Counted from the first letter of the stretch, positions 1 to 61,496 are shown. The stretch: DNA of 61,496 nucleotides from an uncultured Rhodobiaceae bacterium (GCA_913030915.1 CAJWEW010000006.1:1-61496), one strand, 5' to 3'. The notes: a model not told the origin generated them from the letters alone. A program made the numbers and translations.

Positions 1-747
1 AACAGGACAGGCTTTAGTAATCCACTACTGCTGCCGAGACCAACAGACATCGTAGCATCCATCTGGAAAATTTATGTTACACAAGGCAACGTATGGTACC
101 ATCTATGGGTAACTTTCAAAGAAGCAATGGTCGGTTGCTTTATTGGTTGTGTTATAGGTATCGGGCTAGCTGTCGCAGCTGTATTAAGTGATACTTTTAG
201 GCAGTTCTTAAAGCCATATATTATTATCGTTGAAGCTACACCTAGGATTGCCCTAGGCCCTATCTTCGTCACATGGTTTGGATTTGGTATGAGCTCAAAA
301 GTTGCTCTCGCTGCATTAGTTTGCTTCTTTGCGCCTTTTGTTAATACCATAACAGGACTACTTGGAGTTGAAGAGGAGTCATATGAACTTTTCCGATCCC
401 TTGGTGCGACACGAAGACAGGTGTTTTGGAAACTTATGATACCAACTGCCCTACCTACCATGAATGCTGGGCTTAAGCTAGCCGTTGGATCGGCCTTTGG
501 CGGTGCATTAGTGGCCGAGTTTATTTCAGCACAGGCCGGTATGGGAATCCTAATGGCACGTTATACAATGTCGCTAAATATGCCGTCTGCATTCGCAGGG
601 CTTTTATCAATTACTCTCTATGGCTTTATTCTTTTTAGAATAATGGAAATTATCGACAAGAGGGTTTTATATTGGTTAAGCGATGATCTAATGGCCAAGA
701 AAAGCGTAAAAAAAGAAACTAAAATTAGAGGGGAGCTAGGACTATGA
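1..747 (+). CDS. NitT/TauT-family ABC transporter permease (5' truncated)
   Basis: Frame is open from base 1 (NRTGFSNPLLLPRPTDIVASIW...). PRIALGP motif, EAA-like loop (ELFRSLGATRRQVF) and AEFI...GMG C-terminal motif. Confidence 0.9.
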   Translation, partial: NRTGFSNPLLLPRPTDIVASIWKIYVTQGNVWYHLWVTFKEAMVGCFIGCVIGIGLAVAAVLSDTFRQFLKPYIIIVEATPRIALGPIFVTWFGFGMSSKVALAALVCFFAPFVNTITGLLGVEEESYELFRSLGATRRQVFWKLMIPTALPTMNAGLKLAVGSAFGGALVAEFISAQAGMGILMARYTMSLNMPSAFAGLLSITLYGFILFRIMEIIDKRVLYWLSDDLMAKKSVKKETKIRGELGL

Positions 748-1616
748 GTGATATTGGTTCAGACGGCGTATTAGCCGGAGTAAAGGAACTTTCTCCTATA
801 CAAAAACTTGCTATGCATGGACTCGTCTTCCTAATTATATTTGGTGGATGGGAAGTTGGTGCAAGACTGGGTTATGTTAACGAATTAATCTTACCGGCTC
901 CAACATCTATCGCATACAGACTATATGAGATGTTTTTTGTTACAGGGTCAATTTACTGGCACTACATCATCACAATGTATGAAGCAACAATGGGCTTCAT
1001 TATTGGTGTGAGTATCGGGATGGGTTTAGCAATTACTGCTGCAATTAGCCCTGTCTTCAGAAGATACTGGGCACCGTATGCAGTCGTGTTTAATGTTACA
1101 CCAGGGATCGCAGTAACACCTTTCATTATTGCTTGGTTTGGATTTGGGTGGAGCTCAAAGATCGCACTAGCTGCACTTGTGTGCTTTTTCCCGCCTTTCA
1201 TCAACACATTGACAGGTCTACTACACATCGATAAGGATGCAACAGAATTGTTTAGATCACTTGGCTCGACCAAGAAACAGTTCTTCTGGAAGTGTCAAAT
1301 ACCTAGCGCACTTCCAATCATCATAGCGGGATTAAAACTTGCCATGACTGGTGCGTTAATTGGTACAATCGTTGCGCAGTTCTTCTCTGCATCAGAGGGT
1401 GTAGGAATTCTTATGCAAAGGTTTGCATTCAGATTAAACATGGATGGAAGTTTCGCTGCACTGATAGTAATGTCTCTTATGGGGCTAAGTCTATTCACAC
1501 TCATGGAATATATGGACTACAAAGTGCTGTACTGGAGAAGACACTCAAGAATGGAAGAGGTTGGATCCAAGAGAAAAAGAAAATGGCTTGCAGAGAATGG
1601 AGATTTTTCTGCGTAA
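744..1616 (+). CDS. NitT/TauT-family ABC transporter permease (second subunit)
   Basis: ILPAP, PGIAVTP and ELFRSLGS motifs. Clear paralog of the upstream permease, with ATGA overlap. Confidence 0.9.
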   Translation: MSDIGSDGVLAGVKELSPIQKLAMHGLVFLIIFGGWEVGARLGYVNELILPAPTSIAYRLYEMFFVTGSIYWHYIITMYEATMGFIIGVSIGMGLAITAAISPVFRRYWAPYAVVFNVTPGIAVTPFIIAWFGFGWSSKIALAALVCFFPPFINTLTGLLHIDKDATELFRSLGSTKKQFFWKCQIPSALPIIIAGLKLAMTGALIGTIVAQFFSASEGVGILMQRFAFRLNMDGSFAALIVMSLMGLSLFTLMEYMDYKVLYWRRHSRMEEVGSKRKRKWLAENGDFSA

Positions 1617-1636
1617 TCTATAAAATCTTTGAACAC

Positions 1637-1669
1637 AAAAACCCAACCTGAAATAGGTTGGGTTTTTTT
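1637..1669. terminator. Bidirectional rho-independent terminator
   Basis: AAAAACCCAACCT-gaaat-AGGTTGGGTTTTTTT perfect stem with A and T tails between convergent genes. Confidence 0.85.
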
Positions 1670-1672
1670 ATC

Positions 1673-2530
1673 TTATCTGTCTAAGAATACTTTTGCTTTT
1701 TTGTACATCGCATAATCAACCATCTTGTTCTCGAAGGTAATTGCAGCGAGTCCATTTTTCTCTGCCTCTTCAAAGACCTCAACCATTTTTGTATAATATT
1801 CAATCTCTTTTGGATCTGGCTCATATGCCTCTCTTGCAATTTTAATGTGACTTGGGTGTATTAACGTTCGCCCATCATAACCAATTCGCTTGCTCAGTTC
1901 ACATTCGGCCTTGAGTCCCTCGAGATCTGCAATACCGCCATAAGCCCCATCTAGCACATAAGGCATTTTCGCGGCCCTTGCCTCGACAAGAGATCTTGAT
2001 CGAGAATAATTTAATTCAAACCCATCAATTGACCAGTCGGATCTTAAATCTCGTTGAAGGTCGCCGTCCTCTGCACTACCAAAGACGATTGACTCCACTC
2101 GTTCCGCTGCTGAACATATATCAAAACATTTGATGACCCCAAGCGCTGTTTCAATTAATAAAAGGAGTTTAATAGAATTTTTCTCCAGACCTTTCTTTTT
2201 TTCTTCATCTGAAATAATTTCATCTACAAATTTTACCTGATCAACTGACTCAGCCATAGGCAATGCAATACCGTAAATATTCTTTTGTGTTACAGCCCTC
2301 AGGTCATTTTCAAGAAATTCTTTTTCACTATTAACCCTGACTAAAGCTGTGATATCAAGTTTTGGAATAATATTTTTTGAAATATTATCTCTGACTTCAC
2401 TTTTCAGATTCAAAGGAACAGCATCCTCAAAATCTATTATTATCCCGTCTGGCTCAAAACGAGATGCCTTTTCAATTAATTCCGGTTTATTACCGGGGGT
2501 ATATAGCGTTATTAATGGCTTATTATTCAT
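1673..2530 (-). CDS. CitE-like CoA-ester lyase (HpcH/HpaI aldolase/citrate lyase family)
   Basis: LYTPG...IIDFEDAV, VRVN, LIETALGV and GYDGRTLIHP motifs. Confidence 0.88.
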   Translation of the reverse strand: MNNKPLITLYTPGNKPELIEKASRFEPDGIIIDFEDAVPLNLKSEVRDNISKNIIPKLDITALVRVNSEKEFLENDLRAVTQKNIYGIALPMAESVDQVKFVDEIISDEEKKKGLEKNSIKLLLLIETALGVIKCFDICSAAERVESIVFGSAEDGDLQRDLRSDWSIDGFELNYSRSRSLVEARAAKMPYVLDGAYGGIADLEGLKAECELSKRIGYDGRTLIHPSHIKIAREAYEPDPKEIEYYTKMVEVFEEAEKNGLAAITFENKMVDYAMYKKAKVFLDR

Positions 2531-2545
2531 TTTTTATCCTCATAT

Positions 2546-3742
2546 TTAAATTATACCTTCTTCTTTTAATTTTTTAATTTCGTCAATTTTCATACCTAAT
2601 CGTTGCTTAAATATTTCATCATTATCTGCCCCGATCTCTTTTCCAAGAAATTTTATATTTCCTGGTGTTCTTGAAAACTTTGGAAAAATATTCTCTGTCT
2701 TAATTTTCTTACCATTATCAACAACAGTTGTCACCATTTCCCGGAATTGTGCGTGGATATTTTCCATTATATCTTGGATATTATAGACAGGGCCCATTGG
2801 CACGGACTCTTTATGAAGTAATTTGGATACCTCTTCAAGGCTATGCTCTGACATCCAATCAGATATATATCGATCCAGCTCTTTAACATGCACTATACGA
2901 TTTGCGTTATTTGAAAATTTTGGATTTTTTATCAATTCAGGTCTACCTATAACCTTAAAAAGTCTCTCGGCAGTTGTTTGTGTTGCCCCGGCAAGCGCCA
3001 CCCACTTCCCGTCTTTTGTTTTATAGGTATTTCTGGGCGCACTCGTTGGCGCAGTATTGCCCATTCTAGATGGTATCTCACCCGTCAAATCAAAAACCAT
3101 TGCATTTGGACCAAGAATAGAGAATAGACTCTCCCAGATGCTGACATCTATGACTTGACCTTTTTTTGATTCATTCACATCTCTATTATAAATTGCAAAC
3201 ATTGCAGATAATGCAGAATAAAATCCGGCGAGGGTGTCAGCTAAAGCAAATTGAGGTAATGTTGGCACGCCATCCTTTTCTCCAGTCATTTCAGCAAAAC
3301 CACTCATGGCTTCCATTAATGTTCCAAATCCCGGCTGATTAGCATAGGGACCACTCTGTCCATACCCACTTACTCTCACAATTACTAATCTTGGATATTT
3401 TTTTTGGAGCTCTGCAATATCAATACCCCAATCGTCTAGTCTACCTGGTCTAAAATTCTCTATAAACACATCAGCATCTTCTAATAGCTTAAATAAAATA
3501 TTTCTGCCTTTCTCTTTCGATATATTCAAAGTTATTAGCTTTTTGTTCCTTGCGTAGGTTTTCCACCATGGGTTTATACCATCTACTTCAAATCCAAAAT
3601 TCCGCAGATGATCTCCCTTTATAGGAGTTTCAATATGTAAAACCTCTGCGCCAAAGTCAGCTAATAATCTGCCACATAATGGAGCTGCAATGACCGTTGC
3701 GCACTCAACTACCTTCAGCCCAGTTAAAGCATCATTTTTCAT
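2546..3742 (-). CDS. Family III CoA-transferase (CaiB/BaiF)
   Basis: IAAP..LLADFGAEV, RNKK, ADVFIENFRPG, SGYGQSGPY, and catalytic Asp in LADT. Confidence 0.93.
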   Translation of the reverse strand: MKNDALTGLKVVECATVIAAPLCGRLLADFGAEVLHIETPIKGDHLRNFGFEVDGINPWWKTYARNKKLITLNISKEKGRNILFKLLEDADVFIENFRPGRLDDWGIDIAELQKKYPRLVIVRVSGYGQSGPYANQPGFGTLMEAMSGFAEMTGEKDGVPTLPQFALADTLAGFYSALSAMFAIYNRDVNESKKGQVIDVSIWESLFSILGPNAMVFDLTGEIPSRMGNTAPTSAPRNTYKTKDGKWVALAGATQTTAERLFKVIGRPELIKNPKFSNNANRIVHVKELDRYISDWMSEHSLEEVSKLLHKESVPMGPVYNIQDIMENIHAQFREMVTTVVDNGKKIKTENIFPKFSRTPGNIKFLGKEIGADNDEIFKQRLGMKIDEIKKLKEEGII

Positions 3743-3866
3743 TCACACGACTTTCTATGGTTAATATGTTGATAGAGTATTTCACAATTTTTTTAATTAT
3801 TACAAAACAGTGTATTTATTATAATATATCACAATATACAAACAACTTAAAGTCAGGGGAATTAAA

Positions 3867-5534
3867 ATGCCAAAAATGACAGGTGGAAGATTTATTGCAG
3901 AATTTCTTGAAAAATCTGGTGTAGATGCTGTTTTTTATGTACCAACCATATTAAGCAGACCATTGGCTGAGATGGATAATATGAAAATAAAAAGGGTCTT
4001 GGCTCACGCTGAAAAATCTGCCGCATATATGGCAGACGGTTATGCTAGAGCTTCTGGAAAGCCTGGAGTTTGCGCAGCTCAAGCAGTCGGCGCAGCAAAC
4101 TTAGCGGCTGGATTAAGAGATGCACTTCTTGGAAACAGCCCTATAGTTGCTCTAACCGGTGGCAGGAAATCAATGGAAAAACATAAAGGTGCTTATCAAG
4201 AGAATGATGATTACCCAATATTTGAAAAGCTTACCAAAGCAAATTTTCAGGTTGATCAAGTTGAGCGGTTACCTGATCTTATGCGCCAGGCATTCAGAGA
4301 AGCTACAACAGGAAATCCAGGTCCTGTGAATCTGCAGATGGCAGGTAATAATGGACAAATAGAAGATGACTATGCTGAGTTAGAGCTAATTGTTGAAGAT
4401 AGATATACAAAAACACCTTCACATAGATTTTCACCACCAATTGAAGAAATCAAACAAGCCCTCAGAGTGATAGAAAAGGCAAAAAAACCTGTGATCATTT
4501 TAGGTGGTGGGGCAAGAATATCGGATGCAGGAGAAGAGGCACATGAATTTTCCAAAAAAACAGGAATTCCAATTGCAACTTCAGTTGCGGCGTATAATTT
4601 AATTCCTGAAGATTACGAGCTATACATTGGGGTTCCTGGGACATATTCAAGAGAATGCACTAATAGAATTTTATCGGAAGCCGATCTATTTATCTTCATC
4701 GGATCTAGCACGGGTGGTCAAGTTACCCATTTTTGGAAAATTCCCGAAATAGGGACAAAAGTTATTCAGATTGGTATTGACCCAAGTGATTTAGGTAGAA
4801 ACTATCCAAATGAAATTAGTTTACTCGGTGACGCTAAAACTACATTGCAGCAAATTTTGAAAGAGAATTTAACTAAGTTAAAAATTGACGATTGGAGAGA
4901 AAAATCAACAAACATTGTAAATGAGTGGAAAGCCGAATTAAATAAACTGAGAGATTCTGACAGCAAACCAATCAGGCCAGAAAGACTTATGAAAGAGCTT
5001 TCTGAGGTAATTCCAGAAGACTCAATAGTTGCATCAGATACAGGTCACACTGCAATGTGGACAGTACAGAACTTGTGGATGAATAAGAAATGGAACTTTA
5101 TTCGTTGCGCTGGCTCGCTGGGCTGGGGTTTTCCTGCAGCTATCGGGGCTAAGTGTGCTTTTCCGGATAAGAATGTCTTTTGTCTAACAGGTGATGGTGG
5201 ATTGTGGTATCATTTCACCGAATTAGAAACGGCAGTTCGATCTGATATCCCAACAATCACAATTGTAAATAATAATAATGCTCTAAATCAAGAGTATGAT
5301 ATTTTTATGAATGCCTATGATGGTAAGCCATCAAATAGATGGACAGAGATGTGGTATTTTAACAAAGTTAGCTTTGCCGAATTAGCTAACAATATGGGTG
5401 CTTTTGGGATAAGGGTTACAGATCCTGTCGATATTAAAGAGGCAGTGAAAGAGGCAATGAAATCTAAAAAACCATCAATTGTTGAGATTGACGGTGATGT
5501 AAATGCTTTAGCGCCAACTGCTTGGTCAAAATAA
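3867..5534 (+). CDS. Thiamine diphosphate-dependent enzyme (acetolactate synthase-like family, substrate unknown)
   Basis: HAE..AAYMADGYAR and the GDGG...NN ThDP motif. The housekeeping ilvI is elsewhere in the window. Confidence 0.88.
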   Translation: MPKMTGGRFIAEFLEKSGVDAVFYVPTILSRPLAEMDNMKIKRVLAHAEKSAAYMADGYARASGKPGVCAAQAVGAANLAAGLRDALLGNSPIVALTGGRKSMEKHKGAYQENDDYPIFEKLTKANFQVDQVERLPDLMRQAFREATTGNPGPVNLQMAGNNGQIEDDYAELELIVEDRYTKTPSHRFSPPIEEIKQALRVIEKAKKPVIILGGGARISDAGEEAHEFSKKTGIPIATSVAAYNLIPEDYELYIGVPGTYSRECTNRILSEADLFIFIGSSTGGQVTHFWKIPEIGTKVIQIGIDPSDLGRNYPNEISLLGDAKTTLQQILKENLTKLKIDDWREKSTNIVNEWKAELNKLRDSDSKPIRPERLMKELSEVIPEDSIVASDTGHTAMWTVQNLWMNKKWNFIRCAGSLGWGFPAAIGAKCAFPDKNVFCLTGDGGLWYHFTELETAVRSDIPTITIVNNNNALNQEYDIFMNAYDGKPSNRWTEMWYFNKVSFAELANNMGAFGIRVTDPVDIKEAVKEAMKSKKPSIVEIDGDVNALAPTAWSK

Positions 5535-5555
5535 AATCGATTACGCCTGATTTAT

Positions 5556-6794
5556 ATGTATTTTAATAAAAAAAGAGCAGATAAATTAATGGATCAATTT
5601 GATATTGATCTATTAATTGCTTCGACCCCTGAGAATGTTACCTACATCAGTGATACAGTAAGCTGGGCGCCGAAGGTTTATTCTTATTCTGTTGACATGT
5701 TCGCAACTTATTTCAGAGATAATAATCTCAACTCAAGCTTGATTGTGCCAAGTCAAGAGATGACTTATGTATCTGCATCGAATACGTGGATAAATGACTT
5801 TTATACTTACGGCGGAAAAAGTTCTCTCATTCAAGAAAGTGAGCAGGTTATAGAGTCAGCTGAAGAGAATGCGTATCTTAATTTACAAAATAGTGATGAT
5901 AAAAGATTTCCAACTGCTGTTGAGGCTTTGATCGCGTCAATCAAGAATAACACAACAAAGAAACTTAGGGTCGCTATTGATGAAGATAAAATGACTCATA
6001 AATCCACACTGAAACTTCAAGAAGAGTTGGATAACTGTGAATTGATACCTTCTTCTGATTTATTGAGGCTGATAAGAATGGTTAAGACTAATGATGAAAT
6101 TAGTGCAATGAAAGCAGCGGCAGATCTGAACGAAACCGCCTGTACAAAGGCATGTAATGAAATAAAGATTGGCATGAAAGAATTAGATATTGCAGAAATA
6201 TATGCCCAAGAAGTAGGAAAAGGGCTCGGTAAATGGTTGTGGTTTCATTTCGGTTCAGGAAGAAGGTCAGTTGGGATATTCCCACCTACAGAAAAAAAAA
6301 TACAGGTAGGTGAAATGTGGAAATTTGATGCTGGGCTATCTCTAAATAATTATCAAGCAGATACAGGTTGGGGAGGAGTTATAGGGCAACCAAATGCGCA
6401 GCAGAATATGATATGGGAAGCCACTCTGAGCGGATATGACGCAGCTATGTCTGTAATAAAAGAGGGTGTTAGACCGTCAGAGATACAGAAAGCAATGCTA
6501 AAGGGGACACAAGATGGTGGCTTAACCGACCATTCAGGAACTTTTGCTGGCCATGCTATTGGACTTGAGATGAGAGAATTACCTTACGTTCTAGGGAATA
6601 AAAAAATGGTGAATAGTTTATATCTGCCTGAAGATACTGATATACCATTACCTGAAAATACTGTTTTGTGTATTGAAAACCCGTGCCAAATATTTGGTGT
6701 AGGCGGGACCCAGATTGAGCAAACAATTATCGTTAAAAAAAATGGATACGAATTACTAACAAAACAAAATAGAAAACTTTGGATTATTGAGTAG
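5556..6794 (+). CDS. M24 (Xaa-Pro peptidase/creatinase fold) family hydrolase
   Basis: Creatinase-like N domain, RMVKT..EI, FDAG...YQAD, GHAIGLE, CIEN and QIEQ metal-ligand pattern. Confidence 0.85.
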   Translation: MYFNKKRADKLMDQFDIDLLIASTPENVTYISDTVSWAPKVYSYSVDMFATYFRDNNLNSSLIVPSQEMTYVSASNTWINDFYTYGGKSSLIQESEQVIESAEENAYLNLQNSDDKRFPTAVEALIASIKNNTTKKLRVAIDEDKMTHKSTLKLQEELDNCELIPSSDLLRLIRMVKTNDEISAMKAAADLNETACTKACNEIKIGMKELDIAEIYAQEVGKGLGKWLWFHFGSGRRSVGIFPPTEKKIQVGEMWKFDAGLSLNNYQADTGWGGVIGQPNAQQNMIWEATLSGYDAAMSVIKEGVRPSEIQKAMLKGTQDGGLTDHSGTFAGHAIGLEMRELPYVLGNKKMVNSLYLPEDTDIPLPENTVLCIENPCQIFGVGGTQIEQTIIVKKNGYELLTKQNRKLWIIE

Positions 6795-7629
6795 CCATAA
6801 CACGCTGAATAAATTCAGACATCGACTCTGCAATTTGATCCTCATATTCTGCCCAATCACTCCATGGTATTAAATCGACATCGACATCATCAATTGGTAG
6901 TTGAAATAACTCACTATTTCCAAGCATTTCATAAGCTGCAATACCGCTTACCGAGTTATGCGTATTATCATTGCCGGGAATTACTAAGGATGGGATAGTG
7001 ATGGAGCCTAGTTCATCTTGTGTGACCCCCATCACAGGATAGTCAGCTCCGGCGCGAAATTTAACCAATAAGTTTTCTTGTATTTTTATAAATTCATTTA
7101 CATCAAACTGCATTAATTCATTTTCTATATCTGGATTTGTTTTGATATATTCTGCAAACCTTGCAGTATCACAAACGCTTTTCATGCCACCAGACTTGGC
7201 TGCATTGATAAATACCTCATAATAGTTTTTTGGAAGATTGCTTGCTGCAAATTTACCACCTGTAACCCTCATGATAATCAACCCAATTAAATCCTTGGGG
7301 AATTCAAGTGCGTACATTAAGCTTGTTCTTGCACCAGAAGATGATCCAGATATAAAAATATGTTGTTCGTTCAATGATTTAAATAATTTCCTTAATTCCC
7401 TCGCCCAAGTAACTTCCTCAGTATGAGCATCATCAATCAGCATACTTGACTTACCTGTATTTCTTCTATCGTGAAGAAGTATTCTAATGTCATTTTTTGC
7501 AATCTTTTCAGCAAGTGATTTCATCTCAAGATACCCCCTTCTAGCCCCAGGCATAAGAGCTAAAATTGGCTTTCCTGAACCAATGATTTCATACTCAACA
7601 TTTACACCATCGATCAGTTTTTTTACCAT
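6784..7629 (-). CDS. Alpha/beta hydrolase
   Basis: HDRRNTGKS, nucleophile elbow GSSSGA, and PSLVIPGND..H. Confidence 0.85.
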   Translation of the reverse strand: MVKKLIDGVNVEYEIIGSGKPILALMPGARRGYLEMKSLAEKIAKNDIRILLHDRRNTGKSSMLIDDAHTEEVTWARELRKLFKSLNEQHIFISGSSSGARTSLMYALEFPKDLIGLIIMRVTGGKFAASNLPKNYYEVFINAAKSGGMKSVCDTARFAEYIKTNPDIENELMQFDVNEFIKIQENLLVKFRAGADYPVMGVTQDELGSITIPSLVIPGNDNTHNSVSGIAAYEMLGNSELFQLPIDDVDVDLIPWSDWAEYEDQIAESMSEFIQRVMATQ

Positions 7630-7696
7630 ATTCCACCTATTAAATTCCTTACTTTAATTATATAATAAAAGCTCAAACTTTTATAGGGATATTAAA

Positions 7697-8674
7697 GTGA
7701 AAGCATATTTTACAGATATCGTGAATGGTGAGAGTAGGTTGGTTGCAGCAGATATAGATATACCAAAACCAGCCGATGATGAGATATTAATTAAAGTTAG
7801 AGCAACAGCATTAAACAGAGGGGGCTTTATCGTTGGTGGTGTGATGCATGGCGCATCAGCATACCCATCAGGTACTGAGGCTGCGGGTGAAATTGTTCAA
7901 ATCGGATCTAAAGTACAAAAATATAAGCTGGGAGACAGAATCATGGGGCGAGTGATCGGCACAAATTCTGGTTCATACTCAGAATATTGCACGATAAAAG
8001 ATTACCAGGCTATGTTTATTCCAAATGGATTTAGTTGGGAGGAGTCAGCGGCGATACCAGTAAGCTTCCTCGCAGCTTATGACGCACTAATTACTTACGG
8101 TAAGCTATCAAAGAATGACATAGTATTGATAACCTCAATCTCTTCAGCAATCGGCTCTTCTGCTTTAATAATTTCAAAAATTATGGGGGCAATGGTCATT
8201 GGTACATCAACTTCTGATCTAAAACTCGAAAAATTACGAAATTATGGAATGGATTTCGGTATAACCACGCCAGAGACGAATTTTGCAGATAAAATAAAAG
8301 AATTTACCGATGATGGAATAAACTTGGTTGTCAATTGCTTGGGGGGCAGTATTTTCAATGATGCAATGATGGCGTTAAAATTTAAAGGTATTTTTGTGAA
8401 TGTTGGCTACATGGATAATATTACAAATGTAGAAGTAGATTTAAAAAAAATTCATTCGCATAGATATAGTATTCATGGAATATCAAATGCATACGTTACT
8501 CGAAAAGATATAATTAAAACAGTTGAGGGTTTTAAGAAAAATGTCCTGCCATATTTAGGAAAAAATAAAGAAAAGCCAATTATTGACAAAATCTATAATT
8601 TTGATGATATAGATAAGGCTCGGAAGTATATGATGTCTAATAATCAAATCGGTAAGATAGTTGTGAAACTATAA
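7697..8674 (+). CDS. MDR-superfamily NAD(P)H:quinone oxidoreductase-like protein
   Basis: GroES-like domain (GTEAAGEIV..G...GDRI), EESAAIP and GKIVV C-terminus. GTG start. Confidence 0.85.
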   Translation: MKAYFTDIVNGESRLVAADIDIPKPADDEILIKVRATALNRGGFIVGGVMHGASAYPSGTEAAGEIVQIGSKVQKYKLGDRIMGRVIGTNSGSYSEYCTIKDYQAMFIPNGFSWEESAAIPVSFLAAYDALITYGKLSKNDIVLITSISSAIGSSALIISKIMGAMVIGTSTSDLKLEKLRNYGMDFGITTPETNFADKIKEFTDDGINLVVNCLGGSIFNDAMMALKFKGIFVNVGYMDNITNVEVDLKKIHSHRYSIHGISNAYVTRKDIIKTVEGFKKNVLPYLGKNKEKPIIDKIYNFDDIDKARKYMMSNNQIGKIVVKL

Positions 8675-8700
8675 AAAATCTTAAAAAAGGAGAATTTAAT

Positions 8701-9621
8701 ATGGTTAAAAAAGTTGGAATTGTTGGTATGGGATTGATGGGGCAAGCTTTCATATCAAATATGAGGAAATCACAATTTATGATCCAAGGATTTGATGTGG
8801 ACCCAAAAAGAATGGATGATCTGAAAGATCAAGGAGGCACCCCAGTTAATACTCCAGCAGATGCCGCCAAAGATGTTGACTGTGTCATTATGTCACTTCC
8901 TAATAGTAACATTGCTAGAGAAGCTGCAATTGGTGCAAACGGAATATCTCACGGTGTAAATACTGAAAATTTATATATATGCGATACCACAACCTCAAGA
9001 CCAGAAGATTCGGTGTCACTGTCCGCTGAACTGGAAAAAAAGGGTATAAAATTCTTAGACTCGGCAGTAAGCGGCACAAGTGTAATGGCTAAAGATGGCG
9101 ATTTAATTGTAATTGCTGGAGGAAAAAAAGAGGATTTTGAAGCCTGTACTGCTTATTTTGAGGGTTTTAGTCGAGGTGCTTATTACATGGGACCGGTTGG
9201 TTCAGGAGCAAGAACGAAGCTTGTTATAAATCTTATTTTAGCTGGCAATAGACTGGCTCTCGCGGAAGGTTTGGTCTTGGGGCATAAAGCTGGTCTCGAA
9301 CAAAATAATTTGCTTGAGGTATTAAAAGACAGCGCTGCATCGTCAAAGACAATGATTGATAAGGGTCCAAAAATGATTAATGCTGACTATTCAAAGCAAG
9401 GGCAAATAAAGACTTCTCTTAAAGATAATAGACTTATGATTGAGCAAGGGCAAATTCTTGGCTCACCAACATTATTGACTTCCGTTTTATCACAGATATA
9501 TCAAGCAGCATATGAAAAAGGCTATGCAGAAAAAGATACTGTGTCATTTTATGAAATAATGAGAGGTATGGCGGGGCTTGATGAACGCGAAGGAATTGAT
9601 GATGTTCCATTTGGTAAATAA
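8701..9621 (+). CDS. Beta-hydroxyacid dehydrogenase (3-hydroxyisobutyrate dehydrogenase family)
   Basis: GxGxMG Rossmann motif, LDSAVSG, catalytic Lys in GARTKLVIN. Strong AGGAG RBS. Confidence 0.9.
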   Translation: MVKKVGIVGMGLMGQAFISNMRKSQFMIQGFDVDPKRMDDLKDQGGTPVNTPADAAKDVDCVIMSLPNSNIAREAAIGANGISHGVNTENLYICDTTTSRPEDSVSLSAELEKKGIKFLDSAVSGTSVMAKDGDLIVIAGGKKEDFEACTAYFEGFSRGAYYMGPVGSGARTKLVINLILAGNRLALAEGLVLGHKAGLEQNNLLEVLKDSAASSKTMIDKGPKMINADYSKQGQIKTSLKDNRLMIEQGQILGSPTLLTSVLSQIYQAAYEKGYAEKDTVSFYEIMRGMAGLDEREGIDDVPFGK

Positions 9622-9636
9622 TTTTTCATAACTAAA

Positions 9637-10605
9637 ATGAAGTACAACAAAAAAGAAGCAAAAGAAGCAGCAAAAGAAATACTAAAGGGTATTTGGACAG
9701 CAATGCCATATTGCTGGGATAGTGAAGATAATTTTGATGAACTTGCCAATCGATCAAATATGGATCACATTATAAATAACATCAAGGTTGATGGACATTA
9801 CTGCTCAGGGAATATTGCTGAATTTTGGTCCATGCCTGATGAGGAGAGGATGCTCGCGCATGAGGTCATGCATGATCAGGCGGGAGGACGAATACCCATG
9901 ATTGCAGGGTGCCATCACCAATCAGTCAAACAAGTTGTCGCTCTTGCAAAACACGCTCAAAACACTGGATACGATTTTATAATAATACTCACTCCATATG
10001 TTGCAGCCAGAGATGATGAGACTGTTTTTCAGTTTTACGAATATATATGCTCAAAGATAGATATCGGCGTCATACTTTTTAATGTTCCTCAAAACTGTCA
10101 TCCAATAAATGCCAATTTGGCAAAAAGATTATCAAAATTAGATAATATTTGTGGGTATAAGCAGGCTGACGGTTCACCAGCATCAACGCATGCAATAATT
10201 GACTCAGTTGGGAATGATATTGTGGTATCTGTTGCAGATGAGGCTCCATGGATTACTAGTATGACGCAACTTGGTTTGCAATGGCTTGTGAATTACAATC
10301 CACATTTGTATCAGTCAAAGGGCTGGCTGCCTCTGAAGGATTATACAGATGCCGCCTTGAATGGTGATCTAACTAAAGCAACGCAAATTGCAAAATCCAT
10401 ACAGCCACTAAGAGAACTTCATGCTAAATGGATTATGGGATACTGGAATAGTGGTAGAATGCCCATTGCTGAAATGAAATATTGGCAAGAGTTAATTGGT
10501 ATGCATGGAGGAAATACACGACCACCAGTTATCCCAATGACGGAGGAGAAAAAGAGAGAACTAAAATCAGACTTAATAAAGACAGGGTTATTTGAAATAG
10601 TCTAA
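9637..10605 (+). CDS. DHDPS/N-acetylneuraminate lyase-superfamily class I aldolase (non-DapA)
   Basis: TIM-barrel pattern (G...EFWSM..EER, LTPY), Schiff-base Lys in CGYKQA. GTTGE is replaced by GNIAE. Confidence 0.85.
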   Translation: MKYNKKEAKEAAKEILKGIWTAMPYCWDSEDNFDELANRSNMDHIINNIKVDGHYCSGNIAEFWSMPDEERMLAHEVMHDQAGGRIPMIAGCHHQSVKQVVALAKHAQNTGYDFIIILTPYVAARDDETVFQFYEYICSKIDIGVILFNVPQNCHPINANLAKRLSKLDNICGYKQADGSPASTHAIIDSVGNDIVVSVADEAPWITSMTQLGLQWLVNYNPHLYQSKGWLPLKDYTDAALNGDLTKATQIAKSIQPLRELHAKWIMGYWNSGRMPIAEMKYWQELIGMHGGNTRPPVIPMTEEKKRELKSDLIKTGLFEIV

Positions 10606-11771
10606 TATTTTTGAAGAAGTTCGTGACCCAACTCGTCAATTTCATTTACCCCAAGAAGTGCCATATCTCTATCTATTTCTTCTTTCAATAAATTAATGGC
10701 GTGTGTAACGCCGGCTATCCCGGCTATTGAAGCCGCATAGAGAAATGGTCTTCCAATAAAGACGAAATCGGCTCCTAAAGCAAGAGCTTTAATTACATCA
10801 GTACCCCTTCTAAAGCCACTATCTACGAATAATTTACAGTCACCTTTTATATACGGCCGGATATTTTCAAGGGCTTTAATTGAGGATATCGCAGAGTCTA
10901 GCTGCCGACCACCATGGTTTGAAATTATAATAGCATCTGCACCTAAATTGATAGCTTTGAGAGCATCTCCCTTATTCAGAATACCTTTTACAATTAAATT
11001 ACCGTCCCAGAGTTTTCTAATTTGCTTCAAGTGTTCCCAGTTTAGATTTGACCTTTTACCAAAATCTCTGTTTATTGACGCAGAAAACACTGGCTCACCT
11101 CTTTCTGCTAGAAAATTTTCAAAGTGCGGCATGCCATGTTTAAATATCGTTTTCAGAAAAGTATTCATGGACCAATTTGGGTGTGTTAAGCCTTGATAAA
11201 GTAGACTAAATGATGGCCTGAGTGGCGTCGAAAAACCATTTCGAAGATTATTCTCTCTCCCTGCCAAAACCGCAACATCAACAGTTAAAACGAGCGTCTC
11301 AAATCCAGCTTTTTTTACCCGCAAAACAAGATTTTCAACCTTATCATGCTCTCCAGGGAGATATGCCTGAAACCATGTCCCAGGCGCTAACTTAATTATT
11401 TCCTCCATTGGAATTAAGGATGAGCCACTGATAACCATTGGGATATTCATTTTTTGTGCTGCATCAGCTAAAATAATATCTCCTCTGTATGCGGCAAGCG
11501 CACTCACACCCATAGGTGAAATACCAAAAGGAGCATCCCATTGCCTACCAAATATCTCAGTTTTCGTGGATCGCTCAGACACATTTCGAAGAATATTTGG
11601 CACGAACTTATAATTTGCAAAATCTTCAGCGTTATTGCGCAGTGTATGGTTTCTTTCAGCTCCGCCAGCTACGTATCCAAATACAGGTTTTGGAAGATGT
11701 TTTTTTGCGTGGACTTCGAGATCTTCAAGAGCATAAATTTTATTTAAAATACTTGGCTTTTTTCTAGTCAT
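10602..11771 (-). CDS. FMN-dependent alpha-hydroxy acid dehydrogenase (LldD/mandelate dehydrogenase family)
   Basis: SNHGGRQLD, DSGFRRGTDVIKALALGA, LTVD and KGIL motifs. Confidence 0.93.
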   Translation of the reverse strand: MTRKKPSILNKIYALEDLEVHAKKHLPKPVFGYVAGGAERNHTLRNNAEDFANYKFVPNILRNVSERSTKTEIFGRQWDAPFGISPMGVSALAAYRGDIILADAAQKMNIPMVISGSSLIPMEEIIKLAPGTWFQAYLPGEHDKVENLVLRVKKAGFETLVLTVDVAVLAGRENNLRNGFSTPLRPSFSLLYQGLTHPNWSMNTFLKTIFKHGMPHFENFLAERGEPVFSASINRDFGKRSNLNWEHLKQIRKLWDGNLIVKGILNKGDALKAINLGADAIIISNHGGRQLDSAISSIKALENIRPYIKGDCKLFVDSGFRRGTDVIKALALGADFVFIGRPFLYAASIAGIAGVTHAINLLKEEIDRDMALLGVNEIDELGHELLQKY

Positions 11772-11862
11772 AAAACAGTGGGTTATTTTGATATATAGGG
11801 GTTAACAACTTCGTTGTTTATGATATAATAATTCTTTATTAAAAAATAGAAAAAATATTTAT

Positions 11863-12426
11863 ATGTTTGATATTGATAAATTTATTCAAGAATGTGACAG
11901 CAGAATTGAAAAGAAGGATAATCACAAGGCAGTGATTGATATCCTCTCAAGGGCAGTTGAGAACCCAACAGATCTTTTTAGTTATTTTGGCGAACCAACG
12001 CAGGGTGGAATTCAAAAAATATACCAATCAGAGAAGTTTTCAATACTTAATGTTGTTTGGACTCCAAATATGACAATTATGCCTCATAACCACAATATGT
12101 GGGCGGCAATTGGTGTCTATTCTGGTAGAGAGGATAATATATTCTGGCGTAAATTAGATAACAGAGAACATGGAAAGATTGAGGCTGCAGGGGCAAAATC
12201 CCTAGAAAAGCACGATGCAGTTCCGCTAGGTAGTGATATCATTCACTCAGTAATTAATCCCACAAACAAATTCACATGTGCACTGCATGTCTACGGCGGA
12301 GATTTTTTTGAAACACCGAAAAGTGAGTGGGATACAGAAACACTTGAAGAGGCGGAGTATAAAGTTGAGCATTCTCATAAGATTTTTAGGGAAGCAAATA
12401 AAAGAGCTGAACTTGATCTAAAATAA
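11863..12426 (+). CDS. Cupin-fold, cysteine dioxygenase-like metalloprotein
   Basis: PHNH..WAAIGVYSGREDN, IHSV and LHVYGG give a 3-His thiol dioxygenase pattern. Confidence 0.75.
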   Translation: MFDIDKFIQECDSRIEKKDNHKAVIDILSRAVENPTDLFSYFGEPTQGGIQKIYQSEKFSILNVVWTPNMTIMPHNHNMWAAIGVYSGREDNIFWRKLDNREHGKIEAAGAKSLEKHDAVPLGSDIIHSVINPTNKFTCALHVYGGDFFETPKSEWDTETLEEAEYKVEHSHKIFREANKRAELDLK

Positions 12427-12431
12427 GCATA

Positions 12432-13421
12432 TTATATATCAACTATTTCTCCCATTTCACCAGACTTTACAATTGCTTCGAAAATCTCGATATTTGCTAT
12501 CATCTCCTCCGGTGTAATTGGGTAATCTTGACTATTGACGCAGGCGTCGTGCCATAATTCAAAATTTTCTAAGACTGTATTCGTATGTGGATGCGTTGTA
12601 ATAATCCTCTCGCCTCCTTGCTTACAGAAGACTAATTCACCCGGATCGTCGTGTTCAAAGTTATTAATCTCTCTAGCCTCAATCCAACCCTTATCTCCAA
12701 ATACAGTATATCTTCCATAAAATGGAGTAGCAATTGAGACTGAAACTATACCAGTAATACCATTACTAAACTCAATATTAGCCGACATAGTATCGATGCG
12801 AGGCTTTTCATAGGCAATGCTAGACATTGTTGAATAAACCCTCTTGGCTCCACCAAACATATGAACCATAAAATCTGTCAAATGAATACCTCTAGCAGTA
12901 AAACCACCTCCAGGGGCATCTTTTGGATTAAATCTCCAATTATCCTTACTCAGATTATCAAATAAATCATGACTAAAGTTAGTTTCGACATGCAGTACCC
13001 TGCCAATATCTCCGCGAGCTACATGATCAAAAAGACTCTTCATTGCCGGCTCAAATCTTCTTTCGTGACCAAGTCCCAATACAATTCCATTCTCCTTACA
13101 TGATCTGATGGCTTCCCTTGCATTTTCAGAGTTTAAGCAAAGTGGTTTTTCACAAAAAATGAATTTACCAGCTTTAGCTGCATCAATTATATGGGTGTGA
13201 TGAAGACGATTTGGCGTTGCTAAAATTACACTGTCTATGCTCGCATCAGACAAAACCGACGCATAACTATTGCGAAGCTCGATATTATACTCAACACCAA
13301 ATTCTTTGAGCTGTGATAAGTCTTGATCCACACCGCATACAACATTTATTTTTTTGCTTTTAGCAAGATTTTTTACAATTACCTTACCCCACCAACCAAG
13401 TCCAACAACAGCAGCTCTCAT
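12432..13421 (-). CDS. Gfo/Idh/MocA family oxidoreductase
   Basis: VGLGWWG, ATPN..H and CEKP motifs. Start placed at the ATG after a GAGGA RBS. Confidence 0.9.
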   Translation of the reverse strand: MRAAVVGLGWWGKVIVKNLAKSKKINVVCGVDQDLSQLKEFGVEYNIELRNSYASVLSDASIDSVILATPNRLHHTHIIDAAKAGKFIFCEKPLCLNSENAREAIRSCKENGIVLGLGHERRFEPAMKSLFDHVARGDIGRVLHVETNFSHDLFDNLSKDNWRFNPKDAPGGGFTARGIHLTDFMVHMFGGAKRVYSTMSSIAYEKPRIDTMSANIEFSNGITGIVSVSIATPFYGRYTVFGDKGWIEAREINNFEHDDPGELVFCKQGGERIITTHPHTNTVLENFELWHDACVNSQDYPITPEEMIANIEIFEAIVKSGEMGEIVDI

Positions 13422-13452
13422 ATTAATCCTCACGTGTAATTTTTTTACGTAA

Positions 13453-14670
13453 TCACAATTTCTTCTTTAATAGTAATAATAGCGTAATCAATGATATAAT
13501 ACCAAGTATTGAAAAAATTATCAGTGTATTTTCAATACCAAAAAAATCCCCAATTACGCCCATAAAAATTGCACTTACTGCGGCAAGACCAATGACAAGG
13601 ACTACCCATAAACTCATGACCCTACCACGATATGTGTCATTTAGCTCTAATTGGACTACCGCTTGAAGATCAATACCATTTATTGTCATTGAGAAGCCAA
13701 CGATAAAAATAGAAATCAGCGCGAGTGACCAACTACTTGACATCCCAAGAGTAATTATTGCAAGCAAACCAAGAAATGATGTGAAATAAACCCTAAAAGG
13801 GATACCTTTTTCTTGATCCTTTGATCTCCTCATCGCGATAAATATTGCTGCGACAAGAGCTCCTGCGCCTGCAGTAGCCATAAGATGACCTAGACCCTCA
13901 GGTCCCACATTATAAACACCCCCTGCTAGGGCTGGAAGAATTTCAACAGTTCCCCTCGCAAATAAGGAAAAGACAGCAGTAATTGCGCATGCTTCAAAAA
14001 TTATATTATGATTAATTGCGAACCTTGCACCATCTAGAAACTCTAGTAATATATTCTTTTTTTTACCTGGTTCTCCATCTTTTTTGGATACACTGATAGA
14101 TACTAAGGTTAACGGCATAGCAATAAGAAATAAAAAATTAATAAATATTGTTATTTCAAAACTTAGAACCTGTATCAATAATCCAGCAAGCGCAGGTCCA
14201 ATCAGCCTTGCTGAATTAAAATTGATACCATGAACAGCAATCGCATTCGCTAAGTTATTTCTATCAATTATTCGTGGCACAAGTGTCATACGCGTTGTCC
14301 GATCTGCTGATGTAAAAATACCAATGACAAGCGCAATAAGACTTAAATTATATATACTTAATAGCTTAAAATTGTAGAGGAACCATAAGATAAAAACAGT
14401 GATCGCAATTATTGACTGAGTGTATATGGCGAATTTCTTTATGTTCACCCTATCAATAACAACACCAAAAAATGGACCCGCAATTATAGTTGGGGCAAAT
14501 AATAAAAATGATAAAAAACCAACCCAAGTTGCAAGATTTGTTAATTCCCATGCTAGCCAACCAATAATGACTCGGTTAATCCAAATTCCGTTCATTGCAA
14601 AAAAATTGCCAGCGGTATATTTTTTAAACTCGCCACTTTTTAATGATGGAAAATTGAGTGATAAATACAT
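13453..14670 (-). CDS. MFS transporter
   Basis: About 12 hydrophobic segments, G...DR motif A, FNSARLIGP and YRGRVMS. Confidence 0.9.
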   Translation of the reverse strand: MYLSLNFPSLKSGEFKKYTAGNFFAMNGIWINRVIIGWLAWELTNLATWVGFLSFLLFAPTIIAGPFFGVVIDRVNIKKFAIYTQSIIAITVFILWFLYNFKLLSIYNLSLIALVIGIFTSADRTTRMTLVPRIIDRNNLANAIAVHGINFNSARLIGPALAGLLIQVLSFEITIFINFLFLIAMPLTLVSISVSKKDGEPGKKKNILLEFLDGARFAINHNIIFEACAITAVFSLFARGTVEILPALAGGVYNVGPEGLGHLMATAGAGALVAAIFIAMRRSKDQEKGIPFRVYFTSFLGLLAIITLGMSSSWSLALISIFIVGFSMTINGIDLQAVVQLELNDTYRGRVMSLWVVLVIGLAAVSAIFMGVIGDFFGIENTLIIFSILGIISLITLLLLLKKKL

Positions 14671-14699
14671 CCTGTATTCTTATTTAGACTTTTTGTGCG

Positions 14700-14720
14700 A
14701 TTATTGAATTATTCAATAAT
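14700..14720. promoter_or_regulatory. Candidate operator palindrome in divergent promoter region
   Basis: ATTATTGAAT-T-ATTCAATAAT, a perfect 10-bp inverted repeat between the divergent MFS and hydrolase operons. Confidence 0.45.
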
Positions 14721-14823
14721 ATTTAAATTATGTGTTTCAAATAATTTGTTTTTATCCTATAAATTATACTTAGTAAATTAATAATTATGTTCAAAATATT
14801 TTGTGTTAAAGGGGGGAAACATA

Positions 14824-16035
14824 ATGCGTACACCGAGATTAAACAGAGACGGGCATCAATGGATTTATGACTGGATTGTAAAAGAAACAGGACGTGTATT
14901 TCATTGGGATGAAGAGGGTCGTGAGCTTCCAGGAACAGTAAAGAGTCATGGTCAAATATCGAAACATCTTGGTAGGCAGGCTCAAAGACTTGAAAAAGTC
15001 GCACAAGAAGAAGAGCAAGCGGGTCATACATCGACTGCATTTGACTTATACTACAGAGCATCAGCTAAGTTTGCAGCTGCTCAACATCCAGTATTAGAGA
15101 CGAACGATGAAAAGAAATATTTACACGGTCGATGCATAGCGAACTTTGAGAAAGTTATCGAACTCGCCCCTTATACAATTGAAAGAGTGGAAGTGCCATT
15201 CGAGGATATGCAGCTACAATGTAATTTTTTCTTATGTCCTGGAGTAGATGTCGCACCAACAATGATTTTTATTCCAGGATGTGACATGACCAAAGAGATG
15301 TGGCCAGATCCAAAAGTAGTTGAAGCGCACGCACGTGGTATGCATTTACTTGTTATTGATGGACCGGGACAAGGTATGAGTAATATCCGAAATCAAAAAT
15401 TAACACATGGTAATTATGAGAGAGCAGTTCTCAAAATTGTTGATTGGCTCGAAACAAGACCTGAGGTCGATAAAGATAAAATAGGCATCTTCGCAGTCTC
15501 AATGGGATCGCATTGGGGTCTCGAAGTTGCAGCATCTGGAGATCCAAGAATAAAAGGCGTTGTTGGACCCTGGGCTTCTTACCTTGATAAATATTACATA
15601 TTAGATACATTTTCACCGAGATATAAACAATTATTTGGATACTTAACTGGAGCAAAAAGTGAAGATGAGCTCGACAAGATTGTTGCACAAATGACAGTGG
15701 AAGGAAGAGAAAAAGATATTAAATGTCCAATTCTACTAACTGTTGGTGAATATGACTCTAGAAGTCCTGTCGAGCTTGTTTATAATTTCTACGAGAAGGT
15801 AAAATCACCTAAAGAGTTGTGGGTCTACGAGGATACATACCATCAAGCGGTTATGTTCAAGGGTACCGGACAAGATAGACATGACTGCCATATGATGTGC
15901 ATGGATTGGTTAGTTGATGTATTTAACGGTAAGATTAAAGCGGGTCATGATAAGAAAATGTTCCTCCGTACTAATGGGAGCGGCCCTAATAGCAAGCAAG
16001 GTGAAAACAAAGATGCTCTTCACTGGTGGGAGTAG
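14824..16035 (+). CDS. Alpha/beta hydrolase of the 2,6-dihydroxypseudooxynicotine hydrolase / FrsA-like family
   Basis: N-terminal helical domain (YYRAS), PGCDMTKE, DGPGQG, nucleophile AVSMG, GEYD and C-terminal His. ATG follows a GGGGGA RBS. Confidence 0.8.
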   Translation: MRTPRLNRDGHQWIYDWIVKETGRVFHWDEEGRELPGTVKSHGQISKHLGRQAQRLEKVAQEEEQAGHTSTAFDLYYRASAKFAAAQHPVLETNDEKKYLHGRCIANFEKVIELAPYTIERVEVPFEDMQLQCNFFLCPGVDVAPTMIFIPGCDMTKEMWPDPKVVEAHARGMHLLVIDGPGQGMSNIRNQKLTHGNYERAVLKIVDWLETRPEVDKDKIGIFAVSMGSHWGLEVAASGDPRIKGVVGPWASYLDKYYILDTFSPRYKQLFGYLTGAKSEDELDKIVAQMTVEGREKDIKCPILLTVGEYDSRSPVELVYNFYEKVKSPKELWVYEDTYHQAVMFKGTGQDRHDCHMMCMDWLVDVFNGKIKAGHDKKMFLRTNGSGPNSKQGENKDALHWWE

Positions 16036-16105
16036 ATATTCTGCATGATACTGTAAAAAAGATCTGTTTAATAATGTAAATACGTCAATTAGGAGATAAT
16101 GTGAT

Positions 16106-17194
16106 ATGACTCAACATGATATTGAATTAAAACCATATGGACCAACTGCAGGACGAGAACACCCAGCAGGACCAGCAAAAAGACCAAAAACCCTGACTGT
16201 TGACCTTCACAATCATATGCGAACTCCGGAGTCAGATGCTTTGGTAAAACCTCACCTACCCCAGGACTTTCATCCTTCAGTTGGTGTTGCAAGTGATTTA
16301 ACAAAACAAGTAAATAAAAAACAATCTGAAGATCGTGAAATACCATTTACTGATATCAATGTAAGACTTGAGCAAATGGATAAATCATTGCTGGATGTAT
16401 CGGCACTATCTTGTTCACCACAACAATTTTTTTATATGGTTGATAAAAATCTTTGTGCTGAGTCTGCAGAAATAATAAATAATAATATCGCGGCGACTGC
16501 AAAAACAAATCCTAAGAGGCTCGTTGGTCTTGGAACTGTTCCGTTACAAGATACTGAACTTGCAATTAAAGAACTAGATAGATGTGTCAATGAACTTGAT
16601 TTCAGAGGTATACAAATCGGTGCACGGGTGGGAAAAGAAGAGCTTTCAACGGAGAGACTGGAGCCTTTTTGGAAGAGGTGCGAGGAGCATGATATTCTAA
16701 TATTTATTCATCCATCATCATTCTACAGTGATCGCTTTGGTGAGCATTACATGCTAAATGTGATTGGGAATCCTCTTGATACAACAGTTGCTATCCACTA
16801 CTTGATATTTGATGGCGTTATGGAAAGATACCCAAATATCAAATTTTATCTATCACATGGTGGGGCATTTCCAGCTAGCTATGCAGCCCGCATGGATCAT
16901 GTATATGGCGCAAGAATTGACGGTCGACAAAAAATTTATAAAAAACCATCTACTTACCTAGAAAAGTTCTACTTTGACACTCTAGTTTTTTCAGTCGATC
17001 AATTAGAATTTTTAATAAAAAAATATGGAGCTGACCATGTGGCTATCGGGACAGACTATCCGGCTGATATGGCAGAGCATGACCCAGTTGAACACGTATA
17101 CCAAGTTGAAAGTATAACAGAAGAGGAACGAGAGAAAATTTGTGGATTGAATGCCTTAAAGCTACTTAATCTGTCAGAATCAGATTTTAAGTAA
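16106..17194 (+). CDS. Amidohydrolase_2 family protein (ACMSD-like decarboxylase/hydratase)
   Basis: DLHNH metal motif, FIHP, SHGG, GTDYP and NALKLL. AGGAG RBS. Confidence 0.87.
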   Translation: MTQHDIELKPYGPTAGREHPAGPAKRPKTLTVDLHNHMRTPESDALVKPHLPQDFHPSVGVASDLTKQVNKKQSEDREIPFTDINVRLEQMDKSLLDVSALSCSPQQFFYMVDKNLCAESAEIINNNIAATAKTNPKRLVGLGTVPLQDTELAIKELDRCVNELDFRGIQIGARVGKEELSTERLEPFWKRCEEHDILIFIHPSSFYSDRFGEHYMLNVIGNPLDTTVAIHYLIFDGVMERYPNIKFYLSHGGAFPASYAARMDHVYGARIDGRQKIYKKPSTYLEKFYFDTLVFSVDQLEFLIKKYGADHVAIGTDYPADMAEHDPVEHVYQVESITEEEREKICGLNALKLLNLSESDFK

Positions 17195-17223
17195 AGAAAC
17201 AGAAAATTCTCTCTTTAAATTAA

Positions 17224-18426
17224 ATGCTTAAAGATAATCTAAACGAAATATCAGTAGTATCTAATAAAGATGCAAACGAGCGCGCTTTATCTCTTATCCC
17301 TAAGATTAGAGAAATCAAGAGTAATATCAAATCATCTGATACCAATGTTCCCACATACATATTAGACTTACTTCACCAAGAGGGCTTATTTAGATACTTT
17401 CAGCCAAGACAATGGGGTGGATGGGAGCTAGATTTTGAAGCATGGTTCGATATTCCTGAAATAATTTCTCGAGCAGATTGCTCGACTGGCTGGATCGTTG
17501 CTAATATGGCCTCACATCACAGGACTCTTGCAGTATTTGATGAAAGAATTCAAAAAGAAATATGGGATGATAATCCAAATGCTCTGATCGCTGCAGGAAA
17601 TATCTATCAACAAGGAAGCGCAAAAAAAGTAAAAGATGGTGTAATCCTTACTGGATTGTGGAATTTCTGCTCTGGGATTGAGATTTCAGATTGGTCTTTT
17701 TTTGCTTTCATGCTGGATGACAATGGAACAAAAGATTGGCACCAGTGTATTCTTCATAAAAGTGAATATGAAATCTTAAATGATTGGGATACCTATGGTA
17801 TGAAGCAAACTGGTAGCTGTTCAGTTAAAATTAATGAATTATTTGTACCCGAGTATAAGTTACAATCATTCTCTGTAAACCGAGATGGCCATACATTCAA
17901 AGGTGTAGATCTAAATAAGAATTTAATGTATCAAATTCCTACAGCGTCAATTGGCGGGCACGGACTTGCCGGGTGCGCAATTGGCGGTGCCCAGTTATGC
18001 CTTGATTTACTTCTAGAATGGATCGAAAAAAGGTCAACTAGCACTTCAAATATGAAAATGTCAGATATCCCAACAATACATAACAGGTTGGGAGAAATTG
18101 CGTCCAGAATAGACGCTGCGAGACTTATATTAAGAAATGACTGTATTGAAGTTGAAAGACAAATGCATGAGAATGGACAAATTTCAACAAATAATAAACT
18201 AAAATATAAGAGGAATGCAGCTTATGCAGTCAAAATAACTCTGGAGTCTGTGTCTATCATGCAGCAGGTTTGTGGAGCAAATGGTATATACAATGGATCC
18301 CCTATAACAAGTGCGCTAATGGACGTCCAGGCTTGCTCATCTCATATTCACTTCAACCAAGATATGCAGTTTTCACAGTGGGGTAGAAATCTACTAAAAA
18401 ATGATTTCCAAAGCCTAACCTTATAG
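17224..18426 (+). CDS. Acyl-CoA dehydrogenase-fold flavin-dependent monooxygenase, oxygenase component (HsaA/C2-like)
   Basis: GLFR..QPRQWGG.E, ADCSTGW, W.FCSG, W.T.GM..TGS and C-terminal HIHF. Confidence 0.85.
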   Translation: MLKDNLNEISVVSNKDANERALSLIPKIREIKSNIKSSDTNVPTYILDLLHQEGLFRYFQPRQWGGWELDFEAWFDIPEIISRADCSTGWIVANMASHHRTLAVFDERIQKEIWDDNPNALIAAGNIYQQGSAKKVKDGVILTGLWNFCSGIEISDWSFFAFMLDDNGTKDWHQCILHKSEYEILNDWDTYGMKQTGSCSVKINELFVPEYKLQSFSVNRDGHTFKGVDLNKNLMYQIPTASIGGHGLAGCAIGGAQLCLDLLLEWIEKRSTSTSNMKMSDIPTIHNRLGEIASRIDAARLILRNDCIEVERQMHENGQISTNNKLKYKRNAAYAVKITLESVSIMQQVCGANGIYNGSPITSALMDVQACSSHIHFNQDMQFSQWGRNLLKNDFQSLTL

Positions 18427-18437
18427 AAAGGCAGCGC

Positions 18438-19601
18438 ATGCAATTACCGTTTGATCAATCTAAATTAGATAAATTACTGGATGATCACGGTATTGATTTC
18501 TTAATTATAAATGATAAGAATACAGCCCAATATTTATTAGGTGGGTATAAATTTTTTTTCTTTGCGCAAAAAGACTCAATTGGTATTAGTCGTTATTTAC
18601 CAACTATTGGATACCCAAAAGGTAGGCCTGAAATGGCATTCTACATTGGACACATGTTAGAAGGTCAACAGCAAGAAGTTGAGTCATTATGGATTAAAGA
18701 CATAAAGAATATACAATGGAATACCAGTCAAGCGGGGCATGAAGCGGCAAAGAAAGTGATTGAACTCGGGTATTCGAAAAAGAGAATTGGAATTGAGCTT
18801 TGTAATACACCAACAGATACATACATTGCTCTCAAGAAAAATCTTCCAGATGTTGAATTTGTTGATGTGCTAGTTTTGATGCAAGAGCTGCGTTCAGTCA
18901 AAACAGACCAAGAGCTTGAGTTGTTAAAAAAGGCCTCAGATAATATTACTGCTTGCATGAAAAAGGTCATGACAGTGACAAAACCCGGTGCAGATACGTA
19001 TTCAATTGCCCAAGCGCTAAAAGAAGAAGAAACAAAATTAGGTATGAATTTTGAGTACTGCCTTGTAGCTGCTGGAAAATCATATAATCGTACCCCTTCA
19101 AAAAAACTTTCTTGGAATAAGGGTGAAATTCTATCGCTCGACTCAGGCGCAAATCTAAAAGGTTACCTTGGTGACTTGTGTCGAATGGCGGTGATGGGTA
19201 AACCTTCAAGCAAGATGCGGGACTTACTATCACAAGTCCGCGCAATTAATGACGCCCCTCGTTCTGTGATTAAATCTGGAATAACGGGTAATGAAATAAT
19301 AGAAGCAGCAAATCACGAGATATCAAAGTGTGATAAAACTCTCAATTTTAAATTTGTTGCTCATGGTATGGGCATGATCCAACATGAAGCGCCCCACATA
19401 TATGATAAAGGTGTCATACCATACCCTGCCCCTTACAAAGATAAATCTCTCGAGTCAGGAATGGTGTTATCCATTGAAACTGATCTCAAATATGATGATG
19501 TGGGGTTTGTTAAACTAGAAGATACTGTGGTAATCAGAAATGATGGATTTGAAGCCTACGGTGATGATATCCGTGATTGGGTTTGTAATGAGAACGTCTA
19601 A
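18438..19601 (+). CDS. M24 (Xaa-Pro peptidase/creatinase fold) family hydrolase
   Basis: LRSVKT..EL, LDSG...YLGDLCR, AHGMG..HEAP, SIET and KLEDTV. Confidence 0.87.
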   Translation: MQLPFDQSKLDKLLDDHGIDFLIINDKNTAQYLLGGYKFFFFAQKDSIGISRYLPTIGYPKGRPEMAFYIGHMLEGQQQEVESLWIKDIKNIQWNTSQAGHEAAKKVIELGYSKKRIGIELCNTPTDTYIALKKNLPDVEFVDVLVLMQELRSVKTDQELELLKKASDNITACMKKVMTVTKPGADTYSIAQALKEEETKLGMNFEYCLVAAGKSYNRTPSKKLSWNKGEILSLDSGANLKGYLGDLCRMAVMGKPSSKMRDLLSQVRAINDAPRSVIKSGITGNEIIEAANHEISKCDKTLNFKFVAHGMGMIQHEAPHIYDKGVIPYPAPYKDKSLESGMVLSIETDLKYDDVGFVKLEDTVVIRNDGFEAYGDDIRDWVCNENV

Positions 19602-19673
19602 GATTCCAAATTAATTACTCGTTCTATATACCTTAAGAAAAATACCAAAAAACTATGTTTATTTTCTTATCTA

Positions 19674-19692
19674 CTTGCAAATCATTCTTAGT
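19674..19692. promoter_or_regulatory. Candidate Fur/Mur-family box
   Basis: cTTGCAAATCATTCTTAGT resembles alphaproteobacterial Fur/Mur boxes (TGCAAAT-n-ATTYKCA type) and lies just upstream of a Mn/Fe/Zn ABC operon. Confidence 0.45.
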
Positions 19693-19709
19693 TGCATTAT
19701 ATTTACAAG

Positions 19710-20669
19710 ATGTTGAGAATAAAAATATGTTTCAAATTATTTGTACTTACACTTCTTGCAATGTGTGCCCAGTGGTCCGCAGTCTACGCAAATGAGAAGC
19801 CAAATGTTGTTGTCACCACAGGAATGATTGCTGATGCAATATCAAACATTGCAGATGACCTCGTCAATATTAAAGTTCTTATGGGTTCTGGTGTAGATCC
19901 GCACGCCTACAGACAAACAAGATCGGATATTGTTGCGCTAGCAAACGCTGATTTAGTTTTATGGAATGGTCTTTATCTTGAAGCGCAAATGGAAGAATTT
20001 CTATTAGAGCTTGCCAATGACAGACCTGTCGTTGCTGTTGCTGAGAGGGTGCCAAATAATTTGCTGATAGGTTCAGATGAATATGACGGACGTTACGACC
20101 CACATCTTTGGATGGATCCAAGTATTTGGTCCTATGTCGTGTTAAACGTGAAAGACGCTCTCATTGAGATTTTACCAGAAGCAAAAACTAGAATTAGCGA
20201 TAATACTGCAACTTACCTAAAAGAAGTCGAACAGCTTCAAGATTACGCAAACAGAGTTCTTGCGTCCGTTCCACAAAAAAACCGTATACTATTAACTTCT
20301 CACGACGCATTTAATTACTTTGGACAAGCATACGGCTATAATGTTATCGGCATTCAGGGTATTTCAACGGAGTCTGAAGCTGGTTTAAAGCGCATGTCTG
20401 AACTTGTAGATTTAATTATAGAAAAGAATGTTCAAGCTGTATTTGTTGAAACTTCAGTTAGTGACCGTAATATTAGGGCATTAGTTGAGGGGGTCAGAGC
20501 CAAGGGGTATGAAGTTAGCGTCGGGGGTGAGCTATTTTCAGATGCGATGGGTGAGCCTGGCAGCTATGAAGGAACATATATTGGTATGATTGACTCAAAC
20601 TCTACAACAATTGCAACTGCACTCGGTGGTGATGCACCGACTGCTGGTATGTTAAATAAAATCAACTAA
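19710..20669 (+). CDS. troA: Mn/Fe/Zn ABC transporter substrate-binding protein (TroA-like)
   Basis: Signal peptide, GVDPH, YDPHLW, SHDAFNYF and LFSDAMG metal ligands. Confidence 0.9.
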   Translation: MLRIKICFKLFVLTLLAMCAQWSAVYANEKPNVVVTTGMIADAISNIADDLVNIKVLMGSGVDPHAYRQTRSDIVALANADLVLWNGLYLEAQMEEFLLELANDRPVVAVAERVPNNLLIGSDEYDGRYDPHLWMDPSIWSYVVLNVKDALIEILPEAKTRISDNTATYLKEVEQLQDYANRVLASVPQKNRILLTSHDAFNYFGQAYGYNVIGIQGISTESEAGLKRMSELVDLIIEKNVQAVFVETSVSDRNIRALVEGVRAKGYEVSVGGELFSDAMGEPGSYEGTYIGMIDSNSTTIATALGGDAPTAGMLNKIN

Positions 20670-20701
20670 AATGGTAGTTCTGTATATTTATAGCTTCTTG
20701 C

Positions 20702-21502
20702 ATGAGTAATACCACTAACAGACCCAAGATAACCCCGTCTAAATCAGCATTAAAAATAGATGGTTTAACTGTCTCTTACGGTGATAAAACTGCAATATTT
20801 TCAGTAGATGCTAATTTTCCCATTGCCTCTATGTCGGCCATAATCGGACCGAATGGCGCCGGGAAATCAACACTTCTTAAGGCAGTAATTGGAGTACAAC
20901 CGAAGCTATCAGGGCAAATACATATATTCGATAATCCAATAGAAAATAACTTAAAAAAAATTGCATATGTGCCTCAAAGAGTGAGTGTTGATTGGGATTT
21001 TCCAACAAATGTAATAGATGTTGTACAAATGGGGCTCTATCGACAGGTTGGATTACTTGGTAGAATGAAAGGTAAGCAAGCTTCAATTGCAATGGAGTGC
21101 CTGGATCGGGTTGGTATGGCTGACTTATGGCAGAAGCAAATCGGTCAATTATCAGGTGGTCAACAACAAAGGGTATTTTTAGCAAGGGCTCTGGCGCAAG
21201 ACGCCGAAATATATCTGCTAGATGAACCATTTTCTGGTGTTGATGCGGCAACCGAAAGAGCAATTATTGACGTCTTAAAATCTTTAAAGTCGAAAAATAA
21301 ATCTATAATTGCAGTTCATCATGATTTAGCGACAGTCCGCGATTATTTTGACTACGTGCTCATGATCAATATAAAAAATATTGCAGAAGGATTAATTAAT
21401 GAGACTTTTACCAACGAAAATTTACAATCGGCATATGGTGGAAAGCTTGAACTAACACATGCAGAGGAGCTGTCTGCTACTAAAGATCGTGTTACTGAAT
21501 GA
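20702..21502 (+). CDS. troB: Mn/Fe/Zn ABC transporter ATP-binding protein (TroB-like)
   Basis: GPNGAGKST, YVPQ, LSGGQQQR, LLDEP and VHHD. Confidence 0.92.
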   Translation: MSNTTNRPKITPSKSALKIDGLTVSYGDKTAIFSVDANFPIASMSAIIGPNGAGKSTLLKAVIGVQPKLSGQIHIFDNPIENNLKKIAYVPQRVSVDWDFPTNVIDVVQMGLYRQVGLLGRMKGKQASIAMECLDRVGMADLWQKQIGQLSGGQQQRVFLARALAQDAEIYLLDEPFSGVDAATERAIIDVLKSLKSKNKSIIAVHHDLATVRDYFDYVLMINIKNIAEGLINETFTNENLQSAYGGKLELTHAEELSATKDRVTE

Positions 21503-22716
21503 ATACTTTTGTGCAAGCAATGCTATTCCAAGCGGGTTATAATGTTGCCCTCGTTACCGTTGGAGCTATACTTTTAGGTATCGCCTCAGGTTCGGCTGGA
21601 ACATTCCTTTTTTTGCGAAAGCGCGCACTTGTATCAGATGCAATAGCCCATGCAACCTTACCTGGCGTTGGAGTTGCCTTTATTATCATGATTTGGCTCG
21701 GAGGAGATGGACGTAGCTTATTGGGTTTATTATTTGGTTCAGCTATAACAGCACTTATAGGTCTATTCCTAATAGAGTGGATTCCTCGACGCACACGCTT
21801 ACCTGAGGATGCGGCCATTGGCAGTGTACTTGGAGTATTTTTTGGTGCTGGTATAGTTCTTCTAACAGTTATTCAGACAATGAGCAGCGGTAGACAAGCT
21901 GGGCTTGAAAGCTTTCTCCTTGGTTCTACAGCTGGAATGTTATTTCAAGATGCAGTTGTAATTGCTATTGGAGGATTTTTAAGTATTTTAGGGATCTGGA
22001 TTGCCCGCCGACCCTTGACAATTGTAGCCTTTGATAAAGATTATGCAATCTCTATGGGCTATGATATTCGAAAAATTGACCTTTTAATGATGGGGCTAGT
22101 ACTCGGAGTAACAGTTATTGGAATGAAACTTGTTGGTTTGATTTTAATTGTAGCAATGCTTATAATACCAGCAGTAACGGCACGCTTCTGGAGTAATCAT
22201 ACTGATGAAGTCGTTGTGATTGCTGGCTTTTTGGGCGGTTTATCGGGGTATATTGGTGCAGTTCTATCTGCTTCAGCCCCATCACTGCCAACAGGCCCAA
22301 TTATTGTACTGATTGCAATAGTTCTATTTGCACTTTCACTTTTTCTAGCACCAAACAGCGGAGTATTCTCAACATTCATTAAGCATCGAAAAACTAAATC
22401 ATATATCCACCGTCGTCAGGGGTTACTCACAATTGCAAAAGGTAAGGATGTTGTTAGCTCATTTACTCGGAAATTATTGGCAAGTGAGGGCCTCTCCGGA
22501 TCGGATGGCTTGACAGATAAAGGTAGAAAATTAGTGACAAAAATCCTCATTGATGAAAATAGATGGATTGCAGCCAAAGAAATATATCCAGATAAAGATA
22601 TGAATATAGATTATGGCATTAAACCAATTGAAGAAACGCTCACAAAAGAAGAGCTTATTAAACTTGATCAATATATCAAATCTCACAAATTTAAGAGTAT
22701 AACGTATGATTACTGA
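21499..22716 (+). CDS. troC: Mn/Fe/Zn ABC transporter permease (TroC-like) with C-terminal soluble DtxR-like extension
   Basis: RKRAL..DAIAHATLPG ABC-3 motif, followed by a ~110 aa hydrophilic tail containing LTDKGRKL...RW. Confidence 0.88.
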   Translation: MNTFVQAMLFQAGYNVALVTVGAILLGIASGSAGTFLFLRKRALVSDAIAHATLPGVGVAFIIMIWLGGDGRSLLGLLFGSAITALIGLFLIEWIPRRTRLPEDAAIGSVLGVFFGAGIVLLTVIQTMSSGRQAGLESFLLGSTAGMLFQDAVVIAIGGFLSILGIWIARRPLTIVAFDKDYAISMGYDIRKIDLLMMGLVLGVTVIGMKLVGLILIVAMLIIPAVTARFWSNHTDEVVVIAGFLGGLSGYIGAVLSASAPSLPTGPIIVLIAIVLFALSLFLAPNSGVFSTFIKHRKTKSYIHRRQGLLTIAKGKDVVSSFTRKLLASEGLSGSDGLTDKGRKLVTKILIDENRWIAAKEIYPDKDMNIDYGIKPIEETLTKEELIKLDQYIKSHKFKSITYDY

Positions 22717-23629
22717 ATTTATTCAATTTTCTTTGACGCCAATTTTAATCGGTATTCTGGCAGGAATAAGTTGCGCGGTCCCAGGCAACTTTCTTATACT
22801 CAAACGCCAGGCGCTAATTGGTGATGCAATCAGTCATGTTGTGCTACCTGGTATTGTTGTTGCTTTCATTTTCACAGGAGTTATTTCCACAATACCAATG
22901 TTGTTGGGCGCTGCAGGAGCGGCATTAGTCGCTGTCATGCTTATAGAAATTATTAAACGATTAGGAAAAATTGAGCCTGGTGCGGCAATGGGGGTTGTAT
23001 TCACAGGTATGTTTGCGCTAGGGGTATTAATTTTGGAACAAACAGATACGAGCAAAGTTCATCTCGATGTTGAGCATGCATTAATGGGAAACTTAGAGTC
23101 CCTGATTTGGTTAAAAGCACAAGGATGGCAATCATTGTTTGATCTTGACGTATTGAAAACCCTGCCCGATGAATTATTTCGTATCATTTTTGTTTGTGGA
23201 TTTATTCTCTTTCTGACAGTCATATTCTGGCGCTGGTTAAAAATTGTAACGTTTGATGAAGAGTATGCGAGAACTATTGGTATTCATTCCTCAATAATTA
23301 ACTTTTCACTGGTAATCATAACCGCTATCGCGGCTGTTGCAGCATTTGAGTCAGTGGGCTCTATCATTGTGATTGCTATGTTTATTTGCCCGCCTGCAGC
23401 AGCACGGCTAATGACAAATAAGCTAGGTATTCAGGTTATTTGGTCAATAGTTTTTGCAATATTAGCAGCAATTTTTGGCTATATAATCGCAGGATATGGC
23501 CCACTTTGGTTTGGTAGTGAAAATTCTGTAAGTGCCGCTGGTATGATTGCAGTCGTCTCAGGAATTATACTTCTGCTTACTTGCATGTACGGACCTTGTC
23601 GTGAGTCCGTTGGTCAAAAGAAAGATTAG
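22706..23629 (+). CDS. troD: Mn/Fe/Zn ABC transporter permease (TroD-like)
   Basis: GDAISHVVLPG, VHLDVEH and AAFESVGSI motifs. Confidence 0.88.
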   Translation: MITEFIQFSLTPILIGILAGISCAVPGNFLILKRQALIGDAISHVVLPGIVVAFIFTGVISTIPMLLGAAGAALVAVMLIEIIKRLGKIEPGAAMGVVFTGMFALGVLILEQTDTSKVHLDVEHALMGNLESLIWLKAQGWQSLFDLDVLKTLPDELFRIIFVCGFILFLTVIFWRWLKIVTFDEEYARTIGIHSSIINFSLVIITAIAAVAAFESVGSIIVIAMFICPPAAARLMTNKLGIQVIWSIVFAILAAIFGYIIAGYGPLWFGSENSVSAAGMIAVVSGIILLLTCMYGPCRESVGQKKD

Positions 23630-23647
23630 AGATATCCTCTCCTAGTA

Positions 23648-24625
23648 TTAGTCTACGCTAATCCAATTACTGTCATTTTCAGCTGATTTAACCATAGCTT
23701 CAAAAGCGGCAACGCCGTCAATTGCTTCATCAGTGGTGACAGGGAATGGCGCTTTCCCTTCAATATCATCAGCAAACGCTTCTAATGTTAAACCAACTAT
23801 ATTAGCATTTGGATAATTAATAATTGTCTCTTTATTATCCAGTGTTTTCTTGATTAGCCTTGTCTCTGCATCCATCAATAAATACCCCTTTGATCCATAA
23901 ACATGCAGTCTCCAAATATCAGCTGTTACATAAATGGTTCCTAGATATCCTGAAATTCCATTTTTGAATTTCATGAGCATTGAGGTTGTGTCATCTAGGT
24001 CAATATCGAGGACCCTGCTCTGGCTTATACATGATATTTTCTCAACTGCTCCAGCAATACTTATCATTGCGTCCATAACATGCGTTCCACGTGCAGCCAT
24101 TGCGCCGCCAGGACTTTCGATTTTTGATGCTCTCCACATACCCTCTTTAAGCTTGTACGCGCTTGGCCCAGATTGCTCTCCTTCAATGTGGAGCACGTCA
24201 CCTATCTCGCCATCACTAATCATTTTAAGTAAATCAATATACGCAGGCTGGAACCTTCTACTAAAACCTATACCCAATTTCAGATTCTTATCTTCTAGTG
24301 CCTTGACGCACATAGTTGCATCCGATTTTGTTAGTGTCATCGGTTTTTCAACAAATACATGTTTATTATGATTTGCGGCTGCTATAATCTGCTCAGTATG
24401 CGTCGTGTGTGGCGTTGTCAAAATTACAGCATCAATATTCTCATCTTTGAGGGCATCTTCATAAGTTTTATAAATTATTAAATCATTTTTCTTTAGGTAG
24501 GCTGAGTGTTGTTCACTGTTCTTTGAGCATGCACCAATAATTTTAATTTTTTCACTTTTATCTTTAACTGACTCTATTGAATGTTTCCCCCACCATCCAA
24601 GACCGACCATTACTGCATTAATCAT
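23648..24625 (-). CDS. Gfo/Idh/MocA family oxidoreductase
   Basis: VGLGWWG, TTPH..H and VEKP motifs. Confidence 0.9.
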   Translation of the reverse strand: MINAVMVGLGWWGKHSIESVKDKSEKIKIIGACSKNSEQHSAYLKKNDLIIYKTYEDALKDENIDAVILTTPHTTHTEQIIAAANHNKHVFVEKPMTLTKSDATMCVKALEDKNLKLGIGFSRRFQPAYIDLLKMISDGEIGDVLHIEGEQSGPSAYKLKEGMWRASKIESPGGAMAARGTHVMDAMISIAGAVEKISCISQSRVLDIDLDDTTSMLMKFKNGISGYLGTIYVTADIWRLHVYGSKGYLLMDAETRLIKKTLDNKETIINYPNANIVGLTLEAFADDIEGKAPFPVTTDEAIDGVAAFEAMVKSAENDSNWISVD

Positions 24626-24693
24626 GTTATTATCCTTTCCTCTCTGCTATATTTATAACAGTTTAAAAAATTTATTGTAATAGATTATTTATA

Positions 24694-25020
24694 ATGTTCC
24701 AAAAATATAAATGGAAAAAAAGACTATTAATTTCTTATTTCCATAATGATGAGTTTTACCCAATCATAATAGAAGAAATTAATCGCTATTTTATGCAAAA
24801 AAGTCAAGAAATTGAGGAAAGACAGCTAAAACACATTGCTATTACTCGAGATGATTTCGATAAAAATCTAATACCAATAGTAAATAAAGATACTTTTGGT
24901 CTTTATCTTGTGGGTCTTGACGGAACGCTAAAGAGATACTCAAAAGACCTGAAGCTATTGGAGAGTTTGCTGTCTGTCATAGATAGTATGCCAATGAGAA
25001 AAATGGGTATAAAAAAATAA
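24694..25020 (+). CDS. DUF4174-like small protein
   Basis: YKWKKRLLI, ERQL, LVGLDG..K and IDSMPMR match the DUF4174 pattern. Confidence 0.7.
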   Translation: MFQKYKWKKRLLISYFHNDEFYPIIIEEINRYFMQKSQEIEERQLKHIAITRDDFDKNLIPIVNKDTFGLYLVGLDGTLKRYSKDLKLLESLLSVIDSMPMRKMGIKK

Positions 25021-25403
25021 TGCCACTGCTCCAAAAAAAACAAATTTTATTCTTTACCCGGGATGTATTAGTGGTGTATGTGCTCTATTATACAACGACC
25101 TATCACTTAATTGGTATTAGTAATACGCAGTTTCGATACGCAATAATAATTTCAATAATACTATCATTAATCTACTGTACCTTTAGGTGTATCTCAGCGC
25201 TCATCTTTATAATTTTAAAGCTGATCACAATTAATAATTACTTTCTTAGTCATAGTAGAAATTCTCAATATTCAAAGCTAATCCCTACAGCAATTTTAAG
25301 TTTTTTTATATATTTCTATCTAATATCTCTGAATATCAAGGCATTAGAGATATTTAATAAAATTGATTTTTACCTCTTAGTATTTAAAGCAATAACATTT
25401 TAG
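25020..25403 (+). CDS. Hypothetical membrane protein
   Basis: TAATG coupling to the upstream gene and 3-4 hydrophobic segments. No family recognised. Confidence 0.45.
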   Translation: MPLLQKKQILFFTRDVLVVYVLYYTTTYHLIGISNTQFRYAIIISIILSLIYCTFRCISALIFIILKLITINNYFLSHSRNSQYSKLIPTAILSFFIYFYLISLNIKALEIFNKIDFYLLVFKAITF

Positions 25404-25529
25404 TAGTAAAAGAAATACAACAGGTTTCTTTGAATTCAATAAAGTTTTAGAATACAATCAAATTATAACTATGCTAATATAACCGTTAAAAAATAAAACA
25501 ATAATCAATTATTTTTTGGGTCCTAAATT

Positions 25530-26306
25530 ATGAGCGAAACTATTCTTAATGTTCAAAACATAGTAAAAAGGTTTGGTGGCCTTATCGCATTAAATGATTG
25601 TACAATAGGTATAAAGAAGGGTTCAATAACAGGGATTATAGGCCCAAACGGATCAGGCAAGAGTACACTTTTCAATGTTATTACCGGTCAACTAAAACCT
25701 GATTCGGGGTCAGTTTTCTATCATGGTCAAAATATAACTGGTTTGGAGCCCTATCAACTTTTTGAACTGGGTATGCTTCGAACGTTTCAAATTGCACACG
25801 AATTCACAAATATGACAGTTATTGAAAATCTTATGGTGGTACCCGGTAAACAAGCAGGTGAAAATCTGCTTTACTCACTAGTCAACAGAAGAAAGATTCA
25901 GGAAGAAGACGAAGTAATTAAACAAAAAGCGGATGAAGTCTTGGAGTTTCTCAAAATTGATCATCTAAGAAATGAATTAGCTGGGAACTTATCAGGTGGA
26001 CAAAAAAAATTATTAGAATTAGCACGAACAATGATGGTAGATGCGAAGATAGTATTTCTTGATGAGGTTGGGGCGGGTGTTCACAAAACACTTTTGAAAG
26101 ATATTGCAGACTCAATTGAGAGGTTGAACAAAGAAAAAGGCTATACATTCTGTATGATAGAGCACGACTTTGATCTAATTAGTAGACTATGCGATCCTAT
26201 AATTGTATTAGCAGAAGGATCTGTGCTATTTAAGGGAACATCAAGTGAAATCAAGAATAATGATGAAGTTATTGAGTCATACTTGGGCAGGGGTGTCAAA
26301 AAATGA
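25530..26306 (+). CDS. livG: Branched-chain amino acid-type ABC transporter ATP-binding protein (LivG-like)
   Basis: KRFGGL.A, GPNGSGKST, RTFQ, LSGGQKKL and EHD. Confidence 0.88.
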   Translation: MSETILNVQNIVKRFGGLIALNDCTIGIKKGSITGIIGPNGSGKSTLFNVITGQLKPDSGSVFYHGQNITGLEPYQLFELGMLRTFQIAHEFTNMTVIENLMVVPGKQAGENLLYSLVNRRKIQEEDEVIKQKADEVLEFLKIDHLRNELAGNLSGGQKKLLELARTMMVDAKIVFLDEVGAGVHKTLLKDIADSIERLNKEKGYTFCMIEHDFDLISRLCDPIIVLAEGSVLFKGTSSEIKNNDEVIESYLGRGVKK

Positions 26307-27007
26307 TGTATTTTTCTGCGAAAAATTTAACAGGGGGTTACGGTGGCGTCAATATCATAGAAGAATGCTGCTTTGAAGTTAATCAGGGTGAGATTGTATC
26401 AATATTGGGACCAAATGGCGCAGGAAAATCCACGGCAATGAAAGCCATGCTCGGAATACTCGATTTAAAGAATGGTGAAGTGATACTTGATGGACAAGAT
26501 ATTACAAGACTAAAAACACAAGATCGAATAAAGGCAGGAATTTCATTTGTCCCACAAACCAATAATATTTTTACTGAATTAACTGTAAAAGAGAACCTAG
26601 AGATGGGGGCATTCTTAAATGATGGTGATATCAGTAGTCGTATTTCAGAAATGTACGACTTGTTCCCTATTATAAACGAAAAACAAGATCAGTTAGCAGG
26701 AGAGCTTTCAGGTGGTCAACGTCAGCAAGTTGCACTTGCAAGAGCCCTAATGACTAAACCCAAGGTTCTAATGCTAGATGAGCCGACTGCTGGAGTGTCT
26801 CCAGTCGTGATGGATGAAATATTTGAACATATTTTAAATATTAAACAACAAAATATAGCAGTACTTATGGTCGAACAAAATGCTAGACAGGCATTGGGTA
26901 TATCAGATCGTGGCTATATCCTTGTTACTGGGAGAAATGCTTATGAAGGAAGTGGGGACTATCTTATAAACGATGATGAAATTAGAAAGTCTTTTTTGGG
27001 TGGTTAA
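26303..27007 (+). CDS. livF: Branched-chain amino acid-type ABC transporter ATP-binding protein (LivF-like)
   Basis: GPNGAGKST, ENLEMGA, LSGGQRQ, LDEP and VEQNA. Confidence 0.88.
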   Translation: MMYFSAKNLTGGYGGVNIIEECCFEVNQGEIVSILGPNGAGKSTAMKAMLGILDLKNGEVILDGQDITRLKTQDRIKAGISFVPQTNNIFTELTVKENLEMGAFLNDGDISSRISEMYDLFPIINEKQDQLAGELSGGQRQQVALARALMTKPKVLMLDEPTAGVSPVVMDEIFEHILNIKQQNIAVLMVEQNARQALGISDRGYILVTGRNAYEGSGDYLINDDEIRKSFLGG

Positions 27008-28018
27008 ATGGATTTTTTAAACGCAATCATACTCTTAGGAAATTATATAATCGTACCAGGATTAACATATGGATCACAACTTGCATTAGGAGCCATCGGT
27101 GTTACTCTTATATACGGTGTCCTCAGGTTTGCTAATTTTGCCTACGGCGACTTAATGGCTTTTGGGACAATGATAGTTATCCTATCTACGGGGTATTTGC
27201 AATCATTAGGTATTACTCTTGGTTTTTTACCTACTGCATTGCTGGCATTGCCTATTGGAATAATTGCAACAGTCATATTAAGTTTATTTTTTGATAAGAC
27301 AGTATTCAAATATTACCGAGATATAAAGAGTGAGCCTGTAATACTTATTGTAGTCAGTATTGGAGTTATGTTTATTTTAAATGCGATAGTAAGGATCGTA
27401 ATTGGACCCGGCGACGTAATATTTATGGATGGAGCTAGATTTATAATGAAGGCCGGTGAATTTAAAAAAATGACTGGGCTAAATGAGGGTATAGCCCTCA
27501 AATCTACTCAGGTAATTACTGTCATAACAACAATTATAACATGTTCAATATTATTTTATTTTCTAAATAAAACTAAAACCGGTAAATCAATGAGGGCTTA
27601 TTCAGACAATGAAGATTTAGCTCTATTATCAGGAATAGACCCCACAAAAATAGTAATATACACATGGGTTATTGTTTCTATACTTGCTACTATTGCAGGG
27701 ACTCTTTACGGTTTAGATAAGAGCTTTAAACCATTTGCCTATTGGAATAATTTATTACCTATTTTTGCTGCAACTATTGTGGGTGGGATCGGAAACCCTC
27801 TTGGTGCGTTCTACGGAGGTTTTGTTATTGCTTTCACAGAGATAGGACTTACATACGCATATAAGAAATTTCTTGTATATCTGCTACCAGAGCAATTAGA
27901 ACCAAGTAGTTTGGTGCAATACATATCAACAGACTACAAATTTGCGATATCGTTTGCGATACTCATAGTGGTTCTGATATACAGACCAAACGGAATTTTT
28001 AAGGGGAAAGTTATTTGA
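27008..28018 (+). CDS. livH: Branched-chain amino acid-type ABC transporter permease (LivH-like)
   Basis: ANFAYG, GKSMRA, GGIGNP.GA and RPNGIF. Confidence 0.87.
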   Translation: MDFLNAIILLGNYIIVPGLTYGSQLALGAIGVTLIYGVLRFANFAYGDLMAFGTMIVILSTGYLQSLGITLGFLPTALLALPIGIIATVILSLFFDKTVFKYYRDIKSEPVILIVVSIGVMFILNAIVRIVIGPGDVIFMDGARFIMKAGEFKKMTGLNEGIALKSTQVITVITTIITCSILFYFLNKTKTGKSMRAYSDNEDLALLSGIDPTKIVIYTWVIVSILATIAGTLYGLDKSFKPFAYWNNLLPIFAATIVGGIGNPLGAFYGGFVIAFTEIGLTYAYKKFLVYLLPEQLEPSSLVQYISTDYKFAISFAILIVVLIYRPNGIFKGKVI

Positions 28019-29382
28019 GAAATAATCTTGATATAAAACTTGCTTTTGGAGTCATGGCCTTGCTGCTTATTATGGTTGGTTTTGTACAATCTTGGGGAGT
28101 TGCCCTGGCAATTCTCAATCTTTGCTTAATTTCTGCAGTAATGTCGATGGGTGTTAATATACAATGGGGATATTCGGGGCTAATTAATTTTGGTGTCATG
28201 GGTTTTCTAGCTATAGGTGGCCTTGCTACCATTGTTGTGTCAGTTCCACCGGTAAACGAAGCTTGGACCGCAGGTGGATTTGGTATAATATTATCTGGCC
28301 TCATTTTGTTTACGTTAATTACAAGCATTTTTTATGTTCATCGAAAATTTCAATCGAAATACAAAAACTATTTATTATTCTTTTTGGTAATCTCAGTAAT
28401 ACCAATGATGAAATTAGCTGCTGGACCATCAATTTCTGCAATCGAGTCCATTGATGCTGCAACCAGTGGTTTTTTAGGTGGTTTTGATTTACCAATAATT
28501 TTCTCTTGGTTTGTTGGGGCCATCTTTGCAGCTTTGGTTGCCTTTATCATTGGTAAAGTTTGTCTAGATTTACGATCCGATTATCTTGCAATTGCTACAC
28601 TATTAATTTCAGGGATTGTTGTATCATATGTTAAACATGAAGAATGGCTCACCCGGGGAGTTAAAAATGTTACTGGACTTAAGAGACCAGTGCCATTTGA
28701 GGTAGATCTGCAAAATTCAGACTGGTTTATAAATTTTATTGGATTCTTATTCAAGGGAAGATTATCAAAGGTTACCGATTTAGATGAAAAGATTATCTTA
28801 CTAAATGACCTGGTGATGACTTCATCAAGTATTTTTGTAAAGCTATGTTTTAGCGTAATTTTCTCAATTGTTTTGATTACTATATTAGTATTTTCAGAAA
28901 AAGCTCTCAGATCGCCATGGGGCAGGATGATGAGAGCGATACGTGATAACGAAGATGCAGCAAAAGCAATGGGTAAAAATGTTGTAAAAAGACACTTACA
29001 TATATTTATGATCGGCTCTGCCATCATAGGTTTTTCTGGTGCAATGTTAGTTACGTATGACGGACTATTCACACCAGCTAGTTATCAACCATTGAGATAT
29101 ACCTTCATAATTTGGGTTATGGTTCTACTTGGCGGAACTGGAAATAATTATGGAGCAATTCTTGGAGCTTTCGTTGTCTGGTTTATTTGGATTGAGTCAG
29201 CCCCATTCGCATTGTTTGTGATAAATGCCTTAATGAGCGAAGTTGATAATACAAATCAATTAAAGATTCATTTAATTGATAGCATCCCATATTTTAGATA
29301 TTTAATGATGGGTCTGGGCTTATTGGTTGTAATGAGATACAGACCAAAAGGCTTATTACCTGAGAAGATTATTAACAATTAG
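28015..29382 (+). CDS. livM: Branched-chain amino acid-type ABC transporter permease (LivM-like)
   Basis: QWGYSGLINFG, LRSDYLAIATL, SPWGR..RAIRDNE and RPKGL. Confidence 0.87.
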   Translation: MRNNLDIKLAFGVMALLLIMVGFVQSWGVALAILNLCLISAVMSMGVNIQWGYSGLINFGVMGFLAIGGLATIVVSVPPVNEAWTAGGFGIILSGLILFTLITSIFYVHRKFQSKYKNYLLFFLVISVIPMMKLAAGPSISAIESIDAATSGFLGGFDLPIIFSWFVGAIFAALVAFIIGKVCLDLRSDYLAIATLLISGIVVSYVKHEEWLTRGVKNVTGLKRPVPFEVDLQNSDWFINFIGFLFKGRLSKVTDLDEKIILLNDLVMTSSSIFVKLCFSVIFSIVLITILVFSEKALRSPWGRMMRAIRDNEDAAKAMGKNVVKRHLHIFMIGSAIIGFSGAMLVTYDGLFTPASYQPLRYTFIIWVMVLLGGTGNNYGAILGAFVVWFIWIESAPFALFVINALMSEVDNTNQLKIHLIDSIPYFRYLMMGLGLLVVMRYRPKGLLPEKIINN

Positions 29383-29384
29383 GT

Positions 29385-29414
29385 TATCACCCCACATAAT
29401 AATGTGGGGTGATA
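29385..29414. terminator. Hairpin between convergent livM and substrate-binding gene
   Basis: TATCACCCCACAT-aata-ATGTGGGGTGATA is a perfect 13-bp stem, but U-tails are weak. Confidence 0.65.
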
Positions 29415-29423
29415 TAAACTAAG

Positions 29424-30632
29424 CTATCTAGCACCTACATTAACGAATTTACCGTCAACATAACCTTTTTCTAGGAACTGACCGAAAGCTTCACCAACTT
29501 CAGTGAAATTAACGTCCGTAGCACCTTGATAGTTAATTGAATTACCAGCGCTTAGTAACCTTAAACCCTTTGCAAGTTCACCTGCATAGATTTTAGGCCC
29601 CGATCCGTTAGCAATTTTTTGAATATTATCTGCAATACTTCTACCATCAGTAGAACCATTACAACCACTAATATCACAATCACCAGCTTGCATAGCTAGA
29701 ATTAAAAGAGCTGCAGCGTCGTATGACTCACCTGCATAAACGCTATTAGGATCTACATCATTAGCCGATGCATACGCTTGGAATCTTTGGAATGACGCAC
29801 CAAGAGACCCAGGAGTTGAACCCCATGAACCATTTAGCTCGTCACCAAAAGCATCTTCAAGGGAAGTACCGATCATTCCATCGCCAAGAGCGAATTGATC
29901 AAATGAACCCGCGTCCAAGGAACCACGAATAATATTATTACCACCTTGATCGATGTAGCCTAGTACTGCTAGTGCATCGCCACCAGCGGCGGATAAAACT
30001 CCAACTTCTGCGCTGTAATCTGCTTTATCACCTTCATGAGCTATTTTAGCTGTTACTTCAATGCCGGCTGCTTCAACTGCGGATTCAAAGACATCTGCGA
30101 GACCAACACCATAATCATTATTAATATAAGTGATGGCAATACTCTTTACACCTTTATCTGCTGTGATTGCTGCTAATACTTCACCGCCTCTTGCGTCGGA
30201 TGGGGCAGTTCTGTAAAATAAACCATTATCTGGTTCGGTTGTTAGAGATGGTGAAGTTGCCGCTGGTGATATATTTGGAATACCATTTGGCATACTAACA
30301 TTTTGTGTTATGGCTTTCGTAACACCTGAGCAGTCAGCTCCGAATATCGCAACAACACCGTCTGCAACTGCTTGTTCCGCTGCTGTTACGGCGGCAGCTG
30401 AGTCAATACACGTAGCATCACCCTTGACTAGAGTAATTGTTGAACCATCTAACAGCTCCCCTGAGGCATTTGCTTCATTAAAAGCTAGTTCAGCTCCATC
30501 CACCATCGGCGGTACAAGCGACTCTAGGGGCCCTGTGAAACTCATAATCATACCAACTTTTATTTCATTAGCTTGGGCAGTACCATAGCCAAAAGTGGCA
30601 AGAGCTAGAGCAAACATAAATATTCTTAACAT
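29424..30632 (-). CDS. Liv-type ABC transporter substrate-binding protein (periplasmic binding protein type 1)
   Basis: Signal peptide (AQA), SFTGP, GADCSGVT, SPAATSP, RTAPSD and NNDYG. Confidence 0.9.
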   Translation of the reverse strand: MLRIFMFALALATFGYGTAQANEIKVGMIMSFTGPLESLVPPMVDGAELAFNEANASGELLDGSTITLVKGDATCIDSAAAVTAAEQAVADGVVAIFGADCSGVTKAITQNVSMPNGIPNISPAATSPSLTTEPDNGLFYRTAPSDARGGEVLAAITADKGVKSIAITYINNDYGVGLADVFESAVEAAGIEVTAKIAHEGDKADYSAEVGVLSAAGGDALAVLGYIDQGGNNIIRGSLDAGSFDQFALGDGMIGTSLEDAFGDELNGSWGSTPGSLGASFQRFQAYASANDVDPNSVYAGESYDAAALLILAMQAGDCDISGCNGSTDGRSIADNIQKIANGSGPKIYAGELAKGLRLLSAGNSINYQGATDVNFTEVGEAFGQFLEKGYVDGKFVNVGAR

Positions 30633-30989
30633 TTCGTTCTCCCTTTAAAATAGTTAATTATTCATTAACACCCATTAAATATTAAAATAGAGCAAATTAC
30701 AATGAATTATAGCAAATAGAAAACTGAATTTATTACAGCCGAAATTTTCATTTTATTTTTAAGAAACAGCAATTTGATAAAATTGCAACAGCATGCTTTA
30801 AAATTTTAACATTGATCCAAAAATAGGGAGATATCAAAATGAAGAACACACATATTATCAGAAATATGGATGAATATTGCTATAATTCTGGAATAGGCCG
30901 TGATCTATCAAATTTTTAATGGATACACAAATAGAAGGAGTGCTTGATCTACTAACATCAAGATATACGAATATCATCTGCTACTGAGC

Positions 30990-31065
<76 letters not shown>

Positions 31066-31072
31066 AATATCA

Positions 31073-32602
31073 TTAATTTGATCGCTCTTTTGCGATAAGC
31101 AACCTATTCAATGCACTTATATATGCTCTTGCAGAGGCTACTAATGTGTCTGTGTCGGCTCCCCTACCAGTAAAAGATATACCTGCATCTTCCAGTCTTA
31201 CACTTACTTCAGCCTGTGCATCCGTGCCCTCTGTAACTGCTTGCACTTGGTATAATGGTAGTGATGCTCGATGAGGGAATATAGCTTTTATACAATTAAA
31301 AATCGCATCCACAGGCCCATCACCCGTTGATTTATTTTTCATTATTTTACCATCAACTTCCATCTCAAGCTCTGCACTTTGTGGTCCCTGCGTTCCTGCA
31401 TTTACGATAAGTGATTTAAATTTCAGTCTCTCGCTTGTACTTGAAATCTCATCATCAACAAGAGCCATAATATCCTCATCATAAATATTTTTCTTTTTGT
31501 CAGCTAGCGTCTTAAATCTATCAAATGCATCTTGAAATGCATTATCGCCAAGTTTATATCCAAGATCAGCTAATTTTTCTCTGAAAGCGTGCCGTCCTGA
31601 GTGTTTTCCCATTACAAGTGAAGACTCCTTAAGACCGATCGCTTCAGGGTTCATTATCTCGTATGTTTGGCTATTCTTCAGCATCCCATCTTGGTGAATA
31701 CCAGACTCATGCGCAAAGGCATTTTTTCCGACAATAGCTTTGTTGTACTGGACTGGAAAAGATGTAATTGCAGAGACCAGCTTTGAAGCTCGCAATATTT
31801 TTGTTGTATCAATTTTTGTTGTGTAGGGAAGTGCATCCGAACGCGTATTAATTGCCATAACAACCTCTTCCAGCGCTGCATTTCCTGCCCTTTCTCCAAG
31901 TCCATTTATGGTACATTCAATCTGTCTTGCACCAGCATCCACACCGGCTAAAGAATTGGCTACAGCAAGACCAAGGTCATTGTGACAATGTGTAGAAAAA
32001 ATAACTTCATCGGCGCCTGACACTTTTTCCCTCAGGGTTTTAATCAAGTTATTGAACTCATGAGGGATGGCATATCCGACTGTGTCAGGTATATTGATTG
32101 TTGTTGCACCATTCTTTATTGCTACCTCGCAGCACTTACACAAAAAATCGACTGAGGTTCTTGTTGCATCCATTCCTGACCACTCCACATCCTCAACATA
32201 GCTTCTTGCTTGCGCAACTGTTTTTTGTATGATTTCAAGTACTTCATCTTCATTTTTTTTCATTTGATGTTCAAGATGGATCGGGGATGTGGAGACAAAT
32301 GTATGAATTCTACCTCTTTTTGCTTTTTTTACAGCCTCACCAGCCCTGTCAATATCCTCTGGAATTGCCCTTGCAAGTCCTGCAATAATTGAATTTTGTG
32401 ATCTTTCAGCAATTTTTGATACAGCTTCAAAATCACCGTTTGAAGCAATCGGGAATCCAGCTTCGATTATATCAACACCCATATCATCTAATAATTCTGC
32501 AACCTGAATTTTCTCATCTAGTGTCATTGTAGCGCCAGGCGATTGCTCACCGTCACGTAGAGTTGTATCAAATATTCTTATATGGTTATCTTTGGAGCTC
32601 AT
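31073..32602 (-). CDS. leuA: 2-isopropylmalate synthase
   Basis: DTTLRDGEQ, HCHNDLG, GERAGNA, AHESGIHQDG and GPVDA regulatory domain. Confidence 0.97.
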   Translation of the reverse strand: MSSKDNHIRIFDTTLRDGEQSPGATMTLDEKIQVAELLDDMGVDIIEAGFPIASNGDFEAVSKIAERSQNSIIAGLARAIPEDIDRAGEAVKKAKRGRIHTFVSTSPIHLEHQMKKNEDEVLEIIQKTVAQARSYVEDVEWSGMDATRTSVDFLCKCCEVAIKNGATTINIPDTVGYAIPHEFNNLIKTLREKVSGADEVIFSTHCHNDLGLAVANSLAGVDAGARQIECTINGLGERAGNAALEEVVMAINTRSDALPYTTKIDTTKILRASKLVSAITSFPVQYNKAIVGKNAFAHESGIHQDGMLKNSQTYEIMNPEAIGLKESSLVMGKHSGRHAFREKLADLGYKLGDNAFQDAFDRFKTLADKKKNIYDEDIMALVDDEISSTSERLKFKSLIVNAGTQGPQSAELEMEVDGKIMKNKSTGDGPVDAIFNCIKAIFPHRASLPLYQVQAVTEGTDAQAEVSVRLEDAGISFTGRGADTDTLVASARAYISALNRLLIAKERSN

Positions 32603-32608
32603 CTACCC

Positions 32609-33643
<1,035 letters not shown>

Positions 33644-33684
33644 CTATATTGTTAAACTACTAAAATCTAAATTTTCTAATAATG

Positions 33685-34251
33685 CTAAGTGTTATCAGCT
33701 CCTCTTTTCAGCGCAGCTACGCCGGTTCTTGATACTTCCGTGAGCCCGACACTTGCCATTAAATTAATGAATCTATCAATTTCACGGGTTCTTCCAGTAA
33801 TTTGAAAAATGAAGCTATCGAGGCTTGCATCGACTGTCTGTGCGTCAAATGCTTCAGCCAATCTTAGAGCCTCAAGTCTCTTGTTCCCTGTACCCTTTAC
33901 CTTTATTAATGCCAGCTCTCTCTCAAGTGCTCCGTATTGTCCATAATCTGCAGTGAGATCTGACACTTTGTGGACAGAAACCAACCTATCAACTTGGACT
34001 TTTATTTTTTCAATAACACTTGGGGATCCTGAAGTCACGAGTGTAATTCTGGATAGTTGTTGTTTGCTTTCAGTTTCTGACACAGTAAGTGAGTCAATAT
34101 TAAAACCTCTTGCTGCAAAAAGACCAATGACTCTTGCTAAAACGCCAGGTTCATCGTCAACAATAATAGATAATGTATGTCTTTCATCATCTTCATTTAT
34201 TGAGATGATATCATAAGTTGAGGCTGGATTTTTCTTGTTCATTTTATTCAC
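33685..34251 (-). CDS. ilvH: Acetolactate synthase small (regulatory) subunit
   Basis: ACT domain (EPGVLARV.GLF..RGFNIDSLTV), ERELALIKV and RTG. True start may be the ATG at 34242. Confidence 0.95.
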   Translation of the reverse strand: MNKMNKKNPASTYDIISINEDDERHTLSIIVDDEPGVLARVIGLFAARGFNIDSLTVSETESKQQLSRITLVTSGSPSVIEKIKVQVDRLVSVHKVSDLTADYGQYGALERELALIKVKGTGNKRLEALRLAEAFDAQTVDASLDSFIFQITGRTREIDRFINLMASVGLTEVSRTGVAALKRGADNT

Positions 34252-34266
34252 TCATAAGTTAATTTT

Positions 34267-36027
34267 TTAAACCATTATTTTTCCATCATCATCAATGGCA
34301 TTTGCCACTTCTTCATCAGACACATTCTCGCCAAGCAGCATATCATTATGAGCCTTACCAGATGGAATCATTGGGAAACAATTCTCAAGGTTTGCAACAA
34401 CACAGTCAAAAATAACAGGTCCGGGTGTATCGATCATCCTTGCAATTGCATCATCAAGATCAGCTGGCTTTTTCACACGGATGCCGGTTGCGCCATAGGC
34501 CTCCGCAAGCTTTACGAAATCTGGTAATGAGTCAGAGTAACTCTCAGATATTCGATTACCATGTAATAGTTGCTGCCATTGCCTGACCATTCCCATATAG
34601 CTGTTATTTAATATAAAGATTTTTGTATTAAGTTGATATTGAACGGCTGTTGAGAGCTCTTGAATATTCATTAATATAGATGCATCTCCAGCGATGTCTA
34701 TTACCAATGCATCCGGTTTTGCAACCTGCACACCATTTGCAGCTGGGAAGCCATAGCCCATAGTACCCAAACCTCCAGATGTTAGCCAGCGGTTTGGTTT
34801 ATCAAATTTATAAAATTGCGCTGCCCACATTTGATGTTGACCAACTTCAGTCGTGATGTATGTATCTTTATTTTTTGTTAACTCATATAATCTTTGGATT
34901 GCGTATTGAGGCATAATTACATCTGAATTTGGTTTATAACTTAAGCAATTTACTTTTTTCCACAACTCAATCTGTTTCCACCATTCATTGAATGATTGGA
35001 ATTTATTACTCCTCTTATCCATAATTTTAAGTGCTTCATTTAGGAATTTTCCGCAGTCAGCAATTATAGATATATCCACTTCTACATTTTTATTTATTGA
35101 CGTTGCGTCTATATCGATATGGACTTTTTTTGAATTTGGAGAAAACTCATCAATTTTTCCGGTGATTCTGTCATCAAACCTGGCGCCAATACATAACATT
35201 AGGTCACAATCATGCATCGCCATATTTGCTTCATAGGTACCATGCATACCCAACATACCCAACCAATTATCACCAGATCCTGGATAAGCCCCCAGACCCA
35301 TTAAAGTAGATGTAATTGGCATATTAGTCTTATGTACAAATTTTTGTAATAATTTTGATGCTTTTGGGCCAGAATTTATTATACCCCCACCGGAATAAAT
35401 AATTGGCCTCTTTGCCCTCTCCATAAGATCAACAACTCTAGCGACAGCTTTGTTATCAATTGTATTTGGGGGCGTGTATGTTTTATGGGTTGTTTTTGAT
35501 AAATCCTCATAATCACCCTCAGCGAACTGAATATCTTTTGGAATATCAACTAAAACTGGTCCCGGGCGACCTGATCTGGCAATGTAGAATGCCTCATGCA
35601 TAATGCGTGGTAAATCTTTTATATCTTTAACTAACCAATTATGCTTAGTGCATGCCCTTGTAATACCAACAGTATCGGCCTCCTGGAAAGCGTCAGTACC
35701 AATGAGATGTGTTGGAACCTGTCCGCTTATGCAGACTATCGGTATGGAGTCTAACAAGGCGTCTGTTAGCCCAGTTACCGCATTTGTAGCCCCAGGCCCC
35801 GAAGTCACAATAAGAACACCAACTTTACCAGTTGAGCGAGCATAACCCTCTGCAGCGTGTGATGCGCCCTGTTCATGACGGACAAGAATATGCTTCACAT
35901 CTTCCTGTTGAAAAATTGCGTCATAGATTGGGAGCACTGCTCCACCTGGATACCCAAAAACTGAATCAACACCCTGATCATGAAGTGTCTGAATTACCAT
36001 TTCTGCTCCTGTAATTTTTTTGCCCAT
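34267..36027 (-). CDS. ilvI: Acetolactate synthase large subunit
   Basis: FGYPGGAVL, RHEQ, TSGPGATN, GMLGMHG, SGGLGTMG and GMVRQWQ. Confidence 0.97.
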   Translation of the reverse strand: MGKKITGAEMVIQTLHDQGVDSVFGYPGGAVLPIYDAIFQQEDVKHILVRHEQGASHAAEGYARSTGKVGVLIVTSGPGATNAVTGLTDALLDSIPIVCISGQVPTHLIGTDAFQEADTVGITRACTKHNWLVKDIKDLPRIMHEAFYIARSGRPGPVLVDIPKDIQFAEGDYEDLSKTTHKTYTPPNTIDNKAVARVVDLMERAKRPIIYSGGGIINSGPKASKLLQKFVHKTNMPITSTLMGLGAYPGSGDNWLGMLGMHGTYEANMAMHDCDLMLCIGARFDDRITGKIDEFSPNSKKVHIDIDATSINKNVEVDISIIADCGKFLNEALKIMDKRSNKFQSFNEWWKQIELWKKVNCLSYKPNSDVIMPQYAIQRLYELTKNKDTYITTEVGQHQMWAAQFYKFDKPNRWLTSGGLGTMGYGFPAANGVQVAKPDALVIDIAGDASILMNIQELSTAVQYQLNTKIFILNNSYMGMVRQWQQLLHGNRISESYSDSLPDFVKLAEAYGATGIRVKKPADLDDAIARMIDTPGPVIFDCVVANLENCFPMIPSGKAHNDMLLGENVSDEEVANAIDDDGKIMV

Positions 36028-36078
36028 TCTTATTTGCCTTTTTTAAAATAAACTTTCATAAAAAATATACCCAAAATT

Positions 36079-36100
36079 AAAAAAAGGGGCGTTTGCCCCT
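36079..36100 (-). terminator. Attenuator terminator hairpin of the ilv leader
   Basis: Minus strand reads AGGGGC-AAAC-GCCCCT followed by a U-run, about 50 nt before ilvI. Confidence 0.88.
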
Positions 36101-36135
36101 ATGAAAGTATCACCATCAAGAACCCCGGAAGGGAC

Positions 36136-36183
36136 TCAGGTGATACAAAAGACGACCAGCAGATTTTTGTTTAAGTACATCAT
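36136..36183 (-). CDS. ilv operon leader peptide MMYLNKNLLVVFCIT
   Basis: 15-codon ORF with Leu-Leu-Val-Val-x-x-Ile control codons, immediately followed by alternative hairpins and the terminator. Confidence 0.82.
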   Translation of the reverse strand: MMYLNKNLLVVFCIT

Positions 36184-36247
36184 ATAATCCAAAAATATTA
36201 AATTTATACCACAATATATTTCATATAGAAAAATTAATCAATTTTTT

Positions 36248-37153
36248 TTATGAAAGTTTAGAAATTTGTTTTTCATCATCAATCCAGTCCCAATATACCA
36301 TTTTTTTGCGCGCCCATGTTATTTGCCTTTTTACATATTTTTTAGTTTGATTATTTATACTAGCCTCTGCTTGATCTTGATTAATTTTCCCATCAATTAA
36401 ATCCATAACTTCTCTTACACCAATTGCTTTCATTGATGGATATGCGGACGGGACTTTTAGGTTACGGAGATCACGAACCTCACTATACAGCTCTTCACTC
36501 GATAACATTTTTGCTGTTCTTTTTTCTATATTGTGATGAAGATAATCTTTCTTGGGGCAAAGATAGATAAATTTTGATTTTGATTTTTCTATGAGTCTAA
36601 TACCTTGCCTCTCTTTCCAATCCTGAATTGAAACACCAGTCTGCTCATAGACTTCAATAGCACGCAGGATCCTTGATTGATCATTTGGATTGATTTTTTT
36701 ATATGATTTTGGATCTATTTTTTTTAAATATTCATGAAGGTAATGTGTCTCATTTTCATCTTTAACTTTCAACCACTTGCTTCTTATTTGTTGTGAAATA
36801 TTTGGGATTTCCGCTATTTCACCCAATAATCCGGAGAAATATAATCCTGTCCCGCCGACAATTATTGGTAATATATTTATTTTCTCCAAAAAAATCAGTA
36901 ATCTCGCAATATCTTTTTGCCACTCACCAACTGAATATCTTATTTGAGGATTAACATAACCATACAAAAAGTGAGGAATTGTGTCTTGGGCTTTAGGGTT
37001 TGGTCGAGCAGTTATAATTGATAGTACATCGTATATTTGCATGGCATCTGCGTTGATTATCACTCCATCATACTTTTTTGCTAATCGAACTGCCAGATCT
37101 GACTTCCCAGAAGCTGTTGGACCTGAAATAAGAATTGAGCTATAATTTAACAT
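36248..37153 (-). CDS. miaA: tRNA dimethylallyltransferase
   Basis: GPTASGKS, NADAMQIY, VGGTGLY, RILRAIEV and KRQITW. Confidence 0.97.
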   Translation of the reverse strand: MLNYSSILISGPTASGKSDLAVRLAKKYDGVIINADAMQIYDVLSIITARPNPKAQDTIPHFLYGYVNPQIRYSVGEWQKDIARLLIFLEKINILPIIVGGTGLYFSGLLGEIAEIPNISQQIRSKWLKVKDENETHYLHEYLKKIDPKSYKKINPNDQSRILRAIEVYEQTGVSIQDWKERQGIRLIEKSKSKFIYLCPKKDYLHHNIEKRTAKMLSSEELYSEVRDLRNLKVPSAYPSMKAIGVREVMDLIDGKINQDQAEASINNQTKKYVKRQITWARKKMVYWDWIDDEKQISKLS

Positions 37154-37176
37154 CTACCCTAATCTACATATAAAAA

Positions 37177-38055
37177 ATGAAAAAATTACTTACAATAGTA
37201 TCTAGTAAAGATAACAACATAACAACTGAAACCTTTAAAGCGATTCAGGATTTTCTGAAAGTTGATATCAAAAGTAAATGGCTCGCTAGTGAGAAAGCGT
37301 GTGAGATTTGTTTTAATTCAGATAAGACTGTCATGGTTGATGAATTGGTTGAGTATTTTAATATGCATTTGTATGATTGGGCTTACCAAAGTGCTCAAGA
37401 AAAGAATAAGCGTTTATTCATCTCCGATATGGACTCAACAATCATTAAACAAGAATGCATCGATGAGATTGCAGATCTTGCAAACCTGAAAGAAGAAGTT
37501 GAAGACATTACAAGAAAGGCAATGGGAGGGGAAATAGCATTTACTGAAGCATTAGAAAAAAGAGTTGGCTTGCTAAAGGGTATAAAATTAGAACTTCTTA
37601 ACGAGATTTTCCAAAAGATAGAATTTAATGATGGCGCAGAAAAATTACTAATAAATCTCAATAAGCAAAAAATAAAAACAATATTAGTTTCAGGGGGATT
37701 TACTTTTTTCACTGAAAAAATATCAGAAAAACTAAATTTTCAGGAAAATTATGCCAATACCTTGGAAGTGATTGATGGTATTCTCACGGGTAAGGTAATT
37801 CCACCAATAATTGACTCCATATCAAAAAAAAATATCCTCAAAAAGACTATTAACTCTCACAAACTCAAAAATACTGATGTTGTGGCTATAGGTGATGGAG
37901 CAAATGACTTAGAAATGATAAAGGAAGCTGGGCTAGGAATATCTTACAGAGGAAAACCAATATTAAAAGCAAATGCTAATGGGCAAATAGAGCACACTGG
38001 TCTGGACAGTTTATTATACTTTATAGGCTTATCAGAAGATAAGATAGTTGATTAA
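37177..38055 (+). CDS. serB: Phosphoserine phosphatase
   Basis: DMDST..QECIDE, VSGGF and GDGANDL. Syntenic with miaA. Confidence 0.95.
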   Translation: MKKLLTIVSSKDNNITTETFKAIQDFLKVDIKSKWLASEKACEICFNSDKTVMVDELVEYFNMHLYDWAYQSAQEKNKRLFISDMDSTIIKQECIDEIADLANLKEEVEDITRKAMGGEIAFTEALEKRVGLLKGIKLELLNEIFQKIEFNDGAEKLLINLNKQKIKTILVSGGFTFFTEKISEKLNFQENYANTLEVIDGILTGKVIPPIIDSISKKNILKKTINSHKLKNTDVVAIGDGANDLEMIKEAGLGISYRGKPILKANANGQIEHTGLDSLLYFIGLSEDKIVD

Positions 38056-39518
38056 TCTATAGAAATATCTAACGGAAATACTCGTATCATATTCTTTCCA
38101 CGAACTACTTTTATCAGAAGTAAGTTTTTGTCAGCCTTTTTGTATTTATCTATGATACGAATAAATTGATTGACACTGTATAAATCTTGCTCATTAATCA
38201 CATTGATAACGTCACCCTCCTGCAAACCTCTTTTGAATGCATCAGATTGATCGTCTATCTGTGTCACAACAAGCCCCTTTTGGTTTGGAGCAAAATCATA
38301 TTTGGCCGATAATTCACTGCTTACATTACTCAAGGAAAAACCAAGATTTAAAATAGAAGTATTATCCGCATCAGTATTATCCATGTCGTCTGATGGCTCT
38401 ACAGGAACGAGACTGCCCTCATTTAATCTTTCGATCACAACGGATTTCTTTATCGCTTTATTTTTACGCCAAATTTCCACTTCAGCCCTTGTGCCAACCT
38501 TTGTTTCTGCTACAACTCTTGGCAGTTCTCTCATAGTATCGATTACGACACCATTAAAATTAAGAATAATATCACCAGATTTAATCCCAGCCCGCTTTGC
38601 AGGACCATCCTCATCAACGCTAACAACAAGTGCGCCACTTGCACCATTCATTCCGAGACTGGATGCTATATCTTCGGATACTTCCTGAATTCTCACACCT
38701 AACCACCCGCGCCTGGTTTCACCATATTCAATCAACTGCTCAATAACGGGAGTTGCTGTTTTTGAAGGTATTGCAAATCCAATTCCAACTGATCCGCCTG
38801 TAGTTGATATAATCGCGGAATTTATTCCGACCACCTTTCCGTTTGTATTAAATAATGGTCCACCACTATTCCCTCGGTTAATTGCAGCATCGGTTTGTAT
38901 AAAATTATCATATGGACCTGACCTAATATCTCTATTTTTTGCAGAGACTATACCAGCAGTTACTGTTCCACCCAATCCAAACGGGTTACCAATTGCCATT
39001 ACCCATTGTCCTACTTTCAGTTCATCTGAATTCCCAAATTCTAATGCAACCAAATTCTGCCCTTCAGCAGGAGTTACACGCAAGACAGCGATATCAGTTT
39101 TGGTATCCTTCCCTACAAGCTCGGCAGGTAGAATGACTCCATTTGAAAATATCACGTCAATTTCATTGGCATCAAGTATCACATGAGCATTTGTTATTAT
39201 TATACCCTGCTCATCAATTACAAAACCTGAACCGAGTGAACTTGCAGACTCAGGTCGTTGAGAATTTTTATTCTTTTCGTACCAATCTCGAAAAACATCA
39301 GGTATGTCCTCTGGATTTAACCCATCAAAAGGATCACTACTTTTCACGCTTTGTTTTGAGGATATATTGACAACTGAGTCTGCGTATTTTGACGCAATCT
39401 CAGAGAAATCTGGATATGTACTTGCGCGCAAAGGTGCTGCAAACACAATTACTCCAAATATAATTAATAAACCTAGTATTGATTTGATATTGTATGATTT
39501 TTGCATATTAACTTCCAA
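38052..39518 (-). CDS. degP: DegP/DegQ (Do) family serine endoprotease with two PDZ domains
   Basis: GSGF, TNAHV, DIAVL, GNPFG, QTDAAIN.GNSGGPL and RGWLGV. Confidence 0.92.
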   Translation of the reverse strand: MEVNMQKSYNIKSILGLLIIFGVIVFAAPLRASTYPDFSEIASKYADSVVNISSKQSVKSSDPFDGLNPEDIPDVFRDWYEKNKNSQRPESASSLGSGFVIDEQGIIITNAHVILDANEIDVIFSNGVILPAELVGKDTKTDIAVLRVTPAEGQNLVALEFGNSDELKVGQWVMAIGNPFGLGGTVTAGIVSAKNRDIRSGPYDNFIQTDAAINRGNSGGPLFNTNGKVVGINSAIISTTGGSVGIGFAIPSKTATPVIEQLIEYGETRRGWLGVRIQEVSEDIASSLGMNGASGALVVSVDEDGPAKRAGIKSGDIILNFNGVVIDTMRELPRVVAETKVGTRAEVEIWRKNKAIKKSVVIERLNEGSLVPVEPSDDMDNTDADNTSILNLGFSLSNVSSELSAKYDFAPNQKGLVVTQIDDQSDAFKRGLQEGDVINVINEQDLYSVNQFIRIIDKYKKADKNLLLIKVVRGKNMIRVFPLDISID

Positions 39519-39572
39519 GTTTTTTTTCTCTACTTCATCTATTTAGGAATAGATTTTGTCAAAATTATGTTT

Positions 39573-39758
39573 TTAAACCAACCATATTATTATTGAACCC
39601 AGTGCTACCATGACAAGACCAAAAATCCGAAGAGTATTTGTATCCATAGACATTACAGTTGCAAGCATCCGTTTTGTTTGCTCAGGAAAAAGGCCGTAAA
39701 TAGTACCCTCAAATAATAAGAATACCGCCACCGCCGTTATTAAAATATCCATTCTCAA
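39573..39758 (-). CDS. DUF2065-family small membrane protein
   Basis: EG..YGLFP and LR.FGL motifs. Usual position after hflC. Confidence 0.8.
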   Translation of the reverse strand: MRMDILITAVAVFLLFEGTIYGLFPEQTKRMLATVMSMDTNTLRIFGLVMVALGSIIIWLV

Positions 39759-40630
39759 TCTGAGCCGAGAGGGTCTTTGAAATAATTGAAGAAATCAGTA
39801 TCAGGTGATATAACCAATCGTGTATCACCAGACTTCAAGCTTTCCTCGTACGCAACCATTGAGCGATAAAACTTGAAAAACTCTGGATCTTTGCCGTATG
39901 ATTCTGCATATATACTGTTTCGTTCAGCGTCACCTTCACCTCTCGTTATTTCTGAAATCTTATTAGCTTCAGCAATGATGATCTTTGCTTCCCTGTCTGC
40001 CACTGATGTTATGATTTTAGCTTGCTCTTGACCCCTTGCTCTGATGTCATTTGCTTCCTTGGTTCTTGCTGTTTGCATTCTCATGTACACAGCTTGACTG
40101 TTAGCCTCAGGTAAATCAGCTCTTCTAATTTTTACATCAACAATTGACATTCCAAGAGCCGCCGCTTCATTGTTCACCTGCTCCGTGATCTTTTTCATCA
40201 ATTCTGGTCGCTTATCCCTTACAATTTCCTCAAACGTTGCCGCGCCAAGTACCCTTCTAACAGCTGAGTTGAGGATTTGAGAAAGGCGAGCATTAGCTCT
40301 GGCTGATGTTTGGACTGATTGGTAGTACTTTAATGCGTCAGTTATTCGGTATCTTGAATATGCATCGACAACAAGCCTCTTCTGGTCAGAGGCAATAACT
40401 TCCTGTGATTCTGAGTCCAAGTCCAAAATCCTTTTATCAATGTATACCGCGTCATCAGCAATTGGCATTTTAAAATGTAATCCAGGATTTGTGACGATTC
40501 TAATTGCTTCACCAAATCGTAAAATCAATGCTTGTTGTGTTTGATGGACAGTGAACGCTGCACTAAAAAGGATCACTGCAGCAGCGAATAGTAGAACTAT
40601 TAAGCCTGTTATTCCAAGTTTTTTCATCAT
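39755..40630 (-). CDS. hflC: FtsH modulator HflC
   Basis: SPFH domain, DQKRLVVDAY, RADLP and DPEFF.FYRS. Confidence 0.95.
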   Translation of the reverse strand: MMKKLGITGLIVLLFAAAVILFSAAFTVHQTQQALILRFGEAIRIVTNPGLHFKMPIADDAVYIDKRILDLDSESQEVIASDQKRLVVDAYSRYRITDALKYYQSVQTSARANARLSQILNSAVRRVLGAATFEEIVRDKRPELMKKITEQVNNEAAALGMSIVDVKIRRADLPEANSQAVYMRMQTARTKEANDIRARGQEQAKIITSVADREAKIIIAEANKISEITRGEGDAERNSIYAESYGKDPEFFKFYRSMVAYEESLKSGDTRLVISPDTDFFNYFKDPLGSD

Positions 40631-41730
40631 TGTGTTTCTCCATCATCCTGCCGTTTTTGTAATTGATCTAGGGGTAGATATGGTACAACATTTGAACTAT
40701 CACCACTCTGATCTATTATGATCTTATCCATTCCCCCATATACACGCTCGATTGTTTCAAGATACATCCTACCACGAGTAACTTCAGGTGCTTTTCTATA
40801 TTCTTCATAAATTGAGTTAAATCTTGATGCTTGACCTTCGGCATCCGCTATAACAGAGTTTTTGTATGCTTCAGCAGCTTCCATTAATTGTGCAGCTTCA
40901 CCGCGTGCTGCTGGGATTATCCTGTTTGAATATGCCTCAGCTTCATTTCTTAGCCGTTCTTGGTCAGCTCTTGCAGCCTGAACGTCTCTAAAAGCATCAA
41001 TAACTGCAGCTGGAGGATCAACCTTTTGTAATTGTACACGTCTGATAAGTATGCCTGCCCCATATTCATCTAGTGTACTCTGCATCAGATCTCTAACTGC
41101 CGTCTCATTGCTCTCTCTGCCTTGTGTTAGTATTTGTTCCAGATTTGAGTTTCCAATGACTTCTCTCATTGCACTTTCTGCGACAGCTTTGACTGTCGAC
41201 TCTTGATTTTCAATGTTAAATAAATAATCAGCGGCATCACTGATGACCCATTGAACTGAAAAATCAACATCAACAATGTTCTCATCGCCAGTGAGCATCA
41301 AGCTTTCTTCAGGCACATCACGGCCAACAGCACCTCTGCCTATAGACGCTTGATTAGAGGTTCTAATGCCAACTTCTACTTGGTTTTCACGAGTCACTTT
41401 GGGCTTTAGAACTGTCTCAATTGGGAAAGGTAAATGATAATGCAGCCCATCTGGAGTTGAGCGGATATACTCACCAAAGCGTAATACAATACCTTGCTCA
41501 TCTGGTTGAACTCGGTATATTCCTGTTGCCCCCCATATTGCTAGACCTATTAGAGCAATCAGTAGCCAATTTTTTTTGCTCACCTTACCATCCGGTGACT
41601 TTGGTGAAAAACTACCAAACCTAGATTTCAAATTCTTCAGCAGCTTATCTAAATCATTATTATCGAAATTGCCACCACCGCTTGGACCTCGTCCCCAAGG
41701 ACCATTATCATTGTTATTGTCCCATGACAT
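40627..41730 (-). CDS. hflK: FtsH modulator HflK
   Basis: GPWG N-terminus, MLTGDENIV, DAFRDVQAA and RMYLET. Confidence 0.95.
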   Translation of the reverse strand: MSWDNNNDNGPWGRGPSGGGNFDNNDLDKLLKNLKSRFGSFSPKSPDGKVSKKNWLLIALIGLAIWGATGIYRVQPDEQGIVLRFGEYIRSTPDGLHYHLPFPIETVLKPKVTRENQVEVGIRTSNQASIGRGAVGRDVPEESLMLTGDENIVDVDFSVQWVISDAADYLFNIENQESTVKAVAESAMREVIGNSNLEQILTQGRESNETAVRDLMQSTLDEYGAGILIRRVQLQKVDPPAAVIDAFRDVQAARADQERLRNEAEAYSNRIIPAARGEAAQLMEAAEAYKNSVIADAEGQASRFNSIYEEYRKAPEVTRGRMYLETIERVYGGMDKIIIDQSGDSSNVVPYLPLDQLQKRQDDGETQ

Positions 41731-41830
41731 TATTTACTACCTTCTTGAGATTTTTAAAACACACTATTATAACATAGTTACTGTGTAAATTGTTTTAAAG
41801 GTTTTTGTACAAATTGAATAAAATTAATAT

Positions 41831-42340
41831 TTACTTGCTAATTCTGGTCAAAACGACAAAGGAATATGACAGGTCTGTAGTTTCATTAGCATGATAATCA
41901 CGCGAAATTTCTTTCCAATTTGATATATCCAACATATCAAATACCGCATCGCCATCAAAATCAGCGTGAACTTCAGTAATGTATGCCTTATCTGCGAAAT
42001 TTATAGCTTGTTTGTATACTTCAGCGCCACCAATTATATAAATGTCACTACTTCCATTTTTTTCTGCAAAATTACTTGCTTCTTTCAAAGCCGCTTGAAA
42101 ATCAAATACCACAGCGCAATCAGCGTTGTTATATTCACTATTTCTAGTAATAATTATATTGTGCCGACCGGGTAGTGGTCTGCCTATGGACTCAAAAGTT
42201 TTTCGTCCCATAATTATAGGACTTCCATAAGTAAGTTCTTTAAAATATTTTAGATCAGCTGGTATGTGCCAGGGCAGTTTCCCATCTTTACCAATCACAT
42301 AATTTGATGCATGTGCAACTATAATTGATATCGAGATCAT
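41831..42340 (-). CDS. folA: Dihydrofolate reductase
   Basis: [28 protein letters not shown] and IIGG. Confidence 0.96.
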
Positions 42341-43131
42341 ACAGCAACTTTTGCTTTTATGTGTGGATGGGCCTCATAATCAGAAATAATTATATCTTCA
42401 TATTTGAAGTTGAAAATATTCGTAACAGTTCTATTTAATGCCAGTTTTGGTAATCTCAACGGAGATCTATCAAGCTGGACTCTGACTTGTTCCAGATGGT
42501 TTGAGTATATATGCGCATCACCTAAAGTGTGAACAAAATCTCCAACCTCAAATTTGCACACGTGTGCAATCATGTGTGTGAGAAGTGCATAGGAGGCAAT
42601 ATTGAAAGGGACACCCAAAAAAACATCGGCTGATCTTTGGTATAGATGACAGCTTAACCTGTTATTGGAGACATAAAATTGAAATAGACAATGACAAGGT
42701 GGTAGTGCCATATTTTCGACATCGCCAACGTTCCAAGCTGAGATTATATGCCGTCTAGAGTTTGGTGATTTTTTTAAGTTAGAGATTAAATTAGATATTT
42801 GATCAATAGATCTACCATCTCTGCACTCCCATGAGCGCCATTGCTTCCCATAAACTGGTCCTAAGTCACCGTCAGCGTCAGCCCACTCATTCCAAATTGA
42901 AACCCCATTTTCCTGTAAAAAGCTGATATTCGTGTCTCCCGATAAAAACCAAATAAGCTCATAAATTATTGATTTGAGATGCAGCTTCTTTGTTGTCACT
43001 AGAGGGAAGCCATCCTGAAGATTAAATCTCATTTGATGACCAAATACCGAAATTGTACCAGTACCTGTACGGTCGTCTTTTTCTTCGCCGTATTTAATAA
43101 TATGCTCTAACAGATTTAGGTATTGTTTCAT
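42337..43131 (-). CDS. thyA: Thymidylate synthase (ThyA)
   Basis: [22 protein letters not shown] and [13 protein letters not shown]. Confidence 0.98.
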
Positions 43132-43254
43132 ATTTTAACTATGACTGATTCACAAACAATTGCGAAGTGTGAAATAAATTTATTATAAACTTTATTTGAT
43201 ACGTATTTGGGATTATTATAGTTCTGCTCTTTGAGCTATGGTAATAAATTGGCG

Positions 43255-43516
43255 TCAAAATAAACTTATCGGACCCGGGGGCGGTACCCGGCGCCTCCAC
43301 CAATAAAAATTATGGGGGCGAAACAGGATCGACGAGAGCGTAAAAGGCTACCTTTTACTCGGTATTGTACCACCGTTATCGGGCTAATTTTATAGTTGCA
43401 AATGACAACTATGCTCCGGTCGCAGTAGCTGCATAGTCAGCTTGAGCACCGAAACTTAAGCCCTTATCTCTAGCAAGGTAAGGCGGGGTTTGGGGCACCT
43501 GGCAACAGAACGCCCC
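43255..43516 (+). ncRNA. ssrA: Two-piece (circularly permuted) tmRNA; ends approximate
   Basis: Acceptor piece ...GGACCCGGGGGCGGTACCCGGCGCCTCCACCA ends at 43302. An 11-nt intervening segment follows, then the coding piece starting GGGGGCGAAACAGGATCGAC at 43314. Tag frame ANDNYAPVAVAA* at 43398-43436, 3' CTGGCAACAG motif. Confidence 0.95.
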
Positions 43517-43594
43517 TAAATGTGATCATTCATTACTCAATATTATAATTAGTTTATCGATCACGATGTTAATCCTATTTTGAAAGGATATAAA

Positions 43595-44059
43595 ATGAAA
43601 TCACTTTTTACATGCATAAAAATATTATCACTATGTTTAATTGTCATAAATTTTGATATTGAGTCATCAAAAGCAGGCCCTTTCACAGATAACCTCACAA
43701 CATGTGCCGTACGAAGTCTCTCAGACACTGAAAGTGAAAAGTTAGTAACTTGGTTATTTATGGTCATTTCTCAACACAGTGATATCACAAAAGAACATGG
43801 TCAAATTTTTTCAGAAAGCCAACAAATGCGAGCAAACCGAAATATGGGAAGCTTTGTTAATAATATTCTTCTAACTAGATGCGGAAGTGAATTTAAGGAA
43901 GCGGTGCAATATGAAGGAATGGATGCTTTCTTTGAGTTATTTCAAAGGCTTGGTGAGGCAGCAATGTACGATTTTATGGCAGATCCGAATGTTCTAATAG
44001 CTGCTGAGGGATACGCAGAATATTTAGATCTAGAAGCATTATTTCCAGAACTAAATTAG
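43595..44059 (+). CDS. Hypothetical exported protein
   Basis: AAGGA RBS, signal-like N-terminus, mature region GPFTDNLTTC..., two Cys, predicted helical. Confidence 0.7.
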   Translation: MKSLFTCIKILSLCLIVINFDIESSKAGPFTDNLTTCAVRSLSDTESEKLVTWLFMVISQHSDITKEHGQIFSESQQMRANRNMGSFVNNILLTRCGSEFKEAVQYEGMDAFFELFQRLGEAAMYDFMADPNVLIAAEGYAEYLDLEALFPELN

Positions 44060-44193
44060 CTAAGATACCATGCACTAGTATATGGGACAAACAGCCATAT
44101 TTTTACTTGGATATAAGTATATTATTTTAATTTTTATATGCTTGTTTAGTGTTATTGTACTAATATCAAAATATACTGCTGATAGGACGAACT

Positions 44194-44547
44194 ATGAAAA
44201 CGATTGTAAAAAGTATAATTGCATTACTCTTTATAGTAAATTCTAGCTTCGCATTTCATGATGTAGAAGTTGCGAATGAGGAAATTGCAGTTTTGGGCGG
44301 GGTATGGACACAGATTTTTGCTTATGAGGAGTATTGTTTTGATAACCAATATTATGACACAGTTATAGATAGATTAATGATTAGCCCAAGATTTGAACGC
44401 TACTCAAGTGAGTTAGATCACCTTAATGAAAGGCAAGAATTAGCATGGGAAAGAGGTGCAATTGGTGCAGCAGCTGTTATTGATGCCGGGCAAACAGATT
44501 GTGATATAATGGCAAGTGTTATTTGGGAATGGTTTGGTGAAAACTAG
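44194..44547 (+). CDS. Hypothetical exported acidic protein
   Basis: AGGA RBS, signal peptide ending SFA, acidic mature region with two Cys. Confidence 0.7.
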   Translation: MKTIVKSIIALLFIVNSSFAFHDVEVANEEIAVLGGVWTQIFAYEEYCFDNQYYDTVIDRLMISPRFERYSSELDHLNERQELAWERGAIGAAAVIDAGQTDCDIMASVIWEWFGEN

Positions 44548-44580
44548 AAATTGTAACTACATAGTGGTGAGAACCCATAA

Positions 44581-45084
44581 ATGACAGAAGATCTCATAGG
44601 ATATAATGACATAATAAATAAATCCATGATTAACGTCGTTGTTGATGTACTGAAAAAAATAAAAAAAAATAATGGATTACCAGGTGAGCATCATATTTAT
44701 ATTACCTTTTCAACCAACGAGAGTGGAGTTGTTATATCAAAAAGCCTAAAGAATAAATTTAAAGAAGAGATGACTGTAGTATTACAGCACCAATTTAGTG
44801 AACTTGAGATTAAATCAAATCATTTCTCAGTGACTTTACATTTTGATAATAAACCCGAGAGAATTATTATACCCTACACTGCAATGACCAGATTTTTTGA
44901 TCCTGCGGTAAATTTTGGTATTGATTTTATGTTGAAACCACAACAAGACAGTCACATGTTTGATGTGAGTCAACAACTGGCGAATGAAAATCTCACGTGT
45001 GAATACGAAGAAAAAAGAGGGGAATATGAAAAAACGGCTGAGATTGTATCAATAAAAGAATTTATGAAAGAGACGAATAAATGA
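44581..45084 (+). CDS. sspB: Alphaproteobacterial SspB (ClpXP adaptor)
   Basis: [27 protein letters not shown] and C-terminal EIVSI..F ClpX-tether. Near ssrA and fumC. Confidence 0.9.
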
Positions 45085-45091
45085 GGGCATC

Positions 45092-46471
45092 ATGAATAAA
45101 AGAATTGAAACAGATACTTTTGGTAAAATCGAAGTAGATTGCGGTAAATATTGGGGCGCACAGTCACAACGATCGCTCAAAAATTTTGATATTGGATGGG
45201 AAATGCAACCAAAATCTGTTATTAGAGCCCTTGGTATTGTCAAGGCTGCCGCGGCTGAAGTTAATATGGGTTATGGTATTCTTGATAAAGATATTGGAAA
45301 AAATATTATAAAAGCTGCCAATGAAGTAATTGATGGTAAACTCGATGATCATTTTCCACTTTCTGTTTGGCAAACTGGTTCTGGGACCCAATCAAACATG
45401 AATGCTAATGAGGTCATATCAAATAGAGCGATAGAAATGATGGGAGGTGAAATGGGCTCAAAATCACCAGTTCATCCAAATGACCATTGTAATATGTCTC
45501 AGTCATCAAACGATACTTATCCAACCGCTATGCATATTGCCTGTGCATCAGAGATATTGGATACGTTGCTACCCGCACTGTCATCGCTCGCTAAAAAGCT
45601 TAAGAAAAAATCCGATGAGTGGACGCAGGTTATAAAAATTGGAAGAACTCATACGCAAGATGCCACACCCCTAACACTTGGGCAAGAGTTCTCTGGTTAT
45701 GCTCAGCAGGTTAATAACGGTATTGATAGAATAAAAGATACGCTGCCAAAACTAATGGAATTAGCACAAGGCGGAACTGCCGTTGGAACTGGTCTGAATG
45801 CGCCAAAAGACTTTGGGGTTAAAATAGCTCAGAGTATCTCAAAACTAACAGGCAAAAAATTTACAAGCGCACCCAACAAGTTTGAGGCTCTATCAGCGCA
45901 TGATGCTATGCTCATGGCTCACGGCGCAATAAATACGGTCGCAGCATCACTCTTTAAGATAGCTAATGACATAAGATTTCTTGGTAGTGGTCCTCGGGCT
46001 GGACTTGGTGAATTAGCTCTTCCAGAAAATGAGCCGGGCTCATCAATAATGCCTGGTAAAGTTAATCCAACACAATGCGAGTCCCTTACACAAGTTTGCT
46101 TGCATGTTTTTGGCAATAATACTGCTATTTCAATGGCGGGCAGTCAGGGGCATTTCCAGTTGAATGTTTTTAACCCAATGATGGCATTCAATTTTTTACA
46201 GTCGGTAAAGCTCATGACAGATGCCGCAATATCATTTGAAAAAAATTGCGTTGATGGTCTCAAGGCAAGGCACGAAAATATTAAGTTAAACCTCGAGAGA
46301 TCTCTTATGCTTGTAACCGCGCTTGCGCCTAAAATTGGCTACGATAAAGCAGCAGAACTCGCCAAATCAGCTCACAGGAACAATACAACACTGAAAGAAG
46401 AGGCGCTTAAATCTGGTTATGTCAATGAAGTTGAATTTGACTCGCTTGTAGACCCAAAAAAAATGATATGA
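45092..46471 (+). CDS. fumC: Fumarate hydratase class II
   Basis: [32 protein letters not shown] and [11 protein letters not shown]. Confidence 0.98.
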
Positions 46472-46474
46472 TAA

Positions 46475-46693
46475 ATGAAAAAGCGTTCTGTCACGATTGC
46501 TGGGCATCGTACAAGCATCTCCCTTGAAGAAGAATTCTGGAAGATCTTGGAGAGTATTTCTATGGAGAAAAATACTTCTATCCCAAAATTGCTTGAGATT
46601 ATTGAAAAAAAAGGCAGCAGGAAAAACTTAACGTCATCAATCCGAGTTTTCTGTATAAATCATCTAATTGATTTAACAAAAATACGTGAATAG
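46475..46693 (+). CDS. Ribbon-helix-helix domain protein (RHH_4-like)
   Basis: KRSVTIAGHRTSISLE..FW and NLTSSIRV. Confidence 0.88.
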   Translation: MKKRSVTIAGHRTSISLEEEFWKILESISMEKNTSIPKLLEIIEKKGSRKNLTSSIRVFCINHLIDLTKIRE

Positions 46694-46750
46694 TTGGTAT
46701 TTGAACCATATAAATATTGCAACCCACCCTCTTACTAATATGATGAAAAT

Positions 46751-48973
46751 ATGAGTCCCAATTATTTTTCAGATCTCAATGAGCAACAGAAAGCTGCAGT
46801 TATGCATACAGAAGGACCGCTTCTGATATTAGCTGGTGCCGGCACTGGAAAAACAAGAGTTCTCACTTCCAGACTTGCTCATATAATTGATCAAAAGAAA
46901 GCCTTCCCATCAAATATACTTGCAGTAACATTCACGAACAAAGCAGCAAGAGAAATGCAAGTGCGAATTGGAAACATTATTGGTAGTGCAATCGAAGGGA
47001 TGAACTGGTTAGGTACATTTCATTCCATAGGCGCTAAGTTGTTAAGGATGCACGCTGAAGAAGCAAACCTCAAAAGTGATTTCACAATATTAGATACCGA
47101 TGATCAATTAAAAGTGATTAAAGAAGTAATAAAAACACTAAATATCGACGAAAAGCGTTTTCCGCCAAGATATTTTTTATCACAAATTGAAAATTGGAAA
47201 AATAAAGGGCTCCCACCTGAAAAGGTTGCAAAGAGTGAGTCTGATATCATAGGTCACGAAAAAAGTATCGATGTATATGGCAGTTATCAGAAAAGACTAT
47301 CAAGGTTAAATGCAGCAGATTTTGGAGACTTACTACTTCTACCATTAAAGCTACTGAAGGAGAATGATAACTTACTCCATAAATATCAATCAATCTTTTC
47401 TTACACACTTGTTGACGAGTATCAAGATACAAATAGTGTTCAATATTTACTACTTAAATTACTATCCCAAAGAAACCTGAACATTGCTTGTGTTGGTGAT
47501 GATGATCAATCAATCTATGGCTGGAGAGGGGCTGACGTAAATAATATCTTAAATTTCGAAAAGGATTTTAAGGGAGCAAAAATTATCAGACTTGAAAAGA
47601 ATTATCGCTCTACAAAAAATATACTCGGTGCCGCGAGGAGTTTAATATCAAATAACAAAGACAGACTTGGAAAAGAGCTTTCCTCCTACAAAGAGGATGA
47701 CGGTGATAAGGTAAAAATTAAAAGTCTGTGGAGTGCCGAAGATGAGGCAAGATTCATATCCGATGAAATTGATACAATTATATCAAAAAATGAAAATTTA
47801 AATAACATAGCGATACTTGTCAGGGCCAGCTTCCAGATGAGAGAATTTGAGGATAGATTTATCATAAGTAGCATTCCTTACAGAGTAATTGGGGGGCCAA
47901 GATTCTATGAGAGGCAAGAAATACGTGATGTAGTTGCGTATCTTCAGCTCGTTGCAAATCCCAATCATGATTTAAAATTTGAACGTGTTATAAATACACC
48001 TCGACGAGGACTTGGGGACACAACCCTTCGTAAAATAAATGATGCAGCACGCAGAGATAACGTCTCACTATATGACATATCAAAAAAGATAATCGATACT
48101 GATGAATTAGGCTCAAACCCGCGCACACAGCTTAAATCTTTTATATCTATGGTTGATAGTTGGCGTGAAAAAATAAATAAAGTAGATCATATTACATTGA
48201 CCAAGTTGATACTTGAAGACTCAGGCTATATCGCGATGTGGGAAAATGAAAAAACACCTAATTCTGAGAGCAGAATTGAAAATATAAAGGAACTGGTTGG
48301 CCAATTATCAGAATTCCAATCACTAGCCGAATTTCTTGACCATGTTTCGCTTGTTATGGATGTTGATAATGATGACAATACAAGTAAGGTTAATCTGATG
48401 ACCTTGCATTCCGCCAAGGGATTGGAGTTCGATTATGTTTTTATACCAGGAATGGAGGAAGGGGTTTTTCCAAACCAAAGATCATTGGATGAAAAAGGTA
48501 ATGTAGGATTAGAGGAAGAGCGTCGCTTAGCGCACGTTGGTATTACGCGCGCAAAAAAATATTTATTCTTATCTCATGCGCAGAATAGAAGGGTTTATGG
48601 TAATTACACGCAATCAATCCCGTCAAGATTTCTATCTGAAATTGGACCTGAATTTATTGAAGAAGAATTGATCTATGATGGCTATAATCAGCAGTACTCA
48701 TCATTTCCTGATAAAAACTATAACCAAAAAAATTATACTAATGGCCGCACGGCATTGGAGAGGCTGCAGGCCATAGGACACTTTGATAATCTTGAGTATG
48801 ATGATTTAACGTTCAATCAGGATGTCAACATTAGCCCTAATCAGAGAGTATTTCATACAAAATTTGGTTATGGCACAGTAATCGATTGTGATAGTGACAG
48901 AATTGAGGTTGAATTTAAAACGGGTAAAAAAATTGTTCTGGCATCATATTTAGAGTTAGTGAATAATGACTGA
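46751..48973 (+). CDS. uvrD: UvrD/PcrA ATP-dependent DNA helicase
   Basis: AGAGTGKT, TFTNKAA, DEYQDTN, GDDDQSIY, NYRS, HSAKGLEF, EERRL and C-terminal Tudor-like RVFH.KFG. Confidence 0.95.
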   Translation: MSPNYFSDLNEQQKAAVMHTEGPLLILAGAGTGKTRVLTSRLAHIIDQKKAFPSNILAVTFTNKAAREMQVRIGNIIGSAIEGMNWLGTFHSIGAKLLRMHAEEANLKSDFTILDTDDQLKVIKEVIKTLNIDEKRFPPRYFLSQIENWKNKGLPPEKVAKSESDIIGHEKSIDVYGSYQKRLSRLNAADFGDLLLLPLKLLKENDNLLHKYQSIFSYTLVDEYQDTNSVQYLLLKLLSQRNLNIACVGDDDQSIYGWRGADVNNILNFEKDFKGAKIIRLEKNYRSTKNILGAARSLISNNKDRLGKELSSYKEDDGDKVKIKSLWSAEDEARFISDEIDTIISKNENLNNIAILVRASFQMREFEDRFIISSIPYRVIGGPRFYERQEIRDVVAYLQLVANPNHDLKFERVINTPRRGLGDTTLRKINDAARRDNVSLYDISKKIIDTDELGSNPRTQLKSFISMVDSWREKINKVDHITLTKLILEDSGYIAMWENEKTPNSESRIENIKELVGQLSEFQSLAEFLDHVSLVMDVDNDDNTSKVNLMTLHSAKGLEFDYVFIPGMEEGVFPNQRSLDEKGNVGLEEERRLAHVGITRAKKYLFLSHAQNRRVYGNYTQSIPSRFLSEIGPEFIEEELIYDGYNQQYSSFPDKNYNQKNYTNGRTALERLQAIGHFDNLEYDDLTFNQDVNISPNQRVFHTKFGYGTVIDCDSDRIEVEFKTGKKIVLASYLELVNND

Positions 48974-49826
48974 TATAATTGAGGTTTTGATTAAATCTGA
49001 TAAATCTATCTCCCAATTTGATGATGATTTTTTATTCTCACAAAAGGTCCTGTCCATTTCACAATATACAAGTAATGGGGAATTATATTATAATCTGTTA
49101 TTTGATCAAAAAGATAAATCTTCTATAAAAAATTTAGTATCTAAGCTATTTGGCTCATCTCAGGGATTTCAAATTAATAAGCTAGAAAATAAGAACTGGG
49201 TCTTGGAAAGCCAAAAATTACTCGAACCACTTAGCTTCGATGGATTATACATTCACAATGATAGCTACAAAAAAGATAAATACAAAAAAATCAATATCTG
49301 CGTGAATGAAGGCCTTGCATTTGGAACTGGTCACCACGGAACAACAGCTGGATGCGTGAATGCACTACTGGATATAAAGAAAATTATTCATGTAAAGTAT
49401 TTTCTCGATATTGGAACAGGAAGCGGGCTGCTCTCTGTTGCTACCAACAAAATATGGAAATGCAAAGGCATTGGAATTGATCATGACAAAAAAGCTATTG
49501 AAGTAGCTAGGAATAATATCATCAAAAACGATTGTAAAAATAAGGTAAGCGTTGGGATCCTAGACATTACTAAAGAGTCACATAAGCTTAGGAATTCGGG
49601 AAAATTCGATCTTATTATGATTAATATTTTCGCAAATATTATCATTCAGGCAAGACACATTATCTCAAATCTTATATCAAGTAATGGGATTTTGATAGCA
49701 TCTGGTTTCACAAGAGAACAGAAAAGAAAGATCAAAGTTTGTTACCAAAATCTGGGGTTCACGCTCTTAAAAGAATACACTCTTAATGGATGGGTAACCT
49801 ATGTTTTGAGAGCTCCATGTATATAA
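48966..49826 (+). CDS. prmA: Ribosomal protein L11 methyltransferase
   Basis: AFGTGHHGTT, LDIGTGSGLL, NI.A and SG motifs. Confidence 0.9.
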   Translation: MTDIIEVLIKSDKSISQFDDDFLFSQKVLSISQYTSNGELYYNLLFDQKDKSSIKNLVSKLFGSSQGFQINKLENKNWVLESQKLLEPLSFDGLYIHNDSYKKDKYKKINICVNEGLAFGTGHHGTTAGCVNALLDIKKIIHVKYFLDIGTGSGLLSVATNKIWKCKGIGIDHDKKAIEVARNNIIKNDCKNKVSVGILDITKESHKLRNSGKFDLIMINIFANIIIQARHIISNLISSNGILIASGFTREQKRKIKVCYQNLGFTLLKEYTLNGWVTYVLRAPCI

Positions 49827-49867
49827 CGCGTTTGGTGAGTTTGTTTTTGATAAAATTAGCTCCATGA

Positions 49868-50023
49868 CTAATTTGATGATATACTCTTCTTTGTATTCTT
49901 ATGGCATTCAGCGTATACCTCTTTAAAAGAGCGTTTTACGTAGGTATTATTATTGATATCCTGCCTAATTGTTGTGATTAAGGCCTGAAAAAAATCATGA
50001 GAATTATTAAATAAGTATTTCAT
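49868..50023 (-). CDS. Putative small protein (51 aa)
   Basis: Hand-translated MKYLFNNSHDFFQALITTIRQDINNNTYVKRSFKEVYAECHKNTKKSISSN. No clear RBS. Confidence 0.3.
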   Translation of the reverse strand: MKYLFNNSHDFFQALITTIRQDINNNTYVKRSFKEVYAECHKNTKKSISSN

Positions 50024-50065
50024 TTATTTTGTCGCTGTTTTGTGTAAACCACCATAATGGCGTGT

Positions 50066-50245
50066 TTAGTTACGCTTACTGACTGATGTCTTATTTAATG
50101 ATGATAGTACATCGCCGATTGCGATACCTTCATTTCTTGCGAAATCTTTTGCTGCTTTAATTTGGGCCTTTTGTTTTTTCTCTGAACTGAAACTTAGCCC
50201 GTAAAATCCACTAGCTAAGCTGATTGAATAACTTGAAATTTCCAT
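50066..50245 (-). CDS. Putative small protein (59 aa)
   Basis: Hand-translated MEISSYSISLASGFYGLSFSSEKKQKAQIKAAKDFARNEGIAIGDVLSSLNKTSVSKRN, preceded by an AAAGGGAAAAA RBS. Just below the ORF-track cutoff. Confidence 0.55.
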   Translation of the reverse strand: MEISSYSISLASGFYGLSFSSEKKQKAQIKAAKDFARNEGIAIGDVLSSLNKTSVSKRN

Positions 50246-50343
50246 TTTTTCCCTTTCTGGTTTATATTTTTAGAATAAAGTTTCTTATAGTTGATATATA
50301 GTATTAAAAATGTTGTTTAGTAGTTCAAAAAATAGTTATTAGG

Positions 50344-50364
50344 TATGCATAAATTGCATGCATA
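50344..50364. promoter_or_regulatory. Candidate LysR-type operator
   Basis: TATGCAT-N7-ATGCATA perfect inverted repeat containing T-N11-A, in the divergent region between the small ORF and aminopeptidase P. Confidence 0.55.
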
Positions 50365-50403
50365 AGATTTATTCCCATAAAAGAAAAGCAATTCAAAAAA
50401 TGT

Positions 50404-55986
<5,583 letters not shown>

Positions 55987-55995
55987 CCATAAACT

Positions 55996-56796
55996 CTACT
56001 TATCTGTTCTCCAAACCCTACGAATCCATGTTTCTGGTTCCTCTTTGGGTTTTAGACCGGCTTGCGTCAGCTCACCATAAATATAATTATACCAATTACT
56101 GTTAGGGTAATTATAGCCCAGAATTGCAGCAGATGTTTGGGCCTCTACATATATGCCAAGCGCGAGATAGGAGTCGGAGTATCGTGCCAGCGCTTCCTCA
56201 ATATGAGATGTAGTCTGATATTCTGAGATTACTTCCTTGAATCTATTTATAGCAGCAGTAAACTGCTTTCTTTTTTGGTAAAACCTTCCAATTTCCATTA
56301 CTGATCCCGCAATATGATCTATAGCAAGATCTTTCTTGAGACGAGCATCTGCCGCATAATCAGAATTTGGAAATCTTTCTAGGATAGCATTAAATCGTTC
56401 AAGTGCATGTTTAGCATTATATTGATCTCTTCCAACATTAGCTATTTGTAAATAGTATGATTGGCCAATCAAGTAATTTGCATACGCGAGGTTATTTCCA
56501 TTCGGATATAATTGAGTGTATCTTGTTAGTTGACTTATGGCATCTTTGTATCTCTTACCTTCAAAGTAAGAGTATGACGCCATGATTAGAGCCTGCTCTG
56601 ACCAATTTGAATATGGGTATTCTCTCTCAATATTAAGAAATTCGCTTGCAGCCAACTCATATTCTTTTTCTTCGAGTAAATCAGCTGCAGAGTTATATAT
56701 TATACTCATATCTCTCTGGCTGAATGATTCAACAGGCATATCGGTTGCGCAACCAACCAATAATAAAAGAATTAATGGGACGATAATTTTCTGCAT
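55996..56796 (-). CDS. bamD: Outer membrane protein assembly lipoprotein BamD
   Basis: Lipobox LLVGC, TPR repeats (YPYS.W, FPNSDYA, IGRFY) and position lpxC-bamD-recN. Confidence 0.92.
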   Translation of the reverse strand: MQKIIVPLILLLLVGCATDMPVESFSQRDMSIIYNSAADLLEEKEYELAASEFLNIEREYPYSNWSEQALIMASYSYFEGKRYKDAISQLTRYTQLYPNGNNLAYANYLIGQSYYLQIANVGRDQYNAKHALERFNAILERFPNSDYAADARLKKDLAIDHIAGSVMEIGRFYQKRKQFTAAINRFKEVISEYQTTSHIEEALARYSDSYLALGIYVEAQTSAAILGYNYPNSNWYNYIYGELTQAGLKPKEEPETWIRRVWRTDK

Positions 56797-56845
56797 ATTG
56801 TGACACAACTATACAACATTCATATCAACATAGTATAGTCTATAT

Positions 56846-57790
56846 TTACTGATTAACAAGCTTCTGCTGTTCAATATGCTCGCTGTTCTCCGGCGATTTG
56901 ATGTCTTCTTCAAAATCGATTAAACGCCAAGAATTTTTATTTTCAAATAATTCTTTCAAAGCCAAATAATTAATATTGTGACCACCGCATATTGATGTAA
57001 ACTTCCCGATAATTCTGTAATCTGCGAGCATTAGATCACCGCAAATATCAAGTATTTTATGCCTTACAAATTCATCTATTGAATTTAAACCACTTGAATT
57101 CATAATATTTTTATCCGTAAGAACAATTGTATTTGACAGAGTTACCCCTAAACCATAACCCATTGAGTGTAATTTTTCTGCATGCTCGAGAAAACCAAAC
57201 GTTCTTGCATTCGATATTTCATTAAGAAAATTATCATAGTTGATTTCAATCTCCATCTTTTGTTTTCCAATCAACTGATGTTTGAAATCAATTTGCGCGT
57301 CAACAATTAGTTTATCATTTGGAGTGAAGCTGGCAAAAGCACTATTATGATTAACCACTATTGGCTCCAAGATTTTTATAAATTTTTTGGATTTCCCCTG
57401 GTTGATAATCTCATTATCCTGAATCCCATCCATAAAAATTTTGCTGCTTCCATCTAAAATTGGCACCTCAGGTCCATCAATTAATATCTCAACATTATCA
57501 ATATTTGCACCAAATATGGCGGCAAGTAGATGCTCAATGGTTAAAACAGAAACATCAAACTCATTTGAAATTTCAGTGCAATAATATGTAGATTTTACAT
57601 TTTTATAGTTTGCTTTGATTGTATTTTTACTAGGATCCTTAATATCGGTTCTCGTGAAAGAAATTCCAGAACCTGGATCTGATGGTTTTAATATCATACT
57701 GGACTTTGAGTTGGTATGAACGCCAATACCTACGAACTTAATATCGTCTTTAATTGTAGTTTGCATGTTAGACATGTTCTTTGCTCTCAC
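56846..57790 (-). CDS. lpxC: UDP-3-O-acyl-N-acetylglucosamine deacetylase
   Basis: GIGVH, TIEHLLAA, EVPILDGS, ARTFG and RHKILD..GDL. Confidence 0.96.
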   Translation of the reverse strand: MRAKNMSNMQTTIKDDIKFVGIGVHTNSKSSMILKPSDPGSGISFTRTDIKDPSKNTIKANYKNVKSTYYCTEISNEFDVSVLTIEHLLAAIFGANIDNVEILIDGPEVPILDGSSKIFMDGIQDNEIINQGKSKKFIKILEPIVVNHNSAFASFTPNDKLIVDAQIDFKHQLIGKQKMEIEINYDNFLNEISNARTFGFLEHAEKLHSMGYGLGVTLSNTIVLTDKNIMNSSGLNSIDEFVRHKILDICGDLMLADYRIIGKFTSICGGHNINYLALKELFENKNSWRLIDFEEDIKSPENSEHIEQQKLVNQ

Positions 57791-57855
57791 TAGTACCTAC
57801 ATTGATATACATATTTATCGGTATAAGCAATAGATCTATGTGAGATATTAATATA

Positions 57856-59682
57856 TTAATTTGCCTGTTTTTTTAGGAATGATGGTAATTCTAACTCACC
57901 CTCTGGGTCCAAAGAACCATCATCAATTGTATTATCTACAAGATCATCCTCTTTGTTTTCGACCAAATCAATATCCAGAAGGCTATCTTGGATTTCATTA
58001 TCGCTGGGTGCGCTCACTTTATCCAACACCTCTTCAGTATCACTCTTCAAATCAAAACTCTTTCCTTCTGTGAGGTCAGAGTCACTAGCACTCAAATCAT
58101 TAGAGAGGTTTTCCGTGTCCTGGTCTGTCTCAATGATACCTGACTTAGCAGTTTCAATTTCAGGCTCTTTTATGCCTAAATTATCGTCTATTTCGGTATT
58201 TGAGTTCAATCCTATGTTTGAATAGTTACTGTCAACCATGGGCGTTTGATCTGCTTGGTCTTTTTTCTTGAATCCGACGTTTACAAGCTTACTCAAAAAA
58301 CCACCTTTATTTCTTTTTTCGCCATCATCTAAGAGCTGTTCATTCATTGCCATTGAAATATTTTCATCTTTAATTGAGAAGAACTCACTCACTCTCGGTA
58401 TCTCATTTATTTCTTTTGTTGGTTGTCTTTTTTCATTAATATTCGCTTTACTCATTTTATCATTTATTGAATTTTCATTAACGGGCTTCCTCTTATCTTT
58501 TGACGTGAAAAAATTATGACTGCCATCTATTTTTTTTATTGATACGTCACCATCATATTTCCTGTCTTCATCTGCAGATTTAATATGGTTTGAGCTACCA
58601 CTTAAGGGTCGTATCTGAAAATCTTTTTGGTGATCTTCATCTCTCTCAATGTTTATCTTTGGAATAGTATAATTTTTATTAAATGTATAATTTGTAGAGT
58701 CAATATTCTTGATATTATTTTGAATACCAGTTGCTACCACAGATACCTTAACGGATCCCTCTAAATTAGAGTCAAAAGTTGCGCCGAGTATGATGTTCGC
58801 ATTATTATCTACCTCATCCCTTATTCTTGTAGCAACCTCATCAACTTCAAAAAGAGTAAGATCTTCACCGCCTGTTATTGAAATTAATAGGCCCTGCGCT
58901 CCTTTCATTGATACATCATCCAAAAGTGGATTCGAAATAGCTGCTTCTGCAGCTTCAATTGCCCTTTTTTCTCCTGAAGCTTCCCCTGTACCCATCATAG
59001 CTTTGCCCATCCCAAACATAATTGACTTTACATCCGCAAAATCAAGATTTATCAATCCTTCTTTTACCATCAAGTCTGTAATACCAGACACCCCTGACAG
59101 AAGGACTTGATCTGCCATAGCAAAAGCATCTGAAAATGTTGTTTTTTCATTGGCAATTCTGAATAGATTTTGATTTGGAATTACAATTAATGTATCAACA
59201 TACTTGCTTAATTCTTCTATACCTTCATCCGCTATTTCCATCCGCCTTACACCTTCAAATTGAAATGGTTTCGTTACAACTGCAACTGTAAGAATTTCCT
59301 GCTCCTTACAAAGCTGCGCTATTACAGGTGCGGCGCCTGTGCCAGTTCCACCACCCATACCAGCTGTAATAAATACCATGTGTGACCCTGCAGAATAATC
59401 CAGTATTTCTGCCTGTGCCTCTTGAGCCGCCGCGGCGCCGATTTTTGGCTGCGAACCAGCTCCTAAACCTTCTGTTAGATTTGTCCCCATCTGTATTCGT
59501 CTATCAGCACTTGACATTGCAAGAGCTTGAGCATCAGTATTAGCAACAACAAATTCGACTCCATCTAATCCTTCTTGGATCATATTGTTTACAGCATTAC
59601 CACCTGCACCACCAACACCAAACACCGTAATTCTTGGCTTCAACTCACTCATAGCATCTGGAATCTTTAAATTTATTGTCAT
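57856..59682 (-). CDS. ftsZ: Cell division protein FtsZ with long C-terminal linker
   Basis: [26 protein letters not shown] and C-terminal [11 protein letters not shown] peptide. Confidence 0.98.
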
Positions 59683-59735
59683 GATATTATTTCCTGTATT
59701 TATTTAACTCATAAAATCTCTAGGCTAATTAGTTT

Positions 59736-61037
59736 TTAGAAACTGTCCTTAAACCATCTCATCAAACTAGTAATAAAATTATTACCTGGATTATAAGATA
59801 AGCCTTTAGTGGTTATTTTTTTATTAACAAAAGTTTCATTCTGTGAATAAGTTAACATACCGCAAGCATTAGAAAAAATTGGATCCGAGATATCAAAATC
59901 TTGTGAGATTAGCCTTGGAACTGCGCGTCTAACTGGTGATTGAAAAATTTCACTGGCTAAATCATCAATGCCGATAAGCTGGCTTGCACCACCTGTAAGC
60001 ACCACTCTTTTTTGATTTAACAAACCTGGACTAATATTTTGAATCGTAGCCTTCACCTTCTCAAGCATATCTAAAGCACCCGTTCTGGATATATCAGCAA
60101 TAGTCGATTTATGAATTTGTTTCTCAGAGCTTGAATCTTCCTGATAGCCTAACTGTCGAATGCTAACAGTATCCCCATTATCGTATGAGTTAGTCAAAAC
60201 ACCGCCATACAAAATCTTTAGCTTTTCGGCGTCATCCATACTAATTGAAAGTGCGCGCGCAATATCAATAGTTATATTATTACCACCATATGGAACCACG
60301 CCCGCATAACGAAAAATATTATCAGAAAATATTGAATAAGACGTTGTTCCAGCCCCCATATCAATAACAATTGATCCAAGATTTGCTTCGTCAAGAGACA
60401 GAGTTGCAACAGCACTTGAAATCGGTGTAAAAATTATTCTTTCCACCTGTAAATGAGCACTTTCAATAACATTACTTATATTCTGAATGATACCTTTTGC
60501 ACAGGTTAAGTTATTTAGATTTATATCTAGTTTTTCTCCATACATCCCAACAGGATCTTCAATTAGATCAACTCCATCAATTGAAAATCCTAATGGAATG
60601 GTCTCAAATATTAATTTATCCGATGACTCATTTTGCTCCGTAGCTATTGATAATGCTTTCTCCAACTCTTTTTTTGTCACTTGGGTATCGTTTATTGGAA
60701 TGCTAATTTCATATAAATTCGACTCAACCTTGTCAGATGTGATGTTCACTGAAATTTTATCAATAGTTAGTGAGGACATTTTTTCAGCATCCTCAATCGC
60801 ATTTCTAATTGATAATTCGAGATTTGATGGATCAACTATGCTTCCATGTTCAAAACCAATGGATTTATGGTGCCCTAGCCCAAGAATTTCAAATTTTTCC
60901 CTGTAATTTTCAACAATGGTATTTTTTGCTATTAAACAAATAATTTTATCTGAACCAATATCCAACACTGCAGAAATTGTGTTAATATTTTTCTTAAGCT
61001 TCAATCCAGACATCTTATCAAATGACATCAAATACAT
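59736..61037 (-). CDS. ftsA: Cell division protein FtsA
   Basis: LDIGS.KI, IDMGAGTT, GG..IT.DIA, AEKLK and VLTGG. Confidence 0.95.
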   Translation of the reverse strand: MYLMSFDKMSGLKLKKNINTISAVLDIGSDKIICLIAKNTIVENYREKFEILGLGHHKSIGFEHGSIVDPSNLELSIRNAIEDAEKMSSLTIDKISVNITSDKVESNLYEISIPINDTQVTKKELEKALSIATEQNESSDKLIFETIPLGFSIDGVDLIEDPVGMYGEKLDINLNNLTCAKGIIQNISNVIESAHLQVERIIFTPISSAVATLSLDEANLGSIVIDMGAGTTSYSIFSDNIFRYAGVVPYGGNNITIDIARALSISMDDAEKLKILYGGVLTNSYDNGDTVSIRQLGYQEDSSSEKQIHKSTIADISRTGALDMLEKVKATIQNISPGLLNQKRVVLTGGASQLIGIDDLASEIFQSPVRRAVPRLISQDFDISDPIFSNACGMLTYSQNETFVNKKITTKGLSYNPGNNFITSLMRWFKDSF

Positions 61038-61051
61038 ATAAAACTCTTATA

Positions 61052-61295
61052 TTATATTTTTGAGCTGTTCATTATAACTCCGGTGGGCAGTATATCAATT
61101 CTATCGGGCAATCTCATGTCAATTATTTCAATATATCTGCTTAGAAGTGAGTACTCGTTATCCAAATCTTCTATTTCTTCGATCGCATTCGCTATATTCT
61201 TTTCCGGCAGGTGTATCGTTATTCCATTGTGTAAACGGATCGTCCAGCGTCGATCTCCGACCCTTAACAGAGATTTAATTTTTTTTTCAAACTCA
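61052..61295 (-). CDS. ftsQ: FtsQ C-terminal fragment (5' part replaced by foreign sequence)
   Basis: RVGDRRW.I.L.NG..I.LPE and IDMRLPDR are FtsQ beta-domain motifs. Sits in the expected position before ftsA. Confidence 0.8.
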
Positions 61296-61496
61296 GGATA
61301 TTCTTTTATCAAACTCTTAGTCCCCACACCCTTTACTCCAGGTATGCTGTCTGATCTATCACCATCTATCACCCTACAGGTTAGGACATTTTGTGGATAA
61401 ATTCCAAACTCTTTTCTCACTAATTCCTTATCATAGGTTATCTTCTTTGTCGGCGAATACATTTGAACTCTATCACTTACCAACTGATAGAAATCT
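61290..61496 (-). other. Fragment of a 5'-3' exonuclease (FEN/Pol I N-terminal/phage RNase H-like), in frame with the FtsQ fragment
   Basis: Frame is open to the window end: DFYQLVSDRVQMYSPTKK...EFGIYPQN...IDGDRSDSIPGVKGVGTKSL, i.e. D.D..QL plus the helix-3-turn-helix GD.SD.IPGV.G.G.K motif. Confidence 0.8.

Follow-up and report, generated by a model that had tools for sequence, protein, structure and literature searches.

Gene content and organization of the block

The window analysed here is a 61,496-nucleotide stretch of DNA from an uncultured Rhodobiaceae bacterium (GCA_913030915.1, CAJWEW010000006.1:1-61496), and positions 1 to 19601 contain 18 open reading frames (ORFs) that occupy 96.5% of that span (Table 1). 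The genes and their catalytic motifs are intact. The catabolic families and gene names given in an earlier note are borne out: Pfam backs the named family for 17 of the 18 genes, and the remaining one, a 187-residue cupin without a Pfam match, is backed by matches to thiol dioxygenases in the PDB (E 7e-6). Two housekeeping counterparts were located elsewhere in the window, as that note had stated, with ilvI at 34267-36027 (a ThDP enzyme with ilvH/ilvC/leuA-like ORFs as neighbors) and aminopeptidase P at 50404-52170. None of the block enzymes reaches an NCBIfam cut-off, and their relatives of solved structure are remote.

Table 1. Features at positions 1 to 19601 of the window
Feature	Position	Strand	Basis
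NitT/TauT-type ABC permease A, truncated by contig start	1..747	+	PF00528
NitT/TauT-type ABC permease B	744..1616	+	Pfam; 47% to permease A
14-bp hairpin, A/T runs both sides, likely two-way terminator between transporter and citE	1637..1667	.	pattern match only
CitE/HpcH-family C-C lyase	1673..2530	-	PF03328
Family III CoA-transferase	2546..3742	-	PF02515
ThDP enzyme, not biosynthetic AHAS	3867..5534	+	Pfam; Glu49 and GDG...NN motif
M24 hydrolase a	5556..6794	+	Pfam; D258, D269, H333, E374, E388
Alpha/beta hydrolase	6784..7629	-	Pfam; GSSSG, Ser97
Zinc-free MDR (quinone-reductase-like) oxidoreductase	7697..8674	+	Pfam; two Cys only
Beta-hydroxyacid dehydrogenase (bHAD) family	8701..9621	+	Pfam; Lys173
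DHDPS/NAL-fold aldolase or hydratase-aldolase	9637..10605	+	Pfam; Lys175, Phe148, G-N-I-A-E motif
FMN alpha-hydroxyacid oxidase/dehydrogenase	10602..11771	-	Pfam; SNHGGRQ
Thiol-dioxygenase-like cupin	11863..12426	+	PDB match; H75, H77, H128; H142-x-Y144
Gfo/Idh/MocA oxidoreductase	12432..13433	-	Pfam
MFS transporter (MFS_3/EntS-like)	13453..14670	-	Pfam
FrsA/DHPON-hydrolase-like alpha/beta hydrolase	14824..16035	+	family profile; Ser226-Asp311-His340
ACMSD-like amidohydrolase-2	16106..17194	+	Pfam; H35, H37, H202, H251, R262, D317
ACAD-fold two-component flavin monooxygenase (HsaA/C2-like)	17224..18426	+	profile and PDB matches
M24 hydrolase b	18438..19601	+	Pfam; D235, D246, H309, H316, E347, E361

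The genes form nine strand blocks (++, --, ++, -, +++, -, +, --, ++++) with four divergent and four convergent junctions, and the strand thus switches at 8 of 17 junctions, compared with 322 of 1160 genome-wide as counted from our own ORF calls. This lack of co-directionality, together with the hairpin at 1637-1667, excludes a single catabolic operon. Rfam searches of 1-19601 gave no RNA match, a promoter scan was uninformative (62 sites, against 66.9 +/- 7.6 in shuffles), and the GC3 of the block (0.30) resembles that of the genome (0.29 +/- 0.03).

The block had been described as regulator-free, and we found neither a regulator nor a mobility gene among the 18 genes. As a signal, however, this does not stand, since chance gives the same result. 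Over five regulator families, the 1.31 Mb genome has three to four genes in total (one LysR, no GntR, no IclR, one TetR, and one or two MarR; see also PMC13198564). With four regulators in the genome, an 18-gene run would contain none of them with a probability of 0.95, and with 40 the figure is still 0.57. For a genome of this kind, such an absence is ordinary.

BLAST paralogues elsewhere in the genome were found for 14 of the 18 genes, among them the ThDP enzyme (47%, on contig C19) and the bHAD (61%, on C7); the Gfo/Idh/MocA gene has 15 in the genome, and BLAST counts for this genome are seven CoA-transferases, eight ThDP enzymes, seven amidohydrolases, and four DHPON-type hydrolases. Comparable stretches of these families, also free of regulators, are found on C15, C19, C11, and C30, with C19 carrying a paralogous M24-ThDP-cyclase-hydrolase run that has a bHAD gene nearby.

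Conservation within OCS116 and beyond

OCS116 is a family of ocean bacteria with small genomes. All 18 genes are present in identical order in G005, G012, G013, and G009; the full order is found in each of the four genomes retrieved from the same genus and extends to a second genus. G015 also carries the complete set, interrupted ahead of the monooxygenase by four inserted genes (a Mo-hydroxylase trio plus TauD), and G018 shows 16 of the genes up to the end of its contig. The block adjoins infA/tuf/rpoBC, and its most conserved enzyme, the FrsA/DHPON-type hydrolase, is matched in all 18 family genomes (in G007 by a 38% paralogue only). By gene order, position, host-like composition, and lack of mobility genes, this is a vertically inherited core block; the family-wide hydrolase, host-like GC3, and lack of Rfam RNAs exclude a recent horizontally acquired island. 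Because the set is conserved across OCS116, it is not a random patchwork, the outcome that the earlier note had said would count against it. Plasmid searches with four of the proteins returned only 32-43% relatives in unrelated settings.

Two larger-genome relatives, G017 (4.1 Mb) and G016 (85% complete), keep 12 and 10 block genes together, respectively, with order largely retained at 45-76% identity and with extra RidA, M20, and CMD genes. The monooxygenase and M24b form a pair that moves together and is on a separate contig in both, the monooxygenase following a cyclase gene in G017. The amidohydrolase slot in both is filled by a different paralogue (tree support 98/94; AU p = 0.017, for a group picked after the tree was seen). 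The blocks of L108, L109, and G016 lack M24a, which reads in three pieces in G017, and the G016 block also lacks the aldolase. Nonetheless, 10 to 12 genes have remained neighbors in members ranging from 4 Mb to 1.4 Mb, and this may point to a true functional core and not to linkage that is merely passive.

Beyond the family, recurrence is limited to pairs, and the neighborhood check proposed in the earlier note, whether the set is found again in distant taxa, has a negative outcome. In G173, from another family, relatives at 43-71% (permeases 60%, aldolase 63%, bHAD 71%, CitE 56%, CoA-transferase 62%) are scattered over C5:25-29k, 40k, 79-81k, and 204k and C7:138k, with only CoA-transferase-CitE and ThDP-near-bHAD kept together; the former pair is also found in L122. 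A close permease or aldolase is present in just one of 400 sampled alphaproteobacterial genomes. Another block enzyme is carried by 1 of 51 permease loci (L119 was left out as a likely family member) and, at 40% identity or more, by none of 15 hydrolase loci (68-72%), and a single pathway cluster recurring in unrelated taxa is thus rejected. A search of 400 other alphaproteobacterial genomes gave no M24b match at E <= 1e-60, and the monooxygenase-M24 pair could therefore not be followed outside the family. Hydrolase orthologues adjoin cyclase-family amidohydrolases and amtB-glnK, and distant aldolase relatives (31-35%) adjoin Mo-hydroxylase and 3-hydroxyanthranilate dioxygenase genes.

These patterns bear on whether the 10 to 12 shared genes (the transporter, CitE, ThDP enzyme, both alpha/beta hydrolases, MDR, bHAD, aldolase, amidohydrolase, and alpha-hydroxyacid oxidase) constitute one undescribed pathway, in which a single N-heteroaromatic or aromatic acid would enter through the twin-permease system and the other six genes would be later additions. 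The order kept in G017 and G016, the RidA, M20, and CMD extras typical of such pathways, the close relatives in G173 of genes otherwise so rare, and the paralogous run on C19 all favor it. Against this, there are nine strand blocks, some family members lack M24a or the aldolase or have exchanged the amidohydrolase, the outside loci almost never carry a second block enzyme, and the 18 genes include no aldehyde dehydrogenase, Rieske or extradiol dioxygenase, CoA ligase, or flavin reductase. We regard this explanation as unlikely, though it is the strongest of the alternatives.

The transporter and an unlinked candidate binding protein

In relatives, permease A is 291 residues long and lies behind an ABC ATPase (L029); its identity is 88-100% in small-genome relatives and 76% in G017, and the genes upstream of the transporter are those for the ATPase, a CMD-like protein, an aldo-keto reductase, infA, and tuf. 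The solute-binding protein (SBP) had been expected just upstream, but it is not there; a candidate lies ~62 kb away at G000:C2:77962-79026, and this unlinked SBP is new here. It is 95% identical in G005. In G173 and in 29 of 52 outside loci an SBP gene immediately follows permease B, and the best counterpart of that SBP here is the protein at C2:77962, which likely serves the twin-permease transporter. The parts of a NitT/TauT importer are thus present: the ATPase (upstream, in relatives), the permeases, and an NMT1-type SBP. The 52 loci (permease B <70%) contain some redundancy, and many are short (24 reach 8 kb), so that counts are not independent; 16 of them include an ACMSD-like enzyme and 19 an FAA hydrolase, and UxuA, IlvD/Edd, and enolase-family genes also occur.

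The SBP sequence alone had no match in the PDB, and its profile gave four weak ones. An alignment-based model (pLDDT 90; a single-sequence model has pLDDT 31) ranks thiamine-/FAMP-binding proteins first (TM 0.74/0.73) and TauA/SsuA lower (0.66), at 13-17% identity and with small TM differences, a weak suggestion that the fold is closest to thiamine/pyrimidine binders. The top fold matches are ThiY/thiamine-binding NitT/TauT SBPs (3ix1, 4nmy), to which the identity is 13-14%; this system differs from them in having two different permeases and catabolic rather than salvage neighbors. Metatranscriptome RNA contigs cover 25-27 of 30 bins in four runs from four studies, and those for the SBP are deep in all four, a hint only, as such contigs report presence, their depth is no expression measure, DNA carry-over is possible, and uncovered bins prove nothing. 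It is similarly doubtful that the transporter, an apparently highly transcribed SBP, and 10 to 12 ancestral enzymes together make up a pathway, so far undescribed, for an N-heteroaromatic acid abundant in seawater, which would give OCS116 a carbon/nitrogen niche and be scattered in other uncultured marine alphaproteobacteria.

Relationship to known pathways and a modular interpretation

For the monooxygenase, the amidohydrolase, and the conserved hydrolase, the best matches of solved structure all have aromatic or pyridine-derived compounds as substrates. The conserved hydrolase belongs to the FrsA/DHPON type by family profile and an intact Ser-Asp-His triad, shared with Ayg1/FrsA and with 2,6-dihydroxypseudooxynicotine hydrolase (PDB 2jbw); ESM Atlas returned FrsA-like clusters only, and a C-C hydrolase is predicted. 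The 2jbw match is nonetheless remote (E 7e-14), and the block has no other recognized nicotine-pathway enzyme. The amidohydrolase aligns with ACMSD (2wm1, 2hbv), LigW, and gamma-resorcylate decarboxylase in metal ligands and the second substrate Arg (E 4e-52) and is predicted to be a decarboxylase or hydratase, but the PWLVG stretch of ACMSD reads LNVIG here, and it is one of seven paralogues. The monooxygenase resembles the ACAD-fold oxygenase components HsaA and p-hydroxyphenylacetate 3-hydroxylase C2 (E 1e-38), although its scores are 211 and 174 against cut-offs of 450 and 650, and a flavin reductase is unlinked (G000:C3:80784). The aldolase keeps Lys175 and is not a true DHDPS (dapA), as Phe148 replaces the catalytic Tyr and it scores 89.5 against 206 bits.

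The 3-hydroxyanthranilate meta-cleavage route places 3-HAO dioxygenase and aminomuconate-semialdehyde dehydrogenase beside ACMSD; these partners are absent from the block, 3-HAO occurring only beside the distant aldolase relatives elsewhere. Itaconate/citramalate degradation (Ict, Ich, Ccl) uses a Family III CoA-transferase, a Ccl/RipC-type lyase, and a MaoC hydratase, and we take the CoA-transferase-CitE pair to recall Ict/Ccl. The lyase, however, scores 108 against 375 with the Ccl/RipC model (175 against 443 for citE), and the block has no hydratase. The homarine operon homABCDER, as described in an excerpt of PMC13236597, encodes a flavin-supplying protein, monooxygenase, peptidase, aldehyde dehydrogenase, and regulator; the likeness is marine N-heterocycle catabolism by a flavin monooxygenase and then a peptidase-fold enzyme, but the block has only the monooxygenase and M24, without flavin-supplying partner, aldehyde dehydrogenase, or regulator. 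Counterparts of the iad auxin proteins named in a portion of PMC12633357 (Rieske oxygenase IadCDE, acyl-CoA synthetase IadF, thiolase IadG) are found among none of the 18 genes. A diverged copy of any of these five pathways is thus very improbable: the monooxygenase beside a peptidase-fold gene recalls homB-homC, and DHPON hydrolase and ACMSD are top PDB matches, but each pathway's partners are missing and the matches remote. No block gene maps at high identity to a characterized pathway, the other outcome that the earlier note had named as refuting, and literature searches, with most subscription journals outside their scope, found no published description of the block.

SAR202, according to part of PMC5395668, has expanded CaiB/BaiF CoA-transferases, flavin monooxygenases, and dehydrogenases, with dissolved organic matter as proposed substrates. 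The likeness to such paralogue-rich catabolic sets of oligotrophic marine bacteria is in expanded enzyme families; here, though, the expansion is in a streamlined ~1.4 Mb alphaproteobacterium, has its center in hydrolases and lyases and not in FMN/F420 monooxygenases, and is fixed in part as an ordered core block. Broad families with many paralogues could instead act on many unrelated substrates (organic acids, thiols, sugar acids, amides), the genes being neighbors only through deletion of intervening DNA and sharing no ring chemistry. The thiol-dioxygenase-like cupin would fit, as would the occurrence of Gfo, bHAD, aldolase, and FAA-hydrolase families in sugar-acid routes and the UxuA, IlvD/Edd, and enolase-family genes at permease loci. 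We think this improbable, given the aromatic and pyridine-derived substrates of the solved relatives and the recurrence of neighborhoods with N-heterocycle markers.

The block consists of modules and not one pathway, and as a whole it gives no evidence of one new pathway. With a probability of roughly 60%, we favor a vertically inherited core OCS116 region of small modules, likely gathered during genome shrinkage (a direction judged from the two larger-genome relatives only) and predicted to act in (hetero)aromatic acid breakdown alongside paralogous modules elsewhere in the genome. Of the earlier proposal of one or a few interleaved pathways for N-heterocyclic or aromatic compounds, the single pathway is lost, while 'few interleaved' is close to our result, and neighborhood and fold evidence lean to (hetero)aromatic acids. 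The substrates are likely small ring-shaped, probably nitrogen-containing organic acids.

A modular scheme can be built on the observed content, order, conservation, boundaries, regulator scarcity, and motifs, with family chemistry supplying the steps. The modules, likely expressed without local regulators, need not share one compound. The twin-permease ABC system and its distant SBP would take up a small, probably N-heteroaromatic acid. The monooxygenase-M24b pair may hydroxylate or open a ring and then hydrolyze an amide, with flavin reductase acting in trans; the FrsA/DHPON-type hydrolase would cleave a C-C bond in an acyl side chain or 1,3-dicarbonyl, and the adjacent amidohydrolase would decarboxylate or hydrate a ring acid. 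The ThDP enzyme, aldolase, alpha- and beta-hydroxyacid dehydrogenases, and MDR could handle 2-oxo/2-hydroxy-acid fragments, and the CoA-transferase and CitE lyase may activate and split a malate- or citramalate-like hydroxy acid to acetyl-CoA and an oxo acid.

The unlinked SBP, the very conserved hydrolase, and the three travelling gene pairs make up a target list. Time-series papers (PMC7575717, PMC8957919) name OCS116 as an oligotroph whose numbers increase following deep mixing, with semi-labile organic matter as a possible resource. At ~1.4 Mb, a genome that retains these genes in its core must be making use of them.

Gene content of the block and its relation to described routes

The window is the entire contig C6 of a 1.31-Mb genome (93% complete) whose closest named relatives are labeled OCS116 cluster and Hyphomicrobiales, and 18 open reading frames cover 96.5% of positions 1 to 19601. 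The family names proposed in the earlier note agree with Pfam for 17 of these 18 genes, and for the cupin the sole matches are thiol dioxygenases in the PDB. Every one of the 18 falls short of the NCBIfam cut-offs. Even the best solved relatives of the block enzymes are remote, judged by sequence similarity (Table). The hydrolases, the amidohydrolase, both M24 hydrolases (M24a and M24b), the ThDP enzyme, and the cupin all have intact catalytic motifs, and the aldolase keeps its lysine and has Phe at the position of the DHDPS tyrosine, the roles of these residues being presumed from family knowledge. Copies of ilvI and aminopeptidase P do lie elsewhere in the window, as had been reported. Pfam detects no aldehyde dehydrogenase, classical ring-cleavage dioxygenase, CoA ligase, or reductase among the 18 genes, and the block therefore depends on genes elsewhere.

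Parts of the block are like parts of the nicotine, ACMSD, and itaconate routes, and the block falls outside all three. Some parts also resemble the homarine route (PMC13236597) and the auxin route (PMC12633357), and by its gene content the block belongs to neither. In its manner of working it resembles the catabolic gene sets, rich in paralogues, of SAR202 (PMC5395668). No description of the 18-gene block was found in the literature searched, and we consider it very improbable that it is a known pathway.

Table. Features of the window and related loci, with locations and best solved relatives
Feature	Location	Best solved relative	E value	Observation
Permease B (NitT/TauT type)	744..1616
M24a hydrolase	5556..6794
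FrsA/DHPON-like hydrolase	14824..16035	DHPON hydrolase	7e-14
ACMSD-like amidohydrolase	16106..17194	ACMSD	4e-52
Monooxygenase	17224..18426	HsaA-type	1e-38
M24b hydrolase	18438..19601	prolidase	4e-25
Aldolase		DHDPS	1e-20
ThDP enzyme		AHAS	1e-64
Zn/Mn ABC transporter	19692-23629			3' of block; G005, G009, and G015 have a distant paralogous system (24-42% identity) at the same site
tRNA	30993-31065			One tRNA
tmRNA	43187-43520			Permuted, alphaproteobacterial
FtsZ	57856-59682			608 aa; long C-terminal part past FtsZ domains
Binding protein, same genome	C2:77962-79026 (L072:17962-19023)			Stand-alone, NMT1-type; 95% identical in G005
Paralogous module, same genome	C19:113-10636 (L076)			Beta-hydroxyacid dehydrogenase, 2-oxoacid dehydrogenase complex, M24, ThDP enzyme (47% to the window's), cyclase, FrsA-like hydrolase, 2-hydroxyacid dehydrogenase
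C15-type gene set, same genome	C15:18133-34000 (L075)			SDR, cyclase, and HisD-like genes with P-II
Insertion in G015	L018:16843-L019:6055			Three-subunit Mo-hydroxylase and TauD ahead of monooxygenase; second alpha-hydroxyacid oxidase and TauD behind M24b
Disruption in G017	L020:1-6513, L070:6157-9902			Type I restriction-modification-like and McrBC genes and IS remnants inside ancestral block
Recurrent cluster	L102:6719-17196 (also L219, L220, L222)			Cultured and uncultured Alphaproteobacteria; Mo-hydroxylase large subunit, DHDPS-like, 3-hydroxyanthranilate-dioxygenase-like, alpha/beta hydrolase, aspartate-dehydrogenase-like

Conservation within the OCS116 family

The FrsA/DHPON-like hydrolase is matched in 18/18 family genomes (in one through a paralogue only) and in 0/22 other families of the order. 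All 18 genes stand in the same order in each of the four same-genus genomes compared (G005, G012, G013, and G009). The full set is also present in G015, which belongs to another genus, with a four-gene insertion 5' of the monooxygenase; in G018 the contig ends after 16 of the genes. Upstream of the block lie genes for an ABC ATPase, a CMD-like protein, and an aldo-keto reductase, followed by infA, tuf, and rpoBC, and the GC3 of the block is host-like. The block is core DNA, inherited vertically.

The large-genome relatives keep less of it. The 4.1-Mb genome G017 retains 12 block genes within ~29 kb, broken up by restriction-modification genes and with RidA, M20, CMD, and EamA genes added; its M24a reads in three frames. 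The fragmented genome G016 has 10 on two contigs, with the ThDP gene split between them. In both, the monooxygenase-M24b pair sits on a separate contig, with a cyclase-family gene 5' of the pair in G017. These comparisons agree with a reading of the last four block genes as two older pairs that were joined recently. M24a is missing from the block in G016 and in loci L108 and L109, and the aldolase from that of G016. Large-genome relatives have a different amidohydrolase paralogue beside the hydrolase; in an 18-row tree, the window copy groups with a G017 copy from elsewhere (support 98/94), and an AU test rejects a single clade of in-block copies (p = 0.017, for a group picked after inspection of the tree). 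Nonetheless, 10 to 12 genes still together at 45 to 76% identity represent real conservation, which speaks against a mosaic and may mark a functional core. That this ancestral core is one undescribed pathway is a tentative and rather unlikely reading. We favor, at a probability of about 0.6, a mosaic of small inherited catabolic modules serving several ring compounds.

Recurrence outside the family and scarcity of regulators

The earlier note had proposed recurrence in distant taxa as a check; by the counts from genome G173, 15 hydrolase loci, and 52 permease loci, pairs of genes recur and the set as a whole does not. Among 400 sampled alphaproteobacterial genomes outside the family, permease B is matched in 4 (one closely, 60%), the ThDP enzyme in 7, the aldolase in 18 (one closely, 63%), and M24b in none. 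Both close matches come from G173. This genome has relatives of eight block genes, dispersed on two contigs; the only pairs kept are CoA-transferase with CitE and the ThDP enzyme near the beta-hydroxyacid dehydrogenase, and searches there recovered no M24a, M24b, or cupin. A second block enzyme at ≥40% is present in 0/15 outside loci with the hydrolase at 68 to 72%. Permease B below 70% marks 52 metagenome loci, and two of these hold block enzymes at ≥40%: L119, apparently itself from the family, and L122 (CoA-transferase 68%, CitE 71%). That the block genes act on unrelated substrates we regard as decidedly unlikely. A record titled Klebsiella pneumoniae MAG (L045) holds a 72% hydrolase relative in a neighborhood resembling betaproteobacterial locus L057, and is possibly a mis-binned contig.

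The absence of regulators, pointed out in the earlier note, is expected, since regulators are scarce genome-wide: matches to the five families counted comprise one LysR, no GntR, no IclR, one TetR, and one or two MarR, and counts are similar in G005 and G013, two complete genomes of the same genus. A run of 18 genes would be free of regulators with probability 0.95 if the genome had four of them, and 0.57 if it had forty. Streamlined oligotrophs have been described as having few regulators (PMC13198564). The 18 genes form nine strand blocks (8 switches at 17 junctions versus 322 at 1160 genome-wide, from crude ORF calls made in this analysis), and a two-way terminator-like hairpin lies 3' of the permeases. 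By BLAST, the genome encodes 7 CoA-transferases, 8 ThDP enzymes, 7 amidohydrolases, 4 DHPON-type hydrolases, and at least 16 Gfo proteins; among 85 selected proteins examined, contigs C15, C19, C11, and C30 carry like runs without regulators.

Binding protein, substrate clues, and proposed route

The solute-binding protein gene that the earlier note placed upstream is not there. In G173 such a gene follows permease B directly, and it is present in 29 of the 52 permease B loci. The best match to this protein in the window's genome is on contig C2 and is likely the permeases' partner; in complete relatives, ~62 kb separates it from them. Compared with its structural model (pLDDT 90, built on 20 sequences), thiamine- and formylaminopyrimidine-binding proteins come out on top (TM 0.74 and 0.73), ahead of TauA/SsuA (0.66), at 13 to 18% identity throughout, a weak pointer to the ligand. 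RNA contigs from four runs of four studies cover 25 to 27 of the 30 bins of the block. In these runs, which were chosen independently of the binding-protein gene, contig depth is 57 to 2763 on that gene versus 0 to 51 on its upstream neighbors; contig depth being a poor measure, this is a hint of high transcription.

Gene neighborhoods provide further clues. An ACMSD-like enzyme occurs in 16 and an FAA-family hydrolase in 19 of the 52 partly redundant permease B loci, and one or both in 19/24 loci of ≥8 kb. The permease B loci also hold enolase-family, CoA-transferase, and thiolase genes, but sugar-acid dehydratase genes as well. Aldolase relatives (31 to 35%) adjoin Mo-hydroxylase and 3-hydroxyanthranilate dioxygenase genes; our literature search found no paper on the recurrent L102-type cluster. 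Hydrolase orthologues adjoin two or three cyclase-family amidohydrolases and amtB-glnK. In other alphaproteobacteria (among loci L051-L059), C15-type genes flank the hydrolase orthologue together with two or three cyclases and amtB-glnK, and the C15-type set is a candidate N-heterocycle module.

In the mosaic that we favor, the ABC system would import a small, probably N-heteroaromatic acid, and the monooxygenase, supplied by a reductase at C3:80784, would hydroxylate or open the ring. M24b could then hydrolyze an amide, the FrsA-type hydrolase cleave a C-C bond, and the amidohydrolase remove CO2 or add water. Oxo- and hydroxy-acid fragments would be trimmed by the ThDP enzyme, the aldolase, and three dehydrogenases, and the CoA-transferase/CitE pair may convert a malate-like acid to acetyl-CoA. 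The block is thus genuine: a set of orphan modules, undescribed and core to the lineage, for which the binding protein is the best handle.
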